The notes beneath the pieces were generated by a model that was given only the letters and a program-made list of their open reading frames with translations, was not told the origin of the DNA and did not search any database. The translations under genes and the position numbers were made by a program. Shown piece by piece: positions 1-64,000 of a stretch of 64,000 nt of DNA. Numbering within the stretch: the stretch's first letter is position 1; the number at the start of each line of letters is the position of its first letter. The DNA is from Chrysemys picta bellii (taxonomy: Eukaryota). Location: positions 22,072,001 to 22,136,000 of the forward strand of contig NC_088802.1 of NCBI RefSeq assembly GCF_011386835.1, written 5' to 3'.

Positions 1-289
1 AGGGGAATAAAGCCATGGTCTCCACATGCAAGGAAAGTGACCTAACCAATGGACTGAAGTTCCAAGAAAAGCAGCAGCAGAGGGACTCCGCTTCCTCCTG
101 CTGTTTTGTGAGTTTAGCACAATCTTTATTTTTCTGGCTGAAATAATTCAGTAAAATTTGTGTTAAAATCATGAATAATTTTGAGTTGACCAAAACATCC
201 TTTTTGATGAATAAACTTACAATTTATCTCCTCCTTTGTCTCAACATTTATTTACTGCCATTATAGAATCATAGAATTGGGCCTGCTGA

Positions 290-365
290 TTGTAGGGCAG
301 TGGTTAAGGCACTGGACTGGGACACCGGCGAGCTGGGTCTAATTCTGGACTGCATCAGTGACTTC
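290..365 (+). mobile_element. tRNA-derived SINE head (degenerate)
   Basis: A-box-like cagtggttaaggcactggactggga followed by a decayed B-box-like segment. Confidence 0.5.
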
Positions 366-370
366 TTGCG

Positions 371-552
371 GGGGAGGGACAGCTCAGTGATTTGAGAATT
401 GGCCTGTTAAACCCAGGGTTGTGAGTTTAATCATTGAGGGGGGGGGCATTTAGGGATTTGGGGCAAAAATCTGTCTGAGGATTGGCCCTGCTTTAAGCAA
501 GGGGTTGGATTAGATGACCTCCTGAGGTCCCTTGCAACCCTCATATTCTATT
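371..552 (+). mobile_element. tRNA-derived SINE with CR1-derived 3' tail (tortoise Pol III/SINE type)
   Basis: ggggagggacagctcagtg (A box) ... gagtttaatc (B box); tail gattggccctgcttt...gatgacctcctgaggtccct...atattcta matches the CR1 3' end at ~34184-34267. Confidence 0.85.
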
Positions 553-1146
553 AACTGGAAGGGACCTCAAGAGGTCACCTTGTCTAATCCCCTACACTCA
601 AGGCAGGTCTAAGTATTATCTAGACCATCCCTGACAGGTGTTTGGAGATTTTTAAGAGCAGATTGGACAACCTAAGAGGGAGATTCCACAACATCCCTAG
701 GCAATTTATTCCATTGCTTAACCACTCTGGCAGTTAGGAAGTTTTTCCTAATGTCCAACCTAAACCACCATTGCTGCAATTTAAGCCCATTGCATCTAGT
801 CCTTTCCTCAGATGTTAAGGAGAACAATTTTCTCCCTCCTCCTTGTAACAACCTTTTATGTATTTGAAAACTGATAACATGTCCCCTCTCAGTCTTCTCT
901 TCTCCAGACTAAACAAACCTATTTTTTTTTCAAATCTCCCCTCAGGTCATATTTTCTAGACCTTTAATCATTTTTGTTGCTCTTCTCTGAACTTTCTCTA
1001 ATTTGTCCACATCTTTCCTGAAATGTGTCGCCCCATATTGGAAACAGCCTAAATACACACTTTTTTTTTTTAGTGACGGTTGCTGAGATTGTGTGATAAG
1101 CCAAGTATCATTGCTCTTATTTTCAGGCACTACAGAGCATTGCTTC

Positions 1147-1522
1147 AGTGCTGACCCAGCCCAATGTTACTGGTAGCTTGTTACAGAGAGTGAACTTCAG
1201 GGATCTTGTCCCAAGGGGAACAAAACAGCATTTAAACCATTCTCAAGAAATCAGCTTTTAATCTTGGAGGCAGTTCAGGAAAGGCTTTTTGCTCCATTCC
1301 CACAGATAACCCTACACACCTTGATTGGTTTCACTGCTCCAGGTAAAGGGTCCAAAGATCACATCCATAAACCTATTGGATGTCTTGAGATGCTCTATTC
1401 TGGATGCAGATAGAATAGATAGTCTACCTACCTACTTATTGATTTGGCTAAGAAAACAGAGAAGATCACAGGTCAGAATGATCTCTCTATATTTATAATC
1501 CATGTTTAAAAGGCAGGTGAGT
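1147..1522 (+). promoter_or_regulatory. Putative OR promoter/non-coding first exon module, copy 1
   Basis: Non-repeat-like block homologous to 17495, 37717 and (inverted) 59500-59880; EBF-like TCCCAAGGGG at 1209-1218; donor CAG|GTGAGT at 1516/1517. Confidence 0.6.
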
Positions 1523-2101
1523 TGATTCATATTCTTATTCATTTTAATCTTTCAGTTTCAAAGAACCAGATTCTGCTCCACTTATCTAAGGGTGGGTCTC
1601 TCTGCCGAGTCCTATAGACTTCTGCCAGGATGCAACACTCTGCTCACACTGTCAGTTACAGCACAGGAGCTGTGGCTGGCAACCCAGCTACTATATGAAT
1701 CACCCAGCTTGCTCGCTCTCTCTCTCTCTCTCAACAGCACTGAGACAAATTAGATCAGCTTGTGCTTGTTAGCAGTAGTGTTTCTGTTTGGGAGTGATGA
1801 GGTTGGGGGCAGGGCATTCTCTGGAGATGGTGCTTAGCTTTGGAGTTCCCTTTGCACAGAATCTGCCTGTGACATTCTGGTTCTAGCACAAGATCTCTTT
1901 GCTTGGGCATTTGTCTGATGAGCTTATAATGGGGAAAAGATTTAGTTTCTCTCTGGCAGACATTAGGGTTTAAACATCAATTTGGCATTGGACAGAACAC
2001 TGGCTTCATTCCCATTTCCACTGAAAATCAATGTCAAAATAGCCATTCACTTCCAAGAGGGCAGGACAGATTGTCTTATGTATGAGCAGCCTGATATTCA
2101 G

Positions 2102-5100
2102 AGTCAAAAAGAAGAAGCTGCTGTCTAAAATGGATCCCCATGTGTCTCCTATAAATACTGACTGACTGGATTCTGTAGGTTTGGGTAGTCAGGAGTCTTG
2201 TTAAACCCTTGACAGAATTCCTGTATTTCAGGTGCTCAAATTCATTCATTTTCTTTGGTCTTTCCTTCACCTTTTCGCAGTGCCTAAGAGCGCTGTCTGC
2301 TGGAAGTCACTGACCATGATGTCTTGCAGTCCTAGCATGTTTTACCCCAAACCAGGACCGGCTCCAGGCACCAGCTGAGCAAGCTGGTGCTTGGGGTGGC
2401 AGCTTGTAAGAGGCGGCATTCCGCCCAAACCTAGGGCAGCATGGCTGCTTTTGTTGTTGTTGTTGTTCCGCTCCAGCCGCCCTGTAGGGGACAGCGACAT
2501 GGAGGACGGGAGTGCCCTGCAGCAAGCCCGGCAGGGCAGCCTGCGTCCTTCTCTCCCAGCCAATCGGAGCGGTGCGGAGCCCTCCCGGCATGGGGCACAA
2601 TAGGATGGGCCGCGTGGTAGCGCCCTGCTGAAGCCCTGGCCACCCCCTTCTCTCTCTCCCCCCACTACCTCATTCTCCCTCTCCCGCAGCTAGCCGGGGC
2701 ACATCTGCAGGGCAGAGAGTCCTTCAAGGCAGCATTCTTCATACTTCACCATCCTCTCTCCTTGTTTTTTTGATTGTCTGTTGGCACAGAAACATCAATT
2801 AACATGGGCTTGTTTGCTGTCTTTTTCTACAACTATGTCTGGCCTGTTTGACTGCACCATTTGGTCTGTGAAAATGGCCAGATTCCATAAATCTTACCAT
2901 CTTCATTCTCTAGAGCGCTTTCAGCTTTGTGTTATTAATAGCACAGTTTGTGGCAAGTATGGATTTGTATGGAGGCTCCAGTGCAGACACTTGGCAAATT
3001 CAGAGTGTCTGTTCATATATTCTCTCCCAGATAGACTCTAGCAGTTGCTCAATGCATGCTCCACCATCTCTTCCTTTTTAGAACACATTCTGCGGCTTGG
3101 GGAGCAATTGTCAGTGAATTTTACTTCTTACATAATTAAACCCCGTAAGGATTTTTCTTATCCGCTCACTATGAAGCTCTGCCTCTTTTTTTTTTCCAGG
3201 GATCCTTCTACAAGTCATGAGTTTGTCAATCTTCTATCACCAATAGGTTTGATCTCTCTCCACCACTATCCGTGCATTAATCTCTGTGTAAACCTTTCAA
3301 ATCTTTTTTGGCAGGTTGCTTTCTCCTTTCTTTCATGCTTTCTTGGGCTTGGATGCAGCTCAGTCTTGCTTGTTATCGTGACCGGATGATCTTTATTCTG
3401 GTTAACTCCTCATATATTTTGACATTATAGTGCTCATTATCAATTGCTTCCTCCACAGATAGCAGAGGTTTTCCTTTATCACATCATGGGATGTACATCC
3501 TGTCCATGACTTGATTGCTATCTAATACTCTATGCGTCACCGGCAGCTGTCGTCTTTGGATGTCATTTTTTTCTTCTCCTCTCAATTCCACTTGATCACT
3601 CCAGCAATATTCTGTACTACTGGCATCCCCCCCACATATTAATGGCTCAGAGCACATTCTTAGACTTCAGTTTTGTCCATAGAGTAGTTCTTGTACATCT
3701 GTAATATTCTTTCCTCACTTTTTCTTTCAATTTCTTATTTTGTAGCTCTGACAGTTCCCTGATTCCAAGATATTTGTAGGGGTCGTGCTGAGATATCATG
3801 GATAGTTCCATCATTAACTTGTATGTCATCAGATTGTACCAATCTGGCCATTTTTACAGATGCTGACACACAGTTAGCCAAGCCAACGCGTAGCTTTATA
3901 TCTTCACCAAACTTTTCCACACATCATCAATCTCTGTAGCTCTTTTTTGTGACTGTTCATGTAGTTTCAGATTGCTCATGTCTAACAAATTGTTAACTGG
4001 TTGTTGGTCTTTGATGATATGGTAAATTGTGATTATCTCAACAAGCATCCATGTCAGTGGCAGCATGGTTACCACAAACAGCACTGGTGCTAAGGAATCC
4101 CCTTGAAAGATTTGTCTTTTTAATTTGAATCTCATCAATTAGTCCCTCCCTGGGAGAGTCGAGTGCTCCAGTTAAACATAGATTGCTACAGAAAGGGAAT
4201 GATCCTTGGATAAACCTTGGACATTTTCAGTGTCTCAGTGATCCTTCATTTTGAGACACTGTTGGATGCTCTCTGGTGGAAAAAAAGTTAGCCATTGTGT
4301 GGGTAGACTTTCTTTGTTTTCAATCTTCTGTGATCCTCCTGTTTAGCCAGAAGTGGCCTTTTGTTCCTTTCATGTTTACTGTGCTGCCTTTTTGCTCAGG
4401 AACCAGCATTCCATTGTGAGCTAGCACTATCCAGATCGTCTTTCCTGGAATTATTGTAGAAGTTTCCTTATAGTTGGTAAACATGTGGTCAGTCTATAAT
4501 TCATAGGATCACTACAACTTTCTTTCTCTTTCTTTCTTTCATTGTCCCTGTCACCATCCATTTTTGAAATCCATTCGTCAAACATTTATTAATTTGTTCA
4601 AATAAACAATCATGGAGTGTTGTAAGGCATTTCAGCCAGAATCCAGGTATCCCATTTGGTCCGGGTGATTTCCAATTTTTCATTTATCTCAGTACCTCAT
4701 TTCTTTCTTTGGTGTTTCTGTGTATTCCTCTGTGCTGTGTTTTGTAAACTTTTTCTTTCATTTCTAATCCGGTTTGCTCTCTGCTTATGTTGTACAGTCT
4801 CAGACCAGATTTCCTTCCAGAAGCAGTGAAACTCTTCATCGTCATTTATTGGCTCTCTGATTTTGACTATTCTGTTTTTTATTTTTATTTTTTTCCATCA
4901 ATCAGATGAAAGACTCTCCTAGGGTCTCTGGTGAAGTGACTGTTCTCTCCATACTAATACCTTTGTGCTGAGATCTTTCAAGTCCATGACACTAAGCGAT
5001 CAGTTTCTCTTTACATTGTTCCTTCATAACTCTCACATCCTTTCATTCAGCTGATATTTCATCTCCAAGGATGCTGCTCTTTTCTCTTCAAATGATTTTT

Positions 5101-5880
5101 CCCATATTCATACAGTAGGCTGGTATCTCAATAAAAAAGCGTATTTTTCTGTTTTAACCTTCATTTCCATGGAGGTTCTTGAAGATAGGAAGTTTTCCAA
5201 TGGTTCATATATTCAGATGGATTGATGTTAAACCAATGATCTGCTACTGTTACTGTAGCATAAATTATATAATTGTAATGGCTAATCCTTGTAGGTTTTT
5301 TCTCCAGTTTCCTTGAGCACGTCATTAAGTACTTGCATTATATCATCCAGTGTGTGATGGTCTACAAATTTCAGTTGGTAGTGCTGGTGTTCAATGTCTT
5401 TTACACTTTGCATGATCTCGATCAACAAATTCTTCAGATTTTCTCTACTTTCTTCAGGTGCTCTTTCACTCATATTTGTCCTCCAATTTTCTTCCATTTC
5501 TGCCTTCTGTTTATCCTATGTCACTGCTCCCACCAAAATGTTTGTACATAGTTCTACATGAATAATCGCCTTTTCAGGCTTTCAATCTTCATTTGTGTAA
5601 ATTCTCCTCTTTGGAATAAAGCTCTCAGTTGTGCAGTGAGTCTATACTCGGTCATTTCTTTCTCAGTGTTGTCGTTTCTCTCCTTCCAGTGTTGGAGCAT
5701 TTTCTTAGCTCCAGGCTCTCTCTTCTGGTTTTGCCAAAAGACAACCTCAGATCACTTCTTGGTTTATAAGACGACTCCTTTTCACTTTATTGTCACAAAT
5801 GATCTCTGGCTGTTTGGACAGTTGCACGATACATGAGGTTGCCCACCTCCACACAAAACACTCCGCTGGGGAGGAGGCTG
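2102..5880 (-). mobile_element. Decayed R4/Dong-clade non-LTR retrotransposon (RT plus restriction-like endonuclease), antisense in predicted intron 1
   Basis: Minus-strand ORF pieces NWKSPGPNGIPGFWLK, IFQGDSLAPVLF, YKYLGI, KEYYR; many stops and frameshifts; homologous to 18551-20347 and 38813-42380. Confidence 0.75.
2353..2715 (+). mobile_element. GC-rich non-autonomous hAT-like element, one TIR only
   Basis: Starts caggaccggctccaggcacc, same family as 10091-10314; absent from the paralogous R4 copy at ~39150. Confidence 0.65.
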
Positions 5881-6521
5881 TCATCTAGATATTGTAATTG
5901 GGATCAATCCAATAAGATTCTACAGATATTACAATCTGTCATTTTTGTAGAGTATTTATAGAATTGGCCAGATCCCAAGATGGTGTGCATCAGCCATAGC
6001 TCCATAGGCACCAATGGGCCAAATCTCCAGCTGCTGTAAATCAGCCATAGCTCTATTTAAGTTAATGGGACAGATGAAAGAGATATTAGGCTAGAGAGAG
6101 ACAGCAAGTGGACTATATCCTGTTGGTTAGGGCATTCACCTCCAGATGTAGGAAACCTAGTATCCAGTCCCTCTATTCCAAAGCTTTTTTATTATTTAAC
6201 TACAGTAGAACAGCTTCAACAGGAGAGAATGAGGGAGCCCTATGTCCAACTGTCCCAATATCACAGCTGAGCGGTATTTCTTTGAGTACCAGTAGGGCCT
6301 TATCCTGGGATTTAGGGAACTAAAGGAGTAGTTTGGTGCCAAAGTCCTTTTCTGCATCTAGCCCATTTTTGCCTATTTTAAACACACATTTTATAGGATG
6401 TAGAAGGCCTCTTTACATTCATCCTACTGATCAGATGATCTCCACATGCCATTTCAATTTACTCGTGTGTTAATTGTATTTTTTTCCAGTCTGACAGGTC
6501 AGTTTTCCTGAGTAAGAATCC

Positions 6522-7454
6522 ATGGGAAATCAAACCGAAGTGACTGAATTTATTATCCTGGGACTTTCCAATGACCCACAGCTGCAGATTTTTCTCTTCC
6601 TGGTTTTTTTACTTGTCTACCTAATCACGCTTTTGTCAAACATGGTGATCATGGTGGTGATAAGGGCTGATCCTCACCTTCACACCCCAATGTACTTCTT
6701 CCTGTCTCATTTATCCTTTGTTGATATCTGCTATGCCTCAACCGTAGAGCCTAAGATGTTGGTGCATTTCCTAGCAGAGCACAAAACCATTTCTGTCAAT
6801 AGCTGTATTGCACAGATGTTTTTCATTTTGCAGCTGGCTACTACTGAAATTTTTATTCTCTCAGCGATGGCTTATGACCGCTACACTGCCATCTGTGACC
6901 CATTGCGTTACATGGAGAGAATGAGCAAAGAGATCTGTGTTCAGCTGGTGAGTGGTGCATGGGCAATAGGCTTCTTCCATGCCCTGCTTAACACAGTTTT
7001 TGCCCTAAAGTTGCATTTCTGTGGACCCAGTCAAATCAACCATTTCAGCTGTGAGCTTCCTCCCCTGTTACAACTGTCCTGCACTGAGAGTCTCACCAAT
7101 CAAGTGGTGCTTCTTACTTCTGCTGTGATATTTGCATCAAGCTCCTTCCTCCTTACCCTGATCTCCTATATTCACATCATCTCCACTGTCCTGAGGATAC
7201 ACTCTGCAGAGGGCAGGCGTAAAGTCTTCTCCACCTGCAGCTCCCACCTGATTGTGGTTGGCTTATTCTACCTGACCGGTTTTCTCCAGTACACAAAACC
7301 CAGCTCGGTCTCCTCTGTTGTTCTGGATGAAATGTTCTCCATCCAGTATAGCATCTTGACTCCCATGTTAAACCCCATCATCTACAGCCTGAAAAACAAA
7401 GAGGTGAAAACAGCTGTAGGGAAAATGTTTCAGAAATTCAAATTTCTCAAGTAG
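6522..7454 (+). CDS. Class II olfactory receptor, 310 aa, intact (OR5-like subfamily, paralog A)
   Basis: NQT glycosylation site, LHTPMYFFL, MAYDRY, KVFSTCSSHL, PMLNPIIYSL; candidate acceptor gacag|g at 6497/6498. Confidence 0.95.
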   Translation: MGNQTEVTEFIILGLSNDPQLQIFLFLVFLLVYLITLLSNMVIMVVIRADPHLHTPMYFFLSHLSFVDICYASTVEPKMLVHFLAEHKTISVNSCIAQMFFILQLATTEIFILSAMAYDRYTAICDPLRYMERMSKEICVQLVSGAWAIGFFHALLNTVFALKLHFCGPSQINHFSCELPPLLQLSCTESLTNQVVLLTSAVIFASSSFLLTLISYIHIISTVLRIHSAEGRRKVFSTCSSHLIVVGLFYLTGFLQYTKPSSVSSVVLDEMFSIQYSILTPMLNPIIYSLKNKEVKTAVGKMFQKFKFLK

Positions 7455-9769
7455 TGTCGATCTTTTAAAAAAAATCAAGGGGAAAAGAACTGTGGATAAC
7501 GTGTGTTTGGGAGATTCTCAGCTCACGTATCTGATGCTTTGGGCCAAAGCCTCAGCTGCTCTTAATCAGTGTGGTTCCATTGAACTCAGCAGGCCACATC
7601 CCGATTGGGTAGAAGAGACACTGGAGCAAGGGGGACGGGATCCTGGGTCTCCATGTAGGTTGCATGCTAGAAGCACCAGAATCTAGAGCCATACATGCAT
7701 GCTTTCTCTTTCTTTCTTTCTTTCTTTCTTTCTTGAATGCAGCTATAGCCAATTTGTACCACTTGAGGACATGACCAGTTCTATGAAAAGAACAGCTGTC
7801 TATAGCATTCTGTAGTTCTTCTAGAGTATTTTGTTGAAAACCCTATTTAATATCTGTAATATCTTATAGGATTCATCCTTATTAATGTCTCTGTCTGCAA
7901 TAATAACAATAATTAATAATCAGTGTGATCGCCAGCTGGGTCAAGATGCACAAAGAAAGTAAAACTCTATTAGGCGAGCTTGAGAAGGACACATATCAGG
8001 TATCCCATATCACAGTGGTTAGGGCACCCACATGGGAGGAAGCAGATCCCTTTTTAAAATCTTTCTCCTTATTAGGCACTTGAGGAGGGTCTCCAACCTC
8101 CCTAAGTGCTAGGATACAATTTGAGGGGTTTCCTCCACCTAATTGCTTCTTCTTCTCTCCCCTCTCTTGCTATGGTTTCTTGCCACCTTAGGTGGGGTTA
8201 GAGGCTTCCAAGATGAGAATTCCAAGGTGAAGGAGGTGTCTTCTCCCAGAGGAGATAGGGACTGAACTCCTGTGATATCTGCAGTATTTAGAACACAACC
8301 CCCTGCTTGGCCTTTCCCATTGCCTAAAAACCATCTGTCATGTTGGCTTTTTTTTAATCCCATTCTTAGGTGTCTGTGTCTCCACTTTTACTGTGTAGGG
8401 AGCCTGGCTGCCCATCTCAGGCTCTGGGAACCAAATGATTACAAAAAAACCCTAAAAATTATCCACTGCAATGCTCAGCATTAAAACAGCTACATCCCTT
8501 TGTGAATCTAACTCTGGATGTAAATTGACATAGGGCCATTACATCAATGGAATTAGGTGGATTTACATGAACTGGGAATCTGGCCCATAGTGTCCATATT
8601 CTAAATTGATTTTACATTCCTCAAATTTCCCTCACTGTTGAGTTGGAAAGACCCATGTATCATCGAGTTTCCACTTAAATCCTAAACATAATAGGAAGTG
8701 GTGCTGGCACTATGCACCCCAGTGAAATTCACCCTTAGATGCAGCACCACAGATGGTGGAAAGCAACATAACTCCATTGAAAGAAACAGGACTACACCAA
8801 TATATGTCCGCTGAGGACCTTGCCTCGGCGAATAAAGTTATGATTCAGAATCCACCTTTTGTCAAAGTTGGACTTACAAAGATATCGTCTCAGGTAAATG
8901 AAGAGCCAACCAGCAGGCTGGGATTTTCAAAAGAGTTTAGGCAAGTTAGGTGCCCTACTCTTATTGAATTGGAAAAATGTAGTCCCAGTGACATGCCCAA
9001 GGTCAGTCGGAAAGTCGGTGGAGAGGAAGATATTGAAGTCTCATCTCTTCCATCCCTGTTTCTGCCTTGGATCATACAATCATCCATGTGCCTGCTGGTA
9101 GTCCCATATCTCTTCCCATCTCAGCCTGGGACTAACAGAATGCACTCCCTGTCCCCATTAAGAAAGATACCACCCTCTCCTCCTGATTTCACTGGGAGAA
9201 TTTCTTCTTTCAAATTCTTCACACAAAAAAATGAATAGAGCTGGTTGAAAATGGGAATATTTTCATGAAAAAAAAAATCATGTCCCTCTTTCTCATCAAA
9301 ATTCATGACTTTTGTAACCAACTCATTGAATAGAAAATAGCATGATTTAGCTACTCTCACCGCCTGCTTTTGCAGGGTGTCACTCTGTTGGACTGTAAAT
9401 TCTTTAGAACAGGAGTGATGACCACTTCTGTGTGTGTTAGTTCTGGTCAAAAGTTTTTTCCATGTTTGGAAAATAAAATTTGAAAGTGTTGTTTCATCTA
9501 GATAGAAATTTTCTATGGAAAAAACTAAATTTTGACGAAAAATATATTTTTTTTTCCTTGGGGCGAGGGGAGGATTCAATTTCAATTTGATGTCTCTAAA
9601 TGAAATGAAATTTTGTTTCAAAATGTCCAATTGAAATGAAAATTGTCATTTTGAATAGACATTTTCACTTAAATTAATTTACCATGAGCATGAAAGGAGT
9701 CATTTTAATGTCAAAGTATTCATTCAACATGAAAGTTTTCATTAGAAATTTTTTTTTCTCTTAATTAAT

Positions 9770-9950
9770 TGGCCTCTCAGAGTTGGTAGAACAACTCCCA
9801 CCTGTTTATGCTCTCTGTATGTGTGTATATATATCTCCTCAATATATGTTCCATTCTATATGCATCCGAAGAAGTGGGCTGTAGTCCACGAAAGCTTATG
9901 CTCTAATAAATTTGTTAGTCTCTAAGGTGCCACAAGTACTCCTGTTCTTC
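9770..9950 (+). mobile_element. Penelope-like element terminal fragment
   Basis: cacgaaagcttatgctc...gttagtctctaaggtgccacaag shared with 29666-29844 and 49890-50023; Penelope assignment from family recognition. Confidence 0.6.
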
Positions 9951-10090
9951 TTTCATTTTAAATGGACACTTCAAGAGGAAATATTTTGTTCCAATCAAAT
10001 TTAAAGATGAAATGTTTAGACATCTAAACCTTTTAGAATTTTTCATCTCATAACATATTGACATTTCCTCTTTTTGGACCCTGTTGGGAA

Positions 10091-10314
10091 CAGGTCCGGC
10101 TCTGGCTTTTTTGCCGCCCTAGGTAAAAAAGCCTCCCGCCACCCCTGGCCCCCCGGCGGGGAGCGCGGCCGGGGAGGGCGCCGAGCCCGGCCGTGGCCCC
10201 GCTCTCCCCGACCGGCCGAAGCACCAGGGGGAGGGTGGCGAGCCCGGCCGCGGCCCCGCTCCAGGTGCCGCCCCAAGCATGGGCTTGGTCAACTGGTGCC
10301 TGGAGCTGGCCCTG
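10091..10314. mobile_element. hAT-like MITE, 224 bp
   Basis: Imperfect TIRs caggtccggctc / gagctggccctg; 8-bp TSD gttgggaa (10083-10090) / gttgggag (10315-10322). Confidence 0.8.
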
Positions 10315-10417
10315 GTTGGGAGTAAACAAAATGTCAAAATATGGAGCTTCCTGGGTGATGGAAATTTCTGTATCATCTCTAATATTAGTACACTGCCAAG
10401 TATAACAAGGAACTAAT

Positions 10418-10485
10418 TTCATAGATTCAAAGGCCAGAAGGGACCCCTGTGATCCCTAGTCTGTCCTCCTGTATCACACAGGCCA
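10418..10485 (-). mobile_element. Short CR1 3'-end fragment
   Basis: ttcatagattcaaaggccagaagggacc tail motif. Confidence 0.55.
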
Positions 10486-10689
10486 AATGTATTTATTTAT
10501 ATATATAAAATAAAGAAGTGGTTTCTCCAGTGTCTCAGTCTATTATATTTAAGCTCTCTGGGTCATAGACTCTCTTTAATTTCATCTTAAGCACAGAGAC
10601 TAGTATTTTGTTGGTGCCTAATGGACAATTGATGGTAATAACCTTCTGTAATTTGGGGAAAACAACCTCACAGATGGAGTGCAGAGTTT

Positions 10690-12540
10690 ATTCATAGATT
10701 CATAGATTCTAGGACTGGAAGGGACCTCGAGAGGTCATCGAGTCCAGTCCCCTGCCTGCATGGCAGGACCAAATACTGTCTAGACCATCCCTGATAGACA
10801 TTTATCTAACCTACTCTTAAATATCTCCAGAGATGGAGATTCCACAACCTCCCTAGGCAATTTATTCCAGTGTTTAACCACCCTGACAGTTAGGAACTTT
10901 TTCCTAATGTCCAACCTAGACCTCCCTTGTTGCAGTTTAAACCCATTGCTTCTAGTTCTATCCTTAGAGGCTAAGGTGAACAAATTTTCTCCCTCCTCCT
11001 TATGACACCCTTTTAAATACCTGAAAACTGCTATCATGTCCCCTCTCAGTCTTCTCTTTTCCAAACTAAACAAACCCAATTCTTTCAGCCTTCCTACATA
11101 GGTCATGTTCTCAAGACCTTTAATCATTCTTGTTGCTCTTCTCTGGACCTGCTCCAATTTCTCCACATCTTTTTTTAAAATGCGGTGCCCAGAACTGGAC
11201 ACAGTACTCCAGCTGAGGCCTAACCAGAGCAGAGTAGAGCAGAAAAATGACTTCTCGTGTCTTGTTCACAACACACCTTTTAATACATCCCAGAATCATG
11301 TTTGCTTTTTTTTGCAACAGCATCACACTGTTGACTCATATTTAGCTTGTGATCCACTATAACCCCTAGATCCCTTTCTGCCATACTCCTTCCTAGACAG
11401 TCTCTTCCCATTCTGTATGTGTGATACTGATTTTTCCTTCCTAAGTGGAGCACTTTGCATTTGTCTTTGTTAAACTTCATTCTGTTTAACTCAGACCATT
11501 TCTCCAATTTGTCCAGATCATTTTGAATTATGACCCTGTCCTCCAAAGCAGTTGCAATCCCTCCCAGTTTGGTATCATCCGCAATCTTAATAAGTGTACC
11601 TTCTATGCCAATATCTAAGTCGTTGATGAAGATATTGAACAGCACCGGTCCCAAAACAGACCCCTGCGGTACCCCACTCGTTATGCCTTTCCAGCAGGAT
11701 TGGGAACCATTAATAACAACTCTCTGAGTACGGTTATCCAGCCAGTTATGCACCCACCTTATAGTAGCCCCATCTAAATTGTATTTGCCTAGTTTATCGA
11801 TAAGAATATCATGCAAGACCGTACCAAATGCCTTACTAAAGTCTAGGTATACCACATCCACAGCTTCACCCTTATCCACAAGTCTCGTTATCCTATCAAA
11901 GAAAGCTATCAGATTGGTTTGACATGATTTGTTCTTCACAAATCCATGCTGGCTGTTCCCTATCACCTTACCACCTTCCAAGTGTTTGCAGATGATTTCC
12001 TTAATTATTTGCTCCATTATCTTCCCTGGCACAGAAGTTAAACTAACTGGTCTGTAGTTTCCTGGGTTGTTTTTATTTCCCTTTTTATAGATGGGCACTA
12101 TATTTGCCCTTTTCCAGTCTTCTGGAATCTCTCCCATCTCCCATGATTTTCCAAAGATAATAGCTAGAGGCTCAGATACCTCCTCTATTAGCTCCTTGAG
12201 TATTCTAGGATGCATTTCACCAGGCCCTGGTGACTTGCAGGCATCTAACTTTTCTAAGTGATTTTTAACTTGTTCTTTTTTTATTTTATCTGCTAAACCT
12301 ATCCCCTTCCCATTAGCTTTCACTGTGTTAGGCATTCCTTCAGACGTCTCGGTGAAGACCGAAACAAAGAAGTCATTAAGCATCTCTGCCATTTCCAAGT
12401 TTCCTGTTACTGTTTCTCCCTCTTCACTAAGCAGTGGGCCCACCCTGTCTTTGGTCTTCCTCTTGCTTCTAATGTATTGATAAAAAGTCTTCTTGTTTCC
12501 TTTTATTCCCGTAGCTAGTTTGAACTCATTTTGTGCCTTT
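10690..12540 (-). mobile_element. 5'-truncated CR1 LINE (~1.85 kb) with RT domain, frameshifted
   Basis: ORF 11280..12443 ([29 protein letters not shown]) continues in another frame as ORF 10780..11202; tail ttcatagattcatagatt at 10691. Confidence 0.95.
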
Positions 12541-12729
12541 GCTTTAATACATGTTGTAATAATTTGGCCTACAAACTTACCCTCATTATGAGCTCAACTG
12601 TGAAAAATATGTAACAGTTCATCAGAAGTCACAGTAGCCTCTAATAGCAAATTTCCTGGGACCGCAGAACTTCTTCATCCTAATCCTGAAAGTCATCCTG
12701 ACCAGACTGGTCTAGAGCGAGGGAGGAAG

Positions 12730-13480
12730 GTGACACCACCACTGCCTCCAGCTAAATCCCAAATATCACCTGAATTGTGAGACTTTCTCTCGCTACGTCT
12801 TCCTCTCCTTCGACCTGCCTCCTTTTCCTTCGCCACTTTATTTCTTCTCTTTCCTATCCCTCCCCTTTTCCCTTCTGTCTAATGAGTGTCTGGCTTAGCA
12901 GGACAAGGCTGTATACTTAGCAGCACTGCTGTGAGCCTGTGACCAGAAAGAGGCCACTGAAAGTAATGCCCTAAACAGCTGGATGCTGGTACAAGCTTGC
13001 CAGGTCTCTAAGTGGCTAATAAGACAGTGGGCCGTGCCTGTGTTTCTCCAGCTGTGAGGTAGCAAATGAGAGTCAACCCCAGAGACTGAAGCTGTGTTTT
13101 CTATCTTTGCTGATCCTTTCTCTCCCCGTGTGTGTGTGTGTTTCTGTTGTTTTGTCTTCTAGGAAATGGGATCATACTTTAACAAGAACTTTCACAAGAA
13201 CAGCAATGATAGCTCTACTAACTTCTTCTCTTTTCCCCAAAAGAACAGTTATTACCGTCTTCAATGCCATCTAAAAGTGTTTCCACTAAAGCGGAGGGGA
13301 ATAATGGAGGCTACTAAAATATAAGCCATATTTAACTCTTTCCTTTTCAAAAACTTTAATTTTTCCCTTCTTTTCTGTGTCTTTAATAAAAGCTAAAAAG
13401 GATGTTTAATGGTGTGTTTGCCACGGTAACAACTAGGCAGAGCTCTCTGTATACCAAATTCTGAAGCGTGTTTAACATTG
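12730..13480. mobile_element. LTR-like repeat remnant
   Basis: 3' end homologous to 23390-23600; boundaries poorly defined. Confidence 0.35.
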
Positions 13481-13789
13481 CTCAGTGCTGGACAGCAACT
13501 GGGGTACGTTCATAGAAATGTATCCCTACAGCCTGTCTGCATTCAGATCTCCAACGGAGGCTAACAGGACTACCTCTTTTTGACTTCCTGAGGGATTGAG
13601 CCCAATCAATATTGTGTGTGATCCCTGTCCCGCAGACAGATTCAGAATCATGGTAGTGGTCCATAGTCACACTTAACTGGAATATGATTATTCATGTGTT
13701 CACCCTATGCACTGAAGTAGCCCTTTTGCAGGATTGGTCACTATATGAATATTTATATAAGCATTTGAGTTTTCACTAAGCCAAGTAAA

Positions 13790-14250
13790 TTGAAAAGTAA
13801 GGTCTACACAATTGTAATTAAATCTTCATTTTTCCAGGGCTCGGAATTCTGGGCACTGAGGAAGAGAAAGGAGGAAATCTTGAATACAGGGGAAATTAAA
13901 ATTTTAGGATGGGTGGTTGGAGTTACAAGGATGGACCATGTTCAGAACAAACAAAGTAGGGGAAGAGGGAAGGTGGTACCAATTATTTAAAAAAGCTGAG
14001 GGAATCCAGGTTTAGATGGTTTGGCTATGCAAAAAGAAAATCGGGAGAACATATAGGAAAGAGGGAGTTAAATTTAGAAGTGGAGGGTAAGAGAAGTGTT
14101 GGAAGACCCAAAATTAGATGGATGGATGTCATAGTAAAGCATTTGGTAAGCTTCTTGGTTTGAGGAAATATATACATGACAGACTAGAATGGAGAAGAAG
14201 AACTTGAAGACCAAACCCTATATAAATGGGAAGAAGGCTAGAAGAAGATT
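13790..14250 (+). mobile_element. RTE-clade LINE 3' fragment
   Basis: Decayed E.WAL, RLRWFGH and RxxGRP-type motifs; same insertion present at 46750-47170. Confidence 0.7.
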
Positions 14251-14559
14251 TGAGTTGAGTAAGTGCAGCCAGAGGTTCAGACACTATATTGCAAGATTGT
14301 TGTTGTGACAGATATGACAGTATCCTGTAATATCTTGGAAAAATCTTACTGAATTAAGTTTAACATACTTGGAGTTTGTTGTATTAAAAATGCAAATGTT
14401 TATGTACTGTTGTAAAATTGCATGGACATTCTTTAGGAGGAAGTCATGAATAATGCAATCTCTGGGAGCTATTAGGAACTTCAGAAGATTATTGGGGACA
14501 ATACGAGTGAAGTGAATGTCCAAGGACATTTGCGGGGGATGGGGAAGGGAATGCAAATG

Positions 14560-14837
14560 CAGGCCCGGATTTAGGGGAGGCGACCCAGGGCTTTGGAGGC
14601 ATGGGTCTCGGGGTTCTGCTTTTGTTGTTAGTGACAAAATACAGATTTACAAATCCTAGTGTGCAAATTTAGCTTCTTATATGACAGGGATAAATCATGC
14701 ATGCAAATCATGCACCAAAGTAATGAAATGTGCTACAAATGCAATTAAAAAATAAGGTATTCAAACATTTAACCAATGGAGGGGGGACCCAAAGATGCTT
14801 CTCGCCTGGGGTGCCATTTGGTCTAGGGCCAACCCTG
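14560..14837. mobile_element. hAT-like MITE, 278 bp
   Basis: Starts caggcccggattta, ends ggccaaccctg; perfect 8-bp TSD tgcaaatg (14552-14559, 14838-14845); empty paralogous site at 47459-47466. Confidence 0.85.
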
Positions 14838-15619
14838 TGCAAATGACTCACCTGGAAACCCTTCTTTTGAAGCTACACTTTGGACAGAGATTGAAGAGAC
14901 GTTGCATGTATAATCAGCCAGACAAAGAAACAAACTCGATAAATGAGTCACTCACAGAGTCAGGCATTGTTTTTGTTCTGAGGTGAGGATGTGAAGAACA
15001 TGAATCCACAGGAAAATCTCTGACTAAGGATTGAAGGAGAGCTCTTACCAAAGCCAATGTTGCAGTTGGGGTGATCTCTGCTAAGGTTGTTATATTAAAA
15101 ACAATAAAAGGAACCTATACATTTTCCTTGGTAGTGATTTACCTTAAGACTAAAATATGTTTGCTTAGAAAGAGCTCTGTGGTAATTTACAAGCATAGCA
15201 ATTACACTGTATAGTGTCTCTGAGAAGAGAAGTGAAGCTGGTCTGTTAGGCAGATTATCTTTTGCTTGGAATAACACAGTGAAGGCCGGTAACTGGTCCG
15301 CCCTGGAATACCCCCATCAGAAGGAAGAACAATGCAGGTCTCCACCCAAGAGAGGTAATGTCTGGGGAGCAGGAGGCCTGAGACTGGGTGGCCTCAATGG
15401 ACCATAGCGGGGAAACACAGGTGCTCTTGTCATGAACTTTACCAATCACTGCACAGTCAGCCACGTTTAAGGAGCAAACCCACTCAGCAGACCTTGAGAA
15501 TCTCCATCCGATTCCTGGCTCCCAGCCCCATGCTCCCTTTCCTAGAGAAAACAATATCCCCCTGATGCAGGTTTATTTTCCATATGGTGCTGGCTCACTT
15601 CATGTCCACAAGACATGGA

Positions 15620-15756
15620 GTTTCTGCCCCACAAAGGATGTTCTACCCTTGAACAGAGACCTGGAAAAGAACTCCATGTCGCTCGAAAGCTTGTCCTTTT
15701 CACTAATAAAAGTGGTCCAACTTGTCACCGAAAGAGAGAGAGAGAGAGAGAGAGAG
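15620..15756. repeat. Penelope-like fragment followed by (GA)n
   Basis: aataaaag/ggtccaac motifs shared with 59173-59355; GA microsatellite at ~15734-15756. Confidence 0.45.
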
Positions 15757-16019
15757 ATGCTAATGAAACAATAAATGACACACAGAGAAGTATAAAGAGA
15801 AAAAAATGATGTTAGTCTATCTATGCAATTAATAAAAATGTACACTATTCACATCAGAAAATGTATATAAATATAGATGGCAGTTTCTGATCTCTGGAAA
15901 AAGGCATAGACACATATCAGTGGTTTTATTAGTCAGTCAAATGTTAGCTGTGAATGTTGGCCTTGTTTTGTGTCCTTAAGTTATTTCTGAACTCATCCTG
16001 ATTTCACTGAATGCTTTAA

Positions 16020-16710
16020 AAATAATTTGGATGGGCAATTTCTTTTGCCCAGGGTTAATCATGACCTGGCGACAGAACATATAAATGGCAACAATATTGA
16101 ATGGGTGAATAGTTTTATGTATCTGGGTTGTCAGTTGAGAGCAGGACGTTCTATATCTGAAGAAGTCACAAGTCTGATGGGTCTTGTGTCAGTGTCATTT
16201 CAGCATCATTCAAAGGCCCCTGCTTGGGTTGCAGGATGTCTATGTGACAACTAATAAACGAGTGTTACAAGTTGTTGTGATGACATCTCTCTTATATGCA
16301 GAAGAAATGTATCCATTGTACACAGTTGAGGAGAGGAAATTAAACAGTTTACAGTGTCAAAAGTTACAGCGGAATCTTCACTTCCATTTGTTTGATTTGT
16401 CACAAATGAGGAGATACTTAGCTGATCCCAGCAAGTTGCAGTCTGGCATCAGTTGATAAGATGATTGCAATGGTGGAGTCATGTTCAACTCCCAGAAGAA
16501 GTTATGCTTTTACTGAAGCTTTTTATATCTGGGGTCAAAGGAAATAGAGCACGAGGCTGACTAAGAAGAAGATTGGAAGATGCAATTTTGTGGGATTTAA
16601 GAAACCTTAATCCTCCCATCCTGACTCTGTGGAAGGAAGAAGACTTGCAAGGAACCATTTAAGATGGAAACCAATTGTATACGCTGCCATGGCTGCATTA
16701 TAGCCATGTG
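16020..16710 (+). mobile_element. Old RTE-like LINE fragment
   Basis: ORFs 16027 and 16184 give IEWVNSFMYLG and VVMTSLLYAEEM, resembling the RTE RT C-terminus. Confidence 0.6.
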
Positions 16711-17494
16711 TATCTGCTGATGCTGATGTGCTACTGATTTATACAAAGCGAACAGATTCAAGAGGAGACACTGAGAAAGCCCTTTCTCAAACTAGCCAAG
16801 AGATTAAAGCACTTTCCTGAGAGATGGGAAACCAAACTTCAAATCTCTGCTCCACAATAGACAGAGGTGGGTCATGAATGAGTGTCTCCCACATGTCAGG
16901 TGATGAGTCCCCTAACCAATGTGTTAAAGGTACTGCAAGTCAATGAGGATCCCTGTGCCTCTTTGTGAATTTAGCCTTTTTTTCACCTTTGGCTCGGATG
17001 AAACTATTTGGTAAACTTGTTTCAAATTTACAAATGTATCAGGTCAATCAAAACAGCATTTTTTGGTGAATCAGCTGTTAGACTGTAAAATGGCAAGAAA
17101 GAATAGGAGATGCGACAAAGGAAAAGCTATATTGTATAGAGCTGGGCAAAATTTTTCAGACAATTTGCTCCTTTCTCATTCCTTAACCTGTGTATCCATC
17201 TCTTGGTGATGTTTAAGGATGGCTGGCCTATTCCCATGCTTTCACCTCCACTGCCCTCTTGTGGAATTAGACATCCAAATAGCAAATGATTTAGTCTCCC
17301 TAGACTCCTTTGAAGATGATAGCCATAATGTATAACTCCTTAGCCTACTTTAGAGAATCTGAGCCTAAATAAATTCCTTTTTAATTGACTGTTCCTTTGA
17401 TTGGAAACCTAAATCACTTGGGCTCTTTTCATAATCTAAGCCTCAGTACCCTCATTCTTATGAACCATACACCGTTATTTAAGGGCTGACCCAA

Positions 17495-17834
17495 CACAGT
17501 GTTCTCGGTAGCTTGTCACAGAGAGTGAACTTCAGGGATCTTGCTCCAGGGGGAACAAGACAGCATTTAAACAGCTCTCAAGAAATCAACTCTTATCCTT
17601 GGGAGTGGAACAAAGACCCGTTCCTTAGCAGATTCCAAGACTAACACTTGAAGGGTCTCACTGCTCCTGGTAAAACAAATATTTGAAGTCTTAAATGAGG
17701 TTTTCCAGAGGCAGAGACAGAGATTAGACAGACAAATCAATAAGTTAATAGATAGACTAAGAAAACAAAAAAAGAAAATCACAGGTCAGAATGATCTCAC
17801 CATCTTTATGATCTACATTAAAAAACAGGTGAGT
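17495..17834 (+). promoter_or_regulatory. Putative OR promoter/first exon module, copy 2 (diverged, two internal micro-inversions)
   Basis: Homologous to 1147-1522; variant EBF-like CTCCAGGGGG at 17544-17553; donor CAG|GTGAGT at 17828/17829. Confidence 0.55.
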
Positions 17835-18015
17835 TGATTCATGTTTTTATTCATTGTAATCTTTTATTTTCCTTTTAATTTCAAAGGACCAAGTTCTACC
17901 CCTACCCCTTATCTAGGGGTGGGTCTCTCTGCAGAGTCCCTTTGATTTCTGCCTGAATGCAGCAGTCGGCTCACACAGAGTCAGTAGCAGCATAAGGGTC
18001 ATGGCTGGCAATCCA

Positions 18016-18056
<41 letters not shown>

Positions 18057-18550
18057 TTCTCAAGGCAGCACTGAGAACACTGAGATCAGCTGGTGCAGGA
18101 TAACAGTAGTTTCTACTTTTGGAGTCTGTGTGTTGGGGGGTGAGTAGATTGGGGCAGGGCATTCTCTAGAGAAGACACTTAGCTTTTGGTTTCACTGTGC
18201 ACAGAGCCTTTGTTACCACTCAGGCAAGGTCCATCTCTTTTCTCGGGCATCTGTCTGATTAGCTGATAGTTGGGAAAAGATGTATTTTCTCTCTCTGGGA
18301 TACATATGGGATAAACATTGATTTGACATTGGACAGAACATTGGCTTCATTCCCATTTCCACTACAAATCAATGTTAATTCCATTAGGGCAGGAGAGATT
18401 CTCTTATGTAGGAAAAGCCTGATATTCAGATGTGCAGGATCCTGAGTTAAAAGTCCCATTGAGTTTAAGTGACTTAGGAACAAAACTCTCATTAACTGAC
18501 AATCAGATCCCTCCTTTTAAAATCATGTCAGCATTCCTAGAGAGTGTTCA

Positions 18551-20347
18551 TTTATTATGATCATTATTACTGTCCCTCAATATTACCCAGGGGGATATTT
18601 TTTAACAAATAGCTTTCACAATATACAAGATCTTTCAGCATCAAAAGGGAAAAATTACTGTCTAAAATGTATCCCATAAGTCACCAATAAATCCTTTGTG
18701 CACTGAGTCTGTAGGTTTGGGTAGTCAGGAGTTTTGTTAAATGCTCTGCACAATTCCTACATTTTAGATGATCAATGCTCTCATTTTCCTTTGACTTTCC
18801 ATAACATTCTCGCAGTGTCTGAGAGCTCTGTCTGCTGGAAGTCACTGACCATGATGTCTTGCACATGTTCTTCAGCTGCTCATTCAGACACTTAGAGATC
18901 ACTCTAAGTATTCCAATAATCGCTGGGATCATTTGTGTTCTATTTTTCCATAATCAATTTACTGTGTGGTAGTGTTCTTCATACTTTGCTATCTCGTCTT
19001 TTTGTTTTTTTATGATGCTATCTGCTCTTATGGTGATATATTAATATTTGGCCTGTTTTTCTGCTCTGCTCAGTCTGTGAAAATTGCCAGATCCCATTAA
19101 ATCTTAGCCTCTTCATTCTCTAGAGCGCTTCTGGTTTGGTGGTTGTAATAACACACAATTCATTTAAATATGTACTTCCACAGAGACTCCAGTGCAGGAA
19201 CTTGGTGGCCTCATGTGTGTGTTCTCTCCTAGCCAGGCTCAGCAGGCGTTCCACAGTCTCTTCCTTTTCAGAACACATTGTGCAGTTCAGGGAGCAATTT
19301 TGTTGCTTGATCTTACTTTTCTGTAAATAGCCCTTAAGGACTTCTCTTGTGCACTCATATTGAAGCTCTCTGTCTCTTTTCCGATATCCTAGAAGACATG
19401 AGTTTATGCATCTTCTACCCCTAACAGGTTTGATCTCTCTCCAAAACTGTCCATGCACTCATTTCTGTGTAAAACTTCGGAGTTTTTCTGTGGGGATTTC
19501 GTTTCTACTATCTTTCATGATTTCTTGGGCTGGAATGCACTCTCAGTCAATGCTTTTTATCACTACCAATTGATCTTTTTCTCTGTCTTTTAATATGTTT
19601 TGATGTTGTAATCTTGATTATCAACTTCTTCCTCCGTGGATAGCAGATATTTTTCCTGTATCACACTGTCAGATGTCTTGTCTATGTTTTTATTGCTATT
19701 CAATACTCGTTGCTTCACTAGTAGCTTTCTTGTCCGGATGTCAAATTTTTATTTATCCCCTGGATTCCAATTGATCTCCCCGGCACTGTGCCATACTACT
19801 GTTCATCCTGAGTCATTGCTTTTACCAAAATGTTTGCATGTGGGTCAACATGACTAATCTCCCTTTTCAGGCTTTCAGTCTCTATTTGCATAAATAACCC
19901 CTGTTTGCTATTAACCTCTCAGTTGTCCAGTGAGTCTATGCTCAGTCATTTCTTTCTTGGTGTTGACGTTTCTTTTCTTCAAGTCTTGGCGCATCCATGT
20001 CCTCCAGCCTCTCTCTTCTGGTTTTGCCAAAATCCAACCTTAGATCAATTCTTGGTTTGCACTAAGAGTCCTTTTCACTCTTTGGCTGAAAATTATCTCT
20101 GGTTTTCTTGAATTGTTTGGACAGTTGCATGATATCAGGCTGGGGTTACCCACTTACACACACACCTTGGAAGTGGAGGAGACTGTCATAAAGCTCAGCC
20201 CTTCTGAGGCCCTCGTTATGACATTTTTAATATTTATCAATTTGCCTGTATTTGATTGGGTTGCCATCCTATGCCCAAGCCAGTATTTCTAATTCTCAGG
20301 GGTTTATTATTATTATAATTTTAATTATTATTATTATTATTATTATT
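18551..20347 (-). mobile_element. R4/Dong LINE copy 2, RT core deleted
   Basis: ORF 19120..19458 MHGQF...CTMCSEKEETVE (zinc-knuckle region); junction near 19800 skips ~1.9 kb present in copies 1 and 3; TTA-rich at both ends. Confidence 0.75.
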
Positions 20348-20415
20348 GTGGAAATCCTAGATATTTGAATAGGGATGAATCCAATAATATACTATAGATA
20401 TCAAACACTCTACAA

Positions 20416-20538
20416 CAGTGGTTTTGAACTTGTGGTCCACAGATCCCTGCTGGTTCGTAGACCATATTTAAGATATTCAAAGGGGTTGGCACCTAAATTT
20501 TTAGGGGTCCGCAAATGAAAAAAGGCCAAAAACCACTG
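20416..20538. mobile_element. hAT-like MITE, 123 bp
   Basis: Perfect 10-bp TIR cagtggtttt/aaaaccactg; perfect 8-bp TSD ctctacaa; also at 42447-42576, absent in unit 1. Confidence 0.85.
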
Positions 20539-21222
20539 CTCTACAAAAAATTAAAAATGTAGTAGACAAAGAGGTACTTATAGAATTGGCCAGATCCCAG
20601 ATTCAGTGGGTGTGAATCAGCCATAGCTCCATTGGAGTAAAGGGACCAGATGCCCAACTGGAGTAAAAACAGCTGTATCTCTGCTGATGTTAAAGGGACA
20701 GATTAAAGAGTTATTAGGCCAGAGAGAAACCACAAGCAAGCGTATGAGTGATGGTTAGGGCCCTCACCCTGGATGCAGGAGATCTAGTATCCAGTCCCCT
20801 TTCTTCAATGTTTCTTTCATTATTTAACCACAGTGGAACAAATTCAACAGGAGAGCCTAAGCAAGGCCTGCATCAGACTGTCCCATAGTCCCAGCTAGGT
20901 GGGGGATTTGGTGAATACCTGGGGGGAAAGAGTCTGTGATTTAGGTGCTTAAAGTGGCAGTTAGGGATCTAAGTCCTGATGTGTATCTGGCCCATTTTGT
21001 CCTTGTAGGACATACAAATTCCAGCCAGATTATCACTATTGGTTTTCTAAATGTTGTCAATTTAAAGAGCATATATATTTTACATGATAGAATAGGGCTC
21101 TCTTTATATTCAACCTACTGAAGAGATGACCTCTAGATGACAGTTCAATTAACTTTTAAGATCTGAATTAATTTTATTTATTTATTTGTCTCATAGGTCC
21201 TAGTTTTGCTGATAAAATATCA

Positions 21223-22155
21223 ATGGAAAATCAAACCACAGTGATGGAATTTATTCTCCTGGGACTTTCCAGTGACCCACAGATGCAGATTTTCCTCTTC
21301 TTGGTGTTTTTAGTTACTTATCTAATCACTCTGGGTGCTAATATAGTGATCATGGTGGTGATAAGGGCTGATTCTCACCTTCACACCCCTATGTACTTCT
21401 TTCTCTTCCATTTATCCTTTGTTGATATCTGCTATTCCTCAGTCACGGTGCCTAACGCACTAAAGAACTTCCTAACAACACACAAAACTATTTCTGTCAA
21501 TGGCTGCATTGCTCAGATGTTCTTCATCCTCCTCTCAGCTGCTGCTGAAGTTTTCATTCTCTCAGCCATGGCTTATGACCGCTATGCTGCCATCTGTGAC
21601 CCATTGCATTACATGGAGAGAATGAGCAAAGGGATCTGTGTTCAGCTGGTGAGTGGGGCATGGACAATAGGCTTCTTCCATGCCCTGCTTAACACTGTTT
21701 TTACCTCCAAGTTGCATTTCTGTGGGCCCAATCAAATCAGCCATTTCAGCTGTGAGCTCCCTCCTCTATTACAACGATCCTGCATTGACACCTTCACCAA
21801 TCAAGTGGTGCTTCTTACTTCTGTTGTAATATTTGGGTCAAGCTCCTTCCTCCTTACGCTGATCTCCTACATTTACATCATCTCCACCATTCTGAGGATA
21901 TGGTCTGCGGAGGGCAGGCGTAAAGCCTTCTCCACCTGCAGCTCCCACCTTATTGTGGTTGGTTTATGGTACCTGACAGCCTTTTTCCAGTACACAAAAC
22001 CCAGCTCAGTCTCCTCTGTGGTTCTGGATGAAATATTCTCCATTCAGTACAGCATCTTGACCCCCATGTTAAACCCCATCATCTACAGCCTGAAAAACAA
22101 GGAGGTGAAAATAGCACTAGGGAAAACATTGGGGAAATTGAAGTTTTTCAAGTAG
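21223..22155 (+). CDS. Class II olfactory receptor, 310 aa, intact (paralog B)
   Basis: Full OR motif set including KAFSTCSSHL; candidate acceptor catag|g at 21196/21197. Confidence 0.95.
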   Translation: MENQTTVMEFILLGLSSDPQMQIFLFLVFLVTYLITLGANIVIMVVIRADSHLHTPMYFFLFHLSFVDICYSSVTVPNALKNFLTTHKTISVNGCIAQMFFILLSAAAEVFILSAMAYDRYAAICDPLHYMERMSKGICVQLVSGAWTIGFFHALLNTVFTSKLHFCGPNQISHFSCELPPLLQRSCIDTFTNQVVLLTSVVIFGSSSFLLTLISYIYIISTILRIWSAEGRRKAFSTCSSHLIVVGLWYLTAFFQYTKPSSVSSVVLDEIFSIQYSILTPMLNPIIYSLKNKEVKIALGKTLGKLKFFK

Positions 22156-23099
22156 TGTTGATGATCTTAAATTAAATATTTTTTTAAATCCAAGAGCAGA
22201 GAACTGTAGATAACTTTGGTTTGGGACATTCTCAAGTCAGGTAACTGATGGACAGATTGTGACAACCTCAGCTGCTCTAAATCAGTGTAGCTCCATTAAA
22301 GTCAGCGAACCAAGTTGTACAAGTGTCACTGGAGCACGGGGGCCTGGATCCTGGGTCTCCTACACCCTGAGTGAGTGTTCTAAGCACCAGGCTGTAGAGT
22401 CATGCAAACATTTCTCTCTCTCTCTTCGCTCCATATCTCTTTGATCTGGCCCACTGACTTCAGGGGAGCTACGACCAATTTATACCAGCTGGGCGTCTGG
22501 GCAGTTTTATAAAAATCTCTTCATCTATTGATTTCTCAGGTTTTTTTGATTAATTTGTTGAAACAACTGATATTAAATTGTTATCTTATTGTACTTTACC
22601 CTACTAAAATCTCAAGGATTTTTTCAATAATTAATTATAATAATTAGTGGAGCCAATAGGTTTATTTCCCAGGTAGGGCTAGATCCACAAAGGAACTTAT
22701 CCCATATCCCCATGGTTAGGGCACTATGTTCATGGGGGTCTCTCTCTAACTCTCCTGTTCAAACCTCACATGGGTGGGGAGAGAACCCCTGTTTAAATCC
22801 TGTCTCTTTATCAGGCACTTGAAGCAGGGCCCTCCCACATCCCAGGTGACTATCCTGACCATTGGGATAAAAGTTGAGTGGTCTCTTCCTTCTAATTCCT
22901 TCTTCCTTCCCCCCAACCCAGCTTTTTGTTAAAAAATGCCTTAGGTGCAGTTAGAGGATTCCCAGCTGGGAACCCTCTAAACAGAAGGAGGTGTCTTGCT
23001 CCAGGGGACATGGGGACTGAACTCTTTGACAGAGGTGGGATTTATAACACACCTTTCTCTTCATCCTCTCCCATTGGCTAGGGAATCACCTATCATGAT

Positions 23100-23380
23100 G
23101 TTAGAACATAAGAACAAATGATAGATCATCCCAGGTCAGATGGTCCATCAGACCAATGGTCCATCTTGCACAGTATCCTGTTTCTGACAGGGGCCAGTGC
23201 CAGATTCTTCAGAGGGAAAAATTAAAAGAACAGGCAATTATTGAGTGATCCATCCCCTGTTGTCTGGTCTCAGCTTCTGGCAGTCAGATGTTTAGCGACA
23301 TCCAGAGCAGGGGGTTGCCTCTCCGGCCATCTGGACTAATTGCCTTTGATGGACCTATCCTCCATGAATTTATCTAATTC
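23100..23380 (-). mobile_element. CR1 3' UTR fragment
   Basis: agaacataagaac tail; reverse complement of the CR1 end at 57600-57802; paralog at 45140-45420. Confidence 0.7.
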
Positions 23381-24356
23381 TTTTTAAAAAAACTGTCTTC
23401 AGCACAGGAGAAAAGGAACAAGGGAAGTTAAAATGAAAGCCTGATTTAATATTTTATATTTCAAACGCTTTAACTGTTTTGCCGCCTTGTCTGTATCTTT
23501 AATAAAAGGTTATAAAAAGAGATTTTAACGGTATGTTTTCCAAGGTACTAAGAGTGAGGTTTCTGCATACCAAATGCCGAACCTTGTTTAAAACTGTTTA
23601 ATGTGGGACATTGACTGAGTTATGTGGACACTTTGGGCCTGTCTATGGATCCAAATTAATAAACACAAACTACCTTGAGATCTTTGTGGGTCACAGATGC
23701 TCCTGAAGAAAACTGCTCAATTCTGCTATTCTGTGTGATGGGAACATAAGAACTGAGTCCAAGCTGAGGCGCGTATCTAGCTCAGTATCCTCTTTCTGAC
23801 AGTGACCAGAACAGGATGGTCAGAAAGTTTCACAGTAGACAGATGTGGTATATTTAGCTCCTCACAGTAGAATTGTATATAAATAGATATTGGCTTAATG
23901 TCTGAAACCTGTTTAATATCCCTTCAGAATATGTTTTCAGAATTAATTATAATAACCCTAAATATTCGTATCTAAACCTTTTCTGAATTTTGCTACATTG
24001 AGATAAAAAATGTAAGGTGTAGCAAAAAGTTCCACTGTCTAATTTTGTCATCTTCATGCCATCAGCACATGCAAAGAACACCCTCCCAACAGTCGCTCAC
24101 CAAACCATCACCCTCACCTTACGAGAATCCAACAGGAAGAAAGAGAGGAGGTCTCCACTGAATGGGCTTCTTCATTTCTCTGTTTTTGTGAATCTCTTCT
24201 GATCTAGAGACATGATACTGCATGCACTTGAATGTTTAGACTAAATGGACATACTTCTGCAGCCTGTCTGCATTCAGAACTCCAACTGAGGCTTACAAGA
24301 CTTCCACTTACAGACCCCCTGCAGGACTGAAATTAATCAACATTATGTATGATCCC

Positions 24357-25290
24357 TGTGACGTTGCAGTCTATATGATTTTATAAAAATATGCTAATGG
24401 GTGAATAAAAAGTAACTGGAATATGCTTCACGCAACAGGTCTCTTAAGGTATCATTACAAAGCTTATTGTCTACTGAGTGTGATCATCCTATTTGTATAA
24501 AGGTATCACTCTTGTTTCTGAAACTAGAAATATGAACTATAACTCTGAGGGCGTATTGTAATTATGCAAACTGTGAGTCATTAGTGGTGGCTTGAAATCT
24601 TAATGGCTCCCATTAACCAGGACAATCGACTGTAGGTGGCTCTATTTGTAGGCAAGCCTTCCAGTGAGGCAGGCTGGGAGGAATGAAGGCTTGGGTCTTC
24701 ACAGTGACATGTGAAAATGGCACATTAACTGGAATCCATCTTTAACCTGGTGCTTTTCCAGTGAGAGGAGGGATGGGAACCCAGAGGGACAAAGGATTCC
24801 CGCCTTATGCAAAAGATTTCTATGTGGGTGGAACAGAAAAAGGGGAGCCATCATGAGGAATCCCCTAGCTACCACCTGAGCTGGAACAAGAGCTGTACCA
24901 GGGGAAGAATTGTGCCCAGGTCTGGAAGGTGTCCAGTCTGAGGAAAAAACGTACTGAAGCATCTCTAAGGGTGAGATTATCTGTATTCAGTTTGATTAGA
25001 CATAGAGAGATATGCACTGCTGTTTGCCCACCCAGGTATTAACACATTGTCTGAGTTAATTAATAAGTAAAAAGTGATTTTATTAAATACAGAAAGTAGG
25101 ATTTAAGTGGTTCCAAATAGTAACAGACAAAACAAAGTAAGTCACCAAACAAAATAAAATAAAACCCACACATCTACCAGTGTTATAGAAGGCGAACAAT
25201 TTATGAGTTTACACTGTATAAGCTTTATACAGGGTAAAATGGATTTATTTGCGTTTTGACTCCATCAGGAGTTGGGCATCTGAGGCGTAT
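24357..25290 (+). mobile_element. LTR (3'-truncated)
   Basis: Starts TGTGACG; homologous to 45568-46547; absent at the paralogous site 13621-13635. Confidence 0.7.
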
Positions 25291-26350
25291 GACTTTAGGT
25301 CGAATTAAGCAGCCTTACCTCGATTTAAGCCTGGACTCGTCCACACGACGAAGCCCTTTTTTGCAACTTACAGGGCTCTTTAAATCGATTTCTTTACTCC
25401 ACCTCCGAGGGGATTAGCGCTGAAATCAGCCTCGCTGGGTCAAATTTGGGGTAGTGTGGACGCAATTCAACAGTATTGGACTCCGGGAGCTATCCCAGAG
25501 TGCTCCATTGTGACTGCTCTGGACAACGCTCTCAACTCAGATGCACTGGCCAGTTAGACAGGAAAAGGCCCGCGAACTTTTGAATCTCATTTCCTGTTTG
25601 GCCAGCGTGGCAAGGTGCAGGTGAGTGCAGATCTCATCAGCAGAGGTGACCATGTTGGAGTCCCAGGATCTCAAAAGTGGTCCTGCATGGACCGAACGGG
25701 AGGTATGGGATCTGTTCGCAGTATGGGGAGACAAATAAGTGCTAGCTGAACTCCGTTCCAGTAAACGAAATGCCAAAACATTAGAAAAAGTCTCAAAGGG
25801 CATGAAGAACAGAGGCCATAACAGAGACGCAAAGCAGTGCCACGTGAAAATTAAGGAGCTACGGCAAGCTTACCAAAAAACCAGAGAGGCAAACGGCCAC
25901 TCTGGGTCAGAGCCCCAAACATGCCGCTTCTATGATGATCTGCATGCCATGCTAGGGGGTGTGGCCACCACTACCCCAATCCTGTGCTTTGACTCCAACA
26001 ATAGAGAAGCACACAACACGGAAGCGGGTTTTGGTGACTAGGAAGATTATGAGGATGATAGCTCACAGGAAGGAAGTGGAGAAACTGGTTTCCCCAACAG
26101 CCAGGATATGTTTTTCACCCTGGAGCCAGTACCCCCGAACCAACCCAAGGCATACTCCCGGACTCTGAAGGCGGAGAAGGGACCTCTGGTGAGTGTACCA
26201 TTGTAAATATTACACATGGTTTAAAAGCAAGCGTGTTTAATGATTAATTTGCCCTGGCATTCATGGCCAGTACAGCTACTGGAAACGTCTGCCAACGTAT
26301 CTGGGGATGGAGTGGAAATCCTCCAGGGACATCTCCATAAAGCTCTCCTG
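25290..26350 (+). mobile_element. PIF/Harbinger fragment carrying a Myb/SANT-like ORF pseudogene
   Basis: ATG 25652: PAWTEREVWDLFAVWG, stop at 25736-25738, then in frame KQCHVKIKELRQAYQK...CRFYDDLHAMLG. Confidence 0.85.
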
Positions 26351-26626
26351 GAGAGAGAGAATGTTACTGAAAAACTACTAGAGTGACCAAAGGATGGTAC
26401 CATCGTGTCTACAAAATTTACACCTGGGTTTGACTCACTACATCAATCAGTGCTGTGGATACAGCTTCACCAGTGTGCCATATAGAGGAACAGTACCATG
26501 GTACTTTGATTTGTGTGAGGGTCAATTGTTGTATTGCAGACTGGTGTTCTGTAGAATCAAGGGTGCATCAGTTATGCTTTCAAGTATGCTTTAAAGTATT
26601 TAATGTTATAATAGCCTATCAGATGA

Positions 26627-27659
26627 TGTGAAAAGGTGCAACCTGAGACTGTGGGACTGCTGTGCCCCCTGAATTCACCATCCTGGGGTGTGTCTCAAAA
26701 TGCTCTGCTACTGACAAGCAGCAAACCACTCTCCAGGTTCTGTTATCATTCAGTCCAGCAGCATGTGAAGTCCCACATCCAGCTAGATTGCATGAATGTT
26801 CTCAGAGCCACTCATGAAATCCCAGAGAGAAAGGCACCAACCAGATCCTCCCAGCCTTCTACCTCAGGGATATACTGTCTTGCACTGCTCAAGATCACGT
26901 CTCAAACAATGCAAATGTATTAATTGATTTGCCACTTCTTTAAGGGGAGTGGACATGCACAGCCTTTGCAACCTGAGTAGATTTACCAAACACTTCAGAC
27001 AAATTCACTAGTAAGAATAAACATAAAAGTAAGTTTACTGACTGCAAAAGATAGATTTTAAGTGATTACAAGTAGTAAGCGTATAGATCAAAGTTAGTTT
27101 AAGAAATACAATAAAATCGCAGTCTGGGTTCTAATAACTGAACAAGATTTTAATCAAGCAATATCTCACCCTGATAGATGATATAAATAATTCTTTAGTA
27201 TGCAGGCTAGAAATCCTTTCAGCCTGGGACCCCCTCCCCAGTTCAGAGTCTTTGTTTTCTAGATGTTCCTTCAGGTGTTGAGTTGTGGTGGGGAGAGAGA
27301 ACAAGTCATGATGTCACTCTTCTTTTTTTATAGCTTCCTCCAGTGGGTGGAGTGTTACTGTTTCAAATACAGCCCCCAGCCGAGTTTATGGAAAAACGCA
27401 GTTTACAAAATAGAGTCAGGTTCACATGAGTGAGTCACATGCCCTTACATACTTTGATGACTCCACAACAGCAGCCATCCCCCATACTTCAGCTAGAAAG
27501 TTTACAGGTGGGGACAGGTTTCTTCTATGGTCCATTAATGGGCCATTAACTTGAATAGTCCGTTCACAATGTGTTGGCCAGACAAGATGTAAATACCTGG
27601 TGGGTGTCACCCCAGTAGGAAACATCTGAAATACCGGTACCTACTTAATATTCATAACT
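26627..27659. mobile_element. LTR-like element, truncated
   Basis: Starts TGTGA; collinear with 48669-49774; both end at ttaatattcat. Confidence 0.65.
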
Positions 27660-27973
27660 GCTCCTTCCTCCTCACCCTGATCTCCTACATTCCTATCATC
27701 TCCACTATCCTAAGGATACACTCTGCGGACGGCAGGTGTAAAGCCTTCTCCACCTGTTGCTCCCACCTTATTGTAGTTGGTTTGTTGTACCTGGCAGCTT
27801 TTTTCCAGTACACAAAACCCAGCTCAGTCTCCTCTGTGGCTCTGGATGAAATGTTCTCCGTCCAGTACAGCATCCTAACTCCCATGTTAAACCCCATTAT
27901 CTACAGCCTGAAAAATAAGGAGGTGAAAACAGCTCGAAGGAATATATTGGAGGAATTCAGCTCTCTCAAGTAG
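27660..27973 (+). pseudogene. 5'-truncated OR (TM5 to stop), paralog D
   Basis: In frame from 27662: SFLLTLISY...KAFSTCCSHL...PMLNPIIYSLKNKEVK; no TM1-TM4; abuts the LTR directly. Confidence 0.9.
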
Positions 27974-28419
27974 AGCTCAGCATAGAACTTTTTGTAACTA
28001 GTGTTTGGGATGTTCTCAGCTCAGGTATCTGACTGACACTTTGGGCTGAATCCTCTGCTGTTCTAAAACAGTGTAGATCCATTGAAGTCAATTGGCCAGA
28101 TCCCCAGCACGTGTAAATCAGCCATAGTTCTATTGGAGCCAGTGGGGGTGATCCCCAGCTGAGGCTAGATTCACAAAGGGATTTAGACATGAACAGGAGA
28201 GATTTAGAGACACCCACATCAAGATATCCCATAATACAAGGTCAAGGCATGCACATGGGAGGGGGCAGATCCCTGTTTCAATCATTTCTCCTCATCAGAC
28301 ACTTGAAGTAGGGGTCTCCCACATCCGAGATGAGTACCATAACCACTGGCATAAAAGTTATGCTGGAGCTCCTCTTCCTAATTCCTTCTCCTTGTTGGAC
28401 AAAAACAAATGTGTATATA

Positions 28420-28900
28420 ACTGGTCATGAACAAATTCAGGCTGGAAATTAGAAGAAGGTTTCTCACCAACAGAGGGGTGAGATTCTGGAACAACCTTCC
28501 AACAGGAGCTGTAGGGACACACAACTTAATTAGTTTTAAGAGAGAGCTGGATAAATTTATGAGTGCAACTGTACGATTGCATTTCCTGAGATGTTGGAGG
28601 GCACGGCTTAGCAGCCCTGGGCCTCACTTCTGGTTTATGTCTTAGCTTCCTAAAGCTCATGCTTCAGGGTTTCGGGTAAGGAAGGGGATCCCCCTCTGGG
28701 AACATATTCTGGAAGGGTTTTGTTGTTGTTGTTGTTGTTTTTGGTCTCCTTCCTCTGAAGCATCAGGGATGGCCACAGCTGTAGATGGGATCCTGGATGA
28801 GGTGGGCCAGGCCTCTGAGGTGGCACCATGTATTCTCTCTGTCAGATGTTTGCTGAGGCCTTTCTTGCTCACATAATCAGGGACTAACTGATCTTCAACT
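28420..28900 (+). mobile_element. CR1 3' fragment
   Basis: KFRLEIRRRFLTNRGVRFWNNLP C-terminal motif; inverted copy at 55630-56104. Confidence 0.75.
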
Positions 28901-28924
28901 CTCACCCAGCACATTTCACTTCAA

Positions 28925-29229
28925 TTTTGACTTTTTCTTTTTTTTTACTCTTTCTATATTATTTACTTTTAAATGTTATTTTTTATTTTTTTTTATTTTC
29001 CATTTTTGTTTTTTATGTTTTCTTTTTAATATATTTATATTTTATTTTATTTTATTGTGTCTTATATTTTAATGTTACGTTTTATAGTTTTTTATTTTTA
29101 TAGTGTTTATTTTAATTTTACATCATTTTGGTTTATATTATTTTAGTTTTTTATATTTCATTTCTTTTTCTTTTATAATTGTATAGTGTTTTATTTCTTT
29201 TCATTTGTTTTAGAATTATGATGTATTTG
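28925..29229. repeat. T-rich low-complexity tract
   Basis: Strongly strand-skewed AT-rich sequence; A-rich mirror at 55334-55610. Confidence 0.85.
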
Positions 29230-29665
29230 CAAAACTAAATTCACTGAAAATGACACGTCCCAGTAGAAAGGTTTGATTTTGATGAATAAACATCTCCATC
29301 AGAAAATTTTCAATTGGCATCCAACTGAGTGTTCAAGCCAAGGTGTGGGCTTCAACTACAATCCCAGTTTTAATTATCCTCAGTGAGTGCTTGGCCATAT
29401 AAAGAGACTGGGAATTTCCTCTATAAATGAGACTATGGCTGATGACTGCAATGATGATGGGGAGATGAGATGCTTCCAGTAGCCTGATTTCCACTAAAAT
29501 CAGGCCCACAGAATCCCCTATGTGGTGCTCTAGGCAGGGGAAAACTCTTTGAGATGCCCTCACCCAAATCCCCAACTTCAGGTCCCTAAACCCCTCACAC
29601 TCTAGACCGTAACCCAGAGGTCACTGCCTCATCCCTGTATTCAGAGTCTATGTAATCAATACAGA

Positions 29666-29844
29666 GAAGTATCAGAGGGGTAGCCGTGTTAGTCTGGATC
29701 TGTATTAGCAGCAAAGAGTCCTGTGGCACCTTATAGACTAACAGACATATTGCAGCATGGGCTTTCGTGGGTGAATTCACCCACGAAAGCTCATGCTCCA
29801 ATACGTCTGTTAGTCTATAAGGTGCCACAGGACTCTCTGCTGCT
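29666..29844. mobile_element. Penelope-like fold-back insertion
   Basis: Zero-loop palindrome centred at 29775/29776; 8-bp TSD aatacaga (29658-29665, 29845-29852); absent from arm 2. Confidence 0.8.
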
Positions 29845-30554
29845 AATACAGAAAAGATCATTCAATTTTCAGAATGTCACTAAGCAGTTTGAATCAACAA
29901 TATTCCTTGGCAGAGAAATCCAAAAGTTTATATGCAATGATCACAAAGCAGCATAAAAACTGATCTACATGGTACAGCATAAATGAAATCAAATGATGAC
30001 CACCTAAAAAGGCTTAGGAGGTGAGGGTCTGGACTGGCACAACCTCACTCATGGTGTGTTGGTTTCTGTCAGGGACAATGGAAGCTTCTGAAGTCCAAAC
30101 CAAGCCAATTCGCAGCCAGCAAAATTGTGGGGTGTTTTACCAGCCCAAACGAGTCTGTGAGAATTCAGGGAATCCAGTGCCTACACCTTCATTTACAACA
30201 CTCCTCCTGGTGATCTGGTTTTCCCACTGCACACCACTAGTATCAGCTCTTGGGAGCAGAATGAAGGGAGTAAGGCTTAATCTGTTGCCAGACAGAAAAA
30301 TGAGGGTTTTTACACAAATCTGAGCTTGCCTTAGCAGCATGTTTGTGTGTCAGTTTTTCTCATTCACTCTCAGATGTCATAAGCCTCCATTATATGACTC
30401 CAAGCCCCCAGCCTGTGTGCTCAGACCAGTATTTGGGTGGGTGACCTGAAGGAGAGGGAGCATTTGAACATTAATGCATTTAATTTGATAATGTGATATT
30501 GACGTTTAACAAATGCTGTTCTTGTTCTCTTGTAGAGTTTGGTTCATTTCTGCC

Positions 30555-31484
30555 ATGGTAGACGCAGAACAGGGAAATCAAACCTCCCTCACAGAGTTCA
30601 TCCTCCTGGGATTTGGGACTGTCCCAAAACTGCAGATCCTTCTCTTTCTGCTGTTCCTTGTGATTTACATTGTGACCATGGCCGGGAACATCCTCATTGT
30701 TGTGCTAGTTGTGGCTGATCAGCACCTTCACACCCCCATGTACTTCTTCCTGGGGAACTTGTCCTGCTTGGAAACCTGCTACACCTCCACCGTCCTGCCC
30801 AGGATGCTGGCCAGTCTCCTGACTGGGGAAAAGACCATTTCTATTGGTGGCTGCATCACACAATGTTACTTTGTTGGCTTCTTTGCAGCCACCGAGTGTT
30901 ATCTCCTGGCAGCAATGTCTTATGATCGGTACCTAGCGATATGCAAACCACTGCATTATGCAACCCTTATGAATGGCAGTTTCTGCCTCCAGCTAGCAGC
31001 TGGGTCTTGGATAAGTGGGTTACTGGCTAGTTCCATAGTAACTGGTATGATGTTACAATTACCTTTCAGTGGCCCCAATGAAATTGATCATTTCTTCTGT
31101 GAATTTACACAAATAATAAATCTCTACCGCAATGACATCTACCAGGTGGAGCTTTTAATTACCATTCTGTCTGCTTTATTCACCCTGCCCCCATTTGCTT
31201 TAACTGGGACATCCTACCTGTGTATCATCTCCACCATCATGCGAATCCCTTCCACCACCGGGAGGCAAAAGGCATTTTCTACCTGCTCCTCTCACCTCAT
31301 TGTGGTGACAATTTTCTATGGGACCCTGATCATTGTGTATTTGCTACCAAACACCAACACACTCAGAGACCTCAACAAAGTGTTCTCTGTCTTCTACACA
31401 ATTCTGACTCCTATGGCCAATCCCTTCATATACAGCCTGAGAAACAAAGAGGTGAAAGAGGCCCTGAGAAAAAAATGCCAGTAA
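30555..31484 (+). CDS. Class II olfactory receptor, 309 aa, intact (second subfamily, OR6/10/11-like; paralog C)
   Basis: GNQT, LHTPMYFFLGNLS, MSYDRYLAIC, KAFSTCSSHL, PMANPFIYSL; ORF-track start 30513 lies in the polypyrimidine tract before acceptor tgtag at 30535, so ATG 30555 is preferred. Confidence 0.93.
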   Translation: MVDAEQGNQTSLTEFILLGFGTVPKLQILLFLLFLVIYIVTMAGNILIVVLVVADQHLHTPMYFFLGNLSCLETCYTSTVLPRMLASLLTGEKTISIGGCITQCYFVGFFAATECYLLAAMSYDRYLAICKPLHYATLMNGSFCLQLAAGSWISGLLASSIVTGMMLQLPFSGPNEIDHFFCEFTQIINLYRNDIYQVELLITILSALFTLPPFALTGTSYLCIISTIMRIPSTTGRQKAFSTCSSHLIVVTIFYGTLIIVYLLPNTNTLRDLNKVFSVFYTILTPMANPFIYSLRNKEVKEALRKKCQ

Positions 31485-31624
31485 ATGTGTAGATTAATAT
31501 CTCATGATTTTTAAGCCATTCTCATCATTTTTCACACCTGTCTCATTAAGTTTGCACATTAGGGTTGAATTTATGGGCTTGTCTTTGGATCAGTTTACCC
31601 TGCAATCATGGGGTGTGATTTCAG

Positions 31625-31885
31625 CTGGTGTAGACAGTCCCCAGCGAGCTTTACTCTAGCTACCAAGTACTGGAGCATTAAAGCTGCGGCAGCGCACGCT
31701 TCAGCTGAGACTAGCCATTCAAGTAAGTTCACAGGATTCCGGGTGGGCTGCTACAGCCTAGGCTGAAGCACAGGCTGCTGCAGGTCCATTGCTCCAGTAC
31801 CTGAGCTAGGTAGATTAAAGCTGACCTGGGTGTGTCTACACGAGCTGCGGTAACATCCCATGATTGCAGTGCAGACATACCCCTA
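31625..31885. mobile_element. Harbinger-type MITE
   Basis: gtgtagac ... gtgcagacataccc ends; inverted copy at ~52865-53130. Confidence 0.6.
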
Positions 31886-33251
31886 ACTGCAACGTTAGCT
31901 CGAGGCCCAACTTGAGTTAAACTCGAGCTGTGGCTTTTGTCTTTTAATATATACAATTGTGTATATATATATATATACACACAATTGTAAAACCTATCAA
32001 TTATGTTTTTTTTTTTTTTTTACACTGTACCCTGGATTTCTTAACAATTTAAGGCAGAGCAGTTTTTGTTGGGTTGTCTTTTTGTATTCTGGTCAATTTG
32101 TTTAGGCAAAACTAAAAAAATGCTTACATTATTTGTAAAATTTGTGATAGTATAGCTTTTAATCACTTTATTTAATTGCAATCCTGTGATTAAAAAAATC
32201 TTTCACTGAAAAGGACAACCGTTTTTCAAAAAGGGGGTGGGGGTTATGTTTCTTCAGATAACAGGGGTGAGTGGGGTCTGTCTTTATCTTACTCCTTCAT
32301 ACAGGTAGAAATGCTTCATGACACGGCTGTCTCTTTGTTGCAAAATGTTGCTTGCCTAGTGTCATGTTTAGATCCAATATAAAAGCATGTGAATATAACT
32401 TAACTTCTGCAACAAAATATTTTTTATTAGAAATAAACCCTTGTTATCTGAAGCTGTTACCTTCTGCAACGAAATAATTTTTTATCTTACTCCTTCACGC
32501 AATTACTCAAGCCACGTGGCTTTTGTCTTTTTAAGCTTTTATTGTAAATGGTGGGAATATTACATTCACCCCAAAATCTTCATGCTTTACAAAGGATATC
32601 CTGTAAAGCGGTGTTACAAAGTTTAAATTAAAAGGCCTCCTTACAGCTAAAGTCAATGGGTGCTAATTTCCAATAAATGTAAAGACTATAAAAATGGAAT
32701 AAGATAAATTGATATAAAGGTTAGGTAAAGGCTGGTATATTACTACAAAAACTTGTATTATATACAGTGTTTGTCTTTTCATTCCGTTGTTTAAAGAGCT
32801 GCATTTTTTTAAACAGACCACCGGTCAAAAGCCACGACACTTGGGACGTTGTGATTGGTTCAGGGAAATATATTCTATGGTGTTGCTGTAGGTTCTGATT
32901 GACTCAACCAAGAGGCATAGTTTGCCCCAGGCTGGCTAACCTTGGATTTGCTGGCATTTGCCTAGAGGTAGCTGCAGGGGTAAGACGCTTTTCTCTTCTC
33001 TCTGCCATGTGGCCAGTGACACAGTCTTAGGTAGATTAGATTAGAGACAGAGATAGGTCAAAAGTGCCCAAATGACTTGGAAGCTTAACTCCCATTAATT
33101 TTCTATGGCACCTAGATTAATAGATATTTAAGCCCAGAAAGGATCATTAGATCATCTATTCTGACCTCCTGTATAACAGGGGTCATTAAACTTCACCCAG
33201 TTGCCCCTGGATTGAGTCTAATAACTTATGTTATTAGACTCAATGTCTAGT

Positions 33252-34267
33252 AGGCTCTATGTCTAGTTGGCAGCCGGTTTCAAGCGGAGTGCCCCAAAGG
33301 TCGGTCCTGGGGCCGGTTTTGTTTAATATCTTTATTAATGATCTGGAGGATGGTGTGGACTGCACTCTCAGCAAGTTTGCAGATGACACTAAACTGGGAG
33401 GCGTGGTAGATACACTAGAGGGTAGGGATCGGATACAGAGGGACCTAGACAAATTAGAGGATTGGGCCAAAAAAACCCTGATGAGGTTCAACAAGGACAA
33501 GTGCAGAGTCCTGTACTTAGGACGGAAGAATCCCATGCACTGCTACAGACTAGGGACCGAATGGCTGGGTAGCAGTTCTGCAGAAAAGGACCTAGGGGTC
33601 ACAGTGGACGAGAAGCTGGATATGAGTCAACAGTGTGCTCTTGTTGCCAAGAAGGCTAACGACATTTTGGGCTGTATAAGTAGGGGCATTGCCAGCAGAT
33701 CGAGGAACGTGATCGTTCCCCTTTATTCGACATTGGTGAGGCCTCATCTGGAACACTGTGTCCAGTTTTGGGCCCCACACTACAAGAAGGATGTGGAAAA
33801 ATTGGAAAGAGTCCAGCGGAGGGCAACAAAAATGATTAGGGGTCTGGAGCACATGAGTTATGAGGAGAGGCTGAGGGAACTGGGATTGTTTAGTCTCCAG
33901 AAGAGAAGAATGGGGGGGGATTTGATAGCTGCTTTCAAGTACCTGAAGGGTTGGTTCCAAAGAGGATGGAGCTCGGCTGTTCTCAGTGGTGGCAGATGAC
34001 AGAACAAGGAGCAATGGTCTCAAGTTGCAGCGGGGGAGGTCTAGGTTGGATATTAGGAAAAACTTTTTCACTAGGAGGGTGGTGAAGCACTGGAATGAGT
34101 TAGCTAGGGAGGTGGTGGAGTCTCCTTCTTTGGAAGTTTTTAAGGTCAGGCTTGACAAAGCCCTGGCTGGGATGATTTAGTTGAGAATTGGTCCTGCTTT
34201 GAGCAGGGGGTTGGACTAGATGACCTCTTGAGGTCCCTTCCAACCCTGATATTCTATGATTCTATGA
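33252..34267 (+). mobile_element. 5'-truncated CR1 LINE (~1 kb), relatively young
   Basis: ORFs 33259..33999 and 33986..34180 (single frameshift); tail attctatgattctatga; absent from arm 2 at ~51460. Confidence 0.95.
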
Positions 34268-37200
34268 ATCTGTGTTTGACTAAATCCTATCCTCCAGGAA
34301 GGCACCCAGTCTGAGTTGGTTCTGATAGTTAATCACCATCACTGTTAAAAAGATGTGCTAAATTTTTAATTTGAATTTGAGCTTCTTGCCCTTGGATCTC
34401 ATTATTCCAAGGTTAAGCTCCTCAGCCACTGAAGCACTTTAGAAAAAAGTCCCCACAATGAATAAAAATGTAATAAAAACCCAGGTTGCTTGTGAGCCAC
34501 CTGTGGTCAAATATTTATTGAAATTCTTTGAGTAATTTTAAATGAGTGCATTTATGAACGTTATGTGGTTCTGCAGGGAAAAAATTGGAAAAAATCACTG
34601 TATGCATCACTTGCTTTAAATTATTCAGCCATCTCTATAGACGTTAGCCTTGTTTGACCTTAGTATGAAGTTTGTATCAGTTGTGTTCACCATTTTGTGC
34701 TCTCACTTACAATGAACATTCAGATTACAGTGGGACATATTCAGGCTATTCTAGCACTGAGGCTAGAAAGTGAAAATGATGAGACATAATAGCTCATTTA
34801 TTTAATATTCAGTGTGTGGAAGAAAGCAGGGTTGTGAAGTGTTATCATCTTAAAAGGCAATAAAAACTCACCATTAGGAATAACAGACAAGATTCTAACC
34901 TCCAGTTAACCTTGTGCAAATCTGGAGTAACATCGTCAGCTTCAGTAAAGTTATTCCAGGTTTACCAATGGTGTAAATAAGATTGCAACGTGGCCCAATA
35001 TCTCTTGCTCTCAGCAGGGCATAAATTTCCTTTCTTATTTTCTTCCCTTTGCACACTAGAAAAAAAAAAACCACAGAGTAATCTTGCAGACACATTTGTT
35101 TGCCAGGCAACAGAAATACTCTGATTCTGCACAGTGCACATTTCTGTTAGAGTAGACTCTTGTGAGAATTGACAAGCCAACATGTAAGTATATGTATCAT
35201 ACAAAAACTATCTATCTATCTACCTGCCTTAGGAATTTTTTCCATACTCATCAATGGGGGCCAGCTAAGTACATTGAATATTGTGACTCTGTGAGAGGGA
35301 CAAAAAAAAAATCGGATATACACTCCAGCTGAATTGCGAACACCCCAGGGCAGAACCAGAAATCACTCCAAAGTGACTGTCACACTGAGCAGGCATGGCT
35401 TACACTTGAACTAAGCGGTTTCACTAGCCTCCATCCCACACCATGCACCTGTCAGCATGGCTCCCTGGGGCTCCTCTCCAGGCAATGACAGCCCCGTGAG
35501 AAGCTGGGCCCAGGGACGTATCACAGGGGGAGGCGGGCGGGGTGGAGGGGTTGCTCAGAACTCACGGGGACCGTTTTCAGGAGGGAGGCAATACTCATAC
35601 GTGCAGCCTCCCACTCCCTATAGCAGTCGGTGGTCTCCACGGGCGCTCTGCCCACCTCACTCCCCCTCTGTGTGGTTGCATCAACCATCAACCCCAGTTA
35701 CCCTCCCCTGCCCAGGTGCGCTGTGCTGTCTGGCGGGGAGTCTGCAAGCAGGGACCATGATCAGGGGAGGTAGAAAATCCATGTTGAAATCATAAAAATC
35801 TGAATTTTTTACTGGATTTTTTAAAACCTGGGGATTTTTTGGAGGTTTTCGGTAAACAATGAAAGAGAAGAGCCTTATTTTTAAGGGAGCAGCCAATATT
35901 TCATAATCATGACTCGTGAATTTGCAAGCCTCCTTTTTTAGCTGTTCAGCTTGAGATGCCTGTAAAGGCCCTGAAGTACTGAGCACCCTTCTTTTGAAAA
36001 CTGGGCCAATTTAATGTGTCTCAAGTTCAGCATCTGAATTCACCAGTTATATTTGACAATCTTGGCCAAAACATACACTAAATTAGTGTGCAAGAGCCCC
36101 CAACCCCCCGTCACCATTAAATATTGAACAGATTCTGCAAGGACCTTGCTAGCAAAGTATTTCAGTGGGATTGCTGGTGGAATAAGGTATTATATACTGT
36201 TCAGTGGGATTTATTTATGGACCACACTGCGATACCCTAACACTCAGAAGATCTGAGCTTCAAACAGAAAGTTGGTCTAAAGCTTAACTAAAGAAAATCT
36301 GGCAGGAGACCTTTTCAAAACTGCAAATGGGAGTTTAGTGCCCAACTCCCATTGACTTATCAGGGATTTGGGCACCTGACTGCACCTTTATGCCTTTGGC
36401 ATTCGTTCCTAATCATACTAAATAGTAACACTCCCATGGACTTCACTTGCACAGGATTGGAGCCCTGGTGCTTTTCATCTTCAAAGTGATCCAGACAGTT
36501 TAACTTATTACTTCTCACAAAGTGCCTGGGTGGTAGGTGTTGTATAACCCAGCATTAGGAAGGTGGAAGAAGGATGAGATGAGATAATGCAGCATTTTCT
36601 TCTTTATAACTTAATTTTGTTTTAATGAAAATGAGTGGAGGGGAAACAAGGATCCATTTATCTGTGTGATGGTGTATGACAAGTTGGAATCTCTGACATG
36701 ACATCTTCATTCAGGATTTCAAGGAGTGGGATATGGATTCTGCCATCCATCTTGCAGCGCTCTCTCTCCCCCTAATTCACCTCAGTTCTCTCATTAAAGA
36801 GACCTGTATTTGCCTATGAGGACACCCCAATTCTGCTCTCCCGCTTGGTTCACTGTGTCGGGGATCCATTGCCAAAAGTGAACCTGATTTATGCCTCACA
36901 CGAGAAGATGAGATATCCTTGGCAATTATGCTGATGGGCATTTTTTCATCACTTGCAAGGAAAAGTTAATTGTATATTATATATATATTCTTGGTTTTCT
37001 TTAATTTCTAAATTAATAGAGTTAAACTTTAGATCTCAGAGGGGAAAAATGTAACATAGTGTCAGGCTGAGGAGAAGAGGGGACAATTGGACCAGGGCCC
37101 TGACCTCACAGGGCCCCCCCTGAGCATCTGTAACTGGGGTGAAATGGGAGGAGGTGGGGTTCCAGAAACAGGATGTATGGTTGATGGGCCTGAGAGGGAA

Positions 37201-37716
37201 ACGTCTAACCTCAGGAAATCTGCCTCTTAACCAGATGCTCTGCTTATTGCAAAATAACAACTCACAAGTTTAAACAGTAAACTTTAAGGGCCCAATCAAT
37301 CATGCTTCCTGCACATCTGGATAGATTCATGGGGCTTGATTCATGAAGAACTTAGGTGCTGCAACACTCAGCAATCCAACATCTAACTTTTAGGCACTTG
37401 GGAAAATCACTGCCCTTCACAAAGCCTGAGCTTGGCACCCCAGCTGCCTATACAAAGAAGGGTGGGAGAGAGAGATACCTAAGAAGGGGAGCCATAAAAG
37501 CCAGCACACTTGGCAGGGTGCCATCTAAACTAGCTAGTGGGAGATGCTAAGCCAAGAAGTGCTAAGCCCCACCTCTCCCAGGGAGTTGAGTGCCTAAGGC
37601 CTGATCTACACTGGGCGGGGGGACGGGGGAGGGGGGTCATCGATCTAAGTTATGCATCTTCAGCTACGTGAATAGTCTCATTGCTCTCATTTGTAGGCAA
37701 TACAAATAATTGCTTG

Positions 37717-38091
37717 AGTGCTGACCCAGCCCAGTGTTACTGGTAGCTTGTTACAGAGAGTGAACTTCAGGGATCTTGTCCCAAGGGGAATAAAACAGCA
37801 TTTAAACCATTCTCAAGAAATCAGCTTTAGTCTTGGAGGCAGTTCAGGAAAGGCTCTTTGTTCCACTCCCACAGATAACGCTACACACCTTGAATGGTTT
37901 CACTGCTCCAGGTAAAGGGTCCAAGGATCACATCCATAGACCTATTGGATGTCTTGAGATGCTCTATCCTGGATGCAGATAGACTAGATAGTCTACCTAC
38001 CTACTTATTGATTTGGCTAAGAAAACAGAGAAGATCACAGGTCAGAATGATCTCTCCATATTTATAATCCATGTTTAAAAGGCAGGTGAGT
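37717..38091 (+). promoter_or_regulatory. Putative OR promoter/first exon module, copy 3
   Basis: Very close to copy 1; EBF-like TCCCAAGGGG at 37779-37788; donor CAG|GTGAGT at 38085/38086. Confidence 0.6.
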
Positions 38092-38812
38092 TGATTCATA
38101 TTCTTATTAATTTTAATCTTTCAATTTCAAAGGACCAGATTCTGCTCCACTTATCTAGGGGTGGGTCTCTCTGCAGAGTCCCATTGACTTCTGTCTGGAT
38201 GCCACACACTGCTCACACAGATAGTTATAGCACAGAGGCCGTGGCTGGCAACCTAGCTACTATATGAATCATCTAGCTCTCGATCTTGCTCTCAACAACA
38301 CTGAGACAAATGAGATCAGTTGGTGCATGTCAGCAGCAGTGTGTGTGTGTTAGGGGGCAGTGAGGTTGGGGGCAGGGCATTCTCTGGAGATGGCACTTAT
38401 GCAGATTCTGTGCAAAGTGAACTCCAAAGCTGTGACATTCAGGTTCTAGTGCAGGATCTCTTTGTTTGAGCATTAGTCTGATGAGCTAATAATAGGGAAA
38501 AGATTTAGATGCTCTCTTGCAAACATTTGGGTTTAAATATTGATTTGGTGTTGGACAGGACACTGGGTTCATTTCTATTTCCAATAAACATCAAAGTCAA
38601 AATAGCCACTCGCTTCCAAGAGGGCAGGACAGATTTTCTTATGTATGAGCAGCCTGATATTCAGATTTGCAGGACACTGTGTCAAAAGCCCCATTTGATC
38701 AGACTTTCAAAGTAACTTTAGTGATTTTTAGGCACAAAAGTACCATTAATTTTCAGTCAGTCCCTTTTTCAAATTATGTCAGCATGCCTAGATAGTTTGT
38801 GGGGCACATTCC

Positions 38813-41800
38813 TTTATTATGATCATTATTAATGTCTCTCAGTATCACATAGGGTGGATTTTTTAAAAAGGGAAAGAAATAGCTTTCACAACATACTAAA
38901 TCTTTAAGCTTAGAAAGAAGAAAGCTGCTGTCTAAAATATATCCCCATGTGTCACCAATAAATCCTGGCTGAACAGACTCTGTAGGTTTGGGTAGTCAGG
39001 AGTCTTGTTAAACCCTCTTCAGAATTCCTGCATTTCAGGTGCTCAAATTCATTCATGCTCCTTTGACTTTCCTTCACGTTATCACAGTGCCTAAGAGCGT
39101 TGTCTTCTGGAAGTCACTAGCCATAATATCTTCCACTTCTAACGTGTTCTTGAGCTGCTTGTTCATGCACTGCTGGGGTTGTCTATGTTCTAGTTTTCCA
39201 TAACTGCTCCCCTTCGAGGCAGAGTTCTTTATACTTCCCCATCTTCTCTCCTTGTTTCCTTTTTATGTTTCTGTCTGCTGGCACGGCAACATCAATGAAC
39301 ATGGGCTTGTTTGTTGTCTTTTCTACAACTATGTGTGGCCTGTTTGACCACACCATTTGGTCTGTGACAATTGCCAGATACCATAAATCTTACCCTCTTC
39401 ATTCTCTAGAGCGCTTTCAGTTTGGTGTTCGTAATAGCACATAGTTTGTGGTAAGCATGGATTTGTATAGAGTCTCTAGTGCAGACACTTGGCAACCTCA
39501 CGGTGTCTGTTCATATATTCTCTCCCAGATAGGCTCTAGCAGTTGCTCAACACATGCTCCACCACCTCTTCCTTTTTACAACACATTCTGTGACTCGGGA
39601 AATAGTTCTGTCAGTCCATTTTACTTCTTACATAATAAAGCCTTAACGACTTCAGTTGTCCCCTCATAATGAGGCTCTGTCTCTCTTTTTGAGGGAAACT
39701 TCTGCAAGCCATGAATTTGTTAATCTTCTGTCAACAATAGATTCGATCTCTATTGACCACTAATGTGCATTGATTTCTGTGTAAATCTTTCAAGTCTTTT
39801 ATTTATTTATTGTTTTGTTTTTCAGCAATTTGCTTTCTCCTTTCTTTCATGCTTTTGAGGGTTTGGATGCAGCTCAGTCATTGCTTGTTATCATGACCAG
39901 ATGATCTTTTCTCAGGTTGACTCCTCATATTTTGATATTCTAGTCTTCATTATCAATAGCTTTTTCCACAGATAGCAGAGTTTTCCTTCATCACATCGTG
40001 GGATGTATGTTCTGTCAATGCCTTGATTGCTATGCAATACGCTAGGCATCACCAGCAGCTGTCTTCTTTGGATGTCAATTTTTTTCTTCTCCTCTTGATT
40101 CCACCCGATCACTCCAGCAATATTCTGTACTTCTGGAACCCCCCACATATTAATGGCTCAAATGAAATCTTAGACTTGAGTTTTGTCCATAGAGTAGTTC
40201 TTATACATCTGTAATATTCTTTCCTCACTTTTTCTTTCAGTTTCTTATGTTATAGCTCTGACAGTTTCCCTCATGGGGACATGCTGAAATATCATGGATA
40301 GTTCCTTCATTGTAACTTGTATGTCATCAGATTGTTCCAGTCTGGCCATCTTTACAGATGCTGACACATAGTTAGCAAAGCCAACCCGTAGCTTTATATC
40401 TTCCCCAAACTTTTCCACACATCATCAATCTCTGTAGCTCCTTTTTGTGACTGTTCATGTAGTTTCAGCTTGCCCAGGTCTAACAAATTAACTAGTTGTT
40501 GATCTTTGCTGATATGACAATCACAATTTATCTCAACAAGCATCCATGTCAGCGGCAGCATCGCTAAAACAGACGGCACTGGTGCTAAGAAATCCTCTTG
40601 AAAGATTGCTTTTAATTTGGACCTTTTGAAGAGTCCCTTTTAGGTAGAGTCGAGTGTTCCAGTTAAGCATAGATTGCTGCAGAAGGGAAATGATTTTTGG
40701 ATGAACCTTGACACTTTCATTGTGTGCAGTGTCCCACATTCATGGATCACAGAAGCTACAAAACAAAGAATGAGACCATCTAATTTTTTCTGTGATCCTC
40801 CTAGAAAGCCTGAGTTGGTCTTTTGTCCCTTTCATATTTACTGAGCTTTTTGCTCAGGAGGCAGCATTCCATTGCAAGCTAGCTCTAGCCAGATCTTCTT
40901 TGCCAGATTTGTTGATAGAAATTTTCCATGTAGTTGGTCAACCAACCGTGTTTAATCTATAATTCATAGGATCACTGCGGCTGCTTCCTCCTCCTCCTTT
41001 TATTTTTTTGGTACCAGGAGTGTTGTCCCTGTTACTATCTATCTTGGAAATCTGTTCTTATGTTGTTCAAGCAAACAATCAATCCGTGTTGTAAGGCATT
41101 TCAGCCAGAATCCATGCATCCCATCTGGTTTGGGTGGCTGTCAATTTTCTATTCTTCTCGGTACTTCATCTGTTTCTTTCTTTGGTCTTTGTGTATTCCT
41201 CTGCGCTGTGGCTTTCTAATTTTTTCTCACATTTTTAATCCAGTCTGCTGTCTGATTATGTTGTTCATCCTCAGACCAGATTTCCTTCCAGTAGTGCTGA
41301 AACTCTTCCACATCATTTATTGGCTCTCTATTTTTCCTATTCTGCTTTTAACATTAATCAGATCAAAATCTCCTAGGGTCTCTGAAGTGACTCTTCTCTT
41401 GATACTAAGAACTTTGTGGGAAATCTTTCAAGTCCATGACACTGAGTTGTCAGCTTCTCTTTACATTGTTCCTTCATAACTCTCATATCCTTTCATTCAG
41501 CTGATATTTCATCTTCAGGCTGTGTGCTGCTCTTTAAATATATAATATAATATAATATAATATAATATAATATAATATAATATAATATAATATAAATCAA
41601 TAAATCCTTCATATTTCCTGTACTTTCTTTGGGGGCTGCTACACTCATATTTGTCCTCATTTTTTCTTCCATTTGTGGCTTCTGTTTATCTTGTATCATT
41701 TGCTTCTACCAAAATGTTTGCAGGTGGGTCAACATGACTAATCTCTCTTTTCAGGCTTTCAATCTCCATTTCTGTAAATACTCCTCTTTGCAATTAAGCT

Positions 41801-42380
41801 CTGTTGTCCAGTGAGTATATGCTCAGTCATTACTTTCTCAGTTTTTCTTTCCTTCAAGTGTTGGAGCATTCATTTTTCTCCAGGCTCTCTGTTCTGGTTT
41901 TGCCAAAATCCAACCTTAGATCACTTCTTGGTTTGTACTACAAGTCCTTTTCAGTCTTTTGTTGAAAACTATTTCTGGTTTCCTTGGATTGTTTGGACAG
42001 CTGCATGATATCCACCTGAGGCTTCCTGCTTCCACACAACACACCTTGCCAGTGGAGGAGGCTGCCATACAGCTAAGCTCTTCGGAGGCCCCCTCTATGT
42101 AATTCAGAATAATTATCAAGTTGCCTGTATTCTCTCTATTTGGTTGGGTTGTCAGTCTATACAATATGCTGGGTCCTAAACCAGTATTTCTAGGTCCCTG
42201 GGGTTTATTATTTATTTATTTATTGGCAGTGGAGGAGCTTGTCATACAGCTAAGCTCTTCAGAGGCCCTCTTTATGGCATTTGTAATATTTATCGATTTG
42301 CCTGCGTTCTCTGTATTTGATTGGGTTGTCAGCCTATGCCCGAACCAGTATTTCTACGTCTTGGGTGTTGTTATTATTAT
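38813..42380 (-). mobile_element. R4/Dong LINE copy 3, near full length, decayed
   Basis: Collinear with 2102-5880; TTA-rich at both ends; boundaries set by the empty site at 56259-56292. Confidence 0.75.
41541..41595. repeat. (TATAA)11 microsatellite
   Basis: Direct reading. Confidence 0.95.
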
Positions 42381-42446
42381 AGAAATCCTAGATATTGTAA
42401 TAGAGATGAATCCAATAATATGCCATGGATATTAAATACTCTAAAA

Positions 42447-42576
42447 CAGTGGTTTTGAACCTGTTGTCCACAGACCCCTGGGGGTCCGTAGACCATATCT
42501 AAGATTTCCAAAGGGGTCTGCACCTCCATTCAAATGTTTTAGGGGTCCACAAATGAAAAAAGTCCAAAAGCCACTG
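42447..42576. mobile_element. hAT-like MITE (same insertion as 20416-20538)
   Basis: cagtggtttt...ccactg; decayed TSD ctctaaaa/ctctataa. Confidence 0.8.
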
Positions 42577-43258
42577 CTCTATAAAAATTACAAAATGTAA
42601 TAGACAAAGATGTACTTATAGAATTGGCTAGATCCCCAGTGGGTGTGACTCAGCCATAGCTCCATTTGAGACAATGGGCCAGATCCCCAGCTGGAGTAAA
42701 AACAGCTGTATTCTCTGCTGATGTAAGAGGGACAGATGAAAGAGTTATTAGGCCAGAGAGAAACAGCAAGTGAGCAAATGACTTTATAGTCTGCTGGTTA
42801 GGGCCCTCACCCTGGATGCAGGAGATCAAGTCCCCTTTCTTCAATGAATTTTATTATTTAACCACAGTGGAACAGATTCAACAGGAGAGGCTAAGCGAGG
42901 CCCTCATCAGACTGTCCCATAGTCCCAGCCTGGTGGGGATTTTGTGACTACCTGTCGGGCCTGATTTTGCAATTTAGGTGCTTAAAGTTGCAGTTACACA
43001 AGAGGACTTCGGCCCCAATCTGGCATATTTTGTCTCTGTACAACACACAAATTCCAACCAGGGCATTGCTGTCTATTTCTCTAAATCTTATATATATATA
43101 TATATATATATATAGTACAGGATAGAATAGGGCTCTCTTTGCATTCATCCAACTGAACAGATAATCTCTGCATGCCATTTTAGTTCACTTATGCTGTGTT
43201 AAATTACATTTATTTATTTATTGGTCTTACAGGTCACAGTTTTCCCAAATAAATATCA

Positions 43259-44191
43259 ATGGAAAATCAAACGACAGTGACCAAATTTATTCTCCGGAAA
43301 CTTTCCAGTGACCCACAGACGCTGATTTTCCTCTTCTCGATGTTTTTAGTTATTTACCTTATCACTCTGGGTGGTAACATAGTGATCATGGTGGTGATAA
43401 GGGCTGATTCTCACCTTCACACCCCTATGTACTTCTTTCTCTTCCATTTATCCTTTGTTGATATCTGCTATTCCTCAGTCACGGTGCCTAATATGCTGAT
43501 GAACTTCCTAGCAGAGCACAAAACTATTTCTGTCAACGGCTGCATTATCCAGATGTTCTTCATCCTCCTCTCGATTGGTGCTGAAATTTTCATTCTCTCA
43601 GCGATGGCTTATGACCGCTACGCTGCCATCTGTGACCCATTGCGTTACATGGAGAGAATGAGCAAAGGGATCTGTGTTCAGCTGGTGAGTGGGGCATGGA
43701 CAATAGGCTTCTTCCATGCCCTGCTTAACACTGTTTTTACCTCCAAGTTGCATTTCTGTGGGCCCAATCAAATCAACCATTTCAGCTGTGAGCTCCCTCC
43801 TCTATTACAACGATCCTGCACTGACACCCTCACCAATCAAGTGGTGCTTCTTACTTCTGTTGTGGTATTTGGGTCAAGCTCCTTCCTCCTCACGCTGATC
43901 TCCTACATCTACATCATTTCCACCATTATGAGGATACGCTCTGTGGAGGGCAGGCGTAAAGCCTTCTCCACTTGCAGCTCACACCTTATTGTGGTTGGTT
44001 TATGGTACCTGACAGCCTTTTTTCAGTACACAAAACCCAGCTCAGTCTCCTCTGTGGTTCTGGATGAAATATTCTCCATCCAGTACAGCATCTTGACCCC
44101 CATGTTAAATCCCATTGTCTACAGCCTGAAAAACAAGGAGGTGAAAATAGCACTAGGGAAAATGTTGGGGAAATTGAAGTTTCTCAAGTAG
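43259..44191 (+). CDS. Class II olfactory receptor, 310 aa, intact (paralog E, closest to B)
   Basis: Full OR motif set; candidate acceptor tacag|g at 43232/43233. Confidence 0.95.
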   Translation: MENQTTVTKFILRKLSSDPQTLIFLFSMFLVIYLITLGGNIVIMVVIRADSHLHTPMYFFLFHLSFVDICYSSVTVPNMLMNFLAEHKTISVNGCIIQMFFILLSIGAEIFILSAMAYDRYAAICDPLRYMERMSKGICVQLVSGAWTIGFFHALLNTVFTSKLHFCGPNQINHFSCELPPLLQRSCTDTLTNQVVLLTSVVVFGSSSFLLTLISYIYIISTIMRIRSVEGRRKAFSTCSSHLIVVGLWYLTAFFQYTKPSSVSSVVLDEIFSIQYSILTPMLNPIVYSLKNKEVKIALGKMLGKLKFLK

Positions 44192-45139
44192 TGTTGATGA
44201 TCTTAAATTAAATAGTTTTTTAAAATCCAAGAGCAGAGAACTGTGGATAACTTGTGTTTGGGACATTGTCAAGTCAGGTAACTGATGGACACATTGTGAC
44301 AACCTCAGCTGCTCTAAATCAGTGTAGCTCCATTAAAGTCAGTGGGCCAGATCCCCAGTTGTACCATAGTCACTGTAGCATGAGGGCCTGGATCCTGGGT
44401 CTCCTACATCCAGAGTGAGTGCTCTGAGCACCAGGCTGTAGAGTCATTCATACATTTTTCTCTCTCTCCTTTCTCCATATCTCTTTGATCTGGCCCACTG
44501 ACTTCAGGGGAGCTATGGCCAATTTATACCAGCTGGGCATCTGGCCAATTTTATAAAAATCTCTTCATCTATTGATGTCTCAGGTTTTTTTGACTAATTT
44601 GTTGAAACAACTGATATTAAATCGTTATCTTATTGTACTTTACCCTACTAAAATTTCAAGGATTTTTTCAATAATTAATTATAATAATTAGTGGAGCCAA
44701 TGGGTTTATTTCCCAGGTAGGGCTAGATCCACAAAGGGACTCAGGTTTGAACAGGAGAGTTAGAGAGAGACTCCCATGACCATATCCCATTTCCTCATGG
44801 TTGGGGCACTCTCATGGGTGGGGAGAGATCCCCTGTTTAAATCCTGTCTCTTTATCAGGCACTTGAATCTGGGCCCTCCCACATCCTAGGTGACTACCCT
44901 GACCATTGGGATAAAAGTTGAGTGGTTTCCTCCTTCTAATTCCTTCTTCCTTCCCCCAATCCAGCTTTTTGTTAAAAATTTCCTTAGGTGCAGTTAGAGG
45001 GTTCCCAGCTGGGAACCCTCTAAACAGAAGGAGGTGTCTTGCTCCAGGGGACATGGGGACTGAACTCTTTGACACAGGTGGGGTTTAGAACACACCCTTC
45101 TCCTCATCCTCTCCTATTGGCTAGGGAATCACCTATCAT

Positions 45140-45420
45140 GATGTTAGAACATAAGAACAAATGATAGACTATCCTAGGTCAGATGGTCCATCAGACCAAT
45201 GGTCTATCTTGCACAGTATCCTGTTTCTGACAGGGGCCAGTGCCAGATTCTTCAGAGGGAAAAATTAACAGAACAGGCAATTATTGAGTGATCCATCCCC
45301 TGTTGTCCGGTCTCACCTTCTGGCATTCAAAGGTTTAGCGACATCCAGAGCAGGGGGTTGCCTCTCTGGCCATCTGGACTAATTGCCATTGATAGACCTA
45401 TCCTTCATGAATTTATCTAT
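45140..45420 (-). mobile_element. CR1 3' UTR fragment
   Basis: Paralog of 23100-23380. Confidence 0.7.
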
Positions 45421-45567
45421 TTAAAAAAAAAAACAACTGTTTTCAGCACAAGAGAAAGGGAACAAGGGAAGTTAAAATGAAAGCCTGATTTAATATTTTA
45501 TATTTCAAATGCTTTAACTGTTTTGCTGCCTTGTCTATATGTTTAATAAAAGGTTTTAAAAAAACGT

Positions 45568-46547
45568 ATTGTCTACTGAGTGTGGTCATCCTATTTGTAC
45601 AAAGGTATAACTCTTGTATCTGAAACTAGAAATTTGAACTGTAACTCTGAGGGCCTATTGTAATTATGCAAAGTGTGGACCATTAATGGTGGTTTGGAAT
45701 CTTAATGGCTCCCATTAACCAGGACAATTGACTGTAGATGGCTCTATTTGTAGGCAAGCCTTCTTGTGAGTCAGGCTGGGAGGAATGAAGTTTGGGGGGT
45801 TTACAGTGACATGTGATAATGGCACATGAACTGGAATCCATCTTTAACCTGGTGCTTTTCCTTTGAGAGGAGAGGTGGAACAGGAAAAAGTGGAGCCATC
45901 ATGAAGAATCCCCTAGCTAGCACGTGAGCTGGAACAAGAGCTGTACCAGGGGAAAGAATTGTGCCCAGGTCTGGAAGGTGTCCAGTCTGAGGAGAAAACT
46001 TACTGAAGCATCTCTAAGGGTGAGATTATCTGTATTCAGTTTGATTAGAGATAGATTTGCAGATTTTATTTTGCTTGGTGATTTACTTTGTTTTGTCTTT
46101 TACTACTTGCAACCACTTAAATCCTACTTTCTGTATTTAATAAATTCACTTTTTGCTTATTAATTAACTCAGAGTATGTGTTAATACCTGGGTGGGCAAA
46201 CAGCTGAGTATATCTCTCTATCAGTGTTATAGGAGGTGAACAATTTATGAGTTTACCCTGTATAAGCTTTACACAGGGTAAAATGGATTTATTTGAGTTT
46301 AGACCCCATTGGGAGTTGGGCATCTGAGTGTTAAAGGCAGGAACACTTCTGCAAGCTGCTTTCAGTTAAGCCTACAGCTTTGGGGCCAGTAATTCAGACC
46401 CTGGGTCTGTGTTGGAGCAGACGGGCATGTCTGGCTCAGCAGCACAGGGTGCTGGGGTCTTGAGATGGGAGGGAAAGCAGGGGCAAATGTAGTCTTGGCA
46501 CATCAGGTGGCAGCTAGCAGGGGGTTTCTGTGATCCAACCCATCACT
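45568..46547 (+). mobile_element. LTR (5'-truncated)
   Basis: Homologous to 24470-25290; ends ...gtgatccaacccatcac. Confidence 0.7.
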
Positions 46548-46749
46548 GTCTCCCTGCAGACAGATTTACACTCATGCTAATAGTCCAGACTCACACTTAA
46601 TTTCAATAAAATTATTCATGTGTACAACATTCACAGTAATAAAAGCTTTTGTTGGATTGGGCATTATATACCTATTTATATGAGTATTTGTATTTTCACT
46701 AAACCTACCACCCTGAAAAGTGAGATCTGCAAGATGTTAATTAGGCCTT

Positions 46750-47170
46750 AACTTTCATAGGGGTCCAAATTCTGGGCACTGAGGAAGAGACAGGAGCAGA
46801 TCTTGAATACAATGGAAATGAAAATGTGAAGATGGGTGCTTGGAGTTACATGGAAGAACCATGTTTGGAATGAATGAAATAGGGGAAATATGAAGATGAT
46901 ACAAGTTATAGAAAAGCTGAGGGAGTCCGGGAATAGATGGTTTGGCCATGTGAAAAGAAAATCGGAAGAATATATATGAAACAGGGAGTTAAGCTTAGAA
47001 ATGGAGGGTAAGGGAAGGGTTGGCAGACCCAGAACTAGATGGATGGATGTCATACTAGAGGATATGATTAGCTGCAGAGTTTCCAAGGAATAGCATTCAA
47101 GACAGACTGGAATGGATAAGAAGGACGCGAACAGTCAACCCTATATAGATGGGAGTAAGGCTGGAAGAAG
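46750..47170 (+). mobile_element. RTE-clade LINE 3' fragment
   Basis: Paralog of 13790-14250 with shared flanks. Confidence 0.7.
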
Positions 47171-48668
47171 ATGGGAGTTGAGTAAGCGCAGCAAGAGGTT
47201 CGGACACTATATTGCAAGAGTGGCCTTGTGACAGATATGACAAGGTCCTGTAACATCCTGGATAAACCTGATTGAATTAAGTTTCATATCTTTGGAGTTC
47301 ATTGTATTAAAAATGCAAATGTTTGTGTACTATTGTAGGATTGTGTGGAGCTTCTCATAAGGAAGGCAATTGCTGGGAGATATTGGGGACTTCAATGTAC
47401 TTTTTGGGATAATACATGTGAAATGGATTTTCAAGGAAATTAGTGGGGGTGAAGATTATGCAAATGACCCACCTAGAATCCAACCTTTTGAAGCTACACT
47501 TTGAGCAGATTCCCATTGTCTGGCTGATTACCTAGTCAAGATCTCTTTAAAGAGCCAAACTGGAGAAATCAATGACTCAGAATCAGGAGATGATCTTGGT
47601 CTGAGCTGAGATGTGATGAACTTGAAACCAGAGGAAGATCCTTTGCTACTTGTTGGACAGCTCCTACCAGAGCCCTGCACACATATTTAATCTCATACTT
47701 CACTAGAAGCTAAATTAGTTTGGCTTTGCTCTTAAATTACAGGGAGAAAATCTGTCTGATTTGCATTCCCTTGGCCTGCTCAGATTCTCCAGTGTGTCTG
47801 TGTATGGTTCCCCTAGTATGACCCAGCCTGTTCAAACAGGTTCCAGTGCTCCCCAAGTACAGAAGGCTACAGACTTTAACACACTGACTCTTAATGTCCA
47901 TTAAGGCTGTGTCTACACTATAAGCTAGAGGTGTGATTCCCAGTTCCCCAGTTCCTGGAGCTAGCATTCCAAAATTAACAGTAGTATCATGGGCAGCAGT
48001 GAGTGGAGGCACAGACTAGTTTCACTGAATGAAAACCTGCCTGAGAACCCTATGCGTAGGTATTTGGCATGCCTAGCCCATGCCAACATATGCCAGGTCC
48101 TGTACTACAGCAGCTACATTACACTTCGTGTGTGTCTACACAGTCAGCTAGGGGTGTGATTCCCAGCTCACGCAGACATACTCATGGTAAGTCTCATTGA
48201 GGTAGCTCACTCAAAATAGTAAAATGTTAGGCAAGTATTGGAAAGAGCCTCTTTCCCTACAGCCAAGACAGACCCCTTTTGGGTGAAATATCCTTTCCAT
48301 TATATGGTACTAAAAGCATCACAGTAGTGACGGATCCTGAAGCTATCTTAACAATTACTAGAGGGAAACCCCATCTGTCACACTAGAAATATAGCTAGAG
48401 AGAGAGAATGTTACTGAAAAATTACTAGAGTGCCCAAAGGATGGTACCATTGTGTTTATAGAATTTACACCTGGGTTTGACTTACAAATCAATGTACCAT
48501 GGTACTGTTCCTCTATGTGGCACACTGGTGAAGCCATATCCACAGCACTGATTGATGCAGTGTGGAACGGTTGTATTGCAGACTGGCATTCTGTAGAATC
48601 AGGGGTGCATCAGTTATGCTTTCAGGTATGCTTTAGAGTATTTAATGTTATAATAGAGTATTGGATGA

Positions 48669-49774
48669 TGTGACGGGGTGCAACCTGAGACTGTGGGACT
48701 TCTGTGCCCCCTGAATTCACCAGCCTGGGGTGTGTCTCAAAATGCTCTGCTACTGACAAGCAGCAAACCACTCTCCAGGTGCTGTTATCATTCAGTCCAG
48801 CAGCATGTGAAGTCCCATACCCAGCTTGATTGCATGAATGCTCTCAGAGCCACTCATGAAATCTCAGAGAGAAAGGCACCAACCAGATCCTCCCAGCCTT
48901 GTACCTCAGGGATATACTGTCTTGCACTGCTCAATAGAAAATTGAAAGCCAACCAAACCAGATGGGATGCACTGCTCAAGATCATGTCATGAACAATGCA
49001 AATGTATTAATTGATTTGCCACTTCTTTAAGGGGAGTAGACATGCACAGCCTTTGCAACCTGAGTAGATTTACCAAACACTTCAGACAAACTCACTAGTA
49101 AGAATAAACATAAAAATAAGTTTACTGATGGCAAAAGATAGATTTTAAGTGATTACAAGTAGTAAGCGTATAGATCAAAGTTAGTTTAAGAAATACAATA
49201 AAATCGCAGTCTGGGTTCTAGTAACTGAATAATATATGAATCAAGCAATGTCTCACCCTGATAGATGATACAAATAGTTCCTTAGTATGCAGGCTAGAAA
49301 TCTTTTCAGCCTGGGACCCCCTCCCCAGTTCAGAGTCTTTGTTTTCCAGATGTTCCTTCAAGCGTTGAGTTGTGGGGGAAGAAAGAACAAGTCATGATGT
49401 CACTTTCCTTCTTTTATAGCTTCCTCCAGTGGCTGGAGTTTTACAGTTTCAAACACAGGCCCCAGCCGAGTTTGTGGAAAAATACAGTTTACAAGATGGA
49501 GTCAGGGTCACATGAGCAAGTCACATGCCCTTGCATACTTTGATGACTCCACAATAGCAGCCATCACCCATTCTTCAGCTAGAAAGTTTACAGGAAGGCC
49601 CCTCAGGCGGGGACAGGTTTCTTCTATGGTCTATTGAGAGAGTTAAGTGTTCACTAATGGGCTATTAACTTGAATAGTCCGTTCACAATGTGTTGGCCAG
49701 ACAAGATTTAAATACCTGGTGGGTGTCACCCCAGTAGCAAACATCTGAAATACTGGTACCTACTTAATATTCAT
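48669..49774. mobile_element. LTR-like element, truncated
   Basis: Starts TGTGACGGGG; paralog of 26627-27659. Confidence 0.65.
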
Positions 49775-49889
49775 GTCAGGGACTCGAACCCAGACGGCAT
49801 GGTTCGTTGTCTGACCGCAGAGAGACAGGCAACACCAGCAAGGTCCAAACACAAGCTCTTCATTGAGTAGTGCACACAACAATAGAGAG

Positions 49890-50023
49890 TATCAGAGGAG
49901 TAGCCATGTTAGTCTGAATCTGTAAAAAAGCAACAGAGGGTCCTGTGGCACCTTTGAGACTAACAGAAGTATTGGGAGCATAAGCTTTCGTGGGTAAGAA
50001 CCTCACTTCTACAGATGCAAGAG
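49890..50023. mobile_element. Penelope-like fragment, 134 bp
   Basis: 12-bp TSD aacaatagagag (49878-49889, 50024-50035); sits inside an LTR-like stretch starting tgtcaggg near 49774. Confidence 0.75.
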
Positions 50024-50407
50024 AACAATAGAGAGCGGCCCGTCTCCAGAGAGAACCAGCCCTGATTACAATAACTAGTGAGATTATATAGACAGTTCCA
50101 TCGCGTCATAGTTAAAACAACCCAATCCACCCCCCTTTATTAGTTAAAAGCTTCTAATATTCATGCATATCTATCTTCTTTGACACTACAAACAATTTGT
50201 GATGCCTCAGCAACTTCTTATCAGCTTTGTTGTCATGCACCAGAGACTAGGAGAAAGGAGGGAGTTGAGTACAGATGAAGAACAGAAACAGTCCAAAAAA
50301 ACCGTTCCTAGTACATCTGGTACAAGAATGCGCGCCCCCCCCCCCAATCTCATTCTTTGAAGCCCAAGCATGCATGTCCTTATGTTTCACAGAGAGACAG
50401 GAATGGT

Positions 50408-53400
50408 CCCCTTCACAGATTCGAAATATTTAATGTACTTAGCTGGCCACCATTGATGAGTATGGAAAAAATTCCTAGGGCAGGTAGATAGATAAATAGT
50501 TTTTTGTATGATACATATACATACATGTTGGTTTGTCAATGCTCACAAGAGACTACTCTAATACAGAAATTTGCACTGTGCAGAATCACAGTATTTCTGC
50601 TGCCTGGCAAACAAATGTGTCTGCAAGATTACTCTGTGTTTTTTTTTCTAGTGTGCAAAGGGAAGGAAATAAGAAGGGAAATTTATGCCCCGCTGAGAGC
50701 AAGAGATATTGGGCCATGTTGCAATCTTATTTACACCACTGGTAAACATGGAGTAACTTTACCGAAGCTGATGATGTTACTCCAGATTCGCACAAGGTTA
50801 ACTGGAGGTTAGAATCTGGTCTGTTATTCCTAATGGTGAGTTTTTATTGCCTGTTAATTTCCAAATCAGTTTTCTAGTGTTGTTTGACATAACACTTCAC
50901 AACCCTGCTTCCTTCTGTACACTGAATATTAAATAAAAGAGCCATTATGTCTCAGCATTTTCACTTTCTAGCCTCAGTGCCAGAATAGCCTGAATATGTT
51001 CCACTGTAATCTGATTGTTCATTGTAAGTGAGAGCACAAAATGGTGAACACAACTGATACAAACTTCATACTAAGGTCAAACAAGGCTAACATCTATAGA
51101 GATGGCTGAATAATTTAGAGCAAGTGATGCATACAGTAATTTTTTCCAGTTTTTTCCATGCAGAACCACACAATGTTCTCAAATGCACTCATTCAAAATT
51201 ACTCTAAAAATGTAATAAAAAACCCAGGTTGATTGTGAGCCACCTGTGGTCAAATATTTATTGAAATTCTTTTTCATTGTGGGGACTTTTGTCTAAAGTG
51301 CTTCAGTGGCTGAGGAGCCTAATCTTGGAATAATGAGATCCAAGGGCAAGAAGCTCAAATTCAAATTAAAAATGTGGCACATCTTTTTAACAGTGATGGT
51401 GATTAACTATCAGAACCAACTCAGACTAGGTGCATTCCTGGAGTATAGGATTTAGTCAAACGTTATTAGACTAAGTCCAGGGGCAACTGGGTGAAATTTA
51501 ATGGCCTTGGTTATACAGGAGGTCAGAATAGATGATCAAATGATTCTTTCTGGGCTTAAAAATCGATGAATCTAGGTGCCATAGAAAATTAATGGGAGTT
51601 AAACTTCCAAGTCATTTGGGCACTTTTGACGTATCTCTGTCTCTATTCTAATCTATCTAAGCCTGTGTCACTGGCCACATGGCAGAGAGAAGAGAAAAGC
51701 GTCTTACCCCTGCAGCTACCTCTAGGCAAATGCCAGCAAATCCAGGGTCAGCCAGCCTGGGGAAAACTATGCCTCATGGTTGAGCCAATCAGGAGCTGTT
51801 CTGTAGCAACACCATAGAATATATTTCCCTGAACCAATCACAACGTCCCAAGGGGCGTGGCTTTTGACCGGTGGTTTGTTTAAAAAAAATACAGCTCTTT
51901 AAACAAAGGAATGAAAAGACAAACACTGTACATAACACAAGTTGTTGTAGTAATATACCAGCCTTTAGCTTGCTTTTTAATTCTTTGCCGAAAGAAAAAC
52001 TGCTGTAAAAAAAGCTTTAAATTTACAGACTTTATAAAGCACACACACAGGCTAACTTAACTGTTTTACATTATGCTAGTTTTTCTTTTAACACTTTATA
52101 CCAGAGATTAGAAGGCTTTCCCCCCACCCCTGACTCTTTTTCTTCTTAATGTTTTTTTTTAATCAAAACACAGTTAAACCAAGTAAAGTTTTAACAAACT
52201 TTTAAAACACCAATCAAAAGAAACATATCTGTAGATTTCTTTATTTACCGGTTATCTTTTTCAGTGAAAGATTTTTTAATCACAGGATTACAATTAAATA
52301 AAGTGATTAGAAGCTACACCATCACAAATTTTACAAATAATTTAATCATGTTTTTACATTTTAAAAAGATGCAGTTTAAATTGTATTACAGAGATGATAG
52401 TTATTTAGTTATGGAAGTTGAATAAAGAAAGATTTTAGTAATTTTTTTGTTGAAATGCCTTGCATAGTATGAAAACCCACCTGCACAAATAGCTTACAGG
52501 AATGTAAATTGTGAAGACATAAGTTCCAGGAGAATAGCAATATTATACAAAACCCACATGTAAAGAAGGGCTGTACAATAATAAAATAAAACAGAAAAAG
52601 ACATGTTATAGCTTTCTAAATGTTTAATGGCACTCTTTCAAAAATAGTATTAGCTTGCTTTTTAGAGTTTTGCCTAAACAAATTGACCAGAATACAAAAG
52701 AAAACCCAATGAAAACTGCTCTGCCTTAAATTGTTAAGAAATCCAGGGTGCAGTTAAAAAAAACAAAACACATAATTGATTGGTTTTATAATGGTTTATA
52801 TATATATAAAAAACAAAAGCCACAGCTCGAGTTAAACTCAAGTTGCTCCTCGAGCTAACGTTGCAGATAGGGGTATGTCTGCACCGCAATCACTTGATGT
52901 TACTGCAGCTCATGTAGACACACCCAAGTCAGCTTTAAACTAGCTAGCTCAGGTACCGGAGCAATGGACCTGCAGCAGCCTGTGCTTCAGCCTGGGCTGT
53001 AGCAGCCCACCCGGAACCCTGTGAATTTACTTACATGGCTAATCTCAGCTGAAGCGTGCGCTGCCGCAGCTTTAACGCTCCAGTACTTGGTAGCTAGAGT
53101 AAAGCTTGCTGGGGACTGTCTACACCAGCTGAAATCACACCCCATGATTGCAGGGTAAACTGACCCAAAGACAAGCCCATAAATTCAACCCCAAATGTGC
53201 AAACAGGTGTGAAAAATGATGAGAATGGCTTAAAAATCATGAGATATTAATCTACACATTTACTGGCATTTTTTTCTCAGGGCCTCTTTCACCTCTTTGT
53301 TTCTCAGGCTGTATATGAAGGGATTGGCCATAGGAGTCAGAATTGTGTAGAAGACAGAGAACACTTTGTTGAGGTCTCTGAGTGTGTTGGTGTTTGGTAG

Positions 53401-56255
53401 CAAATACACAATGATCAGGGTCCCATAGAAAATTGTCACTACAATGAGGTGAGAGGAGCAGGTAGAAAATGCTTTTTGCCTCCCGGTGGTGGACCGGATT
53501 CGCAGGATAGTGGAGATGATACACAGGTAGGATGTCCCAGTTAAAGCAAACGGGGGCAGGGTGAATAAAGCAGCCACAATGATGATTACAAGCTCCACCT
53601 GGTAGATGTCGTTGCGGTAGAGATTTATTATTTGTGTAAATTCACAGAAGAAATGATCAATTTCATTGGGGCCGCAGAAAGGTAATTGTAACATCATACC
53701 CGTTACTACGGAACTAGCCAGTAACCCACTTATCCAAGACCCAGCTGCTAGCTGGAGGCAGAAACTGCCATTCATAAGGGTTGCATAATGCAGTGGTTTG
53801 CATATCGCTAGGTACCGATCATAAGACATTGCTGCCAGGAGATAACACTCGGTGGCTGCAAAGAAGCCAAAAAAGTAACATTGTGTGATGCAGCCACCAA
53901 TAGAAATAGTTTTGTCCCCAGTCAGGAAACTGGCCAGCATCCTGGGCAGGATAGTGGAGGTGTAGCAGGTTTCCAGCCATGACAAGTTCCCCAGAAAGAA
54001 GTACATGGGGGTGTGAAGGTGCTGATCAGCCACAACTAGCACAACAGTGAGGATGTTCCCGGCCATGGTCACCATGTAAATCACAAAGAACAACATAAAG
54101 AGAAGAATCTGCAGTTTGGGAATAGTCCCAAAACCCAGGAGGATGAACTCTGTGAGGGAGGTTTGATTTCCCTGTTCTGTGTCTGCCATGGACCAAACTA
54201 TACAAGAGAACAAGAATGGCATTAGTTAAATGTCAAGATCACATTATCAATTTAAATGCATTAATGTTCAAATGCTCCCTCTCCTTCAGGTCCCCCAAAC
54301 AAATACTGGGCTGAGCACACAGTCTGGGGGCTTGGAGTCATATAATGGAGGCTTATGACATCTGAGAGTGAATGAGAAAAACTGACACACAAACATGCTG
54401 CTAAGGCAAGCTCAGATTTGTGTAAAAACCCTATTTTTTCTGATTGGCAAAAGAATAAGCCTTGCTCCCTTTGTTCTGCTCCAAGAGCTGACACTAGTGG
54501 TATGCAGTGGGAAAACCAGATCACCAGGAGGAGTCTGGCAAATGAAGGACTCCCTGAATTCTCACAGCCTCGTTTGGGCTGGTAAAACACCCTACAATTT
54601 TGCTGGCTGTGAATCGGCTTGGTTTGTCCCTGACAGAAACCAACTCACCATGCGTGAGGTTGTGCCACTCCAAACCATCACCTCCTAAGCCTTTTTAGGT
54701 GGTCATCATTTGATTTCATTGTGCTGTACCATGTAGATAAGTTTTTATGCTGCTTTGTGATCATTGCATATTAACTTTTGAATTCCTCTGTTCAATTTTC
54801 AGAATGTCCCTAAGCAGTTTGAATCAACATATCCCTTGGCAATCGTCTCAGTATATATTACATAAGCTCTGAATACAGAGTTGAGGCAGTGACCTCAGGA
54901 TTAGGGTCTAGAGTGTGAGGGATTTAGAGACCTGAAGTTGGGGATTTGGGTGAGGGCATCTCAAAGAGTTTTCCTCTGCCTAGAGCACCACATAGGGGAT
55001 TCTGTGGGCCTGATTTTGGTGGAAATCAGGCTACTGGAAGCATCTCACCTGCCCATCATCATTGCAGTCATCAGCCATAGAGTCATTTATAGAGGAAATT
55101 CCTAGTCTCTTTATGTGGACAAGCACTCACTGAGGATAATTAAAAGCTACTACTGGAGATAATCTGGATAAGAGATAATACTGCAATATATAAACTGGGA
55201 TTCTATTTGAAGCCCACACCTTGGCTAGAGCATTCAGTTGGATGCCGATTGCAAAACTAAATGTCACTGAAAATGCCACATCCCAGTAGAAAGTTTTGAT
55301 TTTGATGAATCAACATTTCCATCAGAAAATTTTCAAATACATCAAAATTATAAAATAAATTAAAAAGAAACAAAACACTATACAATTATGAAAGAAATAG
55401 AAATAAAATATAAAAAAGTAAAATTAAAATAAACACTATAAAGTAAAAATAAAACTATAGAACATAAAATTAAAATATAAAATGCAATAAAATAAAAAAT
55501 ATATATAAACAAATATTTTCAAAAATGGAAAATTTTAACAAAATAAAATTAAAAAATAACATTTGAAAGTAAATAAAATAGAAAGAGTAAAAAAATAAAA
55601 AGTTATAAGTGCAGTGAAATATGCTGGGAGAGAGTCGAAGATCAGTTAATCCCTGATTATGTGAGCAAGAACGACCTTGGCAAACATCTGAACGAGAGAA
55701 TGCTTGGTGCCACCTCAGAGGCCTGGCCAACCCCATCCAAGATCCCATCTCCAGCTGTGGCCATCCCTGATGCTTCAGAGGAAGGAGACCTAAAACCACC
55801 CCTAAAACAAAAACCCTCCGAGAATACATTCCCAGAGGGGGATCCCCTTCCTGACCTGAAACCCTGAAGCATGAGCTTTAGGAAGCTAAGACATAAACCA
55901 GAAGTGAGGCCCAGGGCTGCTAAGCCGTGCCCTCCAACATCTCAAGAAATGCAATCGTACAGTTGCACTCATAAATTTGTCCAGCTCTCTCTTAAAACTA
56001 ATTAAGTTGTGTGTCCCTACAGCTCCTGTTGGAAGGTTGTTCCAGAATCTCACGCCTCTGTTGGTGAGAAACCTTCTTCTAATTTCCAGCCTGAATTTGT
56101 TCATGGCCAGTTATATACACATTTGTTTTTGTCCTACAAGGATAGGGAATTAGGAAGAGGAGCTCCACCATAACTTTTATCCCAGTAGTTATGGTGCTCA
56201 TCTCGGATATGGGAGACCCCTACTTCAAGTGTCTGATGAGGAGAAATGACTGAAA
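50408..56255 (-). repeat. Inverted segmental duplication, arm 2 (block X')
   Basis: Reverse complement of 28279-35300, lacking the CR1 and Penelope-like insertions of arm 1. Confidence 0.9.
53260..54189 (-). CDS. Class II olfactory receptor, 309 aa, intact (paralog F, inverted copy of C)
   Basis: 20 aa differences from C by manual count; candidate acceptor TAG at 54198-54200 (minus). Confidence 0.93.
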   Translation of the reverse strand: MADTEQGNQTSLTEFILLGFGTIPKLQILLFMLFFVIYMVTMAGNILTVVLVVADQHLHTPMYFFLGNLSWLETCYTSTILPRMLASFLTGDKTISIGGCITQCYFFGFFAATECYLLAAMSYDRYLAICKPLHYATLMNGSFCLQLAAGSWISGLLASSVVTGMMLQLPFCGPNEIDHFFCEFTQIINLYRNDIYQVELVIIIVAALFTLPPFALTGTSYLCIISTILRIRSTTGRQKAFSTCSSHLIVVTIFYGTLIIVYLLPNTNTLRDLNKVFSVFYTILTPMANPFIYSLRNKEVKEALRKKCQ

Positions 56256-56769
56256 TTGCTAGGATTTTTCAAGAAAAAGAAATGAGTGTGCCTGGAAAAC
56301 ATTCTCTAGTCACAGTGACATACTTTCAAAAAGTGCCCGATAGAAAATTAGTGAGACTTCTGTTCCTAAGTCACTTAAACTCCTTTGAAAATCTGACTCA
56401 ATGGGACTTTAGCTCATTGTTCTGCACATCTGAAAGTCAGGCTCCACATATACACGAGAGTCTATCCTGCCCTCATGAAAGTGAGTGGCTATTTTGACAT
56501 CAATTTTTAATAGAAATGGGAATGAATCCAATGTTCTCTCCAATGTCCAATCTATGTTTGTCCCCATATGACCCTATAGAGAAACTGAACCTTTCCTCCA
56601 TTATCAGCCCATGAGACAAATATTTAAGCAAAGAGATTAAAATATTCATAAATGATCTAAGAAAACGAGTACACAACACTGGCTCTAGTACTATTTACCT
56701 GTCTCCACTCAGAAAGTTTCCTTTGCACAGAATCTGCCTATGTTCACAGCTAGGTTCTAGTACAAGTTT

Positions 56770-57802
56770 AAACAGTGAAGTGGCAAAATTTACACACTAT
56801 ACAAAACTACTCAAGGTAGTTAAGTCCAAAGCAGACTATGAAGAGTTACAAAAGGGATCTCAAAAAATGGAGTGGCTGTGCAAGAAAATGGCAGATGAAA
56901 TTCAATGCTGATAAATGCAAAGTAAAGCACATTGGAAAACATAATCCCAGCTATTCACACAAGATGATGAGGTCTAAATTAGCTGTTACCACTCAAGAAA
57001 GATCCTGGAGTCACCATGGGTAGTTCTGTGAGAAGATCTGCTCAATGTGCAGCAGCAGTCAAGAAAACTAACATAATGTTAGGCACCATTAGGAAAGGGA
57101 CAGATAAGAAGACAGACAATATCATAATGACACTGTATAAATTCATGGTACACCTACACCATGAATACTGAGTGAAGTTCTGGTCACCCCATCTCAAAAA
57201 TGATATATCCAAATTGGAAAAAGTACAGAGAAGGGCAACAAAAATGATTATGGGTATGGAACAGCTTCCATATGAGGAGAGATTTAAAAGACTGGGACTG
57301 TTTGGCTTGGAAAAGAAAGGAGTAAGATGGGATATGAAATCATGAATGGTGCGGAGAAAGTAAATAAGATAGTGTTATTTACATCTTCACAAAACACATG
57401 AACCAGGAGTCACCTGCCAAAATTAATAGGCAGCAGGTTTAATACATACAAAAGGAAGAATTTCTTCACACAATGCACAGTCAAGTGGTAGAACTTGTTG
57501 CCAGAGGATGTTGTGAAGGCCAAAAGTATAACTGAGACAAAAAGAAATAGATAGCCATTGATGGACCTATCCTCCATGAAGTTATTAGCCAAGATGCTCT
57601 GGGACTCATCCCCACTCTTGGGGTGTCCATAAACCTCTGGCGGCTAGAAGCTGGGACTGGACAACAGAGGATGGATCACTCAACAAATTGCTCTTTTCTG
57701 TTCACTCCTTCTAAAACATCTGACACCGGCCACTGTTGGAAGACAGGATACTGGCTATATGGACCATTGGTCTGACCCAGTATGGCCATACTTACATTCT
57801 TA
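56770..57802 (+). mobile_element. Old CR1 3' fragment
   Basis: [25 protein letters not shown] motifs with stops and frameshifts; ...cttacattctta tail. Confidence 0.85.
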
Positions 57803-58017
57803 TTAAAACTAAGTGTCTTCTCCAGAGAATGCCCTACCCCGAACCTCCCCATAAAACACACACACTCTCTCCAAAAAAAGAAACTACAGCTAACATGCAC
57901 CAAATGAACTCCATTTTCTCAGTGCTGCCTTCAGAAGTAGAGAGAGAGAGATGAGTGATTTCAGTAGTAGCTGGGTTCCCAATCACAACGCCTTTCTTGC
58001 AATTCATTCAGTGTGAG

Positions 58018-59162
58018 TAGGGTGACCAGACGTCCCGATTTTATCGGGCCTGTCCCGATATTTGCTTGTTTGTCCCGTGTCACGACTGATGTGCGGTCGG
58101 GACACTGGACAAACAAGCAATTTTGCCCTCCTGGAAGGGCTCTTGGCCTCCCCCACCCGACTCCGCCCCCTCCATCCCCCATTGGCTCCCTCCCCAAATC
58201 CCCGCCCTGGCCCCGCCTCTTCCCCATGCATGTGGCATTCCACCTCCCTCCCAGGCTTGTTGCTGTAATGGCGGGGCAAGCCTGGAGGGCGGGGGTGGTG
58301 GCCGGCTTCCAGTTCCTGGAGCTGGTGAGTAGGGGCACTGGGCGGGCAAGGGAGGCTGGCAAGGGGGCTGCTCCCCCAGGAGGTACAGGGGGGACTCCGG
58401 ACACCAGCAGTGGTGGGGGAGAGCGGCTCGGGGCCGCACGAGTGGCCATGTAAAGTTTATCGTATTGGACGGCCCCCGGCCGGCTGCCCGCCCCGCGCCA
58501 GCATGTCGCACCCGCCGCCACAGGCCAGGTAAGGAGCCGAGTCACCCCCTCCCCCCTTGTCCTGGCTCCTCAGCTGAGCCCCCCGTCACCCTCCTGGGGG
58601 AGCAGCCCCCTTGCCCGCCCGGTGCCCATACTCACTAGCCTCAGGAACTGGAAGCTGGCCACCACCCCCTCCCTCCAGGTTTGCGCCAGCATTCCATCTG
58701 CAAGCCTTGGAGGGAGGAGGAATGCCGCTCAGCTGAGGAGCCGAAGGGAGGGAGGGAGAGACTCGGTTCCTTACCTGGCCTGTGGCGGCCTGCGGAATAT
58801 ACTGGTGTGGGGCGGGGACGCTACCCTCCTACAGGGCAGGGTGAGGAGCCAGCCGGGGTCCCCCCCCAGCTGATAAACTTTACGTGCCCACTTGCGCAGC
58901 CCTGAGCCGCTCTCCCCCGCCGCTGCCGGGGTCCGGAGCCCCGCACCTCTCACTCCAGCGGCTCCTTCCCCGCGGGGCGGCGGGACGTGCCACATGTGCC
59001 TGGGGCCCGGGGGGGGGGGGGAGAGGGGCAGCGGCCATGGTGCGGCCGGCACCTGCAAAACAGCTTTTTTTTTGCTCCGCCCACCCCATGCGTCCCAATA
59101 TCCCCCGCCCCTCCCCCCCCCCCCGCGTCCCGATATTTCCTGTCAGTGATCTGGTCACCCTA
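58018..59162. mobile_element. Non-autonomous hAT (Blackjack-type TIR), 1145 bp, GC-rich
   Basis: Perfect 13-bp TIR tagggtgaccaga/tctggtcacccta; perfect 8-bp TSD agtgtgag (58010-58017, 59163-59170). Confidence 0.9.
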
Positions 59163-59172
59163 AGTGTGAGCA

Positions 59173-59355
59173 TGCAGTGGAGTTGTAGCTGTATCTGTCC
59201 CAAGATATTTGAGAGACAAGGGAGGGGTGAGATAATACCTTTTATTGGACCAACTTCAGTTGGTGAGAGAGGAGAACTCGGTGTGGCTCAAAAACTTCTC
59301 TCTCACCAACTGAATTTGGTCCAATAAAAGATATTACCTCACCTACCTTGCCTCT
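59173..59355. mobile_element. Penelope-like hairpin insertion
   Basis: Inverted arms ~59210-59267 and ~59295-59352 (ttttattggaccaac / tggtccaataaaag); 9-bp TSD gtgtgagca. Confidence 0.65.
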
Positions 59356-60781
59356 GTGTGAGCAGACTGCTGCATCCAGGCGGAAGTCAATGTGACCCTG
59401 TTGAGAGACCCACCCCTAGATAAGGGGGGGGGGGGGGGGGAAGAATCTGATCATTTGTAAAGGAAAGGGTAAAATAAGATTAAAAAGGAATAAAAATATG
59501 AATCAACTCACCTGCCTTTTAAATGTGGACCATAAAAATGGTGAGATCATTCTGACCTGTGGTTTTCTCTTTCTGTTGTCTTAGAGAGATTAGACAGACA
59601 AATCAGTAAGTAGGTAGATAAACAGACTTTCTGCCTCTGCAATACATCATGTCAGGATATCAACTCATCTTTGCTCCACTCCCAGGGATAACCTTACCCT
59701 ACCTTGTCAGCTTTAACTGTTTGGAGTAAAGAGCCTTTCCTCATCTGACTCCAAGACTAAGAACGGATTTTGGAGAGTTGTTTAAATGCTGTCTTGTTCC
59801 CATGGGAGAAGATCCCTGCAGATCACTCTCTGAAACAAGCTATCTGTAACACAGAGCTGGGTCAGTCCTTAAGCAGCAATTTACCATGCATAAGAATGAG
59901 AGTACTGAAGCTTGGATTGCCAAAGGAGCCTAATGGATTTAGGTATCCAATCTCAGTGACAGGCTTGGATTTTAAAAGTGCCCTAGGAGCTAGACCCCCA
60001 AACAGCAAACCATTTCATCTCCCATACGCTCCATTGACAATGCTAGCCATAATGTGAATGGAGCAAATAGACTGCATGAGATGGTGGGGAAAAAGTAGGA
60101 TGGGGGGACTAAGCAGTATTGCTTGACCCTGTGCTATTTGAAAATTTGACACCTATTCACCAAATATTTTCATGCATAGGAAAAGAAAGTCTAATTTGAC
60201 AATCCAGCATATGGAAGCATCCCCCTATACCTTTAACCTATTGGTTAGAGTACTTGGATGTGGGGGAAACTCATTCACTTCTCACCTCTGCCTGCTGTGG
60301 AGAAGAGATTTGAAATTAGGGCTCCCATCTCTCAGGAAAGTGCTCTAATCTCTTGGCTATGAGGTATTTTAGGGTAGGGCTTTCTCAGGCTCTCCTAATG
60401 AAGCTGTTCACATTATATAAGTCAGCAGCACATCGGCAACAGCAGATACTAGATACATCACTAGAATGCAGGTATGGAGGCATGTAGAATAGATTTCCAT
60501 CTTAGATTCACTCTTGCAAGTTTTCTTGCTTCCACAAGAGTTAGTATGGGAGGATTTAGGTTTCTTAAATTCCTCAGAATTGCAGCTTCCAATCTTATTC
60601 ATGATCACCCTTATGCTCTTCTTCCTTTGACCTCAGATTTATAAACCTTCAGTAAAAAAGTGTACTTTCTTCTGCACATTGGACATGACCCCACCATTGA
60701 ATCCATCTTCTTCTCAACTGATACAAGACTGCAACTAGCTGGGATCATCTAAGTATGTCCTTGCTTGTGACAAAATCAAAC

Positions 60782-61906
60782 TGTGACACTCTGTTCTTCT
60801 AGGGAGCGCCCTGTAACCCCCATGTTTATCATTTGTATATAGTTGTGATATTTCATATAAGGCTTGCCAAGTAAGGTATCATGGAAAAGATTATGACCTG
60901 CTGAAACCCATTGTTCTACCTAAATATGTATATCTTGAGTGCATATGAAGTTATGAGATTGTGCTCTATGGTTGTCATTGACATATGCTGTAAATTTGGG
61001 AGTCACCCAGATGCTAGTTTCCCCAGAGACAACAACAAGGGAGGTGACCAAGTGCCCAGGGGTGTGTGAAATTGGCCATCAACAACTATTGTCCAGCAAG
61101 GGAGGTACAATTCAATGACTTATCTGCACAAGACCACACCTGTGACTCAGCAATGCCCCAGCCATGGCTGGACTTGTTTTTTTTTTCCAAGTACATGGAC
61201 TAAGAGTATAAAATAGAACATAGGATGAAGCATGATGCCCCCTTTTCCTCTCCCCTGCACCTATGCTGAAAGCAACGAAAATGCTGGAGCTGAGGAGACT
61301 GATACGCAGGCCTTCCCTGTTAGGCCTGGGGACCAAAGACTGTAACTAACCTGCAATATCCAGTGGGATGAGAAAAACTGCTTGAACTAGATATTGCCTA
61401 AGTCTAATAAGGTTGAGAGTTTAGACAGTGTGCTTAGCTTTTATTTTCTTTTGTTAACTTATCTGACTTTTTGTCTATCACTTATATTCTAACTTATTTT
61501 TATCTTTATCCTTACCAGAGTTTGTCTGAAGTGTTTGGTAAATCTGCTCAGGTTACAAAGGCTGGTACATGTCCACTTTCCCTTGAAGAAGTGGCGAACT
61601 AATTAATAAACTTGCACTGGTCAAGATCCTTTCATGAGCAATACAAGGCAGTATATTCCTGAGGTACAAGGCTGGGAGCAGGGCAGGATTTGGCTGGTGC
61701 CTTTCTCTGTGCGTTTCGTAAGTGCTGTGGGATCATTCATGCAATCTAGCTGGGCATGGGGCTCCACATGCTGCTGGACTGAGTGCTAGTGAACGGCATC
61801 AAACACCTCCACATGCTGTTATCAGAGCACTGTGAGATACAACCCAGGCTAGTGAATTCAGGGGGCACTGCGGTCCCATAGGTTGCAGCCCAGGGATCCC
61901 GTCCCA
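60782..61906. mobile_element. Solo LTR, 1125 bp
   Basis: TGTGAC ... GTCCCA termini; flanks caaac/caaat (5-bp TSD, 1 mismatch). Confidence 0.7.
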
Positions 61907-62559
61907 CAAATCAACAGATGTTAAAAATCCGCTGTATTTTTGACCCTGAAAACTGTCCAGTTTCCTCCTTGGCTATTTTTAATGGATATATTTCTGCTCC
62001 ATATAACAGAGTTGCCATGGCTACCACATTGAACACTCATCTCTTAGCTGTCACATAGACATTCTGCCACGCAAACGGAAGCATTTGAAGATACTGAAAT
62101 GCCACCGATGCAAAATGGATCAAACGTGTGACTCCTTCCTATATAGAACCTCCTGCTGTCAACCCGCTACCCAGATAGATAAAACTATTCACCCATTCAA
62201 AGCCATTGGCATGTACATGCACAGCACCAGGCCATTCATTTCCATTTTATAGGAGGCATTCATGTCTTTGGTTTTGTCATCATAGATTAAGTTATTTTTC
62301 TCAGCTGTTGGTCAGTAGTCGCCCCAAGTAAGGCAATACCATCCTCATATTAAAGATCTACTCAAGATGAATCTCTAAATAATACACCTCCTATCTGGGC
62401 CTCAATCAGTCTGTGACACTTTGTGTCTTAAAGCAGCACCCTGCCCCCCATAGTCACACTGCCATAGAATTATGATATATTTTCTACAAAGTAGATCATG
62501 TAAGGTATTAATGGAAAAGTTACAATCTATCAAGTATGATCATCCTGTTTGTTTCCCCA

Positions 62560-64000
62560 CATAAAATGCTCTAAGTGCATGAAGCCGGCGGACCGCGTCC
62601 ACAGTACCGAGGCTAGAGTCGACTTCCGGAGCGTAGCACTGTGGGTAACTATCCCACAGTTCCCACAGTCTCCGCCGCCCATTGGAATTCGGGGTTGAGA
62701 TCCCAATGCCTGATGATGCAAAACAGTGTAGCGGGGGGGTTCTGGGTACATGCCGTCAGGCCCCTCCCCCTCCATCAGAGCAACGGCAGACAATCGATTC
62801 GCACCTTTTTACCTGGGTTACCTGTACAGACAACATACCACCACAAGCATGGAGCCCGTTCAGATCAGCTCAGCTCACCATCACCATATATCATCTGGGT
62901 GCCGGCAGACGTGGTACCACATTGCTACACAGCAGCAGCTAATTGCCTTTTGGCAGTAGACGGTGCAGTATGACTGGTAGTCGTCATCGGCTATCTGGGT
63001 GCTGGCAGACGTGGGGCTGCATTGCTATACAGCAGCAGCCCATGGCCTTTTGGCAGTAGATGGTGTACTAAGATTGATATCCATCATCGTCGTATTCCAG
63101 TTCACTCAGAGGCACCTGGGCAGACATGCTTTGCCTCCTGGAGACTCAGTCCTGCCGGCTGTACTATTGAACTGTCTTGACGATGATGGCTAGCAATCGT
63201 AGTACAGTATCTTCTACCAAGCACCCAGAAGATGCCGAGGGCTATCAGTCATGCTGCACCATCTGCTGCCAGCTTAATATGTAAAAAATAGATGTATTCA
63301 TTTGCTTCCCCCTCCCTCCGTGAAATCAACGGCCTGCTAAACCCAGGGTTTTGAGTTCAATCTTTGGAGGGGCCATTCTGTGTGACAGTTGTTTGTGTTT
63401 CTCCCTGATGCACAGCCACCTTTGTTGATTTTAATTCCCTGTACCTATATGCCATGTCGTCAGTCGCCCCTCCCTCCCTCCGTCAGTTTCGTGCCTTTTT
63501 TCAAACCAGACGCCATAGCACTGGGATCATGGAGCCCGCTCAGATCACCGCGGCAATTATGAGCACTATGAACACCACGCGCATTGTCCTGGAGTATATG
63601 CAGAGCCAGGACATGCCAAAGCAAAACCAGGACCAGCTGATGAGGCGATTGCAGCGCAGCGACGAGAGTGATGAGAAAATTGACATGAACATAGCCCTCT
63701 CACAAGGTACGGGCCCCAGCAATGTGGAAATCATGGTGTTAGTGGGGCAGGTTCATGCCGTGGAACACCGATTCTGGGCCCGGGAAACAAGCACAGACTG
63801 GTGGGACCGCATCATGTTGCAGGTCTGGGACGAATCCCAGTGACTGCGAAACTTTTGCATGCGTAAGGGCACTTTCATGGAACTTTGTGACTTGCTTTCC
63901 ACTACTCTGAAGCGCCAGAATATCAGGATGAGAGCAGCCTTCACAGTTGAGAAGCGAGTGGCGATAGCCCTGTGGAAGCTTGCAACGCCAGACAGCTACC
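62560..64000 (+). mobile_element. PIF/Harbinger transposon with transposase pseudogene (runs off the window)
   Basis: ATG 63529; WWDRIMLQVWDESQ, TGA at 63841-63843, then in frame LRNFCMRKGTFMELC...VEKRVAIALWKLATPDSY. Confidence 0.9.

Follow-up and report, generated by a model that had tools for sequence, protein, structure and literature searches.

A 64-kb stretch of an OR cluster of Chrysemys picta (GCA_011386835.2, CM062329.1), analyzed over its whole length and called the window here, was described in a first-pass annotation as carrying 12 micro-inversions between paralogous copies, read as products of an unusually active template-switch regime, of this cluster or of the turtle lineage, that was proposed to remodel OR promoters and flanks. 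Are these inversions real, where and on which branches did they arise, and what kind of process made them? We found about 31 micro-inversions of 12–159 bp (median about 46 bp) in an OR sub-cluster, real and inherited, and the hotspot that they form is limited to one OR locus and one lineage rather than being turtle-wide; where the events occurred is the new result.

Identification of micro-inversions

We compared the window with itself (Self-BLAST, E < 1e-10, both strands) and with orthologous sequences of five other turtles (Trachemys, Malaclemys, Gopherus, Mauremys, and Emys; six assemblies), accepting events with self-complementarity below 0.6 and discarding palindromes and (AT)n tracts. 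Window positions 11223–32155 match sequence L001 at 100%, and Emys sequence L008 is probably the orthologue of the A-block. All 12 of the previously noticed inversions are present, nine with strong support and three short or weaker, and self-alignment on both strands returned six of them as opposite-strand matches inside colinear paralogue chains. They and their partner segments are as follows.

1836–1866: ancestral orientation of the 38401 segment, copy c1; matched by the orthologues of c1 in Mauremys and of c3 in Gopherus and Mauremys
4023–4034 / 40519–40530: old 12-bp inversion, c1/c3; exact in-place 12-mer
4310–4336 / 40744–40770: old 27-bp inverted match, c1/c3; partial duplication in c3
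14891–14925: 35-bp inversion, Chrysemys-side derived; inverted 97% versus Mauremys, 94% versus Emys
17593–17651: 52–59-bp inversion, derived in copy c2; four-copy alignment
17717–17759: segment of about 42 bp differing in orientation between c2 and c1/c3, old; four-copy alignment
22700–22766: 41-bp segment inverted and moved over its 25-bp neighbour, derived in copy A
44743–44784: counterpart of the 22725 event in copy B, with the ancestral arrangement
25002–25160 / 46063–46221: 159-bp A/B inversion with small junction indels, not polarised; 147/159 inverted versus 55/81 colinear
26436–26514: ancestral orientation of the 79-bp segment, copy A; Gopherus B-orthologue colinear with A
48484–48562: 79-bp inversion, derived in emydid copy B; inverted 96% versus Gopherus; also in Trachemys and Malaclemys
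29227–29313 / 55249–55336: 87-bp inversion between inverted paralogues, not polarised; ends TTG...CAA; 82/87 inverted versus 31/48 colinear; flanks 13/15 and 14/15 colinear
29861–29912 / 54791–54841: 52-bp inversion adjoining a palindromic repeat insertion; 49/51 inverted versus 19/33 colinear
34463–34529 / 51205–51272: 67-bp inversion, not polarised; 66/67 inverted versus 49/59 colinear; flanks 15/15 and 14/15 colinear
38401–38431: in-place inversion of 31 bp in copy c3, emydid-derived; inverted 30/31 versus c1 1836–1866 and 100% versus Gopherus and Mauremys

The 79-bp pair (26436–26514 / 48484–48562) matches at 74/79 positions inverted versus 51/73 colinear. The event placed at 22731 (22725 in our alignment) is an inversion combined with a transposition: the order S–X, ancestral and kept in copies B, D, and c1 and in Gopherus, Mauremys, and Emys, is X–S(rc) in copy A, and 22725–22766 matches 44743–44784 at 40/42 positions inverted versus 6/10 colinear. 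Each copy's state of the 12-bp event at 40519–40530 is kept in orthologues of the same copy; at 40744–40770, the c3 state occurs in Gopherus, Mauremys, and Malaclemys, and the c1 state in Mauremys. The 14891 event gives a weak match to its own paralogue (a 15-mer, 47516–47530), which carries the outgroup state. At 17593, the c2 orthologues of Mauremys and Emys run colinear with c1, c3, and c4, and at 17717 the c2 state is common to both species. The B state of the 25002 event is found in Trachemys, Malaclemys, Gopherus, and Mauremys, and for the 34463 event Trachemys has both states and Mauremys has the A state.

Comparison with the orthologues revealed about 20 in-place inversions beyond these 12.

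9670–9714: 45-bp inversion versus the Mauremys orthologue, not polarised; score 30, 88.9% inverted, in place
15091–15121: 31-bp inversion versus Emys L008; score 22, 90% inverted, offset 0
17079–17163: 85-bp inversion separating Chrysemys, Trachemys, and Malaclemys from Mauremys (inverted 92%) and Emys (96%)
17263–17339: 77-bp inversion, Chrysemys-side derived; inverted versus Mauremys, Emys, and paralogue 59991–60055
18986–19020: 35-bp inversion, Malaclemys only (one assembly); 100% inverted, flanks perfectly colinear
35951–36025: 75-bp inversion in single-copy sequence, separating emydids from Gopherus and Mauremys; inverted 96% and 94%
36211–36241: 31-bp inversion, emydids versus Gopherus and Mauremys; 100% inverted, ends TTA...TAA
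36990–37011: 22-bp inversion, emydids versus Gopherus and Mauremys; inverted 100% (Mauremys) and 95% (Gopherus)
37352–37386: 35-bp inversion with ends TTAG...CTAA, setting Chrysemys and Malaclemys apart from Trachemys, Gopherus, and Mauremys
38149–38179: 31-bp inversion, Trachemys only (one assembly)
40172–40235: 64-bp inversion, Malaclemys only (one assembly); 100% inverted, flanks 15/15 colinear, ends AGA...TCT
48119–48222: 104-bp inversion, emydids versus Mauremys (and Gopherus); 88.5% inverted, flanks 15/15 and 14/15 colinear, ends TTAC...GTAA
56691–56768: 78-bp inversion, derived in emydid copy c5; Mauremys c5 colinear with c1 and c3
57551–57585: 35-bp inversion versus the paralogous Malaclemys A-extension, not polarised; 97% inverted
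59582–59628: 47-bp inversion, derived in emydid copy c4, in the same paralogous segment as 17717; inverted 93.6% versus Gopherus, 91.5% versus the Malaclemys A-extension
59668–59732: old 65-bp inversion that distinguishes the B-type c4 copy from the A-extension and from c1/c3; state common to Gopherus and Mauremys
61300–61330: 31-bp inversion, emydid-derived; other state in Gopherus, Mauremys, and the Malaclemys A-extension
61611–61642: 32-bp inversion of an imperfect palindrome, emydid-derived
61784–61824: 41-bp inversion, emydid-derived; ends TG...CA

Trachemys and Malaclemys align colinearly, at 98.9%, to the A-block around 17079, and the un-flipped state at 18986–19020 is shared by Chrysemys and Trachemys. 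The alignment of a related-species contig ends at 40174, within the 40172–40235 event. Many of the inversions do lie between paralogous copies, as first described, but several fall in the single-copy interval 35951–37011 and many distinguish orthologues; thus, paralogy is not needed for inversion.

Three of the four fold-backs proposed earlier are real templated inverted duplications, whereas the fourth, at 59669, is the old 65-bp inversion listed above.

29699–29852: spacerless palindrome of 154 bp, copy A only, in which a SINE-like repeat abuts its reverse complement; arms 95% complementary
31952–31989: 38-bp palindrome in copy A, made by a 23-bp templated inverted insertion that copy B lacks and Trachemys conserves
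33211–33244: palindrome of 34 bp at a CR1 insertion's 5' junction, where 15 bp of the target flank are repeated in inverted orientation

Several observations bear on the reality of the inversions. Inverted identity was 82–100%, with much lower colinear identity, and the inverted matches lay no more than a few bp from the mapped centre. In a chance control, sequence that was reversed but not complemented gave 0 in-place matches with a score of at least 20, compared to 10 for the reverse complement. At clean events, 13–15 of 15 flanking bases were identical on either side; other events had junction indels of 1–16 bp. Both states of the paralogue events recurred in independent Trachemys and Malaclemys assemblies, and states were common to three deirochelyine assemblies, except for three Malaclemys- or Trachemys-specific events seen in one assembly each. 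Short-read contigs from an independent Chrysemys sample crossed 35900–37154 and 38364–38949 with 0 differences. An assembly artefact would leave a state in a single assembly and in no independent reads; the states here had multi-assembly and contig support.

Restriction to one locus and one lineage

At the OR locus under study, alignment of Chrysemys to Gopherus revealed 11 inversions in 17.7 kb (1,740 mismatches, 119 indels), and alignment to Mauremys revealed nine in 18.4 kb (1,618 mismatches, 131 indels), whereas Gopherus and Mauremys differed by 0 inversions in 19.1 kb (1,487 mismatches, 100 indels). All eight events that could be scored in these three genera were on the Chrysemys side (chance P about 4e-4), and all 11–12 events polarised by paralogues or second outgroups were emydid-derived. 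Expressed per substitution, about 18 events accompany roughly 1,900 emydid-side substitutions, whereas the Gopherus–Mauremys pair has 0 per 1,487 (P about 3e-5).

As a control, we used one paralogous OR locus on the same chromosome, 1.85 Mb away, in one species pair (Chrysemys–Emys). This pair showed six inversions in 9.5 kb (about 585 substitutions) at the locus under study and 0 in 13.8 kb (554 mismatches) at the control locus (Poisson P(0) = 0.003; conditional P = 0.018). Between the same species, indels numbered 6.5 per kb at the hotspot locus versus 2.8 at the control, and divergence was about 6.2% versus 4.0%; the raw divergence of Emys L008 was 6.9–9.9%. The rate at the hotspot locus therefore exceeds that of comparable sequence in both comparisons, each of which is significant. 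Chrysemys and Malaclemys differed by 0 inversions in window positions 1–17515. Within the locus, spatial clustering of events was weak (P = 0.017 by one statistic and 0.35 by another).

The density claimed in the first-pass annotation thus holds, being far above published backgrounds and both internal controls. An unusually active regime is borne out for this OR locus in the emydid, probably deirochelyine, lineage, but its extension to turtles as a whole fails on the zero counts between Gopherus and Mauremys at the locus and between Chrysemys and Emys at the paralogous one; these two zeros make the hotspot local. A patchy genome-wide excess in emydids may exist, and is conceivable because the control comprises one locus and one pair.

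Timing and recurrence

The events fall into time layers: old ones conserved in each copy's orthologues, stem events, and four crown events in separate species. Homoplastic or overlapping flips were also found. The same paralogous segment flipped independently at 17717 and 59582, and the 31-bp event at 38401 and the 78-bp event at 56691 overlap at paralogous sites. A third case is 37352, whose distribution is discordant with the species tree and reflects either recurrence or incomplete lineage sorting. The Emydidae–Testuguria split dates to about 70–95 Ma. With divergence times of this order, we roughly estimate an emydid stem rate of 6–9 inversions per Mb per Myr, on the order of 5x that of published bird hotspots.

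Comparison with known systems

In about 1 Gb of human–chimpanzee alignment, 59 definite microinversions of 17–33 nt were found, all flanked by inverted repeats, and template switching or microhomology-mediated break-induced replication was proposed as their cause (Potapova, Kondrashov and Mirkin 2022; PMC8755829). The turtle events resemble these in being in-place, mostly exact reverse-complement replacements flanked by short inverted repeats, perfect or nearly so. They differ in numbering about 31 of 12–159 bp in 64 kb, in having inverted repeats of 0–7 nt, and in their restriction to a single locus in a single lineage. Great apes yielded 4,017 template-switch events, of which 5.5% were length-neutral, with a median copied length of 12 nt (PMC7954356). 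There too, a nearby reverse-complement copy explains clusters of substitutions and hairpin fold-backs occur alongside (Loytynoja and Goldman 2017, PMC5453318; Walker et al. 2021, PMC7954356), whereas the turtle events are mostly length-neutral with a median of about 46 bp and, by a rough conversion, are one to two orders of magnitude denser per substitution. Birds accumulate 0.25–0.39 microinversions of 5–38 bp per Mb per Myr, rising to 1.6 in hotspots (Braun et al. 2011; PMC3123225). Like the avian CLTC and CLTCL1 intron hotspots, the turtle locus has a locus-specific excess, homoplastic or overlapping flips, and no obvious stem-loop motif; unlike them, it covers tens of kb of an OR cluster and is a hotspot in one lineage that is absent in sister families, rather than being spread over the whole tree (PMC3123225). 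In an experimental yeast system, break-induced replication between diverged repeats is reported to produce kb-scale template switches (Anand et al. 2014; PMC4215184). Error-prone repair synthesis yielding complex rearrangements, as described there, would fit the duplications, orientation changes, fold-backs, and raised point-mutation density that occur together at the turtle locus, but the turtle events are germline changes known from sequence, and the link is by analogy.

Mechanism and alternative explanations

Inverted microhomology at inversion ends is a known signature of template switching and MMBIR. Microhomology of at least 2 nt was present in 15/25 events (chance about 17%) and of at least 3 nt in 10–11/25 (chance about 6%), upholding the earlier observation that most ends carry it. 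Most clean ends had 2–7 nt, and clean events were length-neutral; the longest case is 35951–36025, flanked by CTTGAGA / TCTCAAG. The inversions have the features of sequence expected of the template-switch/MMBIR micro-inversion class: they are in place, have colinear flanks and microhomology, and are not palindromes or strand-symmetric simple repeats. The remaining 10/25 events had 0–1 nt, and several events had junction indels; thus, a simple two-switch model does not fit every event.

Microhomology, length neutrality, and nearby templated fold-backs lead us to infer a replicative mechanism. Each inversion would most likely reflect two short-range template switches, made while the DNA is replicated or undergoes break-induced repair. 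The nascent strand would leave its template, pair with the opposite strand through inverted microhomology of 2–7 nt, copy a short stretch backwards, and return to the first template. We consider it likely that these are inversions fixed one by one over tens of Myr, as probable template-switch pairs, at a local hotspot of the emydid lineage. The locus also contains segmental duplications, a 12.7-kb orientation change, and one deletion; with the palindromes, fold-backs, and raised substitutions and indels, these are consistent with error-prone, switch-prone repair synthesis.

A local, heritable (cis) cause may have arisen on the emydid, probably deirochelyine, stem, would predispose this OR sub-cluster of roughly 60 kb to breakage or stalled forks, and would still be active in Chrysemys, Trachemys, and Malaclemys. 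We put forward tentatively, at somewhat less than even odds, the fuller proposal that such a switch created a standing template-switch hotspot that remains active, independently, in no fewer than three living genera and re-flips the same paralogous segments, while the orthologous DNA of tortoises and geoemydids is silent. If so, the locus would be a natural system in which to map determinants of short-range template switching in the vertebrate germline. Gopherus and Mauremys presumably have similar repeats yet show no events, a point against a cis cause.

Alternatively, most stem inversions could have arisen at once in an emydid ancestor, with background accumulation since, if tens of kb were re-synthesised in a single catastrophic replication-repair episode or a few such episodes, for example by a chromoanasynthesis-like process or along an extended break-induced replication tract. 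The concentration of about 18 events on one branch and none in sister lineages, the substitution and indel densities raised relative to the control locus, and the large rearrangements in the same region would all fit. We nevertheless regard this as unlikely, given at least three time layers (pre-split, stem, and four crown events in three species), crown inversions at about 1 per 290 substitutions, still well over the Gopherus–Mauremys zero, a stem–crown difference of only about 2.8-fold per substitution, and stem events spread across about 52 kb that includes unduplicated sequence. Rather than lying on one branch, as a single event would require, inversions are pre-split, stem, and separately Malaclemys, Trachemys, or Chrysemys events.

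Compared to gradual accumulation at a local hotspot, two further explanations are improbable. A trans-acting change in replication or repair throughout the genome of turtles or emydids, merely sampled by the window, conflicts with the 0 events between Gopherus and Mauremys at this locus, between Chrysemys and Emys in 13.8 kb of the paralogous OR locus on the same chromosome, and between Chrysemys and Malaclemys in window positions 1–17515. Equally doubtful is backward re-ligation, by end joining, of fragments released by two double-strand breaks 20–160 bp apart: the 38401, 25002, and 56691 events, with small junction indels and no microhomology, could have arisen in this way, but the youngest and cleanest events (18986, 38149, 40172, and 37352) are length-neutral to the base with 1–4 nt inverted repeats, inverted microhomology is far above chance, and templated fold-back insertions occur at the same locus.

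Artefacts of assembly or alignment, including chance reverse-complement matches, deserve practically no weight, since six assemblies from five other species and independent Chrysemys short-read contigs repeat the states, the reversed-only control was empty at the score used, and accepted events had low self-complementarity, although a few candidates were truly palindromes or (AT)n (22951–22980, 43089–43114, 31952, and 33211). Among these, 43089–43114 was dropped, and 22951–22980 and its counterpart 44994–45023 are a conserved palindrome rather than an inversion.

Verification of micro-inversions between paralogous copies

The window lies on chromosome CM062329.1 of GCA_011386835.2 (Chrysemys picta bellii), and the Chrysemys locus L001 is identical (100%) to window positions 11223-32155. 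It contains five intact OR reading frames, CR1 remnants and no Ns, and self-BLAST revealed a mosaic of old segmental duplicates.

Duplicated blocks in the window (self-BLAST)
1090-8400, direct: c1 block
17420-27700, direct: c2/A block
37660-49820, direct: c3/B block
28200-35400 vs 56330-50300, opposite: inverted duplicate pair
13.3-15.2 kb, 16.0-18.6 kb and 59.3-62.3 kb: additional duplicate pieces

The micro-inversions listed in the first-pass annotation are real: 6 of the 12 surfaced in self-BLAST as opposite-strand matches with E<1e-10, at homologous position within colinear chains. For these six events and the one at 38401, inverted identity ranged from 30/31 to 147/159, colinear identity was far lower, and the flanks abut in colinear order. 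The inversions at 17593 and 17717 were seen in an alignment of the four paralogous copies (c1-c4), and those at 14891, 40519 and 40744, which are short on paralogue evidence alone, gained support from orthologues. We detected in-place inversions by short-word BLAST with a geometric filter and, as a chance control, repeated the search against partner sequence reversed without complementation, which gave 0 in-place matches scoring at least 20 compared to 10 for the reverse complement. An ungapped search for in-place inversions at tight tolerance overlooked the events at 22725 and 25002 because global alignment is poor there. The listed inversion at 22725 also involves a transposition, as two adjacent segments, S and X, are ordered S-X in the ancestral state and X-S(rc), with S reverse-complemented, in copy A (alignment A2). 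Among the reported fold-backs, those at 29699, 31952 and 33211 are genuine templated inverted duplications, and '59669' is instead an old inversion. Candidates at 22951-22980/44994-45023 (palindrome), 43089-43114 ((AT)n) and 46252-46282 turned out to be palindromes or simple repeats and were discarded, as were the weak matches at 556-593 and 641-670.

Orthologous loci were retrieved via OR proteins from Malaclemys, Trachemys, Gopherus evgoodei, Mauremys reevesii and Emys orbicularis; the OR proteins retrieved included no Emys B-block orthologue and no Gopherus or Mauremys A-block orthologue. The A-block is colinear in Trachemys and Malaclemys at 98.9% and the B-block at 97-98%, and both states of the paralogue events therefore recur in independent assemblies. 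Short-read contigs from an independent Chrysemys sample cover 35900-37154 and 38364-38949 with zero differences, and a contig from another run covers 40439-40878. Independent assemblies and short-read contigs thus show that the micro-inversions are not artefacts.

Inversions between orthologues and their distribution

Applying the same detector to orthologous alignments revealed further inversions, with one assembly behind each of the Malaclemys-specific (18986, 40172) and Trachemys-specific (38149) events. Together with the old paralogue events, this brings the number of distinct inversions to about 31, with sizes of 12-159 bp.

Inversions in orthologous alignments
35951-36025, 36211-36241, 36990-37011, 38401-38431, 48119-48222, 48486-48561, 56691-56768, 59582-59628, 61300-61330, 61611-61642, 61784-61824: emydids vs Gopherus and/or Mauremys
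9670-9714, 14891-14925, 15091-15121, 17079-17163, 17263-17339, 17593-17651, 22725: Chrysemys vs Mauremys and/or Emys
18986-19020, 40172-40235: Malaclemys only, both with 100% inverted identity
38149-38179: Trachemys only
37352-37386: Chrysemys and Malaclemys vs the rest

Chrysemys differed from Gopherus by 11 inversions in 17.7 kb aligned (1,740 mismatches, 119 indels) and from Mauremys by 9 in 18.4 kb (1,618 mismatches, 131 indels), whereas Gopherus and Mauremys differed by 0 inversions in 19.1 kb of the same DNA (1,487 mismatches, 100 indels), even with relaxed thresholds. Eight events could be scored in Chrysemys, Gopherus and Mauremys alike, and every one maps to the Chrysemys-side branch (P about 4e-4). 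All 11-12 events that could be polarised, by paralogues (c1, copy A, c4 and the A-block continuation in Malaclemys, L002:16496-20933) or by a second outgroup, fell on the emydid side. Six sites within 9.5 kb show the ancestral state in Emys L008, probably the orthologue of the A-block. At a control locus, a paralogous OR locus 1.85 Mb off, Chrysemys (L011) and Emys (L012) differed by 0 inversions in 13.8 kb (554 mismatches, 39 indels; Poisson P(0) = 0.003, conditional P = 0.018), and Chrysemys and Malaclemys differed by none across window 1-17515. These three zeros tie the excess to a hotspot locus in emydids. The first-pass annotation had proposed an active regime in 'this cluster, or the turtle lineage'; a hotspot locus in emydids stands, but a turtle-wide regime is contradicted by the Gopherus-Mauremys zero. 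Judged from a single control locus and a single pair of control species, the excess is neither turtle-wide nor OR-cluster-wide.

Rates and time layers

There were about 100-130 point differences per inversion on the emydid side and about 290 in the crown, compared to below 1 inversion per 490 point differences (95% limit) in Testuguria, the Gopherus and Mauremys side; relative to indels, inversions numbered about 1 per 10-30. Emydidae and Testuguria diverged about 70-95 Ma, which translates into roughly 6-9 inversions per Mb per Myr on the stem. Of all mismatches in colinear alignments, 6-20% fall inside inverted intervals, which therefore inflate divergence estimates and mimic local rate acceleration. 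Published figures include a bird microinversion rate of 0.25-0.39 per Mb per Myr, with hotspots at 1.6 (PMC3123225), 59 definite human-chimpanzee microinversions (PMC8755829), and 4,017 template-switch events in great apes, 5.5% of which were length-neutral (PMC7954356); their per-substitution conversions are rough inferences. We found no report in the literature on micro-inversion rates in turtles.

The events fall into three time layers: old events (4023/40519, 4310/40744, 17717 and 59668), whose states are conserved among orthologues of each copy; about 18 stem events with a median size of 46 bp; and four crown events in separate genera. The same paralogous segment flipped independently in two cases (17717 and 59582; 38401 and 56691), and the species tree is at odds with the distribution of 37352. 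The stem events may represent a burst; a single catastrophic event cannot account for these layers, for crown events in separate genera, for the repeated flips and for the 37352 discordance. Micro-inversions are generally regarded as rare, nearly homoplasy-free characters, a view that the hotspot locus breaks with about 1 inversion per 100-300 point differences and repeats at the same sites. Zero events in sister-family orthologues and at the nearby paralogous locus provide an unusually clean contrast for template-switch proneness. The inversions may also have altered OR regulation, as in the promoter remodelling that the first-pass annotation proposed.

Breakpoints and mechanism

Clean events involve no length change and end in short inverted repeats (TTG/CAA, TTA/TAA, TTAG/CTAA, TTAC/GTAA, AGA/TCT, TG/CA, CTTGAGA/TCTCAAG). 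Inverted microhomology, noted earlier at most ends, was confirmed at 2 nt or more in 15 of 25 events (about 17% by chance calculation) and reached at least 3 nt in 10-11 of 25 (about 6%); it was 0-1 nt in 10 of 25, and some events carry junction indels. From the sequence, we infer that this signature fits template switching or microhomology-mediated break-induced replication at short inverted repeats. Substitution and indel density at the hotspot locus exceeds that at the control locus, and large rearrangements and templated fold-backs are also present, a combination that recurrent error-prone repair synthesis would fit. Gene conversion between inverted paralogues was rejected as the source of the inversions because conversion keeps homologous register; the emydid c4 flip, which retains c4-specific sequence missing from c1 and c3, also counts against it.

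A search for a shared breakpoint motif across inversion ends found a TT...AA bias alone: inverted segments tend to start with TT and end with AA. Of ten events having at least 2 nt of microhomology, three show TTG/CAA and another three TTA(N)/(N)TAA. This bias may reflect AT-rich microhomology and was not taken for a nuclease site. No cis element emerged from the analysis. G-runs and a high-copy palindromic repeat adjoin some inversion clusters and are not taken as a cause because their absence from outgroups is not established. There is a weak indication that the events cluster spatially.

Rearrangements and repeats near the inversions

Micro-inversions can terminate gene-conversion tracts, as in Malaclemys, where L005:12304-12845 of the B copy matches copy A (24465-25006) at 96% identity, compared to 83% between A and B in Chrysemys, and looks like a conversion tract whose end coincides exactly with the border of the 159-bp inversion. 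Past 49774-49889, the sequence of Malaclemys, Gopherus and Mauremys is the reverse complement of 62552 downwards (one junction seen), so a ~12.7-kb segment (49890-62552) is oppositely oriented in Chrysemys and Trachemys; this pattern conflicts with the accepted tree, which groups Trachemys and Malaclemys. Beyond 27660, the A-block in Trachemys (L003:16497-20933) and Malaclemys (L002:16496-20933) is an 87-91% paralogue of rc(62552-57054), and the Emys continuation is similar in form; Chrysemys lacks it and has an OR 3' fragment (27660-28393) in its place. A 35-kb inversion at the 27660 jump in Trachemys and Malaclemys was rejected, the 87-91% identity marking a paralogous continuation missing there in Chrysemys.

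The stretch 57171-59626 is GC-rich (57%) in Chrysemys, with G/C runs and several long inverted repeats (119-nt arms, 58234-58726), and the orthologues in Malaclemys and Mauremys lack it. At 37476-37674 lies a repeat of very high copy number that includes a G-run; its genome-wide copies extend beyond 37674 with a palindromic partner (loose contig ends), and c1-c4 unit homology begins exactly at 37674, so a duplication boundary falls at a palindrome centre. About 1.35 kb (38414-39764) is present in Chrysemys and Malaclemys and missing from Trachemys L004. A CR1 fragment inserted in Emys (L008:5233-6142) is 96% identical to the window copy at 10687-11598, which suggests a young CR1 family recently active in emydids. 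L011 (Chrysemys CM062329.1:20220159-20241091), an 84-85% paralogue of 13519-22357, lies 1.85 Mb away, and its Emys counterpart L012 is just 117 kb from L008; the two genera therefore differ by a great expansion or rearrangement of the cluster.

What the first reader, a model, noticed from the sequence alone, without database searches (positions are those of the whole stretch)
54189..59880. Orphan promoter capture: a CDS-less OR promoter now points at an OR of the other subfamily
On the minus strand, copy 4 keeps the best EBF palindrome in the set (TCCCATGGGA, 59798-59807) and an intact donor (59512/59511). Its own coding exon is deleted: the intron joins the 3' flank at ~56255. The next candidate acceptor I identified downstream is that of OR F (54198), giving a 5.3-kb intron similar in size to the native ones. 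The missing gene's CDS end survives only beside the other arm (27660), so the two duplicates retained complementary halves. Inference: F may be transcribed from a captured promoter while its twin C is not, a route to new OR expression domains.
Basis: partly seen in the sequence, partly recalled or inferred. Interest (0 to 1): 0.7.

Follow-up and report, generated by a model that had tools for sequence, protein, structure and literature searches.

The report
Orphaned turtle smell-receptor promoter module
In a painted-turtle smell-receptor cluster, one receptor gene lost its coding part but kept a promoter-like front end that now points at a neighbouring, intact receptor gene; whether the neighbour uses it could not be tested, and shared or alternative front ends are already known for these genes.

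Summary
The sequence observation holds at the stated coordinates. On the minus strand, 59349-59952 is the fourth copy of a module that lies 3.4-5.1 kb upstream of three OR5V1/5A1-like genes (A, B, E). It has the window's only perfect TCCCNNGGGA site, a TATA-like box, an Inr-like site and a perfect CAG|GTGAGT donor. About 6 kb (rest of the intron, the coding exon and about 0.3 kb of 3' flank) is missing at 56256-56300. The module now sits 5.3 kb upstream of OR F, an OR10A7-like gene.

The tail of the missing gene's counterpart survives next to F's inverted twin C. The C/F duplication predates the Emys/Chrysemys split, and both genes are intact (dN/dS 0.30).

The functional claim, that F is transcribed from the captured promoter, stays untested.

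Two results bear on it:
- **Against a need for capture:** C has no module yet is conserved, so the shared upstream block probably carries a native promoter.
- **For feasibility:** orientation and distance match the native genes, the motifs are intact and few poly(A) hexamers intervene, but 16 AG sites score at least as well as F's acceptor.

Verdict: real relic, plausible but unproven alternative promoter, known kind.

The parts
59759..59952 (-). Upstream part of module copy 4 (putative promoter). Holds the conserved core block with the EBF/O-E palindrome at 59798-59807 and the TATA-like TTTAAA at 59781-59786.
   Evidence: Four-copy alignment. Core blocks are 80% invariant against 53% elsewhere, Fisher p = 6e-9. 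Perfect O/E match.
59512..59758 (-). Predicted non-coding exon 1 of the lost gene D (about 247 nt). It runs from an Inr-like TTAGTCT (A at 59758, 28 nt after the TATA-like box) to the donor CAG|GTGAGT (exon end 59512).
   Evidence: Sequence, alignment, donor scan. The TSS is inferred from motif spacing only.
59349..59511 (-). Retained 5' part of D's native intron. Includes a conserved block and a copy-4-specific poly-C run that creates a strong cryptic AG at 59415.
57952..59348 (-). Inserted repeat DNA of about 1.4 kb: a hairpin element at 59226-59343 and a GC-rich element with long internal palindromes. Absent from copies 1-3.
   Evidence: Self-BLAST gap relative to copy 2, inverted repeats, GC 0.57.
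57805..57951 (-). Retained piece of the native intron, homologous to 18042-18186.
56638..57804 (-). Second inserted interspersed repeat of about 1.2 kb. Related copies lie at 23148-23385 and 45191-45383.
56277..56637 (-). Last retained piece of D's native intron, homologous to 38456-38818, 18233-18548 and 1893-2102.
56256..56300 (-). Deletion junction. About 45 nt with no clear homolog lie between intron homology and 3'-flank homology. About 6 kb in gene-E coordinates (about 38818 to about 44835) is missing.
54198..56255 (-). Block X: the former 3' flank of D plus F's upstream region, shared with C (28276-30535). Holds a CR1 3' fragment, an AT-rich tract, a candidate native donor (ATG|GTGAGT, exon end 54649), a TATA-like CATAAAAA at 54742-54749 and a strong conserved AG (exon start 54361).
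   Evidence: The proximal promoter is a candidate only.
53260..54189 (-). OR F coding exon: 309 codons, intact, OR10A7-like. Acceptor tag| at 54198.
   Evidence: (PF13853/PF00001 precomputed).
27650..27973 (+). psiD: in-frame 3' end (107 codons plus stop) of an A/B/E-type OR, beside twin C.
30555..31484 (+). OR C, the inverted twin of F (93.5% protein identity). Acceptor tag| gives exon start 30536. No module within its arm.
1096..2102 (+). Module copy 1, upstream of OR A (6522-7454).
17399..18430 (+). Module copy 2, upstream of OR B (21223-22155).
37674..38665 (+). Module copy 3, upstream of OR E (43259-44191).

Best explanation
The region is the stranded front end of a dead olfactory receptor gene.

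**History.**
- An emydid-old inverted duplication copied a unit made of an OR5V1/5A1-like gene D and an OR10A7-like gene downstream of it.
- In the arm on the minus strand, a deletion of about 6 kb removed most of D's intron, its coding exon and about 0.3 kb of 3' flank.
- D's promoter-like module and non-coding exon 1 were left 5.3 kb upstream of OR F, in F's orientation.
- Two repeat insertions (about 2.6 kb) later filled the gap.

**Most likely function (inferred).** F is transcribed mainly from a native proximal promoter in the upstream block it shares with its twin C. The orphan module is then either a slowly decaying relic or, at most, a secondary distal promoter whose exon 1 can splice to F's coding exon.

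The anatomy and the history are shown by the sequence. Which promoter is used is inference.
For: **Anatomy:**

**The module looks like an OR promoter plus exon 1.**
- There are four copies. Three lie 3.4-5.1 kb upstream of intact ORs whose ATGs are preceded by good acceptors.
- Core blocks are far more conserved than the rest.
- Four of the window's six perfect donors are in the modules.
- An O/E site plus a TATA-like box just upstream of the inferred start fits the mouse OR promoter architecture (PMC3247239). Most mouse ORs have 5' non-coding exons (PMC4154679).

**A native promoter is likely in the shared block.**
- C has no module in its arm, yet C and F are both intact, with dS 0.097, dN 0.029 and omega 0.30.
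- Each has its own orthologue clade in Emys, Malaclemys and Trachemys.
- F's proximal 600 nt are 89-99% identical to C's. They contain a TATA-like box and a donor kept in both arms.

**F's acceptor is weaker than the native ones.** It scores 8.1 against 10.1-10.4, and 16 competing AGs lie in the repeat-filled interval.
Against: - No transcript evidence of any kind was obtained, so the proximal promoter is only a candidate.
- Copy 4 keeps every core motif and has not changed faster than copy 2: 59 against 64 lineage-specific changes, p = 0.72.
- Only one AATAAA and two ATTAAA lie between the donor and F, fewer than in some native introns. Read-through into F is therefore easy if the module fires.
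- The region about 600 nt upstream of C/F carries a 52-nt inversion and a repeat insertion in one arm. That weakens the case for a conserved proximal promoter there.
Confidence: 0.5

Rival explanations
1. Promoter capture. The orphan module is an active OR promoter in olfactory neurons. Its exon 1 splices across the 5.3-kb interval to F's coding exon, giving F a D-family choice probability or expression zone that C lacks.
For: - Orientation and distance match the native genes.
- The donor is perfect. The O/E site became a perfect palindrome through a 1-nt loss. The TATA-like and Inr-like motifs are kept.
- Few poly(A) hexamers intervene.
- F's exon is the first downstream exon with an acceptor followed by a long ORF and poly(A) signals.
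- Precedents exist. OR coding exons are spliced to exons of upstream genes and share 5' UTR exons (PMC3566163). Some OR genes have two distant promoters (PMC4721658).
Against: - There are no RNA data.
- C does without the module and is at least as conserved.
- Conservation of copy 4 has no power. At most about 3% lineage divergence has accrued since the duplication, which predicts at most about 5 neutral changes in the 150 core positions, against 8 observed on the whole branch.
- The 6-codon uORF kept in copies 1-3 has lost its stop in copy 4. In a module-F transcript it would become a 51-codon uORF overlapping F's ATG.
- Sixteen AG sites score at least as high as F's acceptor, and a 1.2-kb GC-rich palindrome lies in the path.
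Confidence: 0.3
2. Ancestral sharing rather than capture. In the ancestral unit, the module's exon 1 already spliced alternatively to D or to the OR10A7-like gene 2.5 kb downstream of D. The deletion merely made the module exclusive to F. C would be served in the same way by B's module or by donors in the psiD remnant.
For: - Both arms show an OR10A7-like gene within about 2.6 kb of the stop of an A/B/E-type gene.
- Older Gnomon models in Chrysemys (XP_023968592.1) and Trachemys (XP_034646050.1) join the psiD tail to C's acceptor.
- Long-distance splicing across OR genes is reported in human (PMC3566163).
Against: - The Gnomon models may be purely computational.
- A, B and E are not followed by an OR10A7-like gene.
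- No transcript data were obtained.
Confidence: 0.08
3. The module is not a promoter at all. It is only a conserved part of the tandem duplication unit, for example an intronic or enhancer-like segment, and the real starts of A, B and E lie elsewhere.
For: - No start site has been mapped.
- No conserved homeodomain (TAAT) site lies next to the O/E site.
- O/E-like sites are no more frequent in the window than chance predicts.
Against: Conservation is block-wise, centred on an O/E-TATA-Inr arrangement and on a perfect donor in all four copies. Matching acceptors lie 25-30 nt before the ATGs of A, B and E.
Confidence: 0.07

Closest known systems
Mammalian OR gene architecture: O/E (EBF) and TATA-bearing promoter, non-coding 5' exon(s), single coding exon (PMC3247239, PMC4154679)
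   Same: An O/E site and a TATA-like box lie within about 50 nt of the inferred start. A non-coding exon is spliced over 3-5 kb to an acceptor just before the ATG.
   Different: No start site is mapped here. No conserved homeodomain site was found beside the O/E site. The host is a turtle, for which no OR promoter data were found.
Chimeric OR transcripts and shared 5' UTR exons, e.g. TRIM58-OR2W3/OR2T8 and OR5V1/OR12D3 (PMC3566163)
   Same: An OR coding exon lies downstream of, and in the same orientation as, another gene's promoter and donor. It could therefore be expressed from that promoter.
   Different: Those cases are shown by RNA-seq and RT-PCR, and the upstream gene is intact. Here the upstream gene's coding exon is deleted, so the promoter has no product of its own, and no transcript is shown.
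OR genes with two alternative, distant promoters, e.g. Olfr466, Olfr266/267/370 (PMC4721658)
   Same: If both the module and a proximal promoter work, F would have a proximal and a distal promoter a few kb apart.
   Different: In the mouse cases the origin of the second promoter is unknown. Here its origin, a dead neighbour of another subfamily, can be read from the sequence.

Membership tests
Olfactory receptor, class II 7TM (OR F and OR C) | Intact ORF of about 310 codons with the 7tm_4 / rhodopsin-family domain and OR motifs | tested here: met
   ORFs. Precomputed PF13853 and PF00001 on the cluster that holds F. Nearest named relatives are OR10A7-like proteins of turtles.
OR promoter (O/E + homeodomain + optional TATA near the TSS) | O/E (EBF) site within about 200 bp upstream of the TSS | tested here: inconclusive
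   A perfect site lies at 59798-59807, about 45 nt before an Inr-like site, and one-mismatch sites sit at the same place in copies 1-3. The TSS itself is only inferred.
OR promoter (O/E + homeodomain + optional TATA near the TSS) | Homeodomain (TAAT-core) site near the O/E site | tested here: not met
   No TAAT core is conserved across the four copies in the core block.
OR promoter (O/E + homeodomain + optional TATA near the TSS) | Mapped transcription start used in olfactory sensory neurons | not testable with these tools
Spliced OR gene with a non-coding exon 1 | Consensus donor after exon 1 and acceptor shortly before the ATG | tested here: met
   CAG|GTGAGT is present in all four copies. 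Acceptors score 10.1-10.4 for A, B and E, 11.4 for C and 8.1 for F. Sequence level only.
Chimeric / shared-5'-exon OR transcript (promoter capture) | Reads or cDNA joining the foreign exon 1 to the OR coding exon | not testable with these tools
Chimeric / shared-5'-exon OR transcript (promoter capture) | Same-strand promoter and donor upstream, with no intervening terminal exon | tested here: met
   D's coding exon is deleted. Only 1 AATAAA and 2 ATTAAA lie in 5.3 kb.

The most novel reading that the evidence does not exclude
The orphan module is a working OR promoter that drives a substantial share of F transcripts. A simple deletion would then have moved a receptor of one subfamily under the choice and zonal control of another subfamily's promoter, while its twin C kept the native control. 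That would be a natural experiment separating promoter identity from receptor identity in OR gene choice, conserved across emydid turtles.
Probability: 0.15. Interest if true: 0.6.

Novelty: new member of a known kind. Interest (0 to 1): 0.33.

Why it matters
If F really uses the stranded promoter, the C/F pair would be a natural swap experiment. Two nearly identical receptors would differ in having, or lacking, a promoter of another OR subfamily. That could show how much of an OR's choice frequency and expression zone is set by its promoter. It would also show one cheap evolutionary route to new expression domains: deleting a neighbour's coding exon.

If F does not use it, this is an ordinary relic of gene death in a fast-turning-over gene cluster.

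Tried and rejected
- **RNA evidence.** The look-up of sequencing runs listed no RNA holder of 53200-59950. The F protein search used only window:53263-53979, and the F cluster representative P0001 was not reused.
- **Orthologous DNA.** Two metagenome scans with conserved module patterns found nothing.
- **Gene order from accession numbers.** Emys and Malaclemys A/B/E-type proteins were listed to see whether an intact D sits next to F. Their numbers are not near those of C and F, so the numbering says nothing here.
- **Search for an intact D orthologue.** The psiD tail was searched as region 1-116 of P0122. The best full-length hits reach only 84% identity in emydids and non-emydids alike, and 83% for a Chrysemys paralogue, so no orthologue can be told from paralogues.
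- **Rate test on copy 4 against copy 2.** No excess change was found, but the test lacks the power to detect decay since the deletion.
- **Perfect donor at 25618.** It was checked as a possible fifth module and lies in an unrelated coding-like repeat.
- **Joined model.** The exon 1 + F model was examined only in a local script, for uORFs.
- **Earlier scan notes.** They had nothing near this place.
Full report
**What the window is.** It holds five intact olfactory receptor (OR) genes.
- A (6522-7454), B (21223-22155) and E (43259-44191) lie on the plus strand. They are 310-codon genes whose nearest named relatives are OR5V1/5A1/5G9-like turtle proteins.
- C (30555-31484, plus strand) and F (53260-54189, minus strand) are 309-codon OR10A7-like genes.
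- The cluster that holds F lies on a 57.9-Mb contig shared with proteins named Chrysemys picta bellii. Earlier scan notes also call this genome painted turtle.

**Check of the observation.** A self-comparison and a four-way alignment show a module of about 0.6-1 kb in four copies.
- Copies 1-3 lie on the plus strand. Their donors are 5.0, 3.4 and 5.1 kb upstream of acceptors that sit 25-30 nt before the ATGs of A, B and E.
- Copy 4 lies on the minus strand at 59952-59349.
- One perfect TCCCNNGGGA per 64 kb is what chance gives, and one-mismatch sites occur at the chance rate. The site therefore means something only through its place in the module.
- That place is a block conserved in all four copies. 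Two core blocks, O/E-TATA and donor, are 80% invariant against 53% elsewhere (p = 6e-9).
- Four of the six perfect 9-mer donors in the window belong to the modules.
- A TATA-like TTTAAA (59781-59786) is followed 28 nt later by an Inr-like TTAGTCT (A at 59758), with equivalents in the other copies. I infer an exon 1 of about 247 nt.
- This layout matches what is described for mouse OR promoters and gene models (PMC3247239, PMC4154679). No conserved homeodomain site was seen.

**The deletion.**
- Downstream of its donor, copy 4 keeps only about 0.67 kb of native intron, in three pieces: 59511-59349, 57951-57805 and 56637-56277.
- Two repeat insertions of about 1.4 and 1.2 kb separate these pieces.
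- Intron homology stops near 56300.
- From 56255 on, the sequence matches the 3' flank of B and E and the flank of a gene fragment beside C.
- In gene-E coordinates, about 6 kb is missing: the rest of the intron, the whole coding exon and about 0.3 kb of flank.
- The last 107 codons of such a gene survive in frame at 27650-27970, just upstream of C.
- The arms are 28276-32120 on the plus strand and 56255-52659 on the minus strand.
- Well-aligned non-coding windows of the arms differ by 1-12%.

**History.**
- C and F are 93.5% identical in protein, with dS 0.097, dN 0.029 and omega 0.30.
- The 90% cluster around the Emys orthologue holds two genes each from Emys, Trachemys and Malaclemys.
- In a maximum-likelihood tree these fall into a C clade (support 97/92; Emys P0002 stays unresolved at its base) and an F clade (91/96).
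- The inverted duplication is therefore older than the split between Emys and the Chrysemys/Trachemys/Malaclemys group, and F has been kept intact since.
- The Trachemys model of the C-side fragment extends at least 10 codons further than the Chrysemys fragment. The two D copies look eroded piecemeal rather than neatly partitioned.

**Can the module reach F?**
- The interval is 5,314 nt, similar to the native introns. It holds one AATAAA and two ATTAAA on the transcribed strand, no more than the native introns have.
- By a crude, hand-made weight matrix, F's acceptor scores 8.1, against 10.1-10.4 for A, B and E.
- Sixteen AG sites in the interval score at least as high. They include one created by a poly-C run 97 nt after the donor (59415) and a conserved one at 54361 inside the shared block.
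- Either 54361 or 54197 would still yield an F-coding mRNA.
- A 6-codon uORF kept in copies 1-3 has lost its stop in copy 4. In a module-F transcript it would run 51 codons across F's ATG. B and E also carry overlapping uORFs, so this is only a mild point (local script only).

**Does F need the module?** Probably not.
- C has no module in its arm. The nearest is B's, about 12.7 kb upstream, with B's coding exon in between. Yet C is conserved at least as well as F.
- The simplest reading is a native promoter in the shared block.
- A candidate lies about 450-650 nt upstream of the acceptor. It has a TATA-like CATAAAAA (54742-54749), a donor ATG|GTGAGT (exon end 54649; GTGTGT in C) and a one-mismatch O/E-like site (54832-54841).
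- That O/E-like site lies in a 52-nt stretch that is inverted between the arms, next to a repeat insertion in C. The candidate is therefore weak.
- Older Gnomon models in two species join the psiD tail to C's acceptor. That may be purely computational.

**Is copy 4 still under constraint?**
- Copy 4 has no more lineage-specific changes than copy 2 (59 against 64, p = 0.72). It is as similar to the other copies in the core blocks (86-88%) as copy 2 is.
- The deletion cannot be older than the duplication, and about 3% lineage divergence predicts at most about five neutral changes in 150 core positions.
- The test therefore cannot separate 'still constrained' from 'recently orphaned'.

**What could not be done.**
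- No RNA run holds the region.
- Two metagenome scans found nothing.

**Comparison with what is known.**
- OR coding exons spliced to exons of upstream genes, shared 5' UTR exons (PMC3566163) and OR genes with two distant promoters (PMC4721658) are documented in mammals.
- What is particular here is that the origin of a possible second promoter can be read from the sequence: a dead neighbour of another subfamily, with a twin gene as an internal control.

**Verdict.**
- The relic is real and well resolved.
- I put the chance that F transcripts start at it at about 30%, and the chance that it is a major promoter at about 15%.
- It is a new member of a known kind, of moderate interest until RNA or cross-species data exist.

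Noticed in passing
27650-27973 and 30536; proteins P0130, P0122: Older NCBI models XP_023968592.1 (Chrysemys, 475 aa) and XP_034646050.1 (Trachemys, 431 aa) fuse the psiD tail to C, through a donor AA|GTAGAG at psiD's stop codon. Residues 1-95 of the Chrysemys model are not in this window at high identity. Residues 1-24 match 60602-60531 at 87.5% and 16569-16628 at 80%. Residues 18-95 match A, B and E at only 67-71%. The older assembly may differ here, or those exons may lie outside the window.
   Followed up: partly
29861-29912 vs 54790-54840; 29227-29313 vs 55249-55336: Two short stretches (about 52 and 88 nt) are inverted between the C and F arms. The first abuts a palindromic repeat insertion of about 190 nt present only in the C arm (about 29668-29855).
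   Followed up: partly
3' flanks of A, B, E and psiD: An AATAAA lies 1377, 1346, 1354 and 1312 nt after the stop codons of A, B, E and psiD. This may be a conserved poly(A) site giving a 3' UTR of about 1.35 kb in this subfamily. B/E homology ends just after it (23518/45562).
   Followed up: no
module copies, around the conserved AGAATGA (copy 4 near 59550): A 6-codon upstream ORF with a conserved start context is kept in copies 1-3 (stops TAA, TGA, TAA). It has lost its stop (TGG) in the orphan copy.
   Followed up: partly
53260-54189: Chrysemys F has a longer terminal branch (0.023) than C (0.0065) and than the F orthologues of Trachemys, Malaclemys and Emys (0.007-0.010).
   Followed up: no
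16097-17057 vs 62200-60113: About 1 kb upstream of module copy 2 is homologous (about 75%) to the region upstream of copy 4. The duplication unit of these two therefore extends well beyond the module. Copy 4's side carries an extra 1.1 kb, including a repeat also present at 26649-27035 and 48691-49122.
   Followed up: no
11280-12443 (-), 10780-11202 (-), 33259-33999 (+): ORFs that look like CR1-like reverse transcriptase and its C-terminal part (not checked against a family library). The start of the C/F shared block (about 28400-28900 and 56130-55650) looks like a CR1 3' fragment.
   Followed up: no
25640-26200 and 63454-63843: Coding-like stretches that look like a repeat-borne gene. The first holds one of the two perfect donor 9-mers outside the modules. 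Not identified.
   Followed up: no
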